From: an uncultured Actinomycetes bacterium
GTDB taxonomy: Bacteria > Actinomycetota > Acidimicrobiia > IMCC26256 > DASPTH01
Length of the DNA stretch: 64,000 bases
Assembly (NCBI GenBank): GCA_963720765.1
Contig: CAVRGS010000013.1
Coordinates: forward strand, 342,071-406,070
Direction of reading: 5' to 3'
Numbering within the stretch: position 1 is the first letter of the stretch; the number at the start of each line of letters is the position of its first letter. The notes under the pieces were generated by a model that saw only the letters and a program-made list of their open reading frames with translations, was not told the DNA's origin and did not search any database. The position numbers and the translations under genes were made by a program. Shown here piece after piece: positions 1 through 64,000 of this stretch.

Positions 1-408
1 GCCGGCGCGGAACCGGCAACGACGAACAACCGCATGGAACTGATGTCGGTCGCCATGCTGCTCGAGGCGGCGCCGATCGGGTCCCAGGTGCACATCCAGG
101 CCGACAGCACGTATGTGATCGACGCGCTCACGAAGTGGCGGCACGGCTGGAAGCGGCGCGGGTGGAAGACCTCGTCGGGGGATCCGGTCAAGAATCGGGA
201 TCTCATGGAGCGTCTCGACCTGCTCATGGATGCACGCACGCCCACCTTCGAGTGGGTGCGCGGCCACACCGGTCACCCGGCGAACGAAGCGGCCGACGTA
301 CGGGCGCGTGCCGCGGCAGAAGCACTGGCGGCCGGCCGTCCGTGGCTCTCGGGGCCGGGCATGCCGTCAGGTACGGAGTCCCGCGACGACGGCTCCGGTC
401 TCCGCTGA
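1..408 (+). CDS. rnhA: Ribonuclease HI, 5-prime end cut by window edge
   Basis: The frame is open from nt 1. The translation ..TTNNRMELMSVAMLLEA...WVRGHTGHPANEAADVRAR carries the RNase HI TNNRMEL and GH.G..NE.AD motifs. Stop at 406-408. Confidence 0.85.
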   Translation, partial: AGAEPATTNNRMELMSVAMLLEAAPIGSQVHIQADSTYVIDALTKWRHGWKRRGWKTSSGDPVKNRDLMERLDLLMDARTPTFEWVRGHTGHPANEAADVRARAAAEALAAGRPWLSGPGMPSGTESRDDGSGLR

Positions 409-546
409 CGGTTCGACACCGAGCTCGTCCCAGAGGAGCGTACGGATCGTCTCGAATTGCCTGGCTGCCGCCGCGTGACTGCCCTCGCCGAGATCGGCGA
501 GCATGAGGACGAGATGGGCGCTCTCGCGCAGCGGCTCGACGGAGAC
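367..546 (-). pseudogene. Possible remnant of a BTAD (SARP/AfsR-type) transcriptional activator domain
   Basis: The last ~59 aa of ORF 367..690(-) read LRESAHLVLMLADLGEGSHAAAARQFETIRTLLWDELGVEPSAET, like the C-terminal helices of BTAD domains (..LxxELGVEPSxET). The upstream part of the ORF is Arg-rich nonsense and no DNA-binding domain is visible. It overlaps the rnhA 3-prime end. Confidence 0.25.
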
Positions 547-727
547 CGCACGACCCGCGCGTCCGTTCGACGGCATCGAGCCTCGCGCAGCATCACGTAC
601 GACACTTCGACATCGACCGCGCACCCCGAGACGAACACACCGAAGGTTGCCGGTCCGCACCCGGCGTCGACGGCGGTGGAAATCGGTCACGGGCAGAGGC
701 GACGAGCGACAGCGTTAGGGTCCGGGC

Positions 728-1591
728 ATGCCGCACGCACACGTCAACGACCTCGACATCGCCTACGAACTGATCGGGGAGGGCCGGCCCTGGGTGATCA
801 CACCCGGCGGCCGCTTCAGCAAGGACGACGGCGGGATCCGCGAGCTGGCCGAGGCGCTGGCCGCGCACGGCAACCAGGTCCTGATCTGGGACCGGCCCAA
901 CTGCGGTGAGTCCGACGTGTGCTTCACCGGCGAGTCGGAATCGACCATGCAGGCCGACACGCTCGCAGCGCTGATCTCGCACCTCGACCTCGGCCCGACG
1001 GTGATCGCGGGTGGGTCGGGTGGCGCGCGCGTCTCGATGCTCACCGCGGGTCGTCACCCGGCGCTCGCCGCCGGCCTGGCGATGTGGTGGATCAGTGGTG
1101 GCCCCTTCGGCCTGATGAGCCTCGCGGTGCACTACTGCGGTCAGAACCTCGTGGCTGCGTGGACCGAGGGGATGCACGCGGTCGCGGACCTCCCCGAGTG
1201 GGAGGGCAGCATCGAACGCCACCCGGTGAACCGCCAGCGCATCCTGGAACAGGATCGCGGCGAGTTCGTGCGCACGATGGAGCGTTGGATGCTGGTGTAC
1301 TACCCGCGCGACGACCAGCTCGTGCCGGGGGTTGCCGACGAGGACGCCGCCCGCATCACCATGCCGACGCTCGTGTTCCGCAGCGGGGAGAGCGATGCGT
1401 GGCACACCCGCGCGACCAGCGAGGCGGTCGCCCAGGGGTTGCCGAACGCGCGTCTCGTGGAGCCGCCCTGGGGCGACCGCGAGTGGCTCGAACGCTCGGC
1501 CGAGCACCGCACCGGTGAAGCGCCGCTGTTCACGGGGTGGCCGGCGCTGGCGCCGCCGCTGCTGGCGTGGGCCGACGAGACGATCAGCTGA
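728..1591 (+). CDS. Alpha/beta hydrolase fold protein
   Basis: Intact 287-aa ORF with a nucleophile elbow GGSGGA and typical a/b-hydrolase layout (ITPGG...LIWDRPNCGES...PTLVFRSGESD). Confidence 0.8.
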   Translation: MPHAHVNDLDIAYELIGEGRPWVITPGGRFSKDDGGIRELAEALAAHGNQVLIWDRPNCGESDVCFTGESESTMQADTLAALISHLDLGPTVIAGGSGGARVSMLTAGRHPALAAGLAMWWISGGPFGLMSLAVHYCGQNLVAAWTEGMHAVADLPEWEGSIERHPVNRQRILEQDRGEFVRTMERWMLVYYPRDDQLVPGVADEDAARITMPTLVFRSGESDAWHTRATSEAVAQGLPNARLVEPPWGDREWLERSAEHRTGEAPLFTGWPALAPPLLAWADETIS

Positions 1592-3213
1592 CCGGCACGG
1601 TCCCGACGCGCAAGGTCGATGCGTGCTCGCCGCCCGCGAGCACCACGCACGTCGCGGCCGGCGGTCGCTGATACCAAGCAGGGAACTGGCCGGTGAACGG
1701 GTTCCGCGGGAAGATCCACCGGCCGCGCACCTCGAGCCGGAGCTCGTCGCCGGCCCGGAAGCGGGTGGCCTGGGGGAGCAGCGCGAGCTCCACCGGCACC
1801 ACCTCACCCGGCGCGACCGGTTCGGCGCACGAGTGCGTGTGCACCGGTTGCAGGTCCGTGCTCAGCGAATGGTCGAGCTCGCGGTGCGCGACGCGTTGCC
1901 AGCCCTTCGTCACCACGTCGTGGTCGAATCCGTACGACCCGTGGAAGTGCACCTCGCGACCGGCGCGGAACTTGCGCACTGCCGCGGTGAGCACCGTGTC
2001 GTCCGCGCCGTCGAGCGACACGTGGAGCGTGAGCGCCATCGGGTCCGATGATGTCGACGCCGTGGGTCACCACCCACCGCCACGTCACTGCGCCGGTGCT
2101 TGTACGGAACGCCGTCGCCGACGATCGGTCGCTCGGCGTCGTCACACAAGGTGCGGGTGGTGTTGTCGAGATGACGGGTGACGATCTCGAGGTCTGCCGG
2201 GGGCCACTCGTTCGCCGTGATCTCGGCGACCGGTGGACCGGCGCGCTCGTACACCTTCGTCACGACCGGTGAGCGAGTCGCCCAGCCGTTGTCGGTCTCC
2301 TTGAGCACGTGGTCGAAGAACGCGAGTCGCTCCGCGTACGCGGCGTCGGAGTAGTACGTCGACCACTTGCCGCCCCGATGCGTCGTCAGCCACTTGCGCG
2401 TCGAGCCCGACCGGCGGAACGCCTCGAACGAGCCGCGGCTGTGCAGCGAGTGGTCGGAGAAACTGCCGCACACCAGCATCGGCACCTCGATGTCCTCGAG
2501 GTGGGGGTGTGGGCCGCATACCAGTCGTCGAGGTCGCGGCGGCGCACGAACTCCCGGCGGAGGTTGCCGACGACGCGCGCCGCCCGTCGCGTCGCCGCGC
2601 TCCAGATGATCGAGAACCCGTCTTCGCGCCCGCCCCGGGCCGCGCGAAGTCGCGGTACACGTCGGAGAAGCCCTCCCACGGGCAGACCGCTGCGAGGTGC
2701 GGCGGGCGCAGCGCGGCGACGCGGTACTGGCCGATCGCGAGGTACGACACGCCGTCGAGTCCGATGTGCCCCGAGCGACCATGGCTGAGCGGCCGCCCAC
2801 TCGATCACGTCGTGGAAGTCGAGTGCCTCGGGCTCGCTCAGCAGCTCGCCGCGCCCGGGCGAGGTGCCGGCGCCTCGCTGGTCGACGTTGACGACTGCGT
2901 AGCCGTGCGCGACCCAGAACGCGGGGTCGGGTGCCTCCCATCCGGTCAAGGACGAGATGCGGATCGGCTCGGGTTGCGGGAACACGCGGTACTGGAAGTT
3001 CGGTCGCCGACCGGTGCGCGAGTGATGGGGGATCGCGTCCTTGCCGTACGGATGCACCGACACGAGCACGGGCACCGGCGCAGGGGCGGACCCGTCGTCG
3101 AGGGGCCGGAACACGTTGGCGCGCAGCACGGTGCCGTCGCGCACGGTGACCGGCACGTCCCACTCGATCGTCATCGGCGGTGGTTCGACCACGGTGACGC
3201 GCGGGCGCAGCAT
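1584..3213 (-). CDS. CocE/NonD family hydrolase (S15 X-Pro dipeptidyl-peptidase-like), frame broken about 5 times as sequenced
   Basis: Consecutive parts of one protein lie in different minus-strand frames:
- 2386..3279: HPYGKD...GYAVVNVDQRGAGTSPG...IEWAAAQPWS
- 2142..2750: SYLAIGQYRVAA..CPWEGFSDVYRDFARPG
- 2386..3279 again: REDGFSIIWSA..DLDDWYAAH
- 1910..3163: HLEDIEVPMLVCGSFSDHSLHSRGS...
- 1804..2145: AFRTSTGAVTWRWVVTHGVDIIGP
- 1584..2039: ALTLHVSLDGADDT... to the stop
Three breaks sit in runs at 2768-2771, 2633-2636 and 2503-2507. Confidence 0.75.
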
Positions 3214-3305
3214 CGTGCGCACTCGTGTCGCCGCGAGCTGCAGCCGGCCTCGGCTCCCACCGCGCTCGTGCTGCATCACGAGGCGGAACGGTATACGTTC
3301 GCCCG

Positions 3306-3725
3306 ATGGAGAACAGCCTGGGTCAGTACTGCATCAACGTCACCGACCTCGACCGCTCGGTCGAGTTCTGGAGCGAGGTCATCGGCATCCCGGTGCAGAG
3401 TCGCACCGAGATCCCCACCGCCAAGGAGGTCGTGCTGCAGGCGGAGGCCGGCGGCTCACGCATCCAGCTCGCGCAGCAGCTCGAGCAGGACGGGCCGATC
3501 GACATGGGCACCGCGATGTGGAAGCTCTACGTCGACACCGACGACTGCCAGGCGCTCTACGACAAGTGCATCGCCTGGGGGTGCGAGTCGGTGTCCGAAC
3601 CGCAGGACCTCGACCGTTGGCCGGTGACGGTGGCGTTCGTGAAGGACCCCGACGGCTACCTCATCGAGCTCCTGCAGAACAAGGAAGGCATCCGCCCGTC
3701 GATGCGGCCACCGAAGCAGAGCTGA
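3306..3725 (+). CDS. VOC (glyoxalase/bleomycin-resistance/dioxygenase) family protein
   Basis: From the ATG at 3306: MENSLGQYCINVTDLDRSVEFWSEVIGI...VAFVKDPDGYLIELLQ, a typical VOC-fold signature. The part of ORF 3225..3725 upstream of this ATG is Arg/Ala junk. Confidence 0.8.
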   Translation: MENSLGQYCINVTDLDRSVEFWSEVIGIPVQSRTEIPTAKEVVLQAEAGGSRIQLAQQLEQDGPIDMGTAMWKLYVDTDDCQALYDKCIAWGCESVSEPQDLDRWPVTVAFVKDPDGYLIELLQNKEGIRPSMRPPKQS

Positions 3726-3748
3726 CGCGCCGCTGACCGGTCGCGACG

Positions 3749-4879
3749 TCAGTCGACCCGCGCGTCCTCTTGCCACCATGCGAGCAGCGCCTTCACCTTC
3801 CCCGCCGGTGCCCCGCCGGTCACCACGAGACGATTGCGGGTGTCGGAGAAGCGCACGTGCGCGAACTCGTCGGCCGACTCCTGCGCGTCGGTGTCGTCGT
3901 TCGAGAACCAGCACATGTACCGACCGGCCTGACGTCCCTCGTGCCGGTACGGGCCGGTGCCACCGCATCTCGTTCCGCCGACGGTGACGCGCCGGTCGTT
4001 CACGTAGCTCTCGGGAAGCACGCCCATGAACGCGTCGGTGGTGGCTGCGTTCGCGAACTGCATGTACTCCGTGTCGGTGGAGCCACGCTCGGGCCGGCAC
4101 TCTTCGACGTCGGCGGTGATCCACAGGCGCCACTCGAACGCGCCGCCGAGCGCGTCGGGTGTGAGCGAGTCGATCACCTGGCACTGGTGGCGGGATGCCT
4201 CGGGCACGGACTGCAGCAGCTGCTTGCCCGCGGCGCGCAGCGACGCCGCGGTGGCGAGCGGCGGGATTCCCTTGCGGTCGGCGCTGGAGAGCGGACCGGC
4301 GTCGTCGGCCCAGACCTTGCGGAGGCGCGCGAGGTCGAGGTCGGTGTCGTACGCCTGCACGACGATCGCCTGCGGCTCGTAGGTCCAGGTGATGATCGGC
4401 GCGCCCGCGTCGAGGTCGTCGTCGCCCTCGGAGAGGAAGCACGTGTAGAGGCCGACGTCGTCGTTGCCACGTTCGATGCGGTACTGCGTGGGGCAGTCGC
4501 CCTGGTCGTCGGCCATGTCCCTGGTCGGCTCGGGCTTCACCAGTTGTTGGAGGTAGGTGTCGCCGGCGCCGGCGGAGGTGAACTTCGTGTAGGTGAGGGT
4601 GATCGCCTCGCCAGCCGCGTGGCACCGCACCGAGCCGCGTCGTTCGTCGAGCACGTCGTCGTCGACGCCGGGGGCGACGTCGGGCTCGTGGACGGTGCAG
4701 GTGTCGCGCAGCTCGCGTGGCACGAAGCCGAGGAGTTGGTGCGCGCCCTGCGTCCAGTCGTCGTCGACCCCCGGCGCCGGTGCGGAGGCGGAGGCTGCAC
4801 CCGCCGGTGACGCCGCGAGCGTGGGCATCGTCGTTGCGAGCGTGCACACGACTGCGAGGAAGGCGACTCGCACGCGCAT
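3749..4879 (-). CDS. Secreted protein of unknown function, two copies of a ~150-aa 4-Cys module (paralogue of 4888..6006)
   Basis: Signal-peptide-like N-terminus MRVRVAFLAVVCTLATTMPTLAASPAG from the ATG at 4879. The two internal modules end ..LRKVWADDAGPL and ..LLAWWQED. The Cys pattern is conserved with the neighbouring gene. Confidence 0.75.
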   Translation of the reverse strand: MRVRVAFLAVVCTLATTMPTLAASPAGAASASAPAPGVDDDWTQGAHQLLGFVPRELRDTCTVHEPDVAPGVDDDVLDERRGSVRCHAAGEAITLTYTKFTSAGAGDTYLQQLVKPEPTRDMADDQGDCPTQYRIERGNDDVGLYTCFLSEGDDDLDAGAPIITWTYEPQAIVVQAYDTDLDLARLRKVWADDAGPLSSADRKGIPPLATAASLRAAGKQLLQSVPEASRHQCQVIDSLTPDALGGAFEWRLWITADVEECRPERGSTDTEYMQFANAATTDAFMGVLPESYVNDRRVTVGGTRCGGTGPYRHEGRQAGRYMCWFSNDDTDAQESADEFAHVRFSDTRNRLVVTGGAPAGKVKALLAWWQEDARVD

Positions 4880-4887
4880 CGACGTGA

Positions 4888-6006
4888 TCACCTGGCCATC
4901 AGCGGACCGGAGTCGTCCTCCCAGAAGTTGAGCAGTGGCTGCGCGTCGGAGCCGTCGACGGTGGCGTAGGCGAGGATGCGCTGGTCCTCGTCGGTCCACG
5001 CGATGCCCGTGTAGTCGCCGTTGTCACCGGTGCCGAAGAAGCACGCGTACTGCCCGACGTCACGGTCCTTGCGTGACCACGTGCCCTCGCCCTCGCACGT
5101 GAAGTCGCCGTCCGAGAAGCGGGCGTCGGCGTCGTCGATCGCGGACGCGAAGTCACCGAAGATCCCCGCAGTCGCCGAGGCTCCGCTGGCGACCGGCGCG
5201 AGCTTCAGGTACTCGACGGCCACCACGCCGTCCGGATGGCAGCGCAGGCCGGCGGTCGCCACGGCACGCCACGCGTAGAACGTCGCTCCCATGGCCGCGG
5301 GGCTCAGCGCGATGGGCTTGCACGTGGAGCGGAACGACTTCGGCGCGACCACCTTCAGCGCCTTGCCGTTGGCGAGAAACTGCGTCGTCGTGAGCAGCTT
5401 CGGGAGCCCGCTGTCGTCGGCTTCGGGCAGTGGTCCGGCGTCGTCGGAGCTCCACCAGGCGTCGAGTGCAGCCAGGTCGCTGTCGTTGCGGTACGCCGCC
5501 ACGAGGATGTTGTTGGCGTCCTGGGTCCAGACCACCGTGGCAGGGTCGGTGACGCCGGCGATCTCCTTGCCCAGGTAGCAGGTCCACCGTCCGGCGTCCT
5601 GGTCGTCCTGGTCCCACGTGCCGTGGCCCGGGCACGCGTCACCGTCGGGGACGCCCGCGTCGTAGGCGTCGAAAGCCGTGTTCATCGCCTCGCTGCTGTC
5701 GAACTGCGTGTAGAAGACCGACTCCTCGTCGGACTCCGATTGGCACGCCAGTTGCACCAGGGCCTTGTCGGCGACGCTCCCGATGACCGGGTCGTCGGCG
5801 GTGACGCTGCTGATGTTGCACGTCGGGCGGCTCGATTCCGGGACGAACGCCAGCAGGCCCAGTGCCTGGGCCCGTTGGATCTTCTCGGTCGATGCGCCCG
5901 CGGGCGGCGCCCCGATCGCAACCACCCCGACGGACGCGGCCGCCAACGTGGTCGTCAGCGCTGCGAGCATCCGCCGAACGCGTGCGCGTCGGCCCACGAC
6001 TGCCAT
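4888..6006 (-). CDS. Secreted protein of unknown function, two copies of the same 4-Cys module
   Basis: The N-terminus MAVVGRRARVRRMLAALTTTLAAASVGVVAIGAPPAGAS looks like a signal peptide. The modules end ..LDAWWSSDDAGPL and ..LLNFWEDDSGPL. Intact 372-aa ORF. Confidence 0.75.
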   Translation of the reverse strand: MAVVGRRARVRRMLAALTTTLAAASVGVVAIGAPPAGASTEKIQRAQALGLLAFVPESSRPTCNISSVTADDPVIGSVADKALVQLACQSESDEESVFYTQFDSSEAMNTAFDAYDAGVPDGDACPGHGTWDQDDQDAGRWTCYLGKEIAGVTDPATVVWTQDANNILVAAYRNDSDLAALDAWWSSDDAGPLPEADDSGLPKLLTTTQFLANGKALKVVAPKSFRSTCKPIALSPAAMGATFYAWRAVATAGLRCHPDGVVAVEYLKLAPVASGASATAGIFGDFASAIDDADARFSDGDFTCEGEGTWSRKDRDVGQYACFFGTGDNGDYTGIAWTDEDQRILAYATVDGSDAQPLLNFWEDDSGPLMAR

Positions 6007-6112
6007 CCCTGTCCGCCCTCCCGCGCCGCCGTGCGGCCCGCCTCCGAACCCGTACCGTACCGTGCTCGTCCATCGGCCGATCGGCCGATCGGCCGATGTG
6101 GTGCGGAGGCTG

Positions 6113-7034
6113 CTAGTCGCGGTCGGCGGGCTTGGCCGCCATCATGTGCGCCTCGAGCAGGTACTCGGGCGGCGTGCGAGTGATCTGCGACTCGGCGCGG
6201 GCCCGGATCTTCGCCTGTTGGGGCTCGCTGGGGTACGTGATCCAGAACACGTCGTCGCGGATGCCCTCGAAGCACAGATCGGCCACTTCCGACAACGGCG
6301 CGAACACCACCGGCAGACCAGCTGCGTCCATGCGCCGCTGGTACTCGCCGAGCGCGTCGCGACCCTCGGTCGGCGGCGCGCCGGGACGGTCGTAGCGGTC
6401 GGGGCGGTTCGCACCCGGACGCCAGATGCCGGTGTTCAACATGCCCGGTGTGCGGCGTCGACGGATAGAGCAACGATGCGCCGACCGTGGCGCCGGTCTC
6501 GCGCAGCTGACCCCACAGGCACTCGGTGATGGTCGTGACCGCGGCCTTCGTCGTCGCGTACACCGCGCTGTTGATGAGCGGCGTGAACCCACCGTTGCCC
6601 GACGTCGTGTTGACGACGTGACACTCCTCACCGCTCGCGAGCAGCGTGGGTACGAACGCGTTGATGCCGTTGACCACACCCATCACGTTGACGTCGAGCG
6701 ACCAGCGCCAGTCGTTGACGTGGTGCTCCCAGAGCTGACCTTCGGACCCCGAGCCGATCCCCGCGTTGTTGCACACGAGGTGCACCGCGCCGAACGCGTC
6801 GAGCGTCGCGTCGCGCAGCGCCTCCACCGACTCGAGCGACGTGACGTCGGTGACGACACCGACGACGTCGCGACCTTCGTCGCGCAGCTCGGCAGTCGTC
6901 TGCTCGACCAGTGCGGGCACCACGTCGGCCAGCACGACGTGCATGCCCTCGTCGGTGAACTTCTCGACGAGGGCGCGCCCGATGCCCTGGCCCGCGCCGG
7001 TGACGACGGCGACCTTCCCCCCGAACTCCTTCAT
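6113..7034 (-). CDS. Short-chain dehydrogenase/reductase (SDR), frame broken once (~6445)
   Basis: The N-terminal piece (5955..7034 frame) has GKVAVVTGAGQGIGRA, NNAG and YATTKAAV (YxxxK). The C-terminal piece is in frame 6113..6679 (MLNTGIWRPG...YPSEPQQAKIRARAE...). The sense switches around LLYPSTPHTG|MLNTG. Confidence 0.8.
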
Positions 7035-7038
7035 CGTC

Positions 7039-7194
7039 TCACCCCATGTACGCGGTCAGCGGCTGCCCGCAGGTCTCGGGAACGACCTTCCCGTCGACCT
7101 CGCGGCGGATCATCATGGGGCACGTGGGCACCGGCGCGCCCAAGTTGTCCGGCTCCACCTTGCCGTGCGTCGGGCAGTGGTACTCGATCTTCAC
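7039..7194 (-). CDS. Candidate small Cys-containing protein (51 aa, GTG start), not in the ORF track
   Basis: My own translation: VKIEYHCPTHGKVEPDNLGAPVPTCPMMIRREVDGKVVPETCGQPLTAYMG*. Its stop (7039-7041) lies 4 nt upstream of the SDR start codon (7032-7034), suggesting co-transcription. There is little room for an RBS before the GTG. Confidence 0.3.
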   Translation of the reverse strand: MKIEYHCPTHGKVEPDNLGAPVPTCPMMIRREVDGKVVPETCGQPLTAYMG

Positions 7195-7243
7195 GCCCCC
7201 GGTCTACCCGCTGGGCCCGGCCAGCGGAACTAGCGTCCGGCGC

Positions 7244-7534
7244 ATGACTTCGGTGCAATTGCGACGGTACGAGATCAAGCCCGGTGAGATGGCGGCGTTC
7301 CTCGACGCGGTGCGCGGCGCGTTCCCGATCCGCGAGCAGTACGGGTTCACGGTCGAGTTCGCGTTGATCGACGACGACCGCAACGAGTTCGTCTGGGCGG
7401 TGTCGCACGACGGCGACTTCACCGCCGCCGAAGTGGCGTACTACGAGTCGCCCGAGCGCGCGGCGTTGCCGGCGAACCCGGCCGATCACATCGCGGTGAT
7501 GCACCTCGCCATGGTGACCCCCGAGAGGCTCTGA
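7244..7534 (+). CDS. NIPSNAP family protein
   Basis: From the ATG at 7244: MTSVQLRRYEIKPGEMAAFLDAVRGAFPIREQYGFTVEFALIDDDRNEFVWAV.., a typical NIPSNAP/dimeric alpha-beta barrel pattern. The upstream part of ORF 7046..7534 is implausible. Confidence 0.7.
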   Translation: MTSVQLRRYEIKPGEMAAFLDAVRGAFPIREQYGFTVEFALIDDDRNEFVWAVSHDGDFTAAEVAYYESPERAALPANPADHIAVMHLAMVTPERL

Positions 7535-7552
7535 GCCGACCCGCTGCGCTGA

Positions 7553-8293
7553 CTACTGCGCGCCGAGGAACTCGGTGAGCGCGCGGTGCAGCTCGGGGCG
7601 GGCGTTGGCGGTGAAGTGGTCACCGGGCACCCGCACGAGGGTGGCGTCGAGGCGCTCGGCCAGCGGAGCGGGGTCGCCGGCGTTCTCGTCGTCATCGCCG
7701 ACCACGAGCAGCACCGGCACGTCGACACCGTCGAGCGGCGCGGGGCCGATGGCGCCGGGCGCCTTGACGTAGGCGAGCAGCGGTTCGCGGTCGAGACCGG
7801 CCATCACCCGGAACTGACGCAGCGACGCGTCGTCGACGTCGTCGGGGGAGTCGGCCTCGAGCACCGCGACGAGCGCGTCGCGCCGGTCGGCGCCGTCTTC
7901 GCCGCCGGTGCCGCTCTCACCGATGCCCAGCAGCACCACCGCCTTGACCCGCGGTTCCTCCGGCGCCAGACGCAGCGCAAGATGCGCGCCCATCGAGTAG
8001 CCGACGAGCAGCACGTCGTCGAGACCGAGGTGGTCGAACAGCGCGACCACGTCGCGCTTCATCGCGTCGTCGGCGTAGGCCTCGGGCTCGGTCGGCTTCG
8101 ACGACAAGCCGTGACCGCGGGCGTCGAGCGTCACCACGCGGTAGCCCTCGTCGAGCAGGAGGTCGAGGATGCCCGAGCGCACGTAGTTGACGTTGGTGTC
8201 GGCGGCGAAGCCGTGCAGCAACACGACGGCGCGACCGTCGCCGTCGTCGAGGTAGGAGAGGCGCAGACCGTCGAAGCTCTCGAAGTCGGGCAT
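7553..8293 (-). CDS. Alpha/beta hydrolase
   Basis: From the ATG at 8293, preceded by GAGGAGGG: MPDFESFDGLRLSYLDDGDGRAVVLLHGFAAD...LVGYSMGAHLAL (GxSxG)...VGDDDE. The remaining 1.4 kb of ORF 7553..9745 is antisense run-on. Confidence 0.85.
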   Translation of the reverse strand: MPDFESFDGLRLSYLDDGDGRAVVLLHGFAADTNVNYVRSGILDLLLDEGYRVVTLDARGHGLSSKPTEPEAYADDAMKRDVVALFDHLGLDDVLLVGYSMGAHLALRLAPEEPRVKAVVLLGIGESGTGGEDGADRRDALVAVLEADSPDDVDDASLRQFRVMAGLDREPLLAYVKAPGAIGPAPLDGVDVPVLLVVGDDDENAGDPAPLAERLDATLVRVPGDHFTANARPELHRALTEFLGAQ

Positions 8294-8300
8294 GGGTTGC

Positions 8301-9102
8301 TCAACCCTCCTCGGGGACGGCGTGCGTCGCGTTGGGTGATGGGGGCCGCGCCGGCGAGCGCGCCGCCGTCGACCACGAGGGTGTGGCCGGTGATCCACGA
8401 CGCGCCCGGCCCGGCGAGGAACCGCGCCGCGTGCGCGATGTCGTCGGGTTCGCCGAGCCGCCGGAGGGGGAGTCCGGCGGCCACCGCGTCGCCCGCGGGC
8501 TCCCACAGGGCGCGGGCGAAGTCGGTCTTCACCAGCCCGGGAGCGATGGCGTTCACCCGCACGCCGGGGCCGAGCTCGAGGGCCAGGATCCGGGTGAGGT
8601 GGACGATGGCGGCCTTGGTCGTGTTGTAGACGCCGATGGCGGCGTCGCCTCGCAACCCACCGATCGACGACAAGTTGATGATGGTGCCGCCGTGGTCGCG
8701 CATCCACGCCCGCCACGCCAGCTGGCTCCACACGAAGCAGCCCCGCACGTTCACCTGGAAGGTCTTGTCCCAGGCGCCGAGCTCGGCGTCGATCGTGGCG
8801 CCCATGCTCGGGTTGGTGGCGGCGTTGTTGACCAGGATGTCGAGGGCGCCGAGCTGCTCCACGCAGGCCGCAACACATGCTGCGGCCTGGTCGGGGTCGC
8901 CGGCGTTGGCGGCGATGGTGGCGAGCTGCGCGCCCGGCGTGGCCTCGAGGATCGCCGCCGCGGCGTCGTCGAGACCCTCCTGCTTGCGCGACGAGAGCAT
9001 CACCGCCGCACCGGCGTCGGCGAACGAGGCCGCGATGGCCCGCCCGATGCCCTTCGAGGCGCCGGTGACGAGCGCCACCTGACCATCGAGTTCTCGACCC
9101 AC
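8301..9102 (-). CDS. SDR family oxidoreductase; 3-prime end probably affected by one indel
   Basis: Motifs GQVALVTGASKGIGRAIA, NNAA, YNTTKAAIVHL and ITGHTLVVDGG. The literal ORF runs on to 8131, 160 nt into the next gene. The adjacent frame stops at 8301-8303 (..PEEG*), just before the downstream RBS and ATG, so I place the end there. Confidence 0.75.
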
Positions 9103-9133
9103 GAACCGCAGTCTCGCGCGCGACGATGAGAGG

Positions 9134-11026
9134 ATGGCCGGAGTGGCAGCCCCGGAACGAGTCGCGCCCGAGCACGCGCCGGCGCGACTCGGCTACATCC
9201 CCGCACTCGACGGGTTGCGCGCGCTCGCGGTGGTGGCGGTGCTGCTGTACCACGCCGACCAGTCGTGGATCCCGGGCGGGTTCCTCGGCGTCGACGTGTT
9301 CTTCGTGATCAGCGGCTACCTGATCACGTGCCTGCTGCTGTCCGACTACCAGCAGACGAACGGCATCGGCCTGAAGCGGTTCTGGTACCGGCGCGCCCGC
9401 CGCCTGCTGCCCGCGCTCTTCGCCATGCTCTTCGTGGTGTCGCTGTACGCGGTCCTCTTCCTCCCCGACGTGCTCGACCAGCTCCGGGGCGAGGTGATCT
9501 CTGCGCTGCTCTACGTCGAGAACTGGTTCCTCGTCTTCCGCGACCTGTCGTACTTCCAGAGCGCGGGTCGCCCGCCGCTGCTGCAGCACGTCTGGTCGCT
9601 CGCGGTGGAGGAGCAGTACTACCTGTTCTGGCCGTTGATCCTGATGCTGGTGTTGACGGTGTGGGGCAAGAGCCGCAAGGCGTTGCTCATCGGCGTGCTC
9701 GCCGGCGTCGCCATCTCGACGCTCGAGATGGCGATCCTCTACCACCCCTACACCGATCCCGTCGCGCGTGTACTACGGCACCGACACGCGCGTGGCCGCC
9801 TTGCTGCTCGGGTCCGCGCTCGCCTTCGTGTGGGCGCCGTGGCGACTCATCGGCCGCACCGGGCGCAACGCGGGCATCGTCCTCGACGCCGTCGCCGTCG
9901 TCGAGCGCAGTCGTCCTCTTCTCCATGTTCCTCAACGTCCACGACTTCGACCCGAGCCTCTACCGCGGCGGGTTCCTGCTCGTGGCGATCGTGTCGGCGC
10001 TGCTCATCGCGGCAACGGTCCATCCCGCGTCGAAGCTCGTGCCGTGGTTGCTCGGGTTCGGCGTGTTGCGCTGGATCGGGGTGCGCTCGTACGGCATCTA
10101 CCTGTGGCACTGGCCGATCTACATGGTCACCCGTCCGCACTCCGACCTCCCGCTGACCGGCCTCCCGTTGCTCGTGCTGCGGCTCACGCTCACGTTCCTC
10201 GCCGCCGCGGCGTCGTACAAGTACATCGAGGAACCGATCCGTCACGGCGCCATCGAACGCCAGTGGGCGCACTACAAGACCGCGCCGGCCGAGACGCAGC
10301 GCAAGCTGATGACCCGCTTCACGCTCGGCGCCGCCGGGCTCGTCGTCGGGCTGGTGATCATCGTCGATCGGCCTCGGCAACGGCGGCAGCGCGGCGACCC
10401 CTGCGGGATTCGGGACGCGCACCGAGGTCGTGGTGCGTCCGGGGGAGACCACCACGACCCTTCCCGGCGAGACCACCACGGCACCCACGACCGCGCCCGC
10501 CGGCGCGCCCACCACGGTGCCCGGCACTCCCGTCACCACCGTCACCGCCATCGGCGACTCGGTGATGCTCGGTGCGTACGTGCCGCTGAAGTCGACCATC
10601 GACACGATGTTCAACGCCGACGTCACGGGTGTCGACGCGGCCGAGAGCCGGCAGTTCGGCGCGGGCGTCGACCTCATCCAGTCCTACAAGGACAAGGGAC
10701 AACTCGGAGAGATCGTCATCGTGCAGCTCGGCACGAACGGGCCCATCGACCCCGGCGACTTCGACCGCATGATGGGGATCCTGGCCGACCGCAAGAAGGT
10801 GCTGCTGATCAACGCCAAGGAGCCCCGGAGCTGGGAGCAGCAGGTCAACGACACCCTCGCCGACGGGGCCAAGCGCTACAAGAACGCCGTCCTCGTCGAC
10901 TGGCACGCCTTCGGCGGGGCCCACCCGGAGTTCTTCTACGACGACCAGATCCACCTGCGGCCTGACGGGGCGGCCGCGTACGCGAACTTCGTGGCCGAGC
11001 AGGTGGCCGCGGCAGCGTCCTCCTGA
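9134..11026 (+). CDS. Acyltransferase-3 (OafA/YrhL-type) membrane O-acyltransferase with C-terminal SGNH domain, frame broken 3 times
   Basis: The pieces are:
- 9134..10156: YIPALDGLRALAVVAVLLYH...HVWSLAVEEQYYLFWP
- 9768.. frame: VYYGTDTRVAALLLGSALAF
- 9265..10965 frame: RWIGVRSYGIYLWHWPIY
- 10430..11026: AIGDSVMLGA...VQLGTNG...DQIHLRPDG
Breaks lie near 9760, 9900 and 10380, each a +1 frame step. Confidence 0.8.
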
Positions 11027-11102
11027 AGCGGCCCTGACGCGGCCCGGGACGCGGCCCTGACCCCTCCGACGGTGGGGGTCGTGTGCCAAGCTGGGAGGCC
11101 CC

Positions 11103-13258
11103 ATGCGCACCCTCTCCCGCTCGTTGATCACCGTGCTCGTCGCGATCGTCATCGGCGGTCTCGCGGTCGGTGCCTGCCTCGCAGCGCTGATCCCGGGCAC
11201 CGTCGAAGTCGCGACCGCGCACCACTACACCGCGCCGCAGGTGAAGGAGCTCAAGGCGCTCGCGCAGCCGTCGCAGATCTACTGGGCCGACGGCTCGCCG
11301 ATGGGTGACTCCCATCGGCATCCAGAACCGCCAGAACATCAGCTCGATCGACGAGGTTCCCAAGATGGTGCAGGACGCGGTGATCGCCACCGAGGACCGG
11401 TCGTTCTGGACGAACGACGGCATCGACCTCGGCGGGGTGTTCCGGGCGTTCCTCACCAACATCACGTCGGGGAAGATCGAGCAGGGCGGTTCCACCATCA
11501 CGCAGCAGCTGGTGAAGAACCGCATCCTCACGTCGAAGCGCGACGTGAACCGCAAGATCAAGGAGATCGAGGACGCGCTGCGGCTCAACGAGAAGTTCTC
11601 GAAGGAGAAGATCTTCGTCGAGTACCTGAACACGGTGTACTTCGGCTCGGGCTCGTACGGCATCAAGGCGGCGGCGTCGCGCTTCTTCTACACGTGGGAC
11701 CCGGGTTCGCCGTTGCCTCGCGGCAAGCACCTCGACGAGCTGACCGTCGGTGAAGCAGCGCTGCTCGCCGGGGTGATCTCGAACCCGACGGGGAACAACC
11801 CCTTCGCCTACCCCGACCGCGCCATCCGCCGCCGGGCCGACGTGCTTCGGGGCATGGTCGAGGCCGGCTACCTCACGCAGGCGCAGTCCGACGCCGCCAA
11901 CAACGAGCCCATCCCCACCATCGCGCCACCTGCGAGCCCGATCGTCGGCACCGACTTCCTCTCCACCGAGGTGCTGCAGGACCTGCTCAGGAACCCGGCG
12001 CTGGGCGCCACCGAGAAGGAGCGCTCCGACAAGATCCTGAAGGGCGGCCTGAAGATCTACACCACCTTCGACCGCGGCCTGCAGGACGCGGCCGTCAACG
12101 CGTCGAACACTGCGAAGCCCCAGATTCGGTCCCGACTGGGTGGCGTCGATCGTGTCGATCGACCCGAGCACGGGCGCGGTCCAGGCGATGGTGTCCGGGC
12201 AGGACTACGCGGAGGAGAAGACCAACATCGCCACCTCGTCCAACGGCCGCCAGACCGGGTCCACGTTCAAGGTGATCACGCTCGCGGCCGCACTCATGAA
12301 CGGGTACTCGCCCGAGGACACGGTCTCGGGTGACGAGCCGTGTCCGGTCCCGAGCAAATTCCCGAACGTGCCGCCCGAGCAGTGGCCCAACAACTCGGCC
12401 GACGGGGCCGAGAACGGCGATCACACGCTGGACCACTCGACCGCGCACTCGATCAACTGCGCGTTCGTCCGCATCGCCACCAGCGTCGGGTACGACAAGG
12501 TGATCGCCACCGCGCACGCAATGGGGATCACCAAGGACAACCTCGAGCCGCTGCTCAACCTCACCCTCGGGACGCGCGAGCAGAACACCGAGACCATGGC
12601 CGCGGTGATGGCGACGATCGCCAACCACGGGGTGCACCACACGCCCTTCGTGGTGCAGAAGGTCGTCGCGGCCGACGGCAAGGTCGTGATCGACGAGTCC
12701 ACCAATCCGGGTGAGCAGGCGCTCACCAGCGATGTGGCCGATTGCGAGGCGAACCTCCTCACCCACGTGGTCACCGGCGGTACCGGCGGCAATGCCGCGG
12801 TGGCCGGCCAGACGATCTTCGGCAAGACCGGTACCACCGACCACACGACCGACGCGTGGTTCATCGGTGCCAACGCTCCCGGATCGAGCCGGCAGCTCGC
12901 CACCGCGGTCTGGTTCGGCAACCGCACCGGCAACATCGGCGGGGCCGGATTCGGCGGCGACTCCGCGGCGCCGGTCTTCGCCGCGTTCATGTCGGCCGCG
13001 CTCGCCGGTGAGAGTCCCGGCGCGATGCCCGATCCCGGTCCGGTGTGCGCCCGGCCCGGCGGCGTGGTCAACCAGGACGGTGGCCGCAACAACGCACCGA
13101 TCGCGCCGGTCAACCCGGCCCCGCAGCAGTTGCCTACTGTGCAGCAGCAGCCGACGGTGCAGACGACGCCGGCGGTGACCGCACCGGCCGCACCGGCCGC
13201 ACCGGCCACACCCAACACCCCCGCCGCGGGCGGTGGCCCGCGACAGAACGGAAACTAG
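11103..13258 (+). CDS. Class A penicillin-binding protein (transglycosylase + transpeptidase), frame broken twice
   Basis: The pieces are:
- 11103..: TM anchor
- 11305..12333: GT51 motifs ATEDRSFWTNDGID, GGSTITQQ
- 12140..13258: transpeptidase motifs STFK, SIN, KTGT
Deleting one G of the GGG at 11303-11305 and one C of the CCC at 12131-12133 restores ..ADGSPMVTPIGIQNR.. and ..QIRSDWVASIVSIDP... Confidence 0.85.
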
Positions 13259-13976
13259 TGACGAGCGAGCTCGACGTCCTCCTGACCCTCCAGGAGCACG
13301 ACACCACCCTCGAGCGACTGCTCCACCGTCACCACACACTTCCCGAGCGCGACGCACTGCGCGACGCCGAAGCCACTGCGGCCGCGCTCGACGCGCGGCT
13401 CGTCACGACCCGCGGTGAACGCGACAAGGTCGCACGCGAGGAGCAACAGCTCGACGACGAAGCCCGCTCGCTGGCCGACAAGGCCACAGAGGTCGAAGGT
13501 CGCATGTACTCCGGCGAGATCAGCTCGCCGAAGGAACTGCAGGCCATGCAGGCCGACGTCGAGCAGCTGCGCAGGCACCAGCGCACGATCGAGAACCGCG
13601 AGCTCGAGCTCATGGAGGTGCGCGAGCCGCTCGACGCCACCGTCGCCGACCTCGAGCAGCAGCGCGCCGCGGTGGGCACCGACGTCGACCGACACGCGGC
13701 CGCGCTCGGCGCCGCCGAGGCCGAGATCATCGCCGAGATGCAGACCGAGCGAGCCACCCGCGACGAGCTCGCCGCCGGGATCGACGCCGGCGCTGGTGAA
13801 GGAGTACGAGCGCTGCCGCGCGCTGGCCAAGGGCGCCGGCGTCGCTCGCCTCGTCGGCACCACGTGCCAGGGCTGTCACCTGTCGATCCCCGCCGTCGAG
13901 GCGGAGCAGATCAAGCGCACGGAGCGGTCAGCCGTTGGCGCACTGCGACAACTGCGGCGCGATCCTGGTTCCCTGA
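13258..13976 (+). CDS. Coiled-coil / C4 zinc-ribbon protein (DUF164, Rv2229c-like), frame broken twice
   Basis: The GTG at 13258 overlaps the PBP stop (taGTG). The product has a long coiled coil, then ..LVGTTCQGCHLSIP.. in the next frame, and ..CDNCGAILVP* in the third frame. Breaks lie near 13790 and 13930. Confidence 0.7.
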
Positions 13977-14389
13977 TGCTCGACGAGGTGGTCGTCTACT
14001 TCGACGGCGGCGCGCGCGGCAACCCGGGTCCTGCCGCGATCGGCGCGGTCGTCGTCGACCCGTCGAGCGCGCCGCCGGCCCGTCTCGCCGCGGTGAGCGA
14101 GCGCATCGGCGAGACCACCAACAACGTCGCCGAGTACCGGGCGCTGATCGCGGGACTCGAAGCCGCGGCCTCGACGCCGTCGCGGACGGTGAAGGTGCGC
14201 GGAGACTCCAAGCTCGTGATCGAACAGGTCGCCGGTCGCTGGAAGGTGAAGCAGCCGCACCTCCGTCCGTTGGTCGAGCGGGTGCGCGAGCTCCTCGCCG
14301 GCTACGAGAACGTCGACCTCGGTCACGTGCGTCGCGAGCTCAACGCCGACGCCGACGCGCTGGTGAACGCCGCGCTCGACCTGCCCTGA
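13976..14389 (+). CDS. RNase H family protein (Rv2228c N-terminal-domain-like)
   Basis: The ATG at 13976 overlaps the upstream TGA. The translation is MLDEVVVYFDGGARGNPGPAAIGAVV...TNNVAEYRALIAGLEAA...GDSKLVIEQV...VRRELNADADALVN. No phosphatase domain follows. Confidence 0.8.
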   Translation: MLDEVVVYFDGGARGNPGPAAIGAVVVDPSSAPPARLAAVSERIGETTNNVAEYRALIAGLEAAASTPSRTVKVRGDSKLVIEQVAGRWKVKQPHLRPLVERVRELLAGYENVDLGHVRRELNADADALVNAALDLP

Positions 14390-14393
14390 GCCG

Positions 14394-14880
14394 ATGTTCT
14401 TCTGGTACATCGGCCTGTCGGTGTTCGGTGTCGCCACCATCTTCCGCAGCGTCGGCGTCGACTACCGCCTGATCGCGGTCGGGTCACTGCTGCCGCTGGT
14501 CCTCGACCTCGGGTTCGGGTACCGCGCCTACGGCTACACGTTGCTGTTCGCGGTGGCGCTGCTGGTGATCGTGATGGTGGGCACGATCGGCCGGCCCCGC
14601 CTCCTGCGTCGCCGTTGGCTGTGCCTGCCCATCGGCGTGTTCTGCGGGCTGATCCTGTCGGGCGCGTTCGCCAACACCGAGCTGTTCTGGTGGCCGTTCC
14701 TCGGCGGCGACTTCATCCACGACGCGCTGCTGCCCACCTGGTGGGTCGTGGTGATCGAGGAGTTCGTCGGGCTCTTCGTGTGCTGGGTGGTCGTCGGTCA
14801 GTACGACCTCTACCTCCCCGGCCCACACGCCGAAGTTCTTCCGCACCGGCCGCCTCACGATGGGAACACCTCGAGGTTGA
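14394..14880 (+). CDS. Polytopic membrane protein, unknown function; 3-prime end needs one frame correction
   Basis: Hydrophobic product MFFWYIGLSVFGVATIF... with about 5 TM segments. The literal ORF runs to 15833, antisense to bioB. The +1 frame gives ..KFFRTGRLTMGTPRG* and stops at 14878-14880 inside the terminator hairpin. Confidence 0.6.
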
Positions 14881-14907
14881 CGTGCGCCGACGCACGCGAA
14901 CCTCGAG
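14870..14907. terminator. Stem-loop between convergent genes (candidate bidirectional terminator)
   Basis: CTCGAGGTT-GA-CGTGCG-CCGA-CGCACG-CG-AACCTCGAG gives 9+6 bp of pairing. It lies between the membrane-protein stop and the bioB stop (14931). No U-tract. Confidence 0.5.
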
Positions 14908-14930
14908 ATGCTCGTGGCGTCGAGCGGCGG

Positions 14931-16011
14931 CTACTCGGCGCGGACGGGGATGCCGACGCGCACGGGCTTCGGTGTCTGGGCGGGTCGGGCGTGCGCGCCG
15001 TGGGAGTCGATCACGAAGCGACCTTCGCCGGGGCCGTCGGCGACGGGCATGCCGAGCGCCTCGAGCAGTGCGTGGTCTTCCTCGGGAGGGCGGCCGGTCG
15101 ACGTGAGGTAGTTGCCGACGATCAGCGCGTTGGCGCCCGCGAGCAGCCCCATCGCCTGCAGCTCGCCGAGCACGTACTCGCGACCGCCGGCGAGGCGGAG
15201 CCATGCGCTCGGCAGCACGAGGCGGAAGAGTGCAATCGCCTGCAGCGCCTCCCGCGGGGAGATCATGCGCTGGTCGCCGAGCGGCGTGCCGGTGGGGGGG
15301 AGGAAGTTGATCGGCACCTCGCACGGTTCGAGGTCGGCGAGCTCGAACGCGAAGTCGACGCGCTGCTCGAGGGTCTCGCCCATGCCGAGGATGCCGCCGC
15401 AGCACAGCTCCATGCCGGCGTCGATGGCGAGCTTGGCGGTCTCCACCCGGTCGTCGTAGGTGTGCGTGCTGACGATCGACGGGAACAGCGCTCGCGGCGC
15501 CTCGAGGTTGTGGTTGTAGCGCTTGACGCCCGCCGCAGCGAGGCGTTCGGCCTGCTCCGGGGTGAGGAGCCCGAGCGAGCACGCCACCTCGAGGCCCGTC
15601 TCGCGCTGCACCGCGTCGACCGCTTCGATGACCCGGGTCAGCATGCGCTCCGACGGGCCGCGCACCGCGACCACGATGCAGAACTGCGTGGCACCGGCCT
15701 CGCGCGGTCGCGTGCGCGGCCTCGAGCACCTCGTCGAGCTGGAGGAGCGGGTACACGTCGACGTCGGTGGAGTAGCGCGCCGACTGCGAGCAGAACGCGC
15801 AGTCTTCGGGGCAGGCCCCCGACTTGGCGTTGATGAGGCTCTCGAGCTCGACCTCGGCGCCGCAGTACGCGAGGCGCACGCGGTGCGCGACGGCGACGAG
15901 GTCGGGGAGCTCGTCGAGGGGGACCGCCGCCACTGCGAGGACTTCGTCGCGCGTGAGCGGGCGGCGTTCCTCGAGCAGCGCGGTCTCGGCGACCAGGAGG
16001 GCGTCGTGCAT
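14931..16011 (-). CDS. bioB: Biotin synthase, frame broken once (~15695)
   Basis: The N-terminal piece (frame of 14713..16272) starts at the ATG at 16011 and contains the radical-SAM motif CPEDCAFC. The C-terminal piece is 14931..15674 (VAVRGP...YNHNLE...CCGGILGMGE...). Removing one base in CCGGCC (15694-15699) gives ..ATARGGATQFCIVVAVRGP... Confidence 0.85.
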
Positions 16012-16080
16012 GGCCGAGAACTCTAGGGCCGCACACCGTTGTCTCCGGTACTTGAGGGCCGGTCGTACCAAGGTGGCCTG

Positions 16081-16178
16081 AGCGAGCGAACCATCGAGCC
16101 GGCGAGCGAACCATCGAGCCGGCGAGCGAACCATCGAGCCGGCGAGCGAACCATCGAGCCGGCGAGCGAACCATCGAG
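16081..16178. repeat. Perfect head-to-tail tandem repeat, 20-bp unit GGCGAGCGAACCATCGAGCC, about 4.9 copies
   Basis: Read directly from the sequence. Copies start at 16081 (begins AG), 16101, 16121 and 16141, with a truncated copy at 16161-16178. It is intergenic, between the bioB start (16011, minus) and the murJ start (16306, plus). Confidence 0.95.
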
Positions 16179-16305
16179 AAGGAGCGCCCACCCGCCGCCA
16201 GACGTCCCGTCCCCCCAGCAGGGTCGACGGCGGCCGGGTGGGCGACCGGCCGCCAGCATGCCCGCTCGCCACCGGAAAACGCGCGCGCCCCCGTAGGCTT
16301 GCCCG

Positions 16306-17912
16306 TTGGTGGTGGCGAGCGAGGATCGACCGACGCGGGCCGCGGCGCGCATGAGCGTCGCCACGCTCGCGTCCCGCGGGGTCGGCTTCGTCAAGGTCTG
16401 GGTGATCGCCGCCGTCCTCGGCGCCACCTATCTGGGCAACACCTACCAGGCATCCAGCTCGGTCTCCAACATCCTCTTCGAGCTGATCGCGGCCGGCGCG
16501 CTCTCGGCCGTCCTGGTTCCCACCTTCGTCGACCTGTTCCGCGCGGGTGACGACGGGGAGGCCGAACGGCTGGCGTCAGGCGTGCTGGGCATGGCCCTGG
16601 CGATCATGGCCGTGGTCTCGATCATCGGCGTGGTGTTCGCCGTGCCCATCGCTCGAATCCTCTCGAGCAGCGCCCCGAACGCCCAGATCGAGTCGCAGCA
16701 GGTGGCGCTCTCGGCGTTCTTCCTCCGCTTCTTCGTGCCCCAGGTGCTGCTCTACGCCGTGGGCACGGTGGCGACGGCGGTGCTCTTCGCCAAGCGCCGC
16801 TTCGTGATCGTGGCGGTGGCGCCGATCGCCAACGCCGTCATCCTCGTCGCCACGATGGCGATCTTCCACGCGCTGCACGGCCCGAACCCGGGCCTCGACC
16901 TCACCACGGCCGAGAAGCTCGTGCTCGCCATCGGCGGCACGCTCGGCGTCGTCGGCTTCGTCGCGGTGCCGACGGTGGCACTCGTGCGCAGCGGTTTCCG
17001 CCTGCGCGCGACGCTCGGCGCGGTCGACCGCAAGCTCCGACGGCTGCTCTTCCTCTCGGCGTGGGTCGCACTGCAGCCGGATGTCGCGGTGCTGCTCGGC
17101 GCGGCCCTGGTGATGGGCAACCAGGTCGCCGGCGGTGTGGTCGCGTACCAGTTCTGCTTCGTCGCGTTCCTCGCGCCCTACGCGATCCTGGCGCAGCCGA
17201 TCCACACGACGATCCTCCCCGAGCTCACCCACGACGTCGCGACCGACGACATGCCGGCGTTCGCCGGTCGACTGCGTTGGGGCCTCGACGGCATGTCGCG
17301 TCTCCTGCTCCCGGTCAGCGCGGCGTACGTCGCGCTCGGCGCTCCCGGTGATGCGGGTGCTCGCGGTCGGCAACAGCCGTCACGAAGCCGACCTCTTCGC
17401 CGCCGCGCTCGCGTCGCTCGGCATCGGCCTCTTCACGTACGGCACGTTCCTCTTCTTCGCTCGTGCGATGTACGCGCTCGGCGACAGCCGCACGCCCGCG
17501 ATCATCGCCGGGGTCGAGCGCGCTCGTCGGTGCCGGGGTGATGATCGCGGGAGGCCTGGCGTTCGAGAGCGACACCGCCAAGGTCGCCGCCCTCGGCCTC
17601 GGACACAGCGCGGCGTACTTCCTGGGCACGATCGCCCTCGGTGTGGTGTTGCGCAAACGGGTGGGTCACGGGTTCTTCCCACACGCGTTCTTGCCCTCGC
17701 TGGCAGCGTCAGCTGCGCTCGGGGGCCTGGCGTGGTTGGTGGAGCACCTCGTGGGCCCGAGCGGTCGGTTGGCGAACATCCTGCTGCTCGTGGGGATCGG
17801 TGTGCTCGGGCTCGGCCTCTACCTGCTGCTGCTGCGCATGCTGCCCAAGCGCGGCGACCGCCTCGAGCAGGCGTTCGAACCCATCGATCCCGATCTCGCG
17901 GTCGAACCGTGA
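16306..17912 (+). CDS. murJ: Lipid II flippase MurJ/MviN, frame broken twice
   Basis: The pieces are:
- 16306..17541: SRGVGFVKVWVIAAVLG...YQASSSVSNILFELIAAGALSAVLVP
- 17135.. frame: VMRVLAVGNSRHEADL...ARAMYALGDSRTP
- 17463..17912
Deleting one C of the CCC at 17344-17346 restores ..LGAPVMRVLAVG... Confidence 0.8.
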
Positions 17913-20169
17913 CCCGGCGAGTCGTCGCCGCCATCGCGCTCGCGGTGCTCGCCCAGTTCCTGGTGCCCGCGGTGGCTGGCGCGCAAGCGGCCGGCACCAC
18001 GGCGGTGAAGCGCGTGCTCGTGATCTCGCTGCCCGCCACGTCGTGGGGCGACGTGCAGGCGGGTGACGACCCGAACCTCCAGCAGCTCTTCGCGCAGTCG
18101 GCGGTCGCCGACATGATCACCCGCACCGCGGGCCGCAAGAGCTCGATCACGGCGGGCTACACCGCGCTCGGTGCCGGTGGGCGCGCGTCGGCCAGCACCT
18201 TGCTCGCCGGTCAGGCGTTCGAGACCAGCGAGGCCTACGGCGACAGCACCGCCGGCGCGGTCTACCGGCAGCGCACCGGCGTCGAGGCCACGGGCGGCAT
18301 CGTGCACCTGGGGGTCGAGGCGTTGATCAGCGAGAACGCCGACGGCCTCTACAACCCGACCATCGGTGCGCTCGGCGACACGCTCGAACAGGCCAAGGTG
18401 CCACGTGCGGTCGTCGCCAACGGTGACGGCGCGCAGCCCGTGGTGGACGATCCGCTGCAGCCCTACCAACGGGCCGCGGTCAACGCGCTGATGGACAGCA
18501 AGGGCCGTGTTCCGTCGGGCAGCGTGAGCGACGACCTGCTCGAGCCCGATCCGCACGCGCCGTTCGGTCTGCGCACCGACAACGACGCCGCGTACCGCGC
18601 GTTCTCCGAAGCGTGGCAGCAAGGCGGTGTCGTCCTCGTCGAGGGCTCCGACCTGCTGCGAGCCGACCTCTACACCGACTTCCTCACCGACCGCCAGGCC
18701 CGGGCGCAGAAGCGCGCTGCGCTCCACCGCGTCGACGAGCTCGTCGGGCGCATGCTCGCCGATGTCGATCCCGCGCACGACGCGGTGTTCGTGGTGAGCC
18801 CGGCGTCGCCCCGTCGAGGTTCGGGGCTCGCGGTCACCGGCATCCGAGCGCCGGGCGATCGAGCCCGAGTTCCTCCGGTCCGCCACCAGCCGGCGCAATG
18901 GGTTCGTGTACGTCATCGACATCGCCCCCACCATCCTCGATCTGCTCGGCATCGACGTGCCGAAGGTGATGGAGGGTCGCGCCATGGAGGTGGTGAACGG
19001 ACCGCCGCGTGACCAGCGCGTCACCACGCTCGTGCACGCCAACGAAGACGCGGTGTTCCGCGACTCCAAGGTCGCGCTCGCCAACAACATCGCGATCGCG
19101 CTCGCAGTCGTGCTCGCGCTCGACGGCCTCGTTGGTCGCGTGGCGCCGTCGCCGCGGTGAGGGGATGGTGCGCTTCTTCGCCCTGGCCGTGCTCGGGTTC
19201 CTGTTCGCCACGTACGCGGCGGAACCGCTGCACTTCGGGCGCAGCGACAACTCGGCCGCGTACCTCGGCTTCCTCGTGGTGGTCGCAGTCGTGTTCGCCG
19301 GCGTGTGCCGCCTGCTCGGCGGCCGGCACCCGTACCGTCCGCTCGCGATCGCGCTCGCGATCACCGTCGTCGGTGCACGTCGTCGACCTGCTCGCGGGCG
19401 CGCGCCTCGAGCTCAACTCCGTGTTCGGCTACTCGGCCACCGTCGGCATCCGAGTCTCCGGTCAGGGCAACATCACGTTCTCGCAGCTCACCGCGGCCGT
19501 GCTGCTGCTCGGGTGGCCTCGCAGTGTGGCGACGGCCCGGGCGCGTCACCGTGTTCGCGGTCATCGCCATGCTCGCGTGCACGCTGTTCGTCATGGCCGC
19601 GCCTCCGTTCGGCGGTGACTTCGGCGCCGCCATCGCCGGTGCCCCGGGCTTCGGCCTGTTCGTGTGGCTGTTGCTCGGCAAGACCATCCGCCTCCGCACC
19701 GTGGCCATCCTCGGTGTCGTGCTCGTGGTCGCCGGGTTCGTCGTCGGGTTCGCCGACTACCTGCGCCCGCGCGACCAGCAGACGCACGTCGGCCGCTTCT
19801 TCGACGAGTTGCTCAACGGGGCGTCGGGCGACTCGTTCCTCACCATCCGGCGCAAGCTCGACGCCAACCTGGCGTCGTTCGGCGGCACCAAGCTGCTGTG
19901 GATCATGCCCGTGGTCGCGCTGCTGGTCTGGTACCTGTGGCGCGTGCGCGGGCGGGCGCATCCGTTCGCTGTACCGATCGGTGCCGGTCATCCGCCAGAC
20001 GGTGCTCGCGCTCGGGGTCGTGGCGCTGCTCGGCTACGCGCTCAACGACTCCGGCGTCGCCATCCCCGCGGTGATGGCGCTCGTGTTCGAGTGCGCCGCT
20101 CGTGTTCGTCGCGCTCACTCCCAACACCGGTTTCGGCGTCAGAGTGGCGCGATCATCCGCCCCGGTTGA
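17909..20169 (+). CDS. Large membrane protein: N-terminal exported alkaline-phosphatase/sulfatase-like domain + polytopic C-terminal domain (Rv3909-like position after murJ), frame broken at least 5 times
   Basis: The GTG at 17909 overlaps the murJ stop (GTGA). It has a signal/TM segment VAAIALAVLAQFLVPAVAGAQA and the motif NGFVYVIDIAPTILDLLGIDVP. The TM-rich pieces step through frames 18906, 19009, 19157, 19305 and 19009 again, each a +1 step. The 3-prime end is uncertain. Confidence 0.6.
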
Positions 20170-21095
20170 CGCCCGAACGCGTCGGAGTCGGAACGCGGCG
20201 AGCCAACCCGGGAGTGGGATCCCCGCGTCGGTCGAGCTGCTGAGCGAGCCGCTCGTTCGGCTCCTCGGTATCGGGACGCGAGCTCGGCGCGCACGGAGTC
20301 GGGGACATGTTCCTCGGCGGGACGGCCGTTGAGCCGGTAGTAGAACGCGCGCAGCTTGCGCTTGGCGTCGGGGTGGCGGCGCAGCACGCGCTCGAGCTTG
20401 TCGTTGCCCGCGAGGGCGACGCGCTGGAAGCTCTCGCTCTTGAACCCGGTGGTGCGGTTCTCGGAGCTGAGCGCGTCGGCCGGGAACCCTGCGGGATCGA
20501 GGCCGAGCCACGCCGCGGTCTCGTGGAGCGTGCCGACCTGGTCGCCGACGAGCCGATCGAAGTCGACGACGCGCACGTGGTCGGTACCGAGCACCTCGAG
20601 CCATCCAGGGAGGAACTCGGCGTAGCACCCCCCTCGGAACGCCATGTACTTCTCGTTGTCGGGATCCTGGAAGTCGGCGGGCGTGAGGGCGTCGGCCGCG
20701 GTCAGGTACTCGGTGATGGGGTAGTCGGCGGGGAAGCGCAACCGGATCTTCTGGTAGCTGAAGAACGACAGCGCGCGACTCACCGGCTCGCGGAGCACGA
20801 CGAGCGCGCGTGGATCGACCAGGCGTGCCTGCATCGCTTCGGCGACCGCCGCGCTCCCGTAGAAGTACGAAGGCGTCGCTTCCAGGTGCACGGGCCGGTC
20901 GCCGGCGTCGGCGAAGTAGGCATCCCACTCCGCGGCGGGCGGCAAGGCCTCTCCGTAGCGCGCCGGCAGGAAGAACCGAGTTTCCTTGATCGACGACGGC
21001 GCGACGTCAGGATGCGTCGACAGCGACACGAACAGCGAGGTCGTGCCGGCTTTGTTGACTCCGGCGATGATGGCATCGGTGCGGCCGCGCGCCAA
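20139..21095 (-). CDS. Sulfotransferase family protein; C-terminus probably affected by an indel
   Basis: It has the PAPS-binding 5-prime-PSB-like motif [13 protein letters not shown], plus ..[14 protein letters not shown]... Near 20280 the adjacent frame reads more naturally (..[17 protein letters not shown]..) and would stop at 20153. Confidence 0.7.
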
Positions 21096-21265
21096 GGGTG
21101 GAAACCTCCGACGGAGAGGCTGACTGCCCGACCACCCTAGGCAGCGAACCTGAGGGGGCGATGAGCAGCGTGTTCGGGCTCGGTTCGGAGCGCGTGAACG
21201 AACCGGGTGGGCGTCAAGGATGCACGACGCGCGCGCGTGTGCGAGCTAGCGTCCCCGTTGCCTTG

Positions 21266-22549
21266 ATGACCAGCACCGTCTACGTCGTCGACACCTCCGT
21301 CCTCCTCGCCGATCCGTTGGCGGTCACGCGCTTCGCCGAACACGAGGTCGTGCTCCCGCTGGTGGTCCTCACCGAGCTCGAGGGCAAGCGCCATCACCCG
21401 GAGCTGGGTTGGGCGGCGCGCCAGAGCCTGCGCTTCCTCGAGGAGCTGCGCACCCGGCACGGGTCGCTGCTCGAGCCGATGTCGGTCAACGACGAGGGTG
21501 GGACGCTTCGGGTCGAGCTCAACCACCAGGAGCTCGAGGCGCTGCCCGCGCCGCTCACGTCGCCGGCCAACGACCACCGGATCCTCGCGGTGGCGGTGAG
21601 CCTGGAGCGCGAGGGGAGGAACGTGGTCGTCGTCACCAAGGATCTCCCCCTGCGCCTCAAGGCCGGCGTCGTCGGCCTCGAGGCCGACGAGTACCGCAAC
21701 GAGCTCGCCACCGACTCCGGCTGGACCGGCTTCGTGGAGCTCGACGTGTGGAGCTCGGTGATCGACGACCTCTACGAGGAGAAGATCGTCGATCTCGAAG
21801 CGGCACGTGAGCTCCCGTGCCACACGGGGGTCGCGCTGCATTCGGGTTCGCAGTCCGCGCTCGCACGCGTGCACCCCGACAAGCGACTGCACCTCGTGCG
21901 CGCCGACCAGTCGATGTTCGACCTCCGCGGCCGCTCCGCCGAGCAGCACATCGCGATCGACGTGTTGCTCGACGACCAGGTCGGCATCGTGAGCCTCGGT
22001 GGGAGCGCAGGCACGGGCAAGAGCGTGCTCGCGCTGGCGGCCGGTCTCGAAGCGGTGCTGGAGCGACGGACGCACCAGCGCGTCGTGGTGTTCCGTCCCA
22101 TCTATGCGGTCGGTGGACAGGACCTCGGCTACCTGCCCGGATCCGAGAGCGAGAAGATGTCGCCGTGGGCCGGCGCCGTCACCGATGCGCTGGAGTCGAT
22201 GGTCGGTCGCGAGGTGATCGACGAGGTCATCGGCCGCGGCCTGCTCGAAGTGCTCCCGCTCACGCACATCCGCGGACGCAGCCTCACCGACAGCCTCGTG
22301 GTGATCGACGAGGCGCAGAACCTCGAGCGTTCGGTGCTGCTCACGGCGCTGAGCCGGCTCGGCCGCGGGAGTCGGGTCGTGCTGACCCACGACGTCGCGC
22401 AGCGCGACAACCTGCGCGTCGGACGTCACGACGGTGTCGTGAGCGTGATCGAGACGCTGAAGGGTCATCCGCTCTTCGCGCACGTGACCCTGACGCGATC
22501 GGAGCGGTCAGCCATCGCCGCCCTGGTCACTCAGGTGCTCGACGGCTGA
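21266..22549 (+). CDS. PhoH2-type protein (N-terminal PIN domain + PhoH-like ATPase)
   Basis: Intact. The PIN-like start is [14 protein letters not shown]...LTELEG. The Walker A is GSAGTGKS, followed by the PhoH-like ..VVIDEAQNL.. region. The ATG at 21266 was chosen over the in-frame upstream ATG at 21098. Confidence 0.85.
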
Positions 22550-22574
22550 GGGACGCGCCCCGCTCGCTACGCCC

Positions 22575-22609
22575 CGGGCGAGGAGCCGGCTTCGCCGGTC
22601 CCTCGCCCG
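22575..22609. terminator. GC-rich stem-loop between convergent genes
   Basis: CGGGCGAGG..CCGG-CTTCG-CCGG..CCTCGCCCG gives about 14 bp of stem. It is nested inside a second 10-bp inverted repeat (22556-22565 / 22631-22640). Confidence 0.45.
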
Positions 22610-22653
22610 TCGGGACGGAGCGAACGGAGTGAGCGGGGCGGAGTCGAGGAGGT

Positions 22654-23481
22654 TCAGCTGGACTGAGCCTGCGAACGGCTCGTGAGCGTGACGTCCACCG
22701 TGGTCGACTGGCCGTTGCGGGTGTAGGCGACACTGATCTTGTCGCCGCTGGACTTGGCCTGGACGGCGGCGCGCACGGCGTCGGGAGCGGTGACGTCCTT
22801 GCCGTCGATCGAGGTGATCACGTCGCCTTGCTGCAAGCCGGCCTTGGCGGCGGGGCTGTTGGCGGCAACTTGGGTGATCTCGACGCCCGTGCCGTCGGTC
22901 GATGCCTGCACGCCGACGCCGAGGAACCCGGCGTCGCTGGCGGTCGTGCCGTCTCCGTTCGAGTTGCCCGTGCCGCCCTGGTTGCCGTTCCCGCCGGGGA
23001 GCTGCCCACCGTTGGGAAGCTGTCCGCCGTTGGGGAGCTCACGGTTGCCGGGGAACTGGCCGCCGCCCGGCAACTGCTGGGTGCCGTTGCCGTTCCCGTT
23101 CGGGAACGCGCTGCTGGCGTTCTGGGTGGAGCCGGACCCCGAGGAATCACCGATCGCATAGCCGATGCCACCGAAGACCAGCGCGGCCACGATCGCGGCA
23201 GCCGCGAGGCCGACCCACTTCGGGATGAAGATCCCCGACGGACGATCGTTCGTCGCGACGGCCGCGGGTGCCGCGGCGACGGGCGCCGCGGCAGGAGCTG
23301 CCTGCGTCGGGGCCTCCGCGGGAGGTACCTGGGCGGCAGCCGGCGCAGGTGCGACGTCGTCCTCGTCGCCGCTCTGCGCGACGGCGTCGTCGTAGGTGAA
23401 GGGCTTGGTTTCCGCAGTGGGGGTCTCCTCGGGTGCCGCCGGTGACGGCTCGCCCTCGGGTTGCGGTGTCTCGTCGGTCAT
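22654..23481 (-). CDS. Membrane-anchored PDZ domain protein with low-complexity linkers
   Basis: Intact 275-aa ORF. It has an acidic/Pro-Ala N-terminus, one TM (WVGLAAAAIVAALVFGGIGYAIG) and a G/N/Q-rich linker. The C-terminal PDZ reads GFLGVGV...AAKAGLQQGDVITSIDGKDV. Confidence 0.8.
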   Translation of the reverse strand: MTDETPQPEGEPSPAAPEETPTAETKPFTYDDAVAQSGDEDDVAPAPAAAQVPPAEAPTQAAPAAAPVAAAPAAVATNDRPSGIFIPKWVGLAAAAIVAALVFGGIGYAIGDSSGSGSTQNASSAFPNGNGNGTQQLPGGGQFPGNRELPNGGQLPNGGQLPGGNGNQGGTGNSNGDGTTASDAGFLGVGVQASTDGTGVEITQVAANSPAAKAGLQQGDVITSIDGKDVTAPDAVRAAVQAKSSGDKISVAYTRNGQSTTVDVTLTSRSQAQSS

Positions 23482-23628
23482 GGTCTGGATCCTCCCGGGG
23501 GTCGACTCTCCCGACGCTCATGGTGGTGGGGCGGTGCTGAGAGGTCCCTGAGCGTCGGCCAAGCGACTGCGAGGGCGTGCTGCGGTTACGTTGGCGACGA
23601 TGGAGATGCAGCGGAATCGACGGTGCTG

Positions 23629-24418
23629 ATGACCGTCGACCTCGGGCTCCAAGGGAAGCGGGCGCTCGTCACCGGCGCCGGCGATCGGCATCGGACGGGG
23701 GATCGCTCGCTGGTTGGCGGCCGCCGGTTGCGACGTCGTCCTCGCCGACAAGGACGCCGCGAGCTTGGCCGAGGCGGCGGCCGAGGTCGGCGCCGAAGGC
23801 ACCCGCGTGGTCGCCGCGACCGCCGACCTGCGCGACCCGGACGAGGTGCGAGCTCTCGTCGCGCGTGTCGTCGACGACCTCGGTGGCCTCGACGTCGCGG
23901 TCAACAACGTGGGTTCGCTCGCCGGGCGCATGCCGGCGGCGTTCGTCGAGCTCGACGACGACGCGCTGCGCGACGTGGTCGAGCAGAACCTGTTCGTCAC
24001 CATGTGGTCGTGCCACGCCGAAGCGCGAGCGATGCTCGCTGCCGGCACGCAGGGCGTGATCATCAACGTCACCTCGGGGGAGACGACCCGTCCGTCGCCG
24101 CGCATGGCGCACTACGGCGCGGCCAAGGCCGCCATCAACCACCTCACCGAGACGCTCGCGGTCGAGCTCGCACCGCGCGGCATCCGCGTGCTCGCGGTCG
24201 CGCCCGGCACCACGCTCACCCCGGTGGTCGCGGCCGCGCTCTCCGACGAGCAGGTCGCGGCGCTGGTCGACGCGCACCCGCTCGGTCGGCTGGGCGAACC
24301 CGACGATCTCGGCCGGCTCGTGGTCGCGCTGGCGTCCGACCTCGGTCGCAGCGTCACCGGCCAGGTCGTGTTCGGCGACAACGGAGCCCAGCTCTCGCGG
24401 AACCGGCCGGCACTCTGA
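23629..24418 (+). CDS. SDR family oxidoreductase, frame broken once (~23683)
   Basis: The ATG at 23629 gives MTVDLGLQGKRALVTGAG. After removal of one base in GGCGATCGGC this continues as ..DGIGRGIARWLAAAGCDVVLAD.. in frame 23714..24418. The product also has NNVG and YGAAKAAINHL. Confidence 0.8.
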
Positions 24419-24473
24419 GCCGCCGGCGCGGAAGGCTGCGCAGCCGGGCACGTCGCCTCCCGATCTCGCTAGG

Positions 24474-25079
24474 GTGCCGGACGTGATCGTGGTCATCGCA
24501 GCATTGAAGGGCGGGGTGGGCAAGACCACCACCGCGGTGTACCTCTCAGCCGTCTCGGGGGGCGGGAAGCGGTCGGTCACGCTCGTCGACAGCGATCCCC
24601 AGGGGAGTGCGGCCGACTGGCTCGAGCACGGGGCGGACGAGGTCTTCGAGTCGATCGACGTGGTCGAGGCGCCGACCGAGCGGCTCCTGGTGAGGACCCT
24701 CGACCGGATCGAGGGCGAAGACGTGGCGGTGGTCGACACCCCTCCGGGTCACGAACGGCTGCTGGCCAAGGCCCTGGAACGGGCCGACGTCGTGGTGATC
24801 CCCACCCGCGTCGGTGGCGTCGAGACCGCCCGGGTCGAGGCCGTCCTCGACATGGTCCCCAAGCGACTCCCGGCGGGCCTGGTGTTCTCCTCCGCCCGGA
24901 CCTTCACCCGCGACTACCAGGAGACCATCGCCATGTGGCAGGAGGCGGGCGTCCCCGTGTGGGGCACGATCCCCGAGCGGGTCGGCATCGCCACCGGCCC
25001 CGACGGCTGGCTCTCGGCCGAGGGGCTCGAGCTGTACGGCGACGTGTGGCGGCGGGCCCGACGCGCAACACGGTCGTAA
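24474..25079 (+). CDS. Small ParA/MinD-like P-loop ATPase (orphan)
   Basis: Deviant Walker A KGGVGKTT and ..VDSDPQGS..; 201 aa. No ParB-like gene is adjacent. Confidence 0.8.
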   Translation: MPDVIVVIAALKGGVGKTTTAVYLSAVSGGGKRSVTLVDSDPQGSAADWLEHGADEVFESIDVVEAPTERLLVRTLDRIEGEDVAVVDTPPGHERLLAKALERADVVVIPTRVGGVETARVEAVLDMVPKRLPAGLVFSSARTFTRDYQETIAMWQEAGVPVWGTIPERVGIATGPDGWLSAEGLELYGDVWRRARRATRS

Positions 25080-25125
25080 CGCGCCTGACGGGTTCGGGTT
25101 GCCCGGGCGGGGGTACTCTTGACCC

Positions 25126-25389
25126 ATGGATGTAGGACCTGTCGAACTGTTGATCGTCCTCGCCGTGGTGCTCCTGCTCTTCGGCTCGAAGAAGCTGCCG
25201 GAGCTGGCGAAGGGGATGGGTCAGGCCGCCAAGGAGTTCCGCAGCGGACTCCACGACGAGCCCGAGCCGACCCCCGAACCGAAGCCCGTCGACACGAAGG
25301 CCGTCCAGACCGCGGCCTCCGAGCCGAAGGTCGTCGAGGCCACGACGATCGAAGCGCCCTCCGAGGCGACGCCGAACCCGCTGACCTGA
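25126..25389 (+). CDS. tatA: Twin-arginine translocase subunit TatA/E
   Basis: [41 protein letters not shown] is the TatA TM plus amphipathic helix signature. The tail is acidic and Pro-rich. Confidence 0.9.
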
Positions 25390-25402
25390 TCGCCTCCGGG
25401 CG

Positions 25403-26031
25403 TCAGACGATCCGCCGATACATCGCCTGCGCGGCGTCGCTGTTGTAGGCGGTCCCGACGCGGTCGATCAGCTTCAGCCACTCGGGGTCGCCCATCAGGG
25501 CGGCCTCACCGCGTTCGACGGTGTCGATGTCGGGTGCCGCGGTCAACCACGCGCAGCCGCCGTAGGCACCGGTCGAATTGACGACGAAGAGCGTCGTCTG
25601 GCCGGACAGGCGCGTCGCGTGGTCGGCGATCTCGATGCCCGACGTGATGGCGTCGCTCAGGCGCCCCGGCGCGGCGACCGCGCTGGCGACGGTGACGTAG
25701 CCCGCGTTGGTCGTCGGGGTCGAGCTCGCCGTGCACCAGCGTCGCCAGGCTGTCGACGACCGGACCCTCGCCGAACGCCTCGCCGGCTGCCACCGACTCG
25801 AGGTACTCGGGAGAGGCCATGAGCTTGTCGCTCGCCTGCTCCAGCTCGCTGAGGTGCTCCGCCCACATCGACCAGACGACGAGGCCGGCATCGGGCGAGA
25901 GCACCGAGCCCCATGCGTCGACCTGGTGTCCGGTGATGGTGCGCACCTGTCTCGGTGACGCCGACCGACCACGCGAGTGCGCCGGCGAGATCACCGGCAC
26001 CCATCCGACGACTCCGTGTGAAGAGATACAT
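25403..26031 (-). CDS. Hypothetical protein (~209 aa), frame broken twice
   Basis: The ATG at 26031 gives MYLFTRSRRMGAGDLAGALAWSVGVTE. It continues in frame 25506..26237 (QVRTITGHQVDAWGSVLSPDAGLVVWSMWAEHLSELEQASDKLMASPEYL..). It ends in frame 25403..25972 (..TLFVVNSTGAYGGCAWLTAAPDIDTVERGEAALMGDPEWLKLID..). No family assigned. Confidence 0.55.
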
Positions 26032-26115
26032 GCGCTTCCCCCCGTTCGTCCGATTTGCTCGACGAGAAGTCTCGCCCCCGGGAACCGGCTTGGCAAGGGC
26101 CGTATCCTCGCTGCC

Positions 26116-28065
26116 ATGTCCGAGCTCGACCACAACCCGCACGCCGGTCGTCCGTTCACCGACGACGACGCCACCATCGCCGCCATCGTCGAGGACCTCA
26201 GCGTTCCTGCGCTGCTGTGCTCGATGGTGCACATCACCGGCGACCCGCAAGTGGATCCGGAGCGAGCTGCGGCCGCGCTCGTCGATGCTGAACGACTACA
26301 CGGGCGGCATGACCGAGGAGGAACAGGCGGCAGCGCGCGGGTGGGCGCTGCCGGCGATCCTCGAGTTCCGCGACGGCGGCTGCGTGCTCCCGCCCGCGCC
26401 GTCCGACGACGTCATGCGCGAGATGATGGCGTTCCTCGCGACCGCACCGCTCGACGACGACGTCGTGCCGATGTTCCTCGAGGACCTCCACCTCGACGGC
26501 GCCGACGCACGCGCGATCACGTGGGCCGACGAGATCTCCGACGAAGTGCGCGCCGATGCGCACGTCGTGGTCATCGGATGTGGTGAGTCGGGTCTGCTCG
26601 CGGCGCTGCGTCTCGCGCAGGCGAAGCTGCCGTTCACGGTCATCGAGAAGAACGGTGGCCCGGGCGGCACGTGGTGGGAGAACCGCTACCCGGGCGCGCG
26701 CGTCGACATCGGCAGCCACTTCTACTGCTACTCGTTCGAGCCCGCCGACCACTGGACCGAGTACTTCTCGCAGCACCCCGAGCTGCGCGCGTACTTCCGC
26801 CGCGTGCTCGAGGCACACGACCTCGAACCGCACTGCCGGTGGAACACCCGCGTCGACACCATGACCTACGACGAGGCGACCGGCCGCTGGGCGGTCGAGG
26901 TCACCAACCCCGACGGCAGCACCGAGACCATCGACGCGCGCGCCGTCATCAGCGCGGTCGGGTCACTCAACTCGCCGCGCATGCCCGACATCCCGGGCAT
27001 GGACGACTTCGAGGGTCCGTCGTTCCACTCGGCGCGTTGGGACCACTCGGTGGAGTACGCAGGCAAGAACTTCGCGCTGATCGGCGCGGGCGCGAGCGGC
27101 TTCCAGATCGCGCCGACCATCGCCGACGACGTCGAGCAGCTCACCGTGTACCAGCGCACCGCGCAGTGGGTGTTCCCGAACCCCAACTACCACCGGGCAG
27201 TGCCCGACGGCGAGCGCTGGGCGATCCGACACCTGCCGTTCTTCGGGCGATGGTTCCGCTTCCTCACGTTCTATCCGGGCGCGGGGTTGTCGGTGGACCG
27301 CAACCGGATCGACCCGGAGTGGGACGACGGCGGCCATTCGGTGAGCGCGGGCAACGCGGCGACGCGCGAGTTGTTCGCCGCGCTCGATGCTCGCGCAGCT
27401 CGGCGACGACGACGAGCTCGCGGCGAAGGTCATGCCCGACTACCCGCCGACGGCGAAGCGCATGCTGCAGGACAACGGCTCGTGGCTCGCGTGCCTGCGC
27501 AAGGACAACGTCGAGCTCGTGCGCACCGGCATCGAGCGGATCGTCGCCGACGGTGTGATCACCGTCGACGGCACGTTCCGACCGGCCGACATCATCTGCT
27601 ACGCCACCGGCTTCCGTCACAACGACTTCCTCTGGCCGATGCACATCGTCGGTCGCGGCGGTCGCGGTGCTGCGCGAGGAGTGGGGGATCGAGCCCGCGG
27701 CGTACCTGGGCATCACGATCAAGCAGTTCCCCAACCTGTTCTGCCTCTACGGCCCGGGCACGAACCTCGCGCACGGCGCGAGCCTCATCTACCAGTCGGA
27801 GAACCAGGTCGACTACGTGATGCAGGCACTCCACGAGTTGCTCACGTCGGGGCACCGCGCGATGGAGCCGCGTCCCGAAGTGCAGGACGACTACACCGCT
27901 CGGTACTCGAGCGAGATCTCGCAGATGGTGTGGGCGCACGAATCGGTGAAGCACTCCCACTTCAAGAACCCCGAAGGGAAGATCTTCACCATCTCGCCGT
28001 GGCCCATCCCCACCTACTGGGCGTGGACGAAGACCTTCGAGCCGAAGGACTACGTCTGGGCGTGA
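26116..28065 (+). CDS. Flavin-dependent (Baeyer-Villiger/FMO-type) monooxygenase, frame broken 3 times
   Basis: The FAD motif is VVVIGCGESGLLAA. It also has GGTWWENRYPGARVDIGSHFY, the second dinucleotide motif ALIGAGASGFQ, and C-terminal ..LYGPGTNLAHG... The pieces are 25819.., 25955..27820, 27387.. and 27667..28065. Breaks lie near 26255 (CCC run), 27385 and 27660. Confidence 0.8.
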
Positions 28066-28073
28066 CGAGGAGC

Positions 28074-28376
28074 TCAGCCTCCCGACTGGTGTGCGATCAG
28101 CTCGATCCAGGTCACGCCGACCGGAGGGTTGTTCACTCCGCCCTGGGCCAGCGCCTCACCGAGACGCCCCTCCATGAACCGGGCCTGGTGCTCGGGGGTG
28201 TCCCAGACCTCCATCACCACGAAACGGCCGTCCTCGCGATGTCCCGCCGAATGGCTCAGCATCCCGTCAGGCCAGTCGCCGGCCCCGGTGGCGAAATCAA
28301 TCCCGAGGGCGGCGTTCACCGCGTCGTACTCCTTCTGACCGATGCCCTCGAACTCCAGGATCAGTGCGGCCGCCAT
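28074..28376 (-). CDS. Small conserved-looking protein (100 aa), possibly ABM/dimeric alpha-beta-barrel-like
   Basis: Intact ORF MAAALILEFEGIGQKEYDAVNAALGIDF...FVVMEVWDTPEHQARFMEGRLGEAL. The composition is coding-like. The family call is tentative. Confidence 0.55.
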   Translation of the reverse strand: MAAALILEFEGIGQKEYDAVNAALGIDFATGAGDWPDGMLSHSAGHREDGRFVVMEVWDTPEHQARFMEGRLGEALAQGGVNNPPVGVTWIELIAHQSGG

Positions 28377-28448
28377 GTCGGCTCCCCTCGTCGTCGCGAG
28401 ACCCGATCCTGACAGGTCAGCGGCCCGCGTGCTCGTGGATCAGCGGCG

Positions 28449-29306
28449 TCAGAGGGTCGTCGGGCGATTGGTGAAGCGCCGTGCCGACGGAGACCAGAAC
28501 CACCCGCCTCCGGTCTTGGTGCCGCCGTCGACCGGGATGTTGTGGCCGGTCACGTACGCCGACATGTCGGACGCGAGGAACAGCGCGACGCGCGCCTGGT
28601 CCTCGGGCCAGCCGAGCCGTCCGACCGGCGCCCACGACTCCCACATGTGGTCGTGTTCGCTCACCGGCGCAGTAGTCGACCTGCGGGCGTCTGCGTGAGG
28701 TCGGGACCGATGCCGTTGACGCGGATGCCGTTGCGTCCCTGTTCGGCGGCGAGGCACGTGGTGAAGTGCGCAACCGCGCCCTTCATCGCGCCATACACGG
28801 GTTCGCCCGGATACCCGCGCATGCCTTCGACGGAGTGGAAGTTGACGATCGACCCGCCACCGCTGTCGATCATCGGTTGCAGGAACGCGCGCGTCACGGA
28901 GAAGAAGTGGCGGAGATTGATCTGGTACATCTCGTCCCACGACTCTGGCGTCGACTTCGCGAAGCGCACGAGCGGACGAAAGTCGCCGACGTTGTTGACG
29001 AGCACGTCGACGCGCCCGTCGTGCGCGTTGGTGACCGCATCGGCGAAGGCGGCGACCTGGTCGTCGTCGCGCACGTCGACGACGAGCGCGCGTGCGGTGC
29101 CACCCAACGCCCTCGATCTCGGCCTGCTTGGCCGCGGCGCGCTCGGGGTCGATCTCGGCGATCTCGACTCGGGCACCGTGCTCGGCGAACAGGCGCGAGA
29201 TGGCGCCGCCGATGCCGTCGCCACCACCGGTGACGACGGCGACCTTGCCCTCGAGCAGGCGTTGGTAGTCGGGGATCGCGGGGACGTCGGTGGGTTCCTG
29301 GGCCAT
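28449..29306 (-). CDS. SDR family oxidoreductase, frame broken about 3 times
   Basis: The ATG at 29306 gives MAQEPTD..LEGKVAVVTGGGDGIGGAI. The middle lies in frame 28661..29227 (VNNVG, YGAMKGAVAHF). A short stretch lies in frame 28417..28773. The end is back in frame 28449.. (..LFLASDMSAYVTGHNIPVDGG..). Confidence 0.75.
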   Translation of the reverse strand: MAQEPTDVPAIPDYQRLLEGKVAVVTGGGDGIGGAISRLFAEHGARVEIAEIDPERAAAKQAEIEGVGWHRTRARRRRARRRPGRRLRRCGHQRARRARRRARQQRRRLSSARALREVDARVVGRDVPDQSPPLLLRDARVPATDDRQRWRVDRQLPLRRRHARVSGRTRVWRDEGRGCALHHVPRRRTGTQRHPRQRHRSRPHADARRSTTAPVSEHDHMWESWAPVGRLGWPEDQARVALFLASDMSAYVTGHNIPVDGGTKTGGGWFWSPSARRFTNRPTTL

Positions 29307-29342
29307 GGCCCGCACGCTACCCAAGCTGTCTACATTTGGCAG

Positions 29343-30530
29343 ATGACCGACGTGTACTGGGATCCGTTCGACACCGACATCGACACCGACCCGTACGACA
29401 CGTGGCGGCGCATGCGCGACGAGGCGCCGCTGTATCGCAACGACGAGTACGACTTCTTCGCCCTCAGTCGCTTCGCCGACGTCGAAGCCGCGCACCGCGA
29501 CCCCCGCACGTACTGCTCGAGCCACGGGACCGTGCTCGAGCTCATGGGGCCGCAAGCGTTCGAGACCGGGCAGATGATCTTCATGGACCCGCCCGACCAC
29601 ACGCGGTTGCGCACGCTGGTCTCGCGCGCGTTCACGCCGCGGCGCGTCGACGCGCTCGAGGACCGCATCCGCGAGCTGTCGTGCGACTTCCTCGACCGGC
29701 TCGCTGATCGTGACTCGTTCGACTACGTGCAGGACTTCGCGGTCTACCTCCCGTCGATGGTCATCTCGTCGTTGCTCGGGGTTCCGCTGCAGGACCAGGA
29801 GATGTTGCGCAAGCTCATCGACCAGGTCTTCCACATCGAGCCCGGCGTCGGCATGGTCAACGACGTGTCGCTCACCGCGCAGATCGAGATCAACGCCTAC
29901 ATCCGGTCACAGCTCGAAGAGGTGTTGCAGCACCCGCGCGACGACATGCTCACCGACCTGAGCGTCGCCGAGATCACCGATGACCTCGGCGTCACCCGGC
30001 GACTCACCATCGCGCAGGGTGCCGACTTCGCCAACCTGCTCATCAGCGCGGGTACCGAGACGGTGGCGAGGTTGCTCGGGTGGGCGTCGGTCGTGCTCGA
30101 AGCGCACCCCGACCAGCGCGCCGAGCTCGCGGCGGACGCTTCGCTGCTGCCGAACGCGGTCGAGGAGCTGCTGCGATTCGAGGCGCCGTCGCCAGTGCAG
30201 GGTCGTTGGACCACCGCCGACGTGGCACTGCACGGCGAGACGGTGCCTGCCGGGTCGAAGGTGCTGTTGCTCACCGGGTCGGCGGGCCGGGACGAACGCG
30301 CGTTCGCCGATGCCGACTGCTTCGACATCCACCGCGACTTCGACCTCCACGTCTCGTTCGGGTACGGCATCCACTTCTGCCTGGGCGCGGCACTGGCCCG
30401 CATGGAGGGCCGCATCGGTCTCGAGGAGACGCTCCGCCGCTTCCCGGAGTGGGAGGTCGACCACGAGCACCTCGTGCGGTTGCACACGAGCACCGTGCGC
30501 GGGTTCGCGCAGGTGCCGATCCGCGTCTGA
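29343..30530 (+). CDS. Cytochrome P450
   Basis: Intact from the ATG at 29343. It has the I-helix AGTETV, the EELLRFEAP (ExxR) motif and the heme loop FGYGIHFCLGAALA. Confidence 0.9.
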   Translation: MTDVYWDPFDTDIDTDPYDTWRRMRDEAPLYRNDEYDFFALSRFADVEAAHRDPRTYCSSHGTVLELMGPQAFETGQMIFMDPPDHTRLRTLVSRAFTPRRVDALEDRIRELSCDFLDRLADRDSFDYVQDFAVYLPSMVISSLLGVPLQDQEMLRKLIDQVFHIEPGVGMVNDVSLTAQIEINAYIRSQLEEVLQHPRDDMLTDLSVAEITDDLGVTRRLTIAQGADFANLLISAGTETVARLLGWASVVLEAHPDQRAELAADASLLPNAVEELLRFEAPSPVQGRWTTADVALHGETVPAGSKVLLLTGSAGRDERAFADADCFDIHRDFDLHVSFGYGIHFCLGAALARMEGRIGLEETLRRFPEWEVDHEHLVRLHTSTVRGFAQVPIRV

Positions 30531-30602
30531 ACCCCGGGCGTCGTTTCCCCGTCCCGCCGAGCGGGAACCCTCGCAGGTGCGGGCAGAGGATGTGAGGTGA
30601 AG

Positions 30603-30761
30603 ATGGTCGAACGACCAGATCGGCGCGAGCGCAGCGACGTCGCACGCACGATCGAGGACGCCGACACGCTGACCGACCTGGGCGTGGTCGTCCCCCGAGA
30701 GGTCCTCGAGTCGGCGCGGGCCGAGCTTGCGAACCCGGGCGACGAGACCGACGAGGGCTGA
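30603..30761 (+). CDS. Candidate small acidic protein (52 aa), not in the ORF track
   Basis: My translation: MVERPDRRERSDVARTIEDADTLTDLGVVVPREVLESARAELANPGDETDEG*. A GAGGTG lies 4 nt upstream of the ATG. The locus lies between the P450 and 5-FCL-like genes. Confidence 0.3.
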   Translation: MVERPDRRERSDVARTIEDADTLTDLGVVVPREVLESARAELANPGDETDEG

Positions 30762-30785
30762 CCTGCGCGATCGCCGTGCGAAGGT

Positions 30786-31556
30786 GTGCGAATGGCGCGC
30801 CACGATCACGATGCCGGGGGCGATGCCGACCTGCTGGCGGCGAAGGCGGTGCTGCGCGAACAGGTGTGGACCGACCTCGACCAACCCGGGATCGCGCGGT
30901 TTCCGCGGCCCGCGAACCGCATCCCCAACTTCGTGGGTGCGGAAGCGGCGGCGCGCCGGCTCGCCGAGACCGACGAGTGGCGCGCCGCGTCGACGGTCAA
31001 ATCGAACCCGGACTCGCCGCAGTGGCCAGTACGTGCGCGTGCACTGCAGGACGGCAAGGTCGTCTACATGGCGGTGCCGCGCCTCGCCGAGGCCGATCCG
31101 TTCTTCCTGCTCGACCCCGAGCACCTCGCCGATGCTCCCAGGAAGGCGAGCTCGATCAAAGGCGCGCTGCGGAGTGCGCGCACGATCGGTGTCGAGGAGC
31201 TCGAACCGGTCGACCTCGTCGTGACCGGGTGCGTCGCCGTCGACGAGTCCGGCGCGCGGCTCGGCAAGGGCGGCGGGTTCAGCGACCTCGAGCTCGCGCT
31301 CGCGGCGGAGGCGGGGTTGGTGGACGCGCGGACCGTCGTCGTCACCACGGTGCACGAGCGTCAGGTGCTCCCGGGCGGCGTGGTGCCGACCACGAGCCAC
31401 GACATCCACGTCGACGTCATCGTGACGCCCGAACGGGTGCTGCGGTGTCGACGGCGGCGCGGGTGGGAGCTGCCCGACCTGCGCTGGAACGAGCTCACCG
31501 ACGAGAAGATCGCAGCGATCCCGTTGTTGGCCCGGCTGCGGCCCCGAGCCGGCTGA
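30786..31556 (+). CDS. 5-formyltetrahydrofolate cyclo-ligase family protein
   Basis: Intact, with ..RIPNFVGAEAAA.., ..GKVVYMAVPRL.. and ..ARLGKGGGFSDLELA.., characteristic of the 5-FCL-like fold. Confidence 0.7.
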   Translation: MRMARHDHDAGGDADLLAAKAVLREQVWTDLDQPGIARFPRPANRIPNFVGAEAAARRLAETDEWRAASTVKSNPDSPQWPVRARALQDGKVVYMAVPRLAEADPFFLLDPEHLADAPRKASSIKGALRSARTIGVEELEPVDLVVTGCVAVDESGARLGKGGGFSDLELALAAEAGLVDARTVVVTTVHERQVLPGGVVPTTSHDIHVDVIVTPERVLRCRRRRGWELPDLRWNELTDEKIAAIPLLARLRPRAG

Positions 31557-31557
31557 C

Positions 31558-32214
31558 TCAACGCGGCAGATCGACGCGGCTGGTCGACGCAGCCGCGCTG
31601 CGCACGTGGTCGGCGATCCAGGTGTTGAGCGGGCGCGCCGCTTCGAGCGTCGTGACGACGCGGTCCTTCGCCGTCTTCGTGCCCAGCCAACCGCCGACGG
31701 GCCACGCCTTCGACATGACGATCCCCTTGTAGCGGAGCAACTCGATGCGGGGGTGGTCCTTGGGGTAGCCGCGCGGCGCGGTCTTGAGCATCTCGTGCGC
31801 GCCGACGTCGTACTTCGCCTTCCGCAGCGTGGCGACGATCGCTTCGAGCTCGGCGCCACTTCGGTCGGTGTCGATCGCAGCGCGGAATCGCTTCAGGTCG
31901 TCGGGCATCGGCATGTAGAGCCCGCTGCCGACGAACAGCTCGTCGGCCGACACCGAGATGTACCCGCCAGTGAGCTGCGCGGCGCAGTTCAGCTTGTACG
32001 GCGTCTTGTCGTGGCTGAAGCGAACGTCGCGGTTGGGACGGAACACCCGACCCGGCCCGAATTCGTCTTCGAGCTCCGCGAGCAGCGCTTCCATCGGGCC
32101 CTTGACGCACTCTGCGTAGACGGCCTTGTGCGCCTGCCAGTACGCACGCGAGTTGTCGTCCTCGAGGCCTTCGTAGAACTCGATCGCCTCCACAGGCCAG
32201 CCGGTGAACGCCAC
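31558..32214 (-). CDS. DUF2461 (TIGR02453-like) family protein
   Basis: The GTG at 32214 gives VAFTGWPVEAIEFYEGLEDDNSRAYWQAHKAVY...FRPNRDVRFSHDKTPYK...GLYMP.... The upstream part of ORF 31558..32661 is junk. Confidence 0.75.
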   Translation of the reverse strand: MAFTGWPVEAIEFYEGLEDDNSRAYWQAHKAVYAECVKGPMEALLAELEDEFGPGRVFRPNRDVRFSHDKTPYKLNCAAQLTGGYISVSADELFVGSGLYMPMPDDLKRFRAAIDTDRSGAELEAIVATLRKAKYDVGAHEMLKTAPRGYPKDHPRIELLRYKGIVMSKAWPVGGWLGTKTAKDRVVTTLEAARPLNTWIADHVRSAAASTSRVDLPR

Positions 32215-32238
32215 GACGACACCGTATGCTCCCGCCTC

Positions 32239-32712
32239 ATGGACCTGACGAAGTACCGACACACCGACTCCATCGACATCGCCGCGTCGCCCGAGGCCGT
32301 GTACTCGCTCGTCGCCGACATCACCCGCATGGGCGAGTTCAGCCCGGTCTGCAAGACCGCGCAGTGGCTCGACGACGACCACACCACGTTCAGCGGGGAC
32401 AACGTGCTCCCCGACATGCAGTGGTCGACCACGTGTCGAGTCGACACCGCCGAACCGGGCAAGGAATTCACCTTCACCAACCTCGGCATGGACGGCGCGC
32501 GTGAGCTCGTGCGCTGGTCGTACACGTTCGCTCCCGCCGGAGACGGCTGCACCGTGAGCGAGCACTGGGAGGTGCTCCCCGGTTACGCCGACTTCTGGAG
32601 CAGCGTGGCGCCGGATTCGAACGTCGAGGACTACCTCGACACCGTGGTCGACCGGACACACTCGGGGATGGCGGAGACACTCGCCAACATCAAGGCCGCG
32701 GCCGAGGGCTGA
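32239..32712 (+). CDS. SRPBCC (polyketide cyclase/START-like) family protein
   Basis: The ATG at 32239 gives MDLTKYRHTDSIDIAASPEAVYSLVADITRMGEFSP...VRWSYTFAPAGDGCTVSEHWE... Confidence 0.75.
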   Translation: MDLTKYRHTDSIDIAASPEAVYSLVADITRMGEFSPVCKTAQWLDDDHTTFSGDNVLPDMQWSTTCRVDTAEPGKEFTFTNLGMDGARELVRWSYTFAPAGDGCTVSEHWEVLPGYADFWSSVAPDSNVEDYLDTVVDRTHSGMAETLANIKAAAEG

Positions 32713-32757
32713 TCGCCGAGGGTTGATCGGTGGTCGTCATCTGGGTATGCCGGAGAC

Positions 32758-32907
32758 ATGTCCGAACGTGATCCCGACGACCTCGCTCACGACGAGGTCG
32801 AACCCGATCCCGACCAGCCGCCCGGTCCGGTCCCCGACGACGAGCGCGAGGTGCCGGCCGACGACGCGCCCGACCTCGGTGACTTCGAGGGCAACATGAA
32901 CGCGTGA
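32758..32907 (+). CDS. Candidate small highly acidic protein (49 aa), not in the ORF track
   Basis: My translation: MSERDPDDLAHDEVEPDPDQPPGPVPDDEREVPADDAPDLGDFEGNMNA*. A GGAG lies just upstream of the ATG. The product is low complexity, so the call is weak. Confidence 0.2.
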   Translation: MSERDPDDLAHDEVEPDPDQPPGPVPDDEREVPADDAPDLGDFEGNMNA

Positions 32908-32908
32908 G

Positions 32909-33313
32909 TCAGTCGTTCGCGTCGCGACAGTTGCGACACGCGCCACCCATGAGGTGGAGCGGTCCGACCTCGACGATGAGTGGCGCGAGCGTCGGCGTGA
33001 GGATCTGCTCGCCGCAGAGGTCGCAGCGACGGTCGGCCGGAGTCCCACCGATGCCGGCCTGGTAGAAGTCGAGGCAGGTGCTGCAGAGCACGCGCGGGTT
33101 GCCGAACGCGAGGTACGCGGGCGCCGGTTCGCGGAGGTGCGCGCAGCTGCGACCCTGCTTGGCGAGCCATGCGTCGAGCGTGGCGTCGACGGCCACGTTC
33201 ACGGGGTCGAGAGTGATGGCGCCGGTCCCGGCGCCGACGGCAGCGAGCGCGTCGGCGCGCTCCTGACGGGCGGCGTCGACCTGCGGGATGAGCCAGGTGG
33301 GCATGTCGGCCAT
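32909..33313 (-). CDS. Cys-rich (three CxxC pairs) hypothetical protein
   Basis: The ATG at 33313 gives MADMPTWLIPQVD...CSTCLDFY...RRCDLCGEQ...GGACRNCRDAND. The upstream part of ORF 32909..33517 is implausible. Confidence 0.6.
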   Translation of the reverse strand: MADMPTWLIPQVDAARQERADALAAVGAGTGAITLDPVNVAVDATLDAWLAKQGRSCAHLREPAPAYLAFGNPRVLCSTCLDFYQAGIGGTPADRRCDLCGEQILTPTLAPLIVEVGPLHLMGGACRNCRDAND

Positions 33314-33361
33314 GGCCCGAATGTCGGCACCCGGCGCGGCCGGCTGTAGCACGATGGGGCG

Positions 33362-33646
33362 ATGACCGAGCTCGCGGAGTTCCAGCGCACGATGGACGCG
33401 GCGTACGGCGAGCGCGACCGCGCCCGTGGCGTGCCGGCGACGGTGGCTTGGCTCGCCGAAGAGGTCGGGGAGCTGGCCAAGGCGGCGCGCAAGGGAACCG
33501 TCGAGGAGCAGCGGCACGAACTGGGCGACGTGCTCGCCTGGCTGGCGTCGCTGGCCAACCAGCTCGGGCTGTCGTTGGAGGACGCGGCAGCGCGGTACGC
33601 GTCCGGGTGTCCGCGGTGTGGTGCGTCACCGTGCGGGTGCCCGTGA
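33362..33646 (+). CDS. MazG-like nucleotide pyrophosphohydrolase domain protein
   Basis: WLAEEVGELAKAARKG...ELGDVLAWLASLANQLGLSLEDAAARY matches the small all-alpha MazG pattern (E..GEL...E..D). The C-terminal tail is CPRCGASPCGC. Confidence 0.75.
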   Translation: MTELAEFQRTMDAAYGERDRARGVPATVAWLAEEVGELAKAARKGTVEEQRHELGDVLAWLASLANQLGLSLEDAAARYASGCPRCGASPCGCP

Positions 33647-34164
33647 GCCTGCTCGTCGTCACCGGGCCGCCCGGTTCGGGCAAGTCGACGGTTGCGGCGC
33701 TCGTGGCCGACCGGTTGCCGCGCAGCGTGCTGGTCGAGGGTGACGCGTTCTTCGGCTTCGTGCGCCAGGGTGCGATCGAGCCTTGGCTCCCCGAGTCGCA
33801 CGCACAGAACGAGATCGTCATCGAAGCGGCGGCCGGCGCGACGGGGCGGTTCGCGCGTGACTACGCGACGGTCTACGACGGCGTGATGGGCTCCTGGTTC
33901 ATCGACACGTTCCTCCGCGGTACCGGCCTCGACGCGCTCGACTACCTCGTGTTGCTGCCCGACGTCGAGGTGTGCGTCGACCGGGTGATGGCGCGCCTCG
34001 GCCATGGGTTCCGCGACGAGGCCGCGGCGCGCAAGATGCACGACGAGTTCTCAAAGGCCGAGGTCGAGTCGCGTCATGTGCTCGACAACGACACCGACCC
34101 CGAATCCGCCGCCGACGAGATCCTCATCCGTTGGGAAGCCGGCGCGCTGAGGTTCGGCTCCTAG
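33643..34164 (+). CDS. P-loop NTPase / kinase-like (AAA_33-type) protein
   Basis: The GTG at 33643 overlaps the MazG stop (GTGA). Walker A is VVTGPPGSGKST and the product is 173 aa. Confidence 0.7.
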   Translation: MSLLVVTGPPGSGKSTVAALVADRLPRSVLVEGDAFFGFVRQGAIEPWLPESHAQNEIVIEAAAGATGRFARDYATVYDGVMGSWFIDTFLRGTGLDALDYLVLLPDVEVCVDRVMARLGHGFRDEAAARKMHDEFSKAEVESRHVLDNDTDPESAADEILIRWEAGALRFGS

Positions 34165-34569
34165 CGAGCGGCCTCGATCGCATCCGAGAAGGACTGCATC
34201 AACGGCTGGAGACGCGCCCACGCGTCGGCTTCGAGCGTCATCAACCGTCGTGTTGGCGCAGTGCCAGTTCATCGTGACCGTGACCCGTCCCTTGCGGCCG
34301 GGCGGGTCGATGCGCAGCTCGGTGACCGCCGGGCGGAAGCGACGGCCACCCGACGCGCGTATGGCGCCGGTGCTCGATTCGATGCGCGTCAAGAGCCAGG
34401 CCGTCAGGGTGATGAACCCGGAGATCAGGTCGAGCGGACCCTCACCAGCATCCATCATGTCGTTGGCGGTTTGGGCGGTGAACTGCTGGTGCTCGAGCTC
34501 CGAGCCCGAGTGCCAGGCGGTCATGACGGCGATCGCCTTCGAGAGGTCGTCTCCCGTGTTGTCGTTCAC
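34161..34569 (-). CDS. Hypothetical protein, frame broken once (~34240)
   Basis: The GTG at 34569 gives VNDNTGDDLSKAIAVMTAWHSG...RVTVTMNWHCANT. The adjacent frame then reads LMTLEADAWARLQPLMQSFSDAIEAAR*, ending at the CTAG shared with the convergent gene. The ORF-track N-terminal extension overlaps rnpB and is rejected. Confidence 0.5.
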
Positions 34570-34630
34570 ACCACCCGAGTCTCGCACCGCGCGAACCCTG
34601 GACGACTCGGCTGTTGACGAGTCGAGTGTG

Positions 34631-35006
<376 letters not shown>

Positions 35007-35014
35007 CTCGGACG

Positions 35015-35043
35015 AGTCTAGGGCGCAGCCAAACCCGGCAAAA
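35015..35043 (-). promoter_or_regulatory. Candidate rnpB promoter
   Basis: On the minus strand: TTTTGC, a 17-nt spacer, then TAGACT (TANNNT -10). The -10 ends about 8 nt before the P1 5-prime strand. Pattern match only. Confidence 0.35.
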
Positions 35044-35054
35044 GGTAGCGATTC

Positions 35055-35070
35055 GTTTCAGATCTGAAAC
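35055..35070. repeat. Perfect 16-bp AT-rich palindrome GTTTCAGATCTGAAAC
   Basis: Read directly from the sequence. It lies between the stop of the upstream minus-strand operon (35114) and the putative rnpB promoter. It could be a terminator hairpin or an operator. Confidence 0.8.
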
Positions 35071-35113
35071 AGATCGCCACCATTTGGCCGCGGTTCTCGG
35101 TTCGCGGGCTCGG

Positions 35114-35578
35114 TCAGGAGCCCATGCCGCGGTTGAAGGAGCGGGCACCGAGGAAGCCGCCGAACATGCCGAGCCCGGCGGCGATCACGAGGTGGCCGAA
35201 GAGCTGCCCCGGGCGCAGGGCGGGGGAGTGGCCGGTGAAGAGGGCGCGGTGCTCGTCGCGCAGCAGCCAGATGACGACGCGCACCGGGATCCACAGCACG
35301 AACGCCCCCACGCCGGCGAGCGCGCCGTTGGTCAGGCCCGCCCGCGGCACGAGACGCCCGGCGCCGAAGCCACCCAGCGTGTAACCGAACAGGATCAGGA
35401 CGAACAGCGGGTAGATCCACCCGCTGTCACGGAAGCTGTCGATGTTGCGGTCGAGGATCGCCTCGAGCACGCTCGCCAGCACCAGGAAGCACAGGCCGGC
35501 GGTCGCGCCGCGGAAGACGGCGGGCCAGTCGACGACCGCGGCGTCGTCGGTGGGAACGGGGTCGCTGGGCACGGTCAC
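35114..35578 (-). CDS. Small polytopic membrane protein, unknown function
   Basis: The GTG at 35578 overlaps the upstream stop (GTGA). The product has four hydrophobic segments (..GLCFLVLASVLEAIL.., ..IYPLFVLILFGYTLGGFGAG..). Confidence 0.65.
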   Translation of the reverse strand: MTVPSDPVPTDDAAVVDWPAVFRGATAGLCFLVLASVLEAILDRNIDSFRDSGWIYPLFVLILFGYTLGGFGAGRLVPRAGLTNGALAGVGAFVLWIPVRVVIWLLRDEHRALFTGHSPALRPGQLFGHLVIAAGLGMFGGFLGARSFNRGMGS

Positions 35579-36906
35579 GATTGTGCCTCGTCGGGCACTT
35601 GTTCGTGGAACAGCTCGTCGACCGGCACGAACAGGCCGTCGCGCACCAACGGCTTCACGTACGACCGTTGCTGCACCAGGAACACCGCCGCGAGCAGGAG
35701 GTAGACGATTCCGACCCCGATCCGCTCGACCTCGCGCAGGCCGTCGGGCAGCACGGCTCCGAGCACGAACTGCGAGATGAAGAGTCCGAACAGCATCCAC
35801 GCCTCGCGCACGCTCATGCTCCGGTTGGCGAGCACCGCGATCGCGAACACCGACTGCGCGGCGGTGAGGAACAGCTCCTCGCGTTGCAGCGAGTCGAGTG
35901 GCAACCCCGTGAGGTGGCCGGCGGAGATCGCGTACACGATGGGCAACGAGCCGACGAGCAGCGTCCATTGGTTCACCTTCGACGACAGCAACGTGCCGAG
36001 TCCGGCGCTGGTGTTGAGACGCCACGCGAACAATCCGGCCACGAGGAGCTCGGGCGCTTCGGACGCCAGTGGCGCGACCCACTGCACGAGCAGGAACGTG
36101 CTCACACCCGCCTGCTCCCCGAGGTGGACGAGCGACGACGCGAACGGCTCCGCGCACAGGAAGATGACGCCCGCCGCGTACGCGAGCAGCGCGCCCACGA
36201 CGATGCGACGCGGCGTGGGTGGCAACCCGCCGATGAGTCGGGCCGGCCCCACGAGGTGCGGTTCCTCGGCGGGTGCGTGCCACAAGCGGAACACGAACGC
36301 GAGGAAGATCGCGATCAGGATCGCGGAGTCGACGAGGGTCAGCGTGTGCTTGAACGGCAGCGTCAGCGAGTACGCCGTCGCCAGCGCGAGGAACGTGATC
36401 TCGATGGCGTGCGGGCGCTCGAGGCGCAGCTCGGTGTCGAGCTCGCCGGTGTAGCCCTGCTTCTTGGCGATGCTCTTCATCCGCCAGGCGGCGACGAGCA
36501 CCACCATCGACCACCCGATGCCGATCAGCAGCCGGTTGCCGCCGGTCATGTTGGCGAGCGCGAGCGGGGCGTACTTCTCGGGGTTCTCGCCCGCCTTGTA
36601 GGCGAAGGTGAAGTCGACCGCGTACTCGGGCAGCACCGCGATCAGCGCGAGCACCGTGAGCGCGAGGCCCTGGGACACGTCGAGCTGGAGCGTCTCGGCC
36701 GCCCAGGCGAGGAGGAACGCCGAGCCGAGGATGGCGAGGCCGAAGACCGCGGGGGCCACCCAGTCGCCCGGGTCGATCCCGCCGACCCGCGAGATCACGC
36801 CGGGCGCCGTGGCGAGGGCCGCCAGGGTCAGGGCCACGAGCTGCCCGCTGCGGCCCCGGAGCGCCGTGGGCGCGCTCTCGGGGGCCGTCGGTATCACTCG
36901 TCGCAT
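35575..36906 (-). CDS. Cation/calcium exchanger (CaCA / sodium-calcium exchanger family) membrane protein
   Basis: Intact and polytopic. The two alpha-repeat-like regions are ..LALTVLALIAVLPEYAV.. and ..VAPLASEAPELLVAG... The start was taken at the ATG at 36906; the ORF is open to 36942. Confidence 0.7.
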   Translation of the reverse strand: MRRVIPTAPESAPTALRGRSGQLVALTLAALATAPGVISRVGGIDPGDWVAPAVFGLAILGSAFLLAWAAETLQLDVSQGLALTVLALIAVLPEYAVDFTFAYKAGENPEKYAPLALANMTGGNRLLIGIGWSMVVLVAAWRMKSIAKKQGYTGELDTELRLERPHAIEITFLALATAYSLTLPFKHTLTLVDSAILIAIFLAFVFRLWHAPAEEPHLVGPARLIGGLPPTPRRIVVGALLAYAAGVIFLCAEPFASSLVHLGEQAGVSTFLLVQWVAPLASEAPELLVAGLFAWRLNTSAGLGTLLSSKVNQWTLLVGSLPIVYAISAGHLTGLPLDSLQREELFLTAAQSVFAIAVLANRSMSVREAWMLFGLFISQFVLGAVLPDGLREVERIGVGIVYLLLAAVFLVQQRSYVKPLVRDGLFVPVDELFHEQVPDEAQS

Positions 36907-37060
36907 GCTACGGGGCGGGTTTCGAGGCCTCCGGACCGCCAACGGACTCGCGAACTCCGAATGAACTCTCAGGAACAGGGGAAGAACAGCCGAAGTTCAC
37001 CGTGTTGGATGAGGTTCGCCGGCCCTCTTCCCGGGGCGGAGTCCAGAAAGCACGAGACCG

Positions 37061-37297
37061 ATGACCAATCACTGGCGCCAATATGCCCGCTGTCTGGGTG
37101 CCGATCCTGAGCTCTTCTACCCGCCCTCCGAGTCGGACGACGGGTCGCTCGACGCCAAGGCGATCTGCGCCGTGTGTCCGGTGCGGGAGCCCTGCCTGGA
37201 GCACACGCTGACCCACCGCGAGAAGCAGGGGGTGTGGGGCGGTCTCGACGAGCGGGAGCGCCGCCGTCTCGTCCGCCAGCGCCGCAAGACGGCGTGA
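37061..37297 (+). CDS. whiB: WhiB family transcriptional regulator
   Basis: The four Cys (C..C.VC....C) and the GVWGG turn are present: ARCLGADPELFYP...AKAICAVCPVREPCLEHTL...GVWGGLDERERRRL. Confidence 0.9.
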   Translation: MTNHWRQYARCLGADPELFYPPSESDDGSLDAKAICAVCPVREPCLEHTLTHREKQGVWGGLDERERRRLVRQRRKTA

Positions 37298-37362
37298 CTG
37301 CGCCCTGACGCGAGCCGCTTCGTGCGGCGTCCAGCTGAGTCTTCCCCGGTACTATCCGGCGG

Positions 37363-38412
37363 ATGGATCCTGCGCTGTGGCCCGACGTCATCGGGCGTCT
37401 GCTCCGGCGCGAAGATCTTCCCGACGACCTGATCGCGCACGCGATGTCGGTGATCCTCGCAGGTGACGCGACCGACGCTCAGATCTCCGCCTTCGCCGTC
37501 GGCCTGCGTGCCAAGGGCGAGACCGCGGGCGAGCTCGCCGCGCTGGTGCGCGTGATGCTCGAGGTGGGTGAGCACGTCGACCTGAGCGACGTCGACGGGC
37601 CGCTCGTCGACACGTGCGGCACCGGCGGCGACGGTGCCGGCACCGTGAACGTGTCCACCATGGCCGCGATCGTCACCGCCGCCGCAGGGGCACGCGTCGC
37701 CAAGCACGGCGGTCGCGCCGCGTCGTCGAAGTGCGGATCGGTCGACGTCCTCGAATCCCTCGGGGTGGTGATCGACCTCGGGCCCGAGGGCGTGGCGCGC
37801 TGCGTGCGCGAAGTGGGGATCGGCTTCTGCTTCGCGCAGAGGTTCCATCCCGCGATGCGATTCGCCGCGCCGGTGCGGCGCGAGCTCGGCACGCCCACGA
37901 CCTTCAACTTCCTCGGTCCGCTCGCCAACCCGGCCGGCGCCTCCCGTCGCACCGTCGGGGTCTCCGACCCGGTCATGGCCGAGCGGGTCGTGCGCACCCT
38001 CGCCGCGCTCGGCGTCGAGCGGGCGCTCGTGTTCTTCGGCCACGACGGCCTCGACGAGCTGACCGTCACCACCACCTCGACGGTCTACGAGCTCGAGGCC
38101 GGCGGAGTGCGCGTGTACGACGTCGATCCGATCGACGTCGGGATCCCGCACGCCGAGATGGGCGCTCTGGCCGGTGGCGACGCCGCGGGCAACGCCCAGG
38201 CCGTCCATCAGGTCTTCGCCGGCGCCCGGGGGCCGATCCGCGACATCGTCACGCTGAACGCCGCCGCTGCCATGGTCGTGGCCGACGCCGTGCCGGACCT
38301 CGCCGGTGGGGTCGAGGTCGCCCGGGCCGTGATCGACGACGGCCGCGCTGCGGCCACACTCGAAGCGTTCGTGCGGGTGAGCGTCGCCGCACGCGAAGCA
38401 GGGCTCGGCTGA
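37363..38412 (+). CDS. trpD: Anthranilate phosphoribosyltransferase
   Basis: Intact, with DTCGTGGDGAGTVNVST, KHGGRAASSKCGS.DVLE and NFLGPLANP motifs. Confidence 0.9.
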   Translation: MDPALWPDVIGRLLRREDLPDDLIAHAMSVILAGDATDAQISAFAVGLRAKGETAGELAALVRVMLEVGEHVDLSDVDGPLVDTCGTGGDGAGTVNVSTMAAIVTAAAGARVAKHGGRAASSKCGSVDVLESLGVVIDLGPEGVARCVREVGIGFCFAQRFHPAMRFAAPVRRELGTPTTFNFLGPLANPAGASRRTVGVSDPVMAERVVRTLAALGVERALVFFGHDGLDELTVTTTSTVYELEAGGVRVYDVDPIDVGIPHAEMGALAGGDAAGNAQAVHQVFAGARGPIRDIVTLNAAAAMVVADAVPDLAGGVEVARAVIDDGRAAATLEAFVRVSVAAREAGLG

Positions 38413-39086
38413 TGGCACGCGCGCTCGAGTGCCCGGCCTGCGGACATCGCCACCGCCTCGACACGATCCCGGCGTCGGCCACGTTCCGTTGCGAGCAGTG
38501 CGGCCAGGTGCTCAAGGCGCCCGCCGCGGTGAGCTCGCAGGCCGATGCACCGCCGCCCCCTGCACGGGGTGGCGGTGCTCCCGCTCGCACGGGTGCGCCG
38601 ACTCCGGTCGCTCCACCGCCACGGCGCGCGGAGAACGCGCCTCCTCGGACTCCGCCGGCCGACGACGGCGCCACCCGCGGAGCGCCGGTCCGCACCGCGG
38701 CGGCGGTGTCGGCAACGGTCGCTCCTTCGGCGCCCCCCGACGGCGCCAACGGCGCCGGAGACGCACCGCGGCACGGTCGCGGCAAGCCGGCGCCTTCGGC
38801 GCCCGCGCGACTCGCGAAGGTCCACTGGTACTGGCGGGTGCTGGCCTGGATCGTGGCGGTCCCGGTCGGGTTCCTGCTGACCGCGTGGCCGGCGTACAAG
38901 TTCGGGTTCATCAAGAAGGACGACCTCCTGGACCTCTTCGTGGGTACCGGGACCGGCCGCTATCTGCGGCTGGCGATCGTCACGCTGGTGTGGGCGATCG
39001 TGACCGCTCTCCTGGTGCAGCTCTTGGTCGAGGGCGGCCGAGCTCGCGCCAAGCGTCGCCGCCGGTCCCGAGCGGCTGCGGCATGA
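38412..39086 (+). CDS. Zinc-ribbon N-terminus + Pro/Ala-rich linker + 2 TM protein
   Basis: The ATG at 38412 overlaps the trpD stop. The product has CPACGHRHRL....FRCEQCGQ, about 100 aa of P/A-rich sequence, and then two TM helices (WRVLAWIVAVPVGFLL, LAIVTLVWAIVTALLVQLLV). Confidence 0.65.
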   Translation: MARALECPACGHRHRLDTIPASATFRCEQCGQVLKAPAAVSSQADAPPPPARGGGAPARTGAPTPVAPPPRRAENAPPRTPPADDGATRGAPVRTAAAVSATVAPSAPPDGANGAGDAPRHGRGKPAPSAPARLAKVHWYWRVLAWIVAVPVGFLLTAWPAYKFGFIKKDDLLDLFVGTGTGRYLRLAIVTLVWAIVTALLVQLLVEGGRARAKRRRRSRAAAA

Positions 39087-39319
39087 CCACGCGGTTCCGC
39101 TGCTCGGCGTGCGGGAACCTCACCCGCTTCGACGTGGTGGCGTCGCGTCGTACCCGCGCCTTCCACCACTTCAGCGTCGGCGGGGAGCTCAGCGTCGAGG
39201 ACGAAGAGGTGCTCGACGAGAGCATCGAGGCCGTCACCTGCCGCTGGTGCGGCGCCTCGGGTGACACGATCGAGCAGGTCGCGGTGGCGACTTCGCGCGA
39301 CGGGCCCGACCCGGCTTAA
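39083..39319 (+). CDS. Small zinc-ribbon protein (78 aa)
   Basis: ATGA overlap with the upstream stop. The product reads MTTRFRCSACGNLTRF...VTCRWCGASG (two CxxC pairs). Confidence 0.6.
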   Translation: MTTRFRCSACGNLTRFDVVASRRTRAFHHFSVGGELSVEDEEVLDESIEAVTCRWCGASGDTIEQVAVATSRDGPDPA

Positions 39320-39348
39320 CTGTCACACCCTCGCGCCAGAGTGGTCAC

Positions 39349-39534
39349 ATGTTGACCATCGACTGCTCCGAGTGCGTGATGCGGGCCACCACCGCCTGCG
39401 ACGACTGTGTGGTGTCGTTCGTCGTCGGCAGGGAGCCGGGGGAGGCCCTCGTGATCGACGCCGAGGAGGAACGGGCCGTCCGCTTGTTCGCCAAGGCCGG
39501 ACTGGTGCCGCGGCTGCGTCACGTCGCGGGGTAG
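39349..39534 (+). CDS. Small Cys-rich protein (61 aa)
   Basis: MLTIDCSECVMRATTACDDCVVSFVV... has two CxxC pairs. Intact ORF with coding-like composition. Confidence 0.5.
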   Translation: MLTIDCSECVMRATTACDDCVVSFVVGREPGEALVIDAEEERAVRLFAKAGLVPRLRHVAG

Positions 39535-39590
39535 CGTCCTGCCGCGGGCCGCAGGGCGGCTACGACAGGTCCACATACCGGGAGGGCGAC

Positions 39591-40130
39591 ATGGACTACA
39601 GCAGCGACGCCGTCAACTTCGCGCTGCTGCTCGCACGGGTCTGGATCGCGATCATGATCTTCGCCCACGGGTGGCGCCACGTGAAGGCGATCCAGTCGGG
39701 CCCCGGCATGGCCAACTGGTTCGAGAGCCTCGGCCTCAAGCCGGGCCACTTCCACGCGCTGATGGTCACCGGCACCGAGGTCGCGATCCCCATCGCGCTG
39801 GCGCTCGGTTTCCTCACGCCGCTCTGCTACGGCGGGGTGTGCGCCCTGATGCTCGTGGCGATGCTCACCAACCACCTCAAGAACGGCTTCTTCCTGAGCA
39901 GCGCCAAGGAGGGCTACGAGTACGTGCTCTCGATCGCGGTGCTCTCCATCGCGCTGGGCACGCTCGGCCCGGGCAAGTGGTCGCTCGACAAGGCGATCTT
40001 CGGCTACGACTCGTTCATCTTCGACCCGAAGCAGGCGTTGCTCGTCACCGCCATCGTGGGCATCGGAGGTACCGCCGTGTTCCTCGGAGCGTTCTGGCGG
40101 CCACCCAAGAAGGACCAGGCCGCGGGCTGA
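39591..40130 (+). CDS. DoxX family membrane protein
   Basis: The ATG at 39591 follows GGGAGGG. The product has four TM segments and the pattern ..LLLARVWIAIMIFAHGW.K...... Confidence 0.7.
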   Translation: MDYSSDAVNFALLLARVWIAIMIFAHGWRHVKAIQSGPGMANWFESLGLKPGHFHALMVTGTEVAIPIALALGFLTPLCYGGVCALMLVAMLTNHLKNGFFLSSAKEGYEYVLSIAVLSIALGTLGPGKWSLDKAIFGYDSFIFDPKQALLVTAIVGIGGTAVFLGAFWRPPKKDQAAG

Positions 40131-40157
40131 GTCCGGCGAACCCGGGGGGAGCCGCGC

Positions 40158-41261
40158 ATGGGGCGGGTCGCGCTCGATCAGGTCTCGAAACGGTTCGACG
40201 ACGTCGCCGCCGTCGACGCGCTCACGCTCGAGGTGGCCGACGAGGAGTTCCTCGTGCTGCTCGGGCCGTCGGGCTGCGGCAAGAGCACCGCGCTGCGCAT
40301 GATCGCGGGACTCGAGGACCCGACGTCGGGCACCATCACCATCGGCGAGCGCGTCGTGAACGACGTCGAAGCCAAAGACCGCGACATCGCCATGGTGTTC
40401 CAGAGCTACGCCCTGTACCCGCACATGACCGTGCGGAGGAACATCGAGTTCCCGCTCCGGTCGCGCAAGGTGCCGGCATCGGAGCGCACCGCGTTGGTGC
40501 AGGAGGCCGCCGACAGCCTCGATCTCGGCGAGCTGCTCGACCGCAAGCCCGCGCAGCTCTCGGGTGGTCAGCGGCAGCGGGTGGCCCTGGCGCGGGCGAT
40601 CGTGCGCCGACCGCAGGCGTTCCTCATGGACGAACCGCTGTCCAACCTCGACGCCAAGCTGCGCGTGCAGACGCGCGCCGAGCTCGTCGAGCTGCAGCGG
40701 CGCCTCTCGGCGACGATCATCTACGTCACCCACGACCAGGTCGAGGCGATGACGATGGGACATCGCATCGCGGTGCTCGACCGCGGCGTGCTGCAGCAGG
40801 TCGGCGCGCCGCAGGAGGTCTACTCCAAGCCCGCCAACCTGTTCGTGGCGCGCTTCATCGGCAGCCCGCCGATGAACACCGTCACCGGCCGCATCGACCG
40901 CGTCGAGGGCGCGCTCGTCGCCCAGTTGCCCGGTGCGGGCGTGCCCGTGCCGGTCGAGCTGGCCGCGGCGATCGAGGCATCGGGTGCCGACGAGGTCGTG
41001 ATCGGCGTGCGTCCCGAGGCACTGCGCTTCACCGACTCCACCGCGGACGCACCTGAGGGCATCCCCGCGACCGTGAGCGTGGTCGAGTCGCTCGGGCACG
41101 AGCGCCACGTCGTGTGTCGCCTGGCGGATCAGCAGCTGGTGATCCTGCGGCAGGACGCGCACGACACCGCGCCCGCCGAGGGGAGCAGCACGTTCCTGCG
41201 CACCGACGCCGACGGCCTCCACGTGTTCGACGCCGAAACGGGCGCCAGGATCGGCAGTTGA
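40158..41261 (+). CDS. ABC transporter ATP-binding protein (MalK/UgpC-type, sugar-class)
   Basis: Walker A GPSGCGKST, signature LSGGQRQR, Walker B FLMDEPLSNLD, and a C-terminal regulatory (TOBE-like) domain. Confidence 0.9.
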   Translation: MGRVALDQVSKRFDDVAAVDALTLEVADEEFLVLLGPSGCGKSTALRMIAGLEDPTSGTITIGERVVNDVEAKDRDIAMVFQSYALYPHMTVRRNIEFPLRSRKVPASERTALVQEAADSLDLGELLDRKPAQLSGGQRQRVALARAIVRRPQAFLMDEPLSNLDAKLRVQTRAELVELQRRLSATIIYVTHDQVEAMTMGHRIAVLDRGVLQQVGAPQEVYSKPANLFVARFIGSPPMNTVTGRIDRVEGALVAQLPGAGVPVPVELAAAIEASGADEVVIGVRPEALRFTDSTADAPEGIPATVSVVESLGHERHVVCRLADQQLVILRQDAHDTAPAEGSSTFLRTDADGLHVFDAETGARIGS

Positions 41262-41263
41262 GC

Positions 41264-42175
41264 GTGGCCACCCGCGGGGTCGCGCTCACGCCTGCCCGCA
41301 AGCGGCTCCGACGCCGCGAACGTGGGCTCGGTTACCTGCTGCTGATCCCGTCGCTGCTCGTGTTCGGCGTGTTCGTCTTCTGGCCGCTGGTGCACAACGC
41401 GTACCTCGGCTTCTTCCGCAACCCGCCGTTCCCGGGGTTGCCGAGCACGTACGTCGGGTTCGACCAGTACAAGGACGTCCTCACGTCGGAGACGTTCGTC
41501 GACAGCGTCAAGACGACGTTCCTGTTCGCGATCCTCACCGTGCCCGTGGGCATCGCCGCGGGGCTCGGGCTGGCGCTGCTCGCGCACCAGCAGCTCCGGG
41601 GCATCGGCATCTACCGCACGTTCTTCTCGTCGACGGTGGCCACGTCGGTGGCGGTCGCAGCGGTCATCTTCGGCACGCTCATGAACCCGTCGGTCGGCCT
41701 GCTCCCGTGGCTGGGCCTCACCACCAACCCAACGGTGCTGCAGAACCCCGACTGGGCGCTCATCGCCGTCGCCGTGGTCACGGTGTGGCAGACGCTCGGC
41801 CTCACGTTCATCCTCATGGCGTCAGGCCTCCAGGGCGTGCCCGACGACCTCTACGAGGCGGCGCGGGTCGACGGCGCCAGCGCGTGGTCGCGCTTCTGGC
41901 ACGTGACGCTGCCGATGATGTCGCCCACCATCTTCTTCGCGGTGGTGATCGGCACCATCTTCGCCTTCCAGTCGTTCGGCCAGATCGACATCCTCACGCA
42001 GGGTGGACCGCTCAAGAAGACGAACGTGCTCACCTACTACATCTACGACACGTTGCAACGACAGAGCGATCCCGGCAAGGCCGCGGTGCTCGCGGTCGCG
42101 CTGTTCTTCCTCACGTTGATCCTCGCGCTGGCGCAGATCCGCCTGCTGGAGCGGCGGGTGTCGTATGAGCGCTGA
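41264..42175 (+). CDS. ABC transporter permease (MalF/UgpA-type)
   Basis: GTG at 41264. It is polytopic and carries the EAA-loop region DLYEAARVDGASAWSRFWHVTLP. Confidence 0.85.
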   Translation: MATRGVALTPARKRLRRRERGLGYLLLIPSLLVFGVFVFWPLVHNAYLGFFRNPPFPGLPSTYVGFDQYKDVLTSETFVDSVKTTFLFAILTVPVGIAAGLGLALLAHQQLRGIGIYRTFFSSTVATSVAVAAVIFGTLMNPSVGLLPWLGLTTNPTVLQNPDWALIAVAVVTVWQTLGLTFILMASGLQGVPDDLYEAARVDGASAWSRFWHVTLPMMSPTIFFAVVIGTIFAFQSFGQIDILTQGGPLKKTNVLTYYIYDTLQRQSDPGKAAVLAVALFFLTLILALAQIRLLERRVSYER

Positions 42176-43028
42176 CACCCGCGCGAGCGACGCTCGTGCG
42201 CTGCACCGTCGCAAGGTGTGGGGGAAGGTCGGGCGCTACGCGTTGCTGACCGTCCTCGCGATCATCGTGTTGTTCCCGATCTACGTCACGCTGGTCAATT
42301 CGCTGCTGAAGCCGGTCGACATCACGCGCCAGCCGCCGAAGCTGTTCCCCACCGATCCGCAGTGGGGGGCCTATCGAGACGCCTGGAACGCCGGCCACAT
42401 GGGCACGTACCTCAAGAACAGCTTCATCGTCACGTTCCTGATCACGGTCGGGCAGGTGCTCACCGCGATCCTCGCCGGCTACGCGTTCGCGTTCCTGCAG
42501 TTCCCGTTCAAGCGCGTGTTGTTCGTCGTGTTCCTGGCCACACTGATGGTGCCGTTCGAGGTCACCATCGTCACCAACGTGTCGACGATCAGCGACCTCG
42601 GCCTCTACAACTCGTACGCGGGGCTGGCGGTGCCGTTCCTCGCCACCGGGTTCGGCGCGTTCCTGATGCGCCAGGCGTTCCTCACCCTGCCGCACGAGTT
42701 GCGCGACGCTGCCGCGCTCGACGGCTACGGGCACTGGCGGTTCCTGTGGCGGGTCGCGGTCCCGCTCGCCCGCCCGGCGGTCGCCGCGCTCACCGTGTTC
42801 GCGTTCCTCGCCGCGTGGAACCAGTACCTCTGGCCATTGCTGATCACCAAGGACGACAAGCTGCGAACGGTGCAGATCGGACTGAAGCAGTTGCAGCAGA
42901 CGAGCATCGACCAGCTCAACATCGTGTTCGCGGGGGCGATCATCGCGGTGATCCCGTTGGTGATACTCCTGTTGTTCTTCCAGAAGCAGCTCGTGCGGGG
43001 ACTCACGGCCGGGGCCGTGAAGGGATGA
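42165..43028 (+). CDS. ABC transporter permease (MalG/UgpE-type)
   Basis: The EAA loop is ELRDAAALDGYGHWRFLWRVAVP. It overlaps the upstream gene by 11 nt. Confidence 0.85.
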   Translation: MSADTRASDARALHRRKVWGKVGRYALLTVLAIIVLFPIYVTLVNSLLKPVDITRQPPKLFPTDPQWGAYRDAWNAGHMGTYLKNSFIVTFLITVGQVLTAILAGYAFAFLQFPFKRVLFVVFLATLMVPFEVTIVTNVSTISDLGLYNSYAGLAVPFLATGFGAFLMRQAFLTLPHELRDAAALDGYGHWRFLWRVAVPLARPAVAALTVFAFLAAWNQYLWPLLITKDDKLRTVQIGLKQLQQTSIDQLNIVFAGAIIAVIPLVILLLFFQKQLVRGLTAGAVKG

Positions 43029-43035
43029 GGTCCAA

Positions 43036-44418
43036 GTGAAGAAGTTCGCAGTGATGGTCGTGCTGATGCTGTCGGCATCGGCGCTGGTGGCCGTCGACGC
43101 TCCGGTCGCGGGCGCGGCCAACAGCACGTCGTGCCCGTTGAACGCGTTGAAGTCGGCCAAGAAGCCGGTGGAGATCACGCTGTGGCACTGGATGCCACGG
43201 GCCAACGAGACCGCGTTGCAGGGTCTCACCGACACGTTCAACTCGTCGCAGAGCGACGTGAAGGTGTCCCTGGTCAACCAGATCGACTGGGAGGCGACGT
43301 TCCAGAAGTACAAGGCCGGCCTCGGCACCGGCGACCTGCCCGACATCGTGCAGCTGCAGGAGACCGACCAGCAGCAGATCATCGACACGCAGACGGTCCT
43401 GCCGGCGAGCGTGTGTGCGAAGGCCGACAAGTACAGCTTCTCCGACTTCCTGCCCCGGGTGATCAGCTACTTCACGGTGCAGGGCACGCAGTACGCGATG
43501 CCGTTCAACACGTCGGGTCCGGTCCTCTACTACAACAAGAAGGCGTTCAGCGCCGCTGGTCTCGATCCGAACTCGCCGCCCAAGACGCTCGACGACGTGC
43601 GCGCCGCGGCCGAGAAGCTCAAGGCCAACGGGGTGGAGGCGCCGCTCGGGCTCAAGACCGACCCGATCTTCTTGGAGCAGTGGACCGCCCAGGCGAACCG
43701 CCTGTTCGCGAACAACGGCAACGGGCGCAAAGCGCGCGCCACCAAGGCGGTCTTCGGTGGCGCGTCGGGCAACACGATCTTCCGCTGGATGGACGGCATG
43801 GTGAAGGACGGCCTCGCCGCCACCAACGCCGACCTCGGTCCCAGCATCTACGACGACCTGCTCGGCATCCGGAGCGGTTCGCACGCCATGGCATTGGACA
43901 CCAGCGCCGCGCTCGGGACCATCAAGTCGATCCTCGACGCCGGCGACGACCCCAACATCGAGCTCGGGGTGGCGCCGTTCCCGTCGCCCGGCGGCGGCCG
44001 CGGCGGCGTGTTCAACCAGGGTGGCGAGATGTTCATGGTCAACAAGTCGTCGCCGGCCAAGCAGGCTGCGTCGTGGAAGTTCCTGAAGTTCCTCGAGGAG
44101 CCCGAGAACGTCACGACGTGGGCGATCGCCACGGGCTACATCCCGATCCGCACGTCGTCGGCCAACAGCACCGAGATGAAGGACTACTGGTCCCAGAACC
44201 CGGGCTTCAAGGTCGCGTACGACCAACTCGTCGGCGGCGCCGACACGGTGGCGAGTGCGGGATCGGTGATCGGCAACAACAAGGGCGCCCGCGACGCGGT
44301 GCGCGACGCGGTCAACAGCATGTTCCTCAACGGCACCTCGCCGAAGGACGCGCTGAAGGCAGCGGTCGATGGTGCGACCGCCGCCATCGACGACTACAAC
44401 AGCCGCATCAGCGGCTGA
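43036..44418 (+). CDS. Extracellular solute-binding protein (family 1, UgpB-like), copy 1
   Basis: The signal peptide is MKKFAVMVVLMLSASALVAVDAPVAGAA. The body is a typical SBP_bac_1 pattern (..ITLWHWM...YAMPFNTSGPVLYYNKKAF..). Confidence 0.85.
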   Translation: MKKFAVMVVLMLSASALVAVDAPVAGAANSTSCPLNALKSAKKPVEITLWHWMPRANETALQGLTDTFNSSQSDVKVSLVNQIDWEATFQKYKAGLGTGDLPDIVQLQETDQQQIIDTQTVLPASVCAKADKYSFSDFLPRVISYFTVQGTQYAMPFNTSGPVLYYNKKAFSAAGLDPNSPPKTLDDVRAAAEKLKANGVEAPLGLKTDPIFLEQWTAQANRLFANNGNGRKARATKAVFGGASGNTIFRWMDGMVKDGLAATNADLGPSIYDDLLGIRSGSHAMALDTSAALGTIKSILDAGDDPNIELGVAPFPSPGGGRGGVFNQGGEMFMVNKSSPAKQAASWKFLKFLEEPENVTTWAIATGYIPIRTSSANSTEMKDYWSQNPGFKVAYDQLVGGADTVASAGSVIGNNKGARDAVRDAVNSMFLNGTSPKDALKAAVDGATAAIDDYNSRISG

Positions 44419-44482
44419 CGCCACCAGGAGCGCGCCATCGGCCATGCTGTGGCCGGCATCGAGGGTCGACGGGAGCACTGGC

Positions 44483-45883
44483 ATGCGGCTTTGGAAGCGG
44501 TGGGCGGGTCCGGCTCTGGCCGTGGCGGTGGTGGCGAGTGGGCTGAGCGTCGCCGCCGCGCCCGGTGCGGGCGCGGCGAACAGCACGTCGTGCCCGTTGA
44601 GCGCGTTGAAGTCGGCGAAGAAGCCGGTGGAGATCGTGTTCTGGCACTCGATGAACCGAGCGCTCGGTGAGACGTTGCAGAAGCTCACTGACGAGTTCAA
44701 CTCGTCGCAGACCGACGTGAAGGTCAGCCTGGTCAACCAGCTCGACTACGTGCAGACGTTCAACAAGTACAAGTCGGGCCTGAGCAGCGGTGACCTGCCC
44801 GACATCGTGCAGCTGCAGGAGACCGAGCAGCAGCAGATGATCGACACGCAGACCGTGCTGCCGGCGGGCGTCTGCGCCAAGGCCGACAAGTACAGCTTCT
44901 CCGACTTCCTCCCTCGTGTGATCAGCTACTTCACCGTCGAAGGCAAGCAGTACGCGATGCCGTTCAACACGTCGGGACCCGTCCTGTACTACAACAAGAA
45001 GGCGTTCACCGCCGCCGGGCTCGACCCCGATTCGCCGCCCAAGACGCTCGACGACGTGCGCGCCGCGGCTGAGAAGCTCAAGGCCAACGGGGTGGAGGCG
45101 CCGCTCGGGCTCAAGACCGAGCCCGGATACTTCGAGCACTGGCGCGCGCTGGCCAACAAGACCTATGTGAACAACAACAACGGCCGGAAGGCACGCGCGA
45201 CCAAGACCGTCTACGACGACGCCACCGGGCGAGAGATCTTCACGTGGCTCTCCGGCATGGTGAAGGACGGCCTCGCCACCACCAACGCCGACCTCGGCAC
45301 CGGCAACTTCGACAACCTGCTCGGCATCCAGAGCGGGTCGCACGCGATGGCGTTCGACACCAGTGCCGCGCTCGGCACGATCAGCGCGGTGCTCAACGGT
45401 GGCGCAGCCCCCGACGTGGAGCTCGGGGTGGCGCCGTTCCCGGCGCCCGGCAAGGCCGCGAGGGGCGGCGTGCTCGTGAGCGGCGGTGCGCTCTACATGG
45501 TGAACAAGTCGGCCCCGGCCAAGCAGGCGGCGGCGTGGGAGTTCCTCAAGTTCCTCGACAACCCGACGAACATGACGGAGTGGGCCATCGGCACGGGCTA
45601 CATCCCGATCCGCAAGTCTTCGGCGTCGAGCAGCCAGATGCAGGACTACTGGACGCAGAACCCGTCGTACAAGATCGCGTACGACCAGCTCCTCGACGGT
45701 CCGAACAACGTGGCGACGGCGGGGTCGGTGATCGGCAACTACACGGGTGCGCGCGACGCCCTGCGTGACGCCGAGAACACCATGTTCCTCAATGGCGCCG
45801 ATCCCAAGTCGGCACTGAAGGCCGCGTCGAAGAACGCCACTGCGGCGATCGACGACTACAACTCGAGGCTCGGCGTCGGCTGA
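44483..45883 (+). CDS. Extracellular solute-binding protein, copy 2 (about 75% identical to copy 1 by eye)
   Basis: The ATG at 44483 gives MRLWKRWAGPALAVAVVASGLSVAAAPGAGAA. Long collinear identical stretches with copy 1 include KADKYSFSDFLPRVISYFTV, YAMPFNTSGPVLYYNKKAF and PPKTLDDVRAAAEKLKANGVEAPLGLKT. Confidence 0.85.
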   Translation: MRLWKRWAGPALAVAVVASGLSVAAAPGAGAANSTSCPLSALKSAKKPVEIVFWHSMNRALGETLQKLTDEFNSSQTDVKVSLVNQLDYVQTFNKYKSGLSSGDLPDIVQLQETEQQQMIDTQTVLPAGVCAKADKYSFSDFLPRVISYFTVEGKQYAMPFNTSGPVLYYNKKAFTAAGLDPDSPPKTLDDVRAAAEKLKANGVEAPLGLKTEPGYFEHWRALANKTYVNNNNGRKARATKTVYDDATGREIFTWLSGMVKDGLATTNADLGTGNFDNLLGIQSGSHAMAFDTSAALGTISAVLNGGAAPDVELGVAPFPAPGKAARGGVLVSGGALYMVNKSAPAKQAAAWEFLKFLDNPTNMTEWAIGTGYIPIRKSSASSSQMQDYWTQNPSYKIAYDQLLDGPNNVATAGSVIGNYTGARDALRDAENTMFLNGADPKSALKAASKNATAAIDDYNSRLGVG

Positions 45884-45904
45884 CGCCGAGCCGGCGACCC
45901 TCGG

Positions 45905-45909
<5 letters not shown>
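45879..45909. terminator. Stem-loop spanning both stop codons of convergent genes
   Basis: GCTGAC(G)CCGAG-CCGGCGACC-CTCGGTCAGC gives an 11-bp stem with one bulge. Confidence 0.45.
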
Positions 45910-47227
<1,318 letters not shown>

Positions 47228-47288
47228 GCAGCGTACCCGTCGGCGCGGGAGCCACTTCCGGTCGGCAGCACTCGCCTACGGTGGCCCG

Positions 47289-48361
47289 GTGGCGGTGGCT
47301 GAACGCGACCTGACGAGCGGAGCCACCGGGGGGTTCGTCGGATTGTTCCCGTGGCGCGGGGTCGTCGCCCCGTGGCTCCTGTCGCGGGCGTTGTCGATCG
47401 TCGTGCTGCTGGCCGCGGTGAACGATCCCGCCGCGGGTCGCGCTTCGTGCAGGTGGCGACGCGCTGGGACGGCGCCTTCTACCTCGACATCGCCCGCAAC
47501 GGTTACGGCCCCGTCGACGTCCCGTTCCCGAAGTGGCCGTTCTTCCCCATGCTGCCGGGGTTGATCCGGGGCCTGAGCGAGGTGGCCGACGACAAGGCCG
47601 CCATCTTCCTGCTCAACCAGGTCGTGTTCCTGGTGGCACTCGCCGGTGTCCACCGGCTGGCGTCGCGCCGCGGTGGGGTGACGGTGGCGCGGCTGGCGAC
47701 CTGGTCACTCGCGCTCTTCCCCGCGTCGTTCGTGTTCTCGATGACCTACCCGTCGGCGATCTTCCTCGCCGCGTCGGTGTGGGCGTTCGTGCTGGTCGAG
47801 GACGAGCACGACATCGCCGCCGGGCTGGTCGCGGTGGGAGCCGCACTGGTGCGTCCCAACGGTGCGGTGCTCGTGATCGCGCTGATCGTCGCGGTCTGGC
47901 CGTCGTTGCGACGCGCGCTCGTCGTGGCGGCGCCGTCGGTGGTCGCGGTCGCCGCGTGGTGTGCCTACTGCTGGGATCGCACCGGTGACCCACTGGTGTT
48001 CCTCACCAGCAAGTCGCGCTGGCAGGAGATCACGTTCGTCGGGTTGTTCGAGGGCCACGTCAAGTGGTCGGTGCTCCCGCACATCGGGTTGGCGATCGGC
48101 GCACTCGCGGTGCTGGTCGTGCAGCGCAAGAAGTTGCCGGTGTCGTGGCTGGTGTTCGGAGTGCTCTATCTCGTCCCGTCGTTGCAGCTCGGCATGGTCG
48201 GGGTCGGGCGCTACGCCAACGAGTGCTTCCCTCCGTTCGTCGGCGTCGGCCAGCTGCTCGCACGCTGGTCGGTGCGCATCCGAGCCCTCTACTTCGTGGC
48301 GTCGACCGTCGGCCTCGTGCTCTTCGCCGTCGTCGCCGCCCGCTACGAGCTCGTCCCCTGA
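47289..48361 (+). CDS. GT-C-fold membrane glycosyl(mannosyl)transferase-like protein (PIG-V/DUF2029-like), frame broken once (~47430)
   Basis: The N-terminal TM lies in the frame of 47025.. (VAPWLLSRALSIVVLLAAV). The product then continues as ..RFVQVATRWDGAFYLDIARNGY.. and about 8 TM segments in 47351..48361. The family call is tentative. Confidence 0.6.
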
Positions 48362-48378
48362 GCGCTGCTCGAGCGTGG

Positions 48379-49114
48379 CTACGCGCCCATGAGGGCTCGC
48401 CATTGCTCCAACGTGGGGACACGGAACACGTAGTTGTGGGCGCGGGTGTCGCCCATCGTCGCCGACGCCGCCGGGGAGTAGCGGTGGCCCGGGTACAGCA
48501 CGGTGGTGTCGGGGAGCGTGGCCAGGCGCTGCGTGAGGCTCTCGTACATCGCGTCGGGATCGGAACCGGGGAGGTCGGTGCGGCCGCAGCCCTCGAGGAA
48601 CAACGTGTCGCCGGCGACGAGCCGGCCGTCGACGACGAAGCACTGGCTGCCGGGTGTGTGCCCGGGCGTGTGCATGAGCTCGATCGGGATGCCGCCGGCG
48701 TGCACGACGTCGCCGCTGTCGTGCAGCGAGAGGTCGGAGTCGGACAGGCCCGTCGAGCGCTTCACCCACTCGGCCTCGGCGCGCTGGATGTGCACGGGCA
48801 CGCCACCACCGTCGAGCGCGAGCAGCTCGCGGCAGACCCTCGATGGAGTAGCCCATGATGTCGCCGCCGCAGTGGTCGGCGTGGTAGTGCGTGACGAGCG
48901 CGCCGGTCAGGCGGAGGCCGTCGGCTGCGAGCAGATCGACGAGCTCCCCGACGCCGTACGCGGGGTCGACCACCACGGCCTCGCCGGTTTCGCGGTCGCC
49001 GACGAGGTACACGAAGTTCACCATCTGGCGCGCCAGCGGGTCGTCACGAGCGAAGTCGGTACCCGACAGGAGCTGGCGGAAGTAGAGACGGTCCTCGTGC
49101 TCGTTCCAGCTCAT
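48379..49114 (-). CDS. MBL-fold metallo-hydrolase (glyoxalase II-like), frame broken once (~48830)
   Basis: The ATG at 49114 gives MSWNEHEDRLYFRQL...VTHYHADHCGG (HxHxDH). The C-terminal piece 48379..48801 has ..MHTPGHTPGS..GDTLF..GCGRTD.. Confidence 0.8.
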
Positions 49115-49127
49115 GGTGCTGCTTCCT

Positions 49128-49922
49128 TCACGAGCCGGCTCGCATCGAACCCATGGCGGCGACGAAGGCGCCGGGGTCGTTGCTCTTGCCGACGACGATC
49201 GAGTGTTGCGGACCACCGCCGGGAAAGTCGGGTGGGGCGTACCACTCGAAGCCCTCACCCTCGATCGCGTCGACGACCGACTGCGCCGCCTCGGCCGCGG
49301 GGACGAACGGACCCTGGTAGGCGGCAGGCTCGTTGCCGGGCTGGTCCCAGATCTCGGTGTCGATCGGTCCCGGCAGCACCAGCTTCACCTCGACGCCGGT
49401 GCCGTAGAGGTCGACGGCCATCCCCTCGGTCCATCCGCACAGCGCGAACTTGCTCGCGCAGTACGCGGCCTCGTTCGCGATCGGCACGCGACCGCCGAGG
49501 CTCGACACGTTGACGACGCACCCGCCGCCCCGCGTCAGCCAATCGGGGAGCAGTGCGAGCGACATGCGCACCGGCGCGTGGAAGTTGACGTCCATCACGT
49601 GTGCGACGTCGGCGGCGGTGAGGTGGGGTACCGGGATGCGCGCCGGGATGCCCGCGTTGTTCACGAGGCAGTCGACGCGACCCCACTCGCGCGCGGCCTG
49701 GTGCACGAGTCCCTCGGCGGCGGTGAGATCGCCGAGGTCGATCGGCCAGGCGCGCGACTCCGGCGTGTGCACACGACATTCGGCGAGCACCTCCTCGAGT
49801 CGCTCGGCGCGCCGCGCCACCAATCCGACGGCCGCGCCGCGCGCCGCCAGCATCGGACCGAGGGCGGCGCCGATGCCCGACGACGCACCCGTGACGATGA
49901 TGTTCGCTCCGTCGATCTGCAC
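49128..49922 (-). CDS. SDR family oxidoreductase
   Basis: The GTG at 49922 gives VQIDGANIIVTGASSGIGAAL, followed by NNAG and YCASKFAL. Intact. Confidence 0.85.
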   Translation of the reverse strand: MQIDGANIIVTGASSGIGAALGPMLAARGAAVGLVARRAERLEEVLAECRVHTPESRAWPIDLGDLTAAEGLVHQAAREWGRVDCLVNNAGIPARIPVPHLTAADVAHVMDVNFHAPVRMSLALLPDWLTRGGGCVVNVSSLGGRVPIANEAAYCASKFALCGWTEGMAVDLYGTGVEVKLVLPGPIDTEIWDQPGNEPAAYQGPFVPAAEAAQSVVDAIEGEGFEWYAPPDFPGGGPQHSIVVGKSNDPGAFVAAMGSMRAGS

Positions 49923-49936
49923 TCGTGTCCCTCTGC

Positions 49937-50575
49937 TCAGCCGTAGTCGCGCACGGTGGGTGATGTCGGTGTGGTCGGGGCGGCCGTGCCCGCCACCGCT
50001 CGGTACGCCGGGGTGTTCTGGAGGTGCTTCGCCACGAACAGCGAGAACGGGACGTCGCCGTTGGTCGGCGTGGCCGCGGCCTGCTCCCGTGACGTGTGGA
50101 TCATGGCCGCCACGTCGACGGTCTTCCAGTTCACGAGCTTGCTGCCTGCGCGCGTCGCGTACACCTGGGTCTCCGGCGCCGGCGTCGGACGGTCGTCGAC
50201 CGCGGGTCGCGGTTCCTGGCACACGTCGAACGACTTCAGGTCCTTCCACCGCCTGAACACGTACGGCAGGAACACCTTCGACACGTCGACGGTGCCGTCG
50301 ATGTAGTCCTGCGGCGTGTAGTCGCCGGTCGGTTCGACATAGATGGCGAGGTGCGTCCCGGTCGCGTCTCGTTCCTGCGCCGGGTTCACCAACGCCGCGC
50401 GCGTCACCCGGACGCCGAGGGGTTTCACCTTCTTCGCGAAGATGGCGACGAGGTCTTTGCGGGCAGCCGGCGGCAACCGCGACGAGTTGCTCGCACCGGC
50501 CGCGGTGGCGACCAATCCGCTCGCCGTGAACGCGAGCAGCATCACGAGTGCGGCGACCAGCCGCGTGGCGTGCAT
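49937..50575 (-). CDS. Secreted hypothetical protein
   Basis: The ATG at 50575 gives MHATRLVAALVMLLAFTASGLVATAAGAS (signal-like). The remainder is coding-like with no family recognised. Confidence 0.6.
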   Translation of the reverse strand: MHATRLVAALVMLLAFTASGLVATAAGASNSSRLPPAARKDLVAIFAKKVKPLGVRVTRAALVNPAQERDATGTHLAIYVEPTGDYTPQDYIDGTVDVSKVFLPYVFRRWKDLKSFDVCQEPRPAVDDRPTPAPETQVYATRAGSKLVNWKTVDVAAMIHTSREQAAATPTNGDVPFSLFVAKHLQNTPAYRAVAGTAAPTTPTSPTVRDYG

Positions 50576-50579
50576 CGAG

Positions 50580-51332
50580 TCAGGCGTTGACCGAGACCGG
50601 GGTGCCGAGCGGCAACTGCTTGGCCAGCATGGTGATGGCGTCGTTGTCCATGCGGATGCAGCCGTGAGTCGCGTTCTTGCCGAGCACGGACGCGTCGTCG
50701 TTGCCGTGGATGCCGACCTCGGCATCACCACCCGCGAACGAGTCGAGGGTCTCGGAGTGGCTCGACAACCCATATGCGTACGGTCCGTACACCGTGTTCG
50801 GATCGGGTGCCTGCAACAGCACCCGCAGGTAGTACTCGCCGGTGGGGGTGGGCGTCGGCTTGCCCACGTCGGGCAGCGGCGGATCCGTGGCACCGACCGC
50901 GACCGGCCCGGTGTAGACGACGTCATCGCCCTTGTTCACGGTGATGGTGTGGTCACCGAGCCGTACGACGATGCGGTACGGATTCGGGGTGAGCGTGACG
51001 TCGGCCTTCTTCACCCACCCGGTGCTCCCGTTGGGTCGCACGGGCAGCAACACCTGGACCCAGCCGTCGGGGCGCTGCTGCTTCACCAGGAACACCTGCG
51101 GCACCTTCGACGTGGGAACGGTCGGGTCGTACAGCCACGGATTGTCGAACTGGCGCGTCGCGGTCGTGCCCGCCGGCTCGTCGTAGACGTCGACCTCGGA
51201 GATCTCGGGCTTCACCGTCGCGATGTACGACGTGTTGCTCGACGGCGGGGGGACGGTGGCCGCGGGTGCAGTGGTGGACACCGGCTTCTTGCCGAGCGTG
51301 GCCGCGTCGCCTCCACCGCAACCGACGAGCAC
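50580..51332 (-). CDS. L,D-transpeptidase (YkuD domain), probable lipoprotein whose signal peptide is disrupted
   Basis: The catalytic motif is HGNDDASVLGKNATHGCIRM. The literal start (GTG at 51332) gives MLVGCGGG, a lipobox with no signal h-region. Another frame upstream reads VLRRFRTASLCFIA from a GTG at 51385, suggesting an indel near 51345. Confidence 0.8.
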   Translation of the reverse strand: MLVGCGGGDAATLGKKPVSTTAPAATVPPPSSNTSYIATVKPEISEVDVYDEPAGTTATRQFDNPWLYDPTVPTSKVPQVFLVKQQRPDGWVQVLLPVRPNGSTGWVKKADVTLTPNPYRIVVRLGDHTITVNKGDDVVYTGPVAVGATDPPLPDVGKPTPTPTGEYYLRVLLQAPDPNTVYGPYAYGLSSHSETLDSFAGGDAEVGIHGNDDASVLGKNATHGCIRMDNDAITMLAKQLPLGTPVSVNA

Positions 51333-51417
51333 GAGCGCGAGCGCGCGATGAAGCAGAGGGAGGCGGTCCTGAAGCGGCGGAGCACGGGGGCGAGGTTATC
51401 GGCGGATACGGGCTACG

Positions 51418-52047
51418 GTGCCGCACGTGGCGCGCCGGGCAGTGGTCGACGGGACGGCGGCGCTCGTTCGCCAGGCACCCGAGTTCGCGCCGTACGTCGA
51501 CGCGCACGGCCCCGCTGAGCTGCGTCGAGCGCGACCCCGGCGGACGCACTTCGCGGAGCTGGCCAGAGCGATCTGCTTCCAGCAGTTGGCGGGCGCTGCA
51601 GCGCGCACCATCCACACCCGCTTCGTCGCCGCGCTCGATGGCGACGTGACCCCTGAGGCGGTGCTGGCGCTCCCGGTGGAGACGATGCGTGCCGCGGGCC
51701 TGTCGGGCAACAAGACCGCGTCCATCCGCGATCTGGCCGAGAAGGTGCTCGCCGGCGACGTCGAGCTCGACCGGGTGGCCAAGCTGTCCGACGACGAGAT
51801 CGTGGGCGAGCTCACGCTGGTGCGGGGCATCGGCCGATGGACCGCCGAGATGTTCCTGATGTTCCAGCTCGGCCGACTCGACGTGTGGCCGGTCGGTGAT
51901 CTCGGCGTGCGCAAGGGATATGCCGTGATCCACGGCTGGTCCGCCATGCCCACCCCGAAGGTGCTCGAGGTGCTCGGCGAGCCGCTGCGACCGTATCGCT
52001 CGCTGGCGGCGTGGTACTGCTGGCGCGCCGCCGACACGCAGCTCTGA
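51418..52047 (+). CDS. DNA-3-methyladenine glycosylase II-like (HhH-GPD, AlkA family)
   Basis: The HhH is LVRGIGRWTAEMFLMF, followed by WPVGDLGVRKG (catalytic Asp context). GTG start. Confidence 0.8.
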   Translation: MPHVARRAVVDGTAALVRQAPEFAPYVDAHGPAELRRARPRRTHFAELARAICFQQLAGAAARTIHTRFVAALDGDVTPEAVLALPVETMRAAGLSGNKTASIRDLAEKVLAGDVELDRVAKLSDDEIVGELTLVRGIGRWTAEMFLMFQLGRLDVWPVGDLGVRKGYAVIHGWSAMPTPKVLEVLGEPLRPYRSLAAWYCWRAADTQL

Positions 52048-52065
52048 CCGCGGTCAACGATCATC

Positions 52066-53727
<1,662 letters not shown>

Positions 53728-53841
53728 CCGAACCGGCTCACCGGAGCGGGCGATCTCGATTCGTGACGTCACTCCGCCCCCGCAGGGGACGACGACGGCC
53801 CCGTGAGCGCGCACGGCGAGCCCCGCTGATGGAGCCGCCGA

Positions 53842-54826
53842 TCAGCAGCCGCCACCCCATGGGCCCGTGCCCTGCCACTGGTACAGCACCCAGGCCATCT
53901 CGTCCTGGTCGTAGGGCGAGGCCAGGTTGGGTGGCACGCCGACGAGGTCGGACCGGCCCGCGTGCGCTGCGGTGACGTTCCAGGTGGCCTGCAGGAACTG
54001 GTAGGCGCCGAGGTAGGGACCGGACGGGTTCACCACGCCGTAGTTGCCCCCGCTCTCCCGCTGGCGCACGCAGCTGAGGAACGGATCGTCGTGGTGCGGG
54101 CTGACCCCGGGCGTTCCCGAGTAGTCGGGAGGTGGGGGAGGTGTGCTCGGCGCGGGCACCGTCGTGGTGGTGGTCGGTGCGGCCGCCGCGGGCGCGGTGC
54201 CCGTCGTCGTCGTGGTGGTGGTCTCGGCTGCCTTGGCTGCGGCAGCCTGCGCGGCTGCCGCTTGCACCTGCTCCTGGGCCTCGGCCTGGGCGAGCTTGGC
54301 GTCGATCGCCGCGCCCTGAGCCTTCAGCTGGGCGAGCGCGTCGGCCTGCGCCTGACGGGTGTCGCGCAACTCCTGCTCCTGCTTGTGGAGCGCACGCGTC
54401 GCCTTGTGCAACGCGGCGTAGACGTCCTGGTCGTGCGCGTTCACCTGGTCGATGAGGTGCGCTCGACGCGCAGCCTCGAGCGTGTCGTTGCCGTCGACCA
54501 GTGTCGCGAGCTGCGTGCCCGCCGATGTGTACGCGACCAGCGCGCGTGGCGCGTGCAGCCTCGCGCGCAGCCCTGGCGCGCGCGAGCAGGTCGTCGCGCT
54601 GTTGTTCGCTGCGCGCGATGTCGTCGTCGAGCGAAGACACGCGCTCGAGCGCGGTGAAGTACTTCGACGACAGTGCATCGGCTTGCGCGCGCAGGTCACT
54701 CGCGGTGTTCGTGGTCTGCGCCTGCGCCTGCGCGAACGGGGCGAGCGCGATGCCGAGGGTGGCGCACAACGCCACGAGCACCCCGAGAACGAGCGCGCGC
54801 GAACCCGATTCACGGACCAGCGGCAT
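53842..54826 (-). CDS. Secreted coiled-coil protein with C-terminal transglycosylase-like domain, frame broken once (~54540)
   Basis: The ATG at 54826 gives MPLVRESGSRALVLGVLVALCATLGIALAPFAQA, followed by a coiled coil and a Thr/Pro linker. The C-terminus reads LSCVRQRESGGNYGVVNPSGPYLGAYQFLQATW (frame of 53842..55026). Confidence 0.7.
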
Positions 54827-54911
54827 CCCGACACGCTAGCGAGGGCACCGGCGGCGTGTCCGCAACGGCCCCGGACGAGCGCGAAGTCGCAGGTCAGAGC
54901 GGTTCGGTAGC

Positions 54912-55640
54912 GTGCATGCGGTGCCGGTCGAGCCGCCCCCCAGCCGATGGGAGCTGCCTGCACCGGCGCGGATGGCCGAAACGGCCGAAATCGCCGGCGT
55001 GGGCGCCGACCTCGCGCCCGGCACACTGCTCGCCGCGTACCGCCAGGGGCTGTTTCCCATGCGGTTGCAGGCGCGCGGGCCGCTCGGACCGGGGCCGCTG
55101 GGATGGTGGTCGCCCGATCCTCGGGGGATCATCCCGCTCGACGGCCTCCACGTCAGCCGATCGCTGCGACGTTCGCTGCGGTCGTTCGAGATCCGGGTCG
55201 ACACCGCGTTCGAGGACGTGATGCGCGGGTGCGCCGATCCGAAGCGCCCACACGGATGGATCGACAAGAAGTTCGTGGCTGCGTACGGCGAGCTGCATCG
55301 GCTCGGGTGGGCGCACAGCGTGGAGACGTGGCAGGTCGACGAGCACGGACGGGACGCGCTCGTCGGCGGTCTCTACGGCGTCGCCATCGGTGGACTGTTC
55401 GCGGCGGAGTCGAAGTTCCACCGCGTCACCGACGCGTCGAAGGTTGCGGTGGTCGCGCTCGTCGACCTCATGCGCACCGGTGGTGGCACGTTGCTCGACG
55501 TGCAGTGGACCACGCCGCACCTGTCCTCCCTCGGCGCGGTCGACGTGTCGCGAACGCACTACCTCGAACTGGTCGCGTCTGCGATCGCGGCACCGATGAT
55601 CACGACGTTTCCCGACCTGTCCGATTCACGCGGGCGATAG
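54912..55640 (+). CDS. aat: Leucyl/phenylalanyl-tRNA--protein transferase
   Basis: LLAAYRQGLFPM...WWSPDPRGIIPL...GLYGVAIGGLFAAESKFH. Intact. The exact start is uncertain. Confidence 0.85.
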   Translation: MHAVPVEPPPSRWELPAPARMAETAEIAGVGADLAPGTLLAAYRQGLFPMRLQARGPLGPGPLGWWSPDPRGIIPLDGLHVSRSLRRSLRSFEIRVDTAFEDVMRGCADPKRPHGWIDKKFVAAYGELHRLGWAHSVETWQVDEHGRDALVGGLYGVAIGGLFAAESKFHRVTDASKVAVVALVDLMRTGGGTLLDVQWTTPHLSSLGAVDVSRTHYLELVASAIAAPMITTFPDLSDSRGR

Positions 55641-55650
55641 CCTCCGCGTC

Positions 55651-56013
55651 ATGACTGACGACAACGTGGTCGTGTACCACAACCCGGTGTGCAGCAAGTC
55701 CCGCGGTGCGCTCGAGATCCTCGGTGAGCGCGGGATCGATGCCGAGGTCATCGAGTACCTGAAGGTGAACCCGAGTCGCACCGATCTCGAGCGGATCGTC
55801 GACTCGATCTCCGACGAGCCCGCCGCGCTCGTGCGCAAGGACAAGCGGTTCAAGGAGCTCGAGCTCGACGCGTCCGACTACACGACCCGCGACGAGGTGA
55901 TCGCGCTGCTGCTCGCGCATCCCGAGCTCATGGAACGTCCGGTCGTGTTCGTCGGTGAGCAGGCCGTCATCGCCCGTCCGAGTGAGCGGGTCCTCGAGCT
56001 CCTGGAGAGCTAG
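55651..56013 (+). CDS. arsC: ArsC family (glutaredoxin-type arsenate reductase-like) protein
   Basis: VVVYHNPVCSKSRGALEIL...IEYLKVNPSRTDL...HPELMERPVV is collinear with E. coli ArsC (IYHNPACGTSRNTLEMI...LINRPIV). Confidence 0.8.
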   Translation: MTDDNVVVYHNPVCSKSRGALEILGERGIDAEVIEYLKVNPSRTDLERIVDSISDEPAALVRKDKRFKELELDASDYTTRDEVIALLLAHPELMERPVVFVGEQAVIARPSERVLELLES

Positions 56014-58232
56014 ACCCCGACCGGGACCTTCGGTTCGGCCTCGATCGTGGCCTCGGGTGCGTCCTTCTCCCCTTCGATGTCGATGCGGGGGAGGAAACCG
56101 AGCCACTTCGGGAACCACCAGTTGGCGTCGCCGAGGATCTCCATGATCGACGGCACCAGCAGCATGCGCACGATGGTCGCATCGACGAGCACGGCGAACG
56201 CGAGACCGAGGCCGAACATCTTCACCTCGGGCGTCGGGTTCAAGACGAACGCCCCGAACACGAAGATCATGATCAGCGCCGCCGACGTGATGACGCGCGC
56301 GGTGCGGGCGAGTCCCTGGACGACACCCTGACGCGTGTCGCCGGTGCGGTCGTACTCCTCGCGGACGCGCGTGAGCAGGAACACCTGGTAGTCCATCGAG
56401 AGGCCGAAGAGGACGGCGAACATCATCATCGGCACGAACGGCACGATGGGCACCGTCGACTCGAGTCCCACGAGCCCCTTCGCCCAGCCCCACTGGAACA
56501 CCGCGACGGTCGCTCCGTAGGCGGCCGCGACCGACAGCAGGTTCATGATCGCGGCGGTGAGCGGGACGAGGATCGAGTGGAACACGAGCATGAGCAGCAG
56601 GAACGAGAGCAGCACGACCGCGCCGATGAAGTAGGGGAGTCGGCTGCTGATCCGATCGCCGATGTCGATGAACGCGGCGGTGACGCCACCCACGTAGGCC
56701 TGCGCGCCGCTGGTGCCGACTGCAGTCGGGATCACCGAGCTGCGCAGCGTCGAGACCAGGTCGGCGGTCTGCGCGCTGTCGGGTGCGGTCGTCGGCAGCA
56801 CGCCGATCTGCGCGACCGCGCCGTTCGGGCTGGTCTGCGCAGGGAGCACCGCCTTCACGCCGGGCGTCTTCTCGATCGCGCTCGAGATGTCGGCGAGCAC
56901 GGCGTCGTCACCCGCCGCGGGCAGTTGCACCACGACGAGCAGCGGCCCGTTGGTGCCGGGCCCGAAGCCTTGCGCCACGAGGTCGTAGGCCTGCCGCTGC
57001 GTCGTCGAGCGGGGCAGGTTGCCGTCATCGGACTCGCCGAGTCGCATCGAGAGGACCGGCCACGCGATGAGCAGGAGGATGATCACCGCGCCGATGGCGA
57101 AGGGCCACGCGTGGCTGGCGACGAGGGTGGCCCATCGCTCCCACACCGAGCCCTTGGGCGGTGCGGGGTCACGGCCCTCACGCACGGCGCGGTCGGGGTG
57201 GTGGATGAGGCTCGGCACCTTCCAACGGTCGATGCCGTGGCCGACGACGCCGATCACCGCGGGGAGCAACGTGAGCGCGGCGAGCATCATCACTGCGACG
57301 ACGAGGCCGGACATGTAGCCGAGTCGCGCGACGTACGGGATGCCCGAGATGACGAGTCCGCAGATCGCGATCACGACTGTCGTTCCGGCGAAGAGCACCG
57401 CGGAACCGGCGGTCGCGACCGAGCGGCCGACCGCGGCTTCGGTGTCGAGGCCGGCTGCGAGGTTCTCGCGGTAGCGCGTGACGATGAACAGGGAGTAGTC
57501 GATGCCGACGCCGAGCCCGATCATCGTGGCGAGCGTCGGTGCCACCGATCCGATCTCGGTGAACGACGCGATGATGCTCACCACCGAGAGACCCACGACG
57601 AGTCCGAAGACCGCGGTGAGGATCGGCAGGCCCATCGCCACCACCGAGCCGAAGGCGAACAACAGGATCACGACCGCGGCGAGCAGACCGATCAGGTCGG
57701 CGTTGCCCTGCGGCGGTTGGTCGGCGTAGTCGGTCACCGCGCCGCCGTACTGCACGTCGACGCCGGCGGTGGTGGCCGGCGCAGTCGCGGCTTCGATCTG
57801 CGTGAAGACGTCCTTCTGCAGCTCTTGTGCCTTGGTGTCGAACTGCACGGTGACGACCGCGATCTCGCCGCTCTTGGAGATGAACGCGCTGCCGACCGGC
57901 CCGTAGGGGTTGGTCACGCTCGTGACGTTCGGGATCTTCCCCAGCGCCGCCACGCTCGCGCTGATGGCGGGTTCGGCGGACGAGCTGGTGATGCCCTTGG
58001 GCGTCTCGAACACGACGAGCGCGTTGTCGCCCGCGGCGGCGGGGAAGTCCTTCTCGAGCAGGTCGAGCGCCGACTGCGACTGCGCATCGGGGATGCGGAA
58101 GTTGTCGCTGTACTGGCCGTCGAGCGCTCCTGCGAGCATCAGGATCGCGAGCGCGGCGACGATCCAGACGCCGATGAACCACCAGCGGTGACGAACCGCG
58201 CGTCGCCCGAGATGTTCCAGGAATCTCGACAC
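56010..58232 (-). CDS. MMPL family (RND superfamily) transporter
   Basis: The GTG at 58232 gives VSRFLEHLGRRAVRHRWWFIGVWIV... The product has 12 TM segments with two periplasmic loops and ..GLGVGIDYSLFIVTRYRE.. / ..LSMDYQVFLLTRVREE... Intact over 2.2 kb. Confidence 0.85.
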   Translation of the reverse strand: MSRFLEHLGRRAVRHRWWFIGVWIVAALAILMLAGALDGQYSDNFRIPDAQSQSALDLLEKDFPAAAGDNALVVFETPKGITSSSAEPAISASVAALGKIPNVTSVTNPYGPVGSAFISKSGEIAVVTVQFDTKAQELQKDVFTQIEAATAPATTAGVDVQYGGAVTDYADQPPQGNADLIGLLAAVVILLFAFGSVVAMGLPILTAVFGLVVGLSVVSIIASFTEIGSVAPTLATMIGLGVGIDYSLFIVTRYRENLAAGLDTEAAVGRSVATAGSAVLFAGTTVVIAICGLVISGIPYVARLGYMSGLVVAVMMLAALTLLPAVIGVVGHGIDRWKVPSLIHHPDRAVREGRDPAPPKGSVWERWATLVASHAWPFAIGAVIILLLIAWPVLSMRLGESDDGNLPRSTTQRQAYDLVAQGFGPGTNGPLLVVVQLPAAGDDAVLADISSAIEKTPGVKAVLPAQTSPNGAVAQIGVLPTTAPDSAQTADLVSTLRSSVIPTAVGTSGAQAYVGGVTAAFIDIGDRISSRLPYFIGAVVLLSFLLLMLVFHSILVPLTAAIMNLLSVAAAYGATVAVFQWGWAKGLVGLESTVPIVPFVPMMMFAVLFGLSMDYQVFLLTRVREEYDRTGDTRQGVVQGLARTARVITSAALIMIFVFGAFVLNPTPEVKMFGLGLAFAVLVDATIVRMLLVPSIMEILGDANWWFPKWLGFLPRIDIEGEKDAPEATIEAEPKVPVGV

Positions 58233-58362
58233 CGTTGCCCCTCCGGTCGGTGCCCATGGTGACACCGTTCTCCAGTGTTTCGGCGCACCCTGGGCACCGC
58301 TTGATGCACAACTGGCTCGGTTGATGCGGAACCGGGGGCGCCGCCCGTGCGACCATGAGCCC

Positions 58363-59140
58363 GTGCAGGCGGAGTACGTGGACCTTCCCCGGAGCGGGCG
58401 GGTCTTCCGCGCCTCGCGGCGGGTGCACCTCGGTGATGTCGATGCCACGGGCACCGTCCGGCTCGAGGCGCTGGCGCGATTCCTCCAGGACGTCGCCACC
58501 GACGACGCCGACGACGCCGACCTGTCGGAGGCGCGCGGCGTGTGGGTGCTGCGCTCGAGTGACCTCGAGATCGTGGCGCCGCCCGTCTACCACGAGGGTG
58601 TCGAGCTCGCGACGTTCTGCAGTGGCACCGGTCCACGCTGGGCGGAACGACGCACGCGCGTCGTCGGCGATCTCGGCGGGTTCGTCGAGACGGCGGGTCT
58701 GTGGGTGTTCGTCGACCGCGACACCGGCCGCCCGCTCGCGCTCGACGACGACTTCCACGTGCGCTACGCCGAGTCGGCCGATGGTCGTCGCGTGCGCGGG
58801 CGCCTGGTCCACGACCCTCCGCCCGACGACGCGCAGTGGCGACCATGGCCGCTGCGCACGAGTGACTTCGACGTGCTCGACCACGTGAACAACGCGCGCT
58901 CGCTCGAGGCGGTCGAGGACGAGTTGGCGCGACGCCTGCCCGGGCGGATCCCGGTACGAGCGCGGATCGAATACCGCGGCACGCTCGAACGCGGTGACGC
59001 GGTCGCGCTCGGCAGCTCGATCCTCCGTGACGGGGAAGACGACGTGCTCGCGGTGTGGCTCGCGGTCGACGGCGAGGTACGGGTCTCCGCCACCGTGACC
59101 ACTGCGGGTCGCGGGTCGCGGGCCGGATCGCCGCCGCTGA
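58363..59140 (+). CDS. Acyl-ACP thioesterase-like (double hot-dog) protein; 3-prime end undefined
   Basis: ..RVHLGDVDATGTVRLEALARFLQDVA... and ..SDFDVLDHVNNARSLEAVEDE.. There is no in-frame stop before the epimerase. The next frame stops at 59138-59140. Confidence 0.6.
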
Positions 59141-59163
59141 TCGCCGCTGCCCGACCGCCCTCT

Positions 59164-60242
59164 GTGATCGCGAGGGCTGATCCTGGGGGCTCCTACACTG
59201 GCGGCGCTCTGGCCCCCTCATCGTTCGACGCCGTTTCCGGGCGCCGGTGCGTCGTCACCGGTGGACTCGGGTTCATCGGGGCCAACCTCGCGTTGGCCCT
59301 GGCCGAGGGGGGCGCCGACGTCACCGTGATCGACGCGCGCGTCACCCGCCACGGGGCCAACCCGTGGAACCTGGTGCCCGACGGTGACGAGGCCGGTGGT
59401 CGAGGGGAGGCCGACACCCGCATCGCGGTCGTGGAAGCCGACATCGGTGACACCGACCGTCCCGACGTGCGCGACGCCACGGTCGCGGCCGACGTGGTGT
59501 TCAACCTCGCTGGGCAGGTCAGCCACGTCGACTCCATGAGCGACCCGCTCTTCGATCTCGACGTGAACACGACGAGCCAGTTCCGCTACCTCGAGCTGCT
59601 CGGCGCGAGAACCCGAGCGCGACGGTCGTGTTCACGTCGACCCGCCAGATCTTCGGCAAGCCTCGCTACCTCCCGGTCGACGAAGACCATCCGGTCGCAC
59701 CGGTCGACGTCAACGGCATCACCAAGTACGCGACCGAACAGCTGCACCTGCTGTATCACGACGTGTACGGGCTCCGGTCCACCGCGGTTCGACTCACGAA
59801 CGTGTTCGGTCCGCGCCAGCGCCTGCGTGACGACCTGCAGGGGTTCCTCCCGATCTTCGTGCGGCGCGCACTCGCCGACGACGCCATCACGGTGTTCGGT
59901 CACGGCGAACAGCAGCGCGACTGCCTCTACGTCGACGACGTCGTCGAGTGCCTCTTGCTCGCGGCCACGTCGAACGACGCACCTGGCCAGATCTTCAACG
60001 TCGGCAACGACGAACGCCTCTCGTTGGGTGCGATCGCCGACGCCGTGGTCGCCGCCGCGGGGCAGGGGCGCGTCGACTACGTGCCGTGGCCACCAGACCG
60101 CGACGCCATCGACATCGGTTCCTACTTCGGTGACTCGTCGAAGGCGAAGCGCCTGCTCGGTTGGGAGCCGCGCACCACGTTTGCCGACGGCATCGCCCGC
60201 ACGCTCGCGTTCTACCGGGCGCGCGCGGCGTGGTACCTGTGA
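59164..60242 (+). CDS. NAD-dependent epimerase/dehydratase (extended SDR), frame broken once (~59605)
   Basis: The Rossmann motif is VVTGGLGFIGANLA. After the break, frame 59628..60242 reads ..VVFTSTRQIFG...NGITKYATEQ...RLTNVFGPRQ... The start (GTG at 59164) is a guess. Confidence 0.7.
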
Positions 60243-61300
60243 CAGCAGCGGTGTCGATTCCCGGGCCGAACCGCCGGATCCCTGTCGTCGACCTCTCCCG
60301 CAGGGCGGAGGCGCTCGAGCCCGAGCTCACCGACGCGGTCGCACGCGTCCTGCGCTCGGGGGCATATCTCTTCGGACCCGAGCTGACCGCGTTCGAGCGC
60401 GAGCTCGCCGCCTACACCGGTCGCGCGCACGCGGTCGGGGTGTCATCGGGCACTGACGCGTTGCGGCTCGCGCTCACCGCGCTCGGGATCGGCCCGGGCG
60501 ACGAGGTCCTCGTCCCCGCGTTCACCGCGGTGCCGACCGCGGCCGCGGTGTGCGCGACGGGGGCCGTACCGGTGTTCGTCGACGTGGAGCCCGACACCGC
60601 GACGCTCGACGCCGCCTCGACGAGCGCGGCGCTCACCGAGCGCACGCGCGCGGTGATCCCGGTGCACCTCTACGGCCGCCTCGCGGCGCTGCCCGACCTC
60701 GGCGTGCCGGTCGTCGAAGACGCCGCGCAGGCGTTCGGCGCACTCGAACCGGCTCGCGGGTCGGCCGCGGTCGCCTACAGCTTCTACCCGACGAAGAACC
60801 TCGGTGGCGTCACCGACGGGGGCGCGGTGGTGACCGACGACGGCGACCTCGCAGCGACGCTGCGCCTGCTGCGAGCCCACGGCCACGCCGGCGACTACGT
60901 GCACACGCTGGTGGCCACGAACGCGCGGCTGTCCGATGTGGCCGCGGCCGCCCTGCGCGTCGGGCTTCCCCGGGTCGATCGGGAGAACGCCCGCCGCCGG
61001 GAGATCGCGGCGCGGTATCGCGCCGCGGCGCCCGACCTCGGTTGGCAGGCCGAAGATCCACGGCACGTCTACCACCTCTGCGTCGCCCGGGTGCCCGATC
61101 GTGACGCCTTTCGGAACCGGGTCCCGTTCGACACCGGGGTGCACTACCCGCGAGCGCTGACCCAGCAGCCCGCGTACGAGCAGTTCGTGCGAGCACCGTG
61201 CCCGGAAGCCGAACGTTGGGCCGCGGAGTGCGTATCGTTCCCGTGCTTCCCCGAGATGACCGACGACGAGATCGAGGCGGTGTGTCAAGCCATCCGGTGA
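60239..61300 (+). CDS. DegT/DnrJ/EryC1/StrS family sugar aminotransferase
   Basis: The GTG at 60239 overlaps the upstream stop (GTGA). It has ..GVSSGTDALRLAL.., ..VVEDAAQAFGA.. and the PLP-lysine context SFYPTKNLG. Intact. Confidence 0.85.
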   Translation: MTAAVSIPGPNRRIPVVDLSRRAEALEPELTDAVARVLRSGAYLFGPELTAFERELAAYTGRAHAVGVSSGTDALRLALTALGIGPGDEVLVPAFTAVPTAAAVCATGAVPVFVDVEPDTATLDAASTSAALTERTRAVIPVHLYGRLAALPDLGVPVVEDAAQAFGALEPARGSAAVAYSFYPTKNLGGVTDGGAVVTDDGDLAATLRLLRAHGHAGDYVHTLVATNARLSDVAAAALRVGLPRVDRENARRREIAARYRAAAPDLGWQAEDPRHVYHLCVARVPDRDAFRNRVPFDTGVHYPRALTQQPAYEQFVRAPCPEAERWAAECVSFPCFPEMTDDEIEAVCQAIR

Positions 61301-62037
61301 ACCCGGCAGTCGAGGCCCTCTCGGTCTTCTTCCCCTGTTACAACGACGAAGCAACCATCGCCCGCATGGTCGAGGTCGCGGTTGCCACCATCGGACGCAT
61401 CGGGGTCGAGGACGCGGAGGTCATCGTCGTCAACGACGGTTCGTCGGACCGTTCCGCCGCCATCCTCGACGAGCTGACGAGGCGCGAGCCGCGCCTGCGC
61501 GTCGTCACCCACGAGTCCAACCGCGGCTACGGCGGCGCGCTGCTGTCCGGGTTCGCGGCGTCGACGAAGCAGTGGGTCTTCTACACCGATGGCGACGCCC
61601 AGTTCGATCCCGCAGAGCTCGAGCTGCTCGTGCAGCGCGCGTCGGCCGAGGTCGACGTGGTCCAGGGGTACAAGCTCCGGCGCGCCGACGGCGTGCTACG
61701 GACGGTGATCGGGCGCGTGTACCACCGGTTCGTCAAGGTGATGTTCGGCCTCCACATCCGCGACACCGACTGCGACTTCCGGCTCATCCGGCGGAGTGCG
61801 CTCGACCGCGTGACCCTCGTGCACACCACCGGGGTGATCTGCGTGGAGCTGGTGCGCAAGCTGCAGGACACGGGAGCACGCTTCACCGAGGTCGGCGTGC
61901 ACCACTACCGCCGCGTGCACGGCACCTCGGAGTTCTTCCGCGTCGGGGCGATCGCGAGCACGCTGCTCGACCTGGCCGGGCTCTGGGTGCAGATGGTCGT
62001 GCTGCGGCGCGGCCGCACGAGATCGGTCAGCGCGTAG
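61297..62037 (+). CDS. Family 2 glycosyltransferase (polyprenyl-phosphate sugar transferase-like)
   Basis: The GTG at 61297 overlaps the upstream stop (GTGA). It has LSVFFPCYNDEATI, VVNDGSSD, NRGYGGAL and YTDGDAQFD (DxD). Intact. Confidence 0.8.
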   Translation: MNPAVEALSVFFPCYNDEATIARMVEVAVATIGRIGVEDAEVIVVNDGSSDRSAAILDELTRREPRLRVVTHESNRGYGGALLSGFAASTKQWVFYTDGDAQFDPAELELLVQRASAEVDVVQGYKLRRADGVLRTVIGRVYHRFVKVMFGLHIRDTDCDFRLIRRSALDRVTLVHTTGVICVELVRKLQDTGARFTEVGVHHYRRVHGTSEFFRVGAIASTLLDLAGLWVQMVVLRRGRTRSVSA

Positions 62038-62752
62038 CGAGGAGCACCACCGATGTCCCCACCGGGATGTCGTGGCGCATGAGCCATCGGCGTTCGCGCG
62101 CGGCGAGCGGCGCGAACACCCGGTCGAGCGCGCGCTTGTCGACGTCGGACCCGCCGGGTTCGTCGCGTCGACGTCGCAGCCGGTCGACGGCGGCGAGGGT
62201 CGCGGCCGGCGGGGCGAGGAAGGAGTAGGCGTACGTGCAGCGCTGCACGGTGAGTCCGGCAGCGGTGGCGAGCTCCGCGAGGTCGGTGCGGCGGTACCGA
62301 CGCCGTCCGTGGACCGTGGCGTCGTGGGCGCGCCCCAGACTGGTGAACGCGGGCTCCACCAGCAGGACTGCGCCGCCCCGGCGGGTCACCCGCGCGAGCT
62401 CGTGCAGCGCGCCGGTGTCGTCGGGCACCGTGTACAGCACGGTGAGTCCGACGACCACTGCGTAGCTCTCGTCGGCGAAGGGGAGTGCGTCGATGCTCGC
62501 CCGCACGGGCGTGGTGGCGGGCCGTCGAGCCTTCACGAATGCGAGCGCGTCCGGCGAGAGGTCGACGCCGACGACTGCCCCGTGCTCGGCCAGCCACGCA
62601 CCGTTGCCGCCGGGCCCGCAGCCCGCATCGAGCAGGCGCTCGGTTCGGTGGAGCCAGGGGGCCAGCAGGCCGCCAGCCAGCGCGCGCGTGTTGCGGTACC
62701 ACCAGTGGTCGTCTTCCACTGCGGCGATGCGCGCGTACTCCTCGAGCTCCAC
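62027..62752 (-). CDS. Class I SAM-dependent methyltransferase
   Basis: The GTG at 62752 gives VELEEYARIAAVEDDHWWYR...LLDAGCGPGGNG (motif I)...LLVEP. It overlaps the GT2 3-prime end by 11 nt (convergent). Confidence 0.8.
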   Translation of the reverse strand: MELEEYARIAAVEDDHWWYRNTRALAGGLLAPWLHRTERLLDAGCGPGGNGAWLAEHGAVVGVDLSPDALAFVKARRPATTPVRASIDALPFADESYAVVVGLTVLYTVPDDTGALHELARVTRRGGAVLLVEPAFTSLGRAHDATVHGRRRYRRTDLAELATAAGLTVQRCTYAYSFLAPPAATLAAVDRLRRRRDEPGGSDVDKRALDRVFAPLAARERRWLMRHDIPVGTSVVLLATR

Positions 62753-62780
62753 GCGCGGCGAGGGTACCGGGGTGGGGCGC

Positions 62781-64000
62781 TCAGCGCGAGGCGACGCGCA
62801 CGGTGTCGATGACGAGGTCGGACGACGACCACGCCTGCACGCCGACCCGGTCACCACTGGCCGCGTCGCGTCCGCGATCGGCCGACGCCTGCTTCAGGTT
62901 CTCGACGGTCAGGACGTCGACCCCGTTGACCTGCGCCCGGAGGTGTTCGCCGATCACTTCGATGCGCACGAGCAGCGTGCCGTACATCGACGTCGGATCG
63001 TCACCGCCCACGCGAGCGATCGGGTTCCACAGCTCGCGGTCGGCCTGCCACTGGCGCACGAGATAGCCGCCACCGTCGTAGATGGGATCGATGTCGAACG
63101 AGTAGCCCGACATGCGGCCCTCGTCGTCGATCGACGCGCGGAAGAGCACACCCAGACCCGGGCCGGAGCGGAAGTCGACCTCGACCTCGGCGACGAAGTC
63201 GGAAGCTGTGATCACGTCGGCGAGCGCCCAGCGCTCGTCGGCGCGGCGCATCACGAGTCCGCCCTGGCCACGCACCTCCACCAGCGGGAGTGCGTTGCCG
63301 AGCTGCCAATCCGGACCTGCGGTCACGAACGCGTCGCCGATCGGCTGGGGCTCGGGCTCGTCGATCGCGGTGGGCTCGACGATCTCGGGCGTCGCGGTGA
63401 CGGGCTCGATCGAGGCCGGCTCGACGGGCCCGGTCCGCGTCGGCGACGGCTGGGCCCAGACGGGAGCGACGTCACCGGGCACGTCGACGATCGTCTCGGA
63501 GGAGTGGACGTTCCGTTCGGCGGTCGTGGCGACGTCGGCCGAGGCGATCTCGTCGCTCGTGTCGGCGACCTCGGATTCGGCGATGTGCGAACCGTCGGCG
63601 CGCCAGCTGATGTGCGCCAACTCGACGGTCTCGGCTTCGACGGAGGTCGCGGGCGCGTCGGCATCCACGGGCGGGACCGGTTCGACGGGTTCGACGGCGG
63701 TGTCGGCCATGGCGGCCGCGTCGGTGGCGGGCGTCCACGTGTCCCACGTCGGCGGCGCGTCCATCATCGGGGCGTCGAGGGCGGTCGAGCCGACGAGATC
63801 GGTCTCGGCCCCGATGATCTCGGCCGTCTCGTTCGCCGGTGTCCACTGCTCCCACGCCGGACGATCGTCGGCGACGTCGCGGCGCCTCGACGATCTCGGT
63901 GTCGACGATCTCGGTGTCGACGATCTCGGTGTCGACGATCTCGGTGTCGACGATCTCGGTGGCGTCCGTCTGCGACCAGGCGTCCCAGGCGGCGGGGGCG
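62781..64000 (-). CDS. Acidic repeat protein with C-terminal DUF1080/LamG-like (concanavalin-type) domain; 5-prime end outside the window, frame broken once (~63880)
   Basis: The C-terminus reads ..GPGLGVLFRASIDDEGRMSGYSFDIDP...LLVRIEVIGEHLRAQVNGVDVL...GVQAWSS... Upstream, the frame stays open past the first ATG (63767). It shows W-x2-W motifs and a (DTEIV)x5 repeat in the adjacent frame. Confidence 0.65.
   Translation of the reverse strand, partial: PPPPGTPGRRRTPPRSSTPRSSTPRSSTPRSSTPRSSRRRDVADDRPAWEQWTPANETAEIIGAETDLVGSTALDAPMMDAPPTWDTWTPATDAAAMADTAVEPVEPVPPVDADAPATSVEAETVELAHISWRADGSHIAESEVADTSDEIASADVATTAERNVHSSETIVDVPGDVAPVWAQPSPTRTGPVEPASIEPVTATPEIVEPTAIDEPEPQPIGDAFVTAGPDWQLGNALPLVEVRGQGGLVMRRADERWALADVITASDFVAEVEVDFRSGPGLGVLFRASIDDEGRMSGYSFDIDPIYDGGGYLVRQWQADRELWNPIARVGGDDPTSMYGTLLVRIEVIGEHLRAQVNGVDVLTVENLKQASADRGRDAASGDRVGVQAWSSSDLVIDTVRVASR
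63887..63961. repeat. 15-bp x 5 perfect tandem repeat (TCGACGATCTCGGTG), coding on the minus strand
   Basis: Read directly from the sequence. On the minus strand it encodes DTEIV five times, continuous with ..AAWDAWSQTDATEIV.. at the window edge. Confidence 0.9.

Follow-up and report, generated by a model that had tools for sequence, protein, structure and literature searches.

Single-base frame breaks in 18 genes of an Acidimicrobiia metagenome contig are very probably an assembly artefact

The window, a 64,000-nucleotide stretch of contig CAVRGS010000013.1 from an uncultured Actinomycetes bacterium, had a GC content of 70% and carried murJ, bioB, a class A PBP gene and the other genes and features listed in Table 1. 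The nearest relatives of the window were Acidimicrobiia MAGs, denoted here by L numbers. No genome of the same species was found in the collections searched, in which the best matches had 84-91% nucleotide identity, and a metagenome scan with the ABC-F protein recovered only relatives with at most 56% identity. The intact orthologues of the relatives with 84-91% nucleotide identity to the window served as the reference set. The breaks were placed by tblastn of the proteins of intact genes in the relatives against the window, with the hits chained by frame, and single-base indels were placed by blastn of the window against the relatives. For the right third of the window, L165, which was found via the MMPL homologue P0241, was used as the comparison. 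Rfam, tRNA and tandem-repeat scans revealed nothing bearing on the breaks.

The tblastn comparison with intact orthologues revealed 41 frame-disrupting single-base events over 18 genes, each of which was one full-length ORF in L001, L163 or L031; the orthologues in L001 and L163 were each one called ORF. One extra base accounted for 37 events and one missing base for the other four (sites 2506, 2634, 47431 and 59600). The initial annotation, made from the letters of the window, had counted about 40 breaks in about 22 genes, with about 33 of about 39 in the direction of an extra base. The orthologues did not align in one frame through these loci, and the 41 frame switches confirmed that the breaks are truly present in the sequence and are not reading errors of that annotation. 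Its number of breaks and their prevailing direction agreed with the alignments, and its gene count fell to 18 because some apparent frame jumps were ordinary gene boundaries. Each position that it had named fell no more than about 12 nt from the site given by the alignments; the G/C runs to which it had assigned the indels were not upheld, since the extra base usually lay outside those runs.

Table 1. Genes and features of the window, with the single-base events found in each. Lengths are those of the repaired product and of the reference; identities are those of the repaired (or intact) product.
Feature	Coordinates	Strand	Single-base events (alignment)	Sites named initially	Length, repaired/reference (aa)	Identity
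S15/PepX-type peptidase	1590..3258	-	5 breaks: extra 2044, 2140, ~2777; missing 2506/7, 2634/5	2768-71 (for ~2777); 2503-07 (for 2506/7); 2633-36 (for 2634/5)	557/557	83%
Short-chain dehydrogenase (SDR)	6116..7034	-	1 extra, 6452		306/307	95%
Acyltransferase-3 (PF01757)	9134..11020	+	extra 9757 (T), 9909 (A), 10366 (G)		629/628	95%
Class A PBP (Transgly + Transpeptidase)	11103..13258	+	extra ~11310, ~12123	11303-05 (for ~11310); 12131-33 (for ~12123)	717/709	93% (best)
CT398-like zinc-ribbon protein	13258..13976	+	extra 13790 (G), 13923 (A)		238/238	94%
161-aa protein	14394..14880	+	1 extra, near 14835
bioB (Radical_SAM + BATS)	14934..16011	-	extra 15706 (G)	15694-99	359/359	97%
murJ	16351..17912	+	extra 17339 (G), 17515 (C)	17344-46 (for 17339)	519/519	95%
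776-aa membrane protein	17909..20246	+	10 extra: 18857, ~19128, 19373, 19514, 19952, 20097, 20126, 20181, 20198, 20233
Sulfotransferase-like	20182..21095	-	extra 20268; 20198 and 20233 in common with the 776-aa gene
PIN/PhoH	21266-22546		intact		427	95.5%
Short-chain dehydrogenase	23629..24418	+	extra 23680 (G)		262/262	94%
208-aa protein	25406..26031	-	extra ~25710, 25951 (C)		208/208	92%
Baeyer-Villiger (4-hydroxyacetophenone-type) monooxygenase	26116..28065	+	extra 26249 (A), 27385 (C), 27662 (T)		648/648	96%
Short-chain dehydrogenase	28452..29306	-	extra 28668 (C), 28687 (G), 29112 (C)		284/284	97.5%
Break-free stretch, P450 gene to citrate synthase gene, including RNase P RNA, trpD and sugar ABC transporter operon	29343..47400		none
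Membrane protein	47256..48361	+	1 missing, 47431/2		368/369
Metallo-beta-lactamase-fold protein	48385..49114	-	extra 48832 (G)		244/243	94% (to short-read MAG L031)
Secreted transglycosylase-like (PF06737) protein	53845..54640	-	extra near 54549		265/267	86%
Leu/Phe-tRNA transferase	54972-55577		not counted
ArsC-like ORF	55639-56010		not counted
NAD-dependent epimerase	59341..60242	+	1 missing, 59600/1		300/296	95%

Several frame switches recurred against different relatives, and some divided Pfam models between frames. The L001 orthologue of the S15 peptidase was split in ungapped tblastn into six collinear pieces with alternating frames, and the acyltransferase-3 gene ran through frames 2, 3, 1 and 2 against L001 and L002 alike. 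The class A PBP gene passed from frame 3 to 1 to 2, with the Transgly and Transpeptidase Pfam domains in separate frames. In murJ (frames 1, 2 and 3 against L163 and L002), positions 1-300 of the MurJ Pfam profile were found in one frame and positions 315-357 in the next, and the downstream piece of BioB held Radical_SAM profile positions 75-163 together with BATS. The Baeyer-Villiger monooxygenase gene occupied frames 1, 2, 3 and 1 in the window, against a single frame in its 648-aa homologues. At the missing bases, the frame changed from 3 to 2 in the membrane protein gene at 47.3 kb, as seen against nine relatives, and from 1 to 3 in the epimerase gene. The site near 54549 was less exact because the local identity was only 0.79.

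Several other apparent breaks were not counted. A break at about 21860 in the PIN/PhoH gene, hinted by L002, was a defect of L002, and the gene was in one frame against L163. Frame changes at 35587 and at 38.4-39.6 kb were boundaries of separate genes in the relatives. The Leu/Phe-tRNA transferase and ArsC-like ORFs, which were fused in L165, appear as two separate genes here, and the frame jump at 55.56-55.64 kb is probably the ordinary boundary between them. Many bases "missing in the window" relative to L165 were extra bases in L165 at places where the window ORFs were intact, as in the citrate synthase gene at 46903. Single-base indels were also seen in intergenic spacers.

With 40 single-base edits, 17 genes became full-length ORFs with 0 internal stops, 83-97.5% identity to the reference and lengths within 8 aa of it. 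The repaired class A PBP matched full-length PBPs, and the repaired 776-aa membrane protein had a C-terminus (GIPASVSC, then the stop) identical to that of L163. This gene overlaps the convergent sulfotransferase gene, and one set of edits mended both. The 41st edit mended the eighteenth gene, that of the 161-aa protein; its unrepaired ORF extended about 1 kb further, antisense to bioB, and removal of one base gave a product that ended in EFFRTGRLT and had the length of the L001 protein. As already observed in the initial annotation for in-frame stops and large deletions, no nonsense mutations or larger deletions were found in the 18 repaired genes. The dN/dS of the repaired genes was 0.035-0.29, compared with 0.04-0.28 for the intact neighbours (dS of about 0.3), and did not differ between the two sides of the first break; in all segments of more than 300 sites the downstream values were 0.03-0.21 and equalled the upstream and intact-gene values. 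The short-chain dehydrogenase at 28.4 kb had a dN of 0.011 despite its three insertions. Relaxed selection, as raised dN/dS, was not found in the broken genes, which excludes old inactivation only and says nothing against a very recent one.

The inserted bases (G14, C7, T4 and A4) were close to the composition of the genome. Run lengths of 1, 2 and 3 after insertion were observed in 16, 10 and 3 cases, respectively, with 49%, 34% and 13% expected under random insertion, and 16 of the 29 precisely placed insertions had no identical adjoining base. Homopolymer-type sequencing error (454, Ion Torrent or older Nanopore) was rejected because the run lengths matched random insertion. Visual inspection of the sequence contexts listed for the insertions revealed no shared motif. 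The span 1584-63900, initially given as the region of the breaks, was a poor description of their distribution, since the events were far from even along it: 37 lay in the first 29.4 kb, followed by none in 18.3 kb (P = 5e-5). Against L163, L003, L006 and L031, no gene in this break-free 18 kb changed frame, and the window had 0 isolated one-base indels in 13.2 kb against the short-read MAG L006. Elsewhere, seven insertions were packed within 330 nt, a density reached by 0 of 20,000 simulations, in a segment that still matched its orthologue.

The same signature was present in other assemblies. Contigs from Nanopore-type assemblies of related species had isolated extra single bases in excess, at other positions (L164 against L163, 39:8; L165 against the window, 13:1; L013 against L003, 6:2), whereas 5-13 kb of sequence in comparisons among short-read MAGs yielded 0-1 isolated indels of a single base. 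Contig names in L164 and L165 followed the Flye style, and their ENA accessions were neighbouring. L004-L017 were Microflora Danica (MFD) MAGs, which were built exclusively from Nanopore data by means of Flye and a single Medaka round (PMC12313526), and relatives from this catalogue had the same defect as the window. Long-read-only Nanopore assemblies contain single-base indels by which conserved ORFs are divided between adjacent frames, as in the window (Sereika et al. 2022, PMC9262707; IDEEL-type protein-truncation tests), and metagenome bins of low coverage suffer more from them. Bins made from Nanopore reads alone with less than about 40x coverage are reported to retain indels that break up gene calls (PMC9262707). 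Judging the technology from the relatives, the window appears to have been assembled like these Nanopore-type contigs.

The 41 breaks are very probably an assembly artefact of some kind and not mutations of the organism. The preference of the initial annotation for assembly indel errors over pseudogenisation is supported by the selection data, the lack of nonsense mutations, the 9:1 insertion bias, the non-homopolymer bases, the clustering and the recurrence of the signature elsewhere. The most probable origin of the breaks is a long-read (Nanopore-type, Flye/Medaka-style) metagenome assembly with low coverage or a mixture of strains.

A point against this origin is that Nanopore consensus errors are, as a rule, described as linked to homopolymers. 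Unlike classical Nanopore indels, which lie in homopolymers, the extra bases of the window had no homopolymer preference; about 90% of the events were insertions, preferentially beside wobble positions as synonymous alternative alleles. In 20 of 31 cases (about 65%; null 32%, p = 3e-4) the extra base was a synonymous alternative of an adjacent base, and in L164 this held for 26 of 39 (67%; null 30.5%, p = 4e-6). At 10366, 17515, 18857, 20181 and 48832, the side-by-side bases of the window were alleles carried singly by different relatives. A merging of strains could produce this pattern: co-assembled strains would differ at certain sites, mostly synonymous wobble positions, and the consensus caller would write both SNP alleles in succession, generating a one-base insertion. 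The insertion bias, the non-homopolymer context and the clustering where strains differ would then arise because both alleles were written. We lean slightly towards this sub-mechanism, which was devised post hoc and depends on where the gaps fall in pairwise alignments.

In another version of the artefact explanation, which differs in mechanism alone, the extra bases would be residual errors scattered at random in long reads, owing to another platform (PacBio CLR-like random insertions, for example) or simply to low coverage, with no strain mixture. In its favour, the insertions went mostly in one direction, showed no dependence on homopolymers, followed the base composition and varied in density along the contig. 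Purely random errors predict synonymous alleles at the null frequency of 32%, about half of that observed in two independent assemblies, and do not account for the two alleles carried singly by relatives at at least five sites. This variant is possible but rather unlikely.

Pseudogenisation, in which the lineage very recently gained about 40 real frameshifts and the genes are being lost, is very improbable. It agrees with the actual presence of the breaks and with the many genes affected, and dN/dS would not have shifted if the burst were younger than the split from every sampled relative. It is well established that natural bacterial indels are slippage-prone and deletion-biased, whereas the breaks of the window were nine insertions to one deletion with the extra bases outside homopolymers. 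Loss of genes is also difficult to reconcile with 18 genes free of nonsense mutations and larger deletions, with the involvement of the lipid II flippase MurJ and a class A PBP, with the crowding of insertions next to an untouched 18-kb stretch, and with the matching signature at other sites of unrelated Nanopore assemblies. In pseudogene-rich decaying genomes, such as those of Mycobacterium leprae and recently host-restricted symbionts or pathogens, many genes, including housekeeping genes, are likewise frameshifted; however, these genomes combine frameshifts with nonsense mutations and deletions, deletion bias and relaxed selection, none of which was seen in the window.

Still less credible is a real, very recent and clustered burst of untemplated single-base insertions in a wild Acidimicrobiia lineage. 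Its cause might be error-prone patch synthesis across the tract of about 29 kb, or exposure of this tract to an intercalating mutagen. If such a burst had occurred, murJ, the class A PBP gene, bioB and 15 other genes would have been inactivated too recently for further decay. Programmed recoding, by +1 ribosomal frameshifting or transcriptional slippage, can be dismissed for practical purposes, and the initial annotation had judged it very unlikely at this density. Protein sense is kept on both sides of every break, and programmed frameshifting of the prfB type likewise places one extra base between in-frame halves of a functional protein, but at prfB-type sites a slippery or stop motif is conserved and the sites themselves are kept in orthologues, whereas the 41 sites had differing contexts with no common motif, their orthologues were single-frame and conserved none of them, and up to 10 shifts per gene, both directions and intergenic single-base indels were involved.

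Returning to the artefact explanation, the error mode of the window and of related public Nanopore MAG contigs favours insertions, does not depend on homopolymers and is located beside wobble positions, and it may reflect the entry of two strain alleles of one SNP into the consensus. Such errors would escape homopolymer-aware polishing. The annotation of the record will show fragments and false pseudogenes, through which completeness, metabolism and genome decay may be misestimated. It is best to regard the 18 genes as intact; the locus is an ordinary stretch of Acidimicrobiia chromosome with conserved synteny, and the biology of the organism is unaffected by the breaks.

The G+C content was 70% across the whole window, and ORFs were open in all six frames at this composition, so ORF lists by themselves were uninformative. 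Analysis with a GC3 frame plot and a codon-position score revealed many abutting coding segments on the same strand in differing frames. When the class A PBP was used as a query with one base deleted at each of the two positions proposed in the initial annotation, it matched more than 4,000 full-length PBPs in a single frame, the top match having 93% identity. Contigs encoding homologues of the PBP and of other window proteins were taken as references and supplied syntenic DNA for nearly the entire window, which was assigned by homology to the Acidimicrobiia. No genome of the same species was found among the collections searched, and exact-sequence queries with two of the window's proteins gave no match. 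Reference proteins were compared with the window by tblastn, the hits were chained by frame, and the events were positioned by nucleotide alignments. The results showed that the single-base frame breaks claimed from the sequence were present, with orthologous proteins changing frame at 41 sites in 18 genes. One extra base accounted for 37 of the 41 events and one missing base for the other four (2506, 2634, 47431, and 59600). On the plus strand, the frame order was 2>3>1>2 in the acyltransferase gene, 3>1>2 in the class A PBP gene, 1>2>3 in murJ, and 1>2>3>1 in the monooxygenase gene. Pfam models were divided between frames as well, as for MurJ, with profile positions 1-300 in one frame and 315-357 in another. 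The S15 peptidase gene contained five events (three insertions and two deletions), the deletions being those already proposed in the runs 2503-2507 and 2633-2636. The G/C runs named as further indel sites were mostly merely close by, and the extra bases lacked homopolymer context.

Repair with 40 single-base edits restored 17 genes as single ORFs without internal stops, each within 8 aa of the reference length and with identities of 83-97.5%, in agreement with the earlier observation of no in-frame stops or large deletions. Both members of a convergent gene pair overlapping at 20.2 kb were restored by one shared set of edits. The 41st edit restored a 161-aa protein, whose unrepaired ORF ran about 1 kb antisense through bioB. 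Several apparent breaks were not counted. The PIN/PhoH gene (21266-22546) was intact in the window and the defect was carried by the related contig L002, the frame changes at 35587 and 38.4-39.6 kb were ordinary gene boundaries, and the Leu/Phe-transferase and ArsC were probably two genes rather than a split one. In the gene of a 285-aa protein, 24 nt of a CCGTTC-like repeat present in the reference contig L163 were absent in-frame at 22994-22996, which looks like ordinary repeat-length variation without a frame break.

Syntenic references and other features of the window
Feature	Position	Strand	Remarks
Reference contig L001	1.06-16.3 kb		86% nucleotide identity
Reference contig L163	16.2-34.1 kb		85-90% identity; same JGI sample as L001; every gene intact
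L003, L006, L031 (short-read 'SMAG' MAGs) and L004-L017 (Microflora Danica MAGs)	27-49.6 kb		
Contig L165	46-63.4 kb		
Tandem paralogues, two ~375-aa proteins of unknown function	3752-4879, 4894-6006	-	Intact; ~29% mutual identity
Perfect 20-nt tandem repeat (GCGAGCGAACCATCGAGCCG)	16082-16178		bioB-murJ intergenic spacer; 4.8 copies, 100% identical; L001 aligns only with gaps and appears to be without most copies
RNase P RNA, bacterial class A, full-length	34630-35003	-	Rfam RF00010, 277 bits, model positions 1-367; in the error-free stretch
Tandem paralogues, two sugar-binding proteins	43036-44418, 44516-45883	+	Intact; downstream of ABC transporter permeases
Perfect 15-nt tandem repeat (TCGACGATCTCGGTG)	63887-63961		Window's right edge; 5.0 copies, 100% identical; within a segment resembling minus-strand coding sequence

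Old inactivation of the broken genes was excluded by dN/dS, calculated by the Nei-Gojobori method against L001 or L163. The repaired genes had values of 0.035-0.29, and 15 intact neighbour genes had values of 0.04-0.28, with dS of about 0.3. In segments of more than 300 sites, dN/dS downstream of the first break equalled that upstream. Indels that arise naturally in bacterial genomes favour deletion and fall mainly in runs; the ratio of insertions to deletions here was 37:4, and neither nonsense mutations nor large deletions were found in the broken genes. Homopolymer errors were not the source either, since both run lengths and base counts resembled random insertion: the 29 precisely placed insertions comprised G14, C7, T4, and A4, near the genome composition, and gave runs of length 1, 2, and 3 in 16, 10, and 3 cases (expected for random insertion of random bases, 49%, 34%, and 13%).

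The events were strongly clustered: the first 29.4 kb contained 37 (1.26 per kb), the following 18.3 kb none (P = 5e-5), and the last 16.6 kb four. Error density dropped abruptly near 29.3 kb: 37 events lay on the left side, and the adjoining 18 kb on the right (29343-47400) had none. Coverage, strain divergence, and an assembly join are candidate causes of this step. Seven insertions fell inside 330 nt at 19.95-20.27 kb, which was matched by 0 of 20,000 simulations. Against the short-read MAG L006, the clean stretch showed no isolated single-base indels in 13.2 kb, and it equalled a short-read assembly in quality.

The same signature was found in other assemblies when isolated single-base indels within well-aligned context were counted. 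Extra single bases (first to second sequence) numbered 11:3 for the window and L001, 18:2 for the window and L163, 39:8 for L164 and L163, 13:1 for L165 and the window, and 6:2 for L013 (Microflora Danica MAG MFD05442) and L003. Among the short-read MAGs, the counts were 0:0 for L006 and L031 and 1:0 for L006 and L003. L164 (ERZ25039485 contig_21185) and L165 (ERZ25039543 contig_29811) are ENA assembly contigs with Flye-style names and visibly fragmented gene calls. In related species, contigs of public long-read MAGs (L164, L165, L013, L016, L017, and L002) carried single-base insertions and fragmented genes of their own, such as a MurJ gene call shortened from 519 to 421 aa, a Baeyer-Villiger monooxygenase in pieces, and, for L016 and L017, 976-nt matches to trpD. 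For Nanopore-only bins below about 40x coverage, short-read polishing is reported to be still needed because indels fragment gene calls (PMC9262707, from the same group as the Microflora Danica MAG paper). From the shared signature and the relatives, we infer that the window stems from a Nanopore-only type of assembly.

The placement of the extra bases suggests, post hoc and depending on gap placement, a mixed-strain consensus that wrote both alleles of a SNP. The extra base could synonymously replace a neighbour in 20 of 31 window cases, against 32% in a simulated null (p = 3e-4), and in 26 of 39 cases in the independent assembly L164, against 30.5% (p = 4e-6); aligner bias was estimated to contribute at most about 6 percentage points of this excess. 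Adjacent window bases were alleles carried singly by different relatives at 10366 (C/G), 17515 (T/C), 18857 (A/G), 20181 (C/G), and 48832 (G/C). Sites at which the extra base was a synonymous alternative of the adjacent wobble base included these five and 9757. If two co-occurring strains were piled up, the consensus could emit both alleles, which would produce the insertion bias, the lack of homopolymer context, and the clustering; strain-divergent stretches would gather errors while strain-identical stretches would stay clean.

The preference of the initial annotation for assembly error over pseudogenisation was thus supported by dN/dS, the indel spectrum, the clustering, and the recurrence of the signature elsewhere. 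The frame breaks are not a biological feature, and in the organism itself the affected genes are almost certainly intact; the value of the finding is methodological and lies in the error mode.
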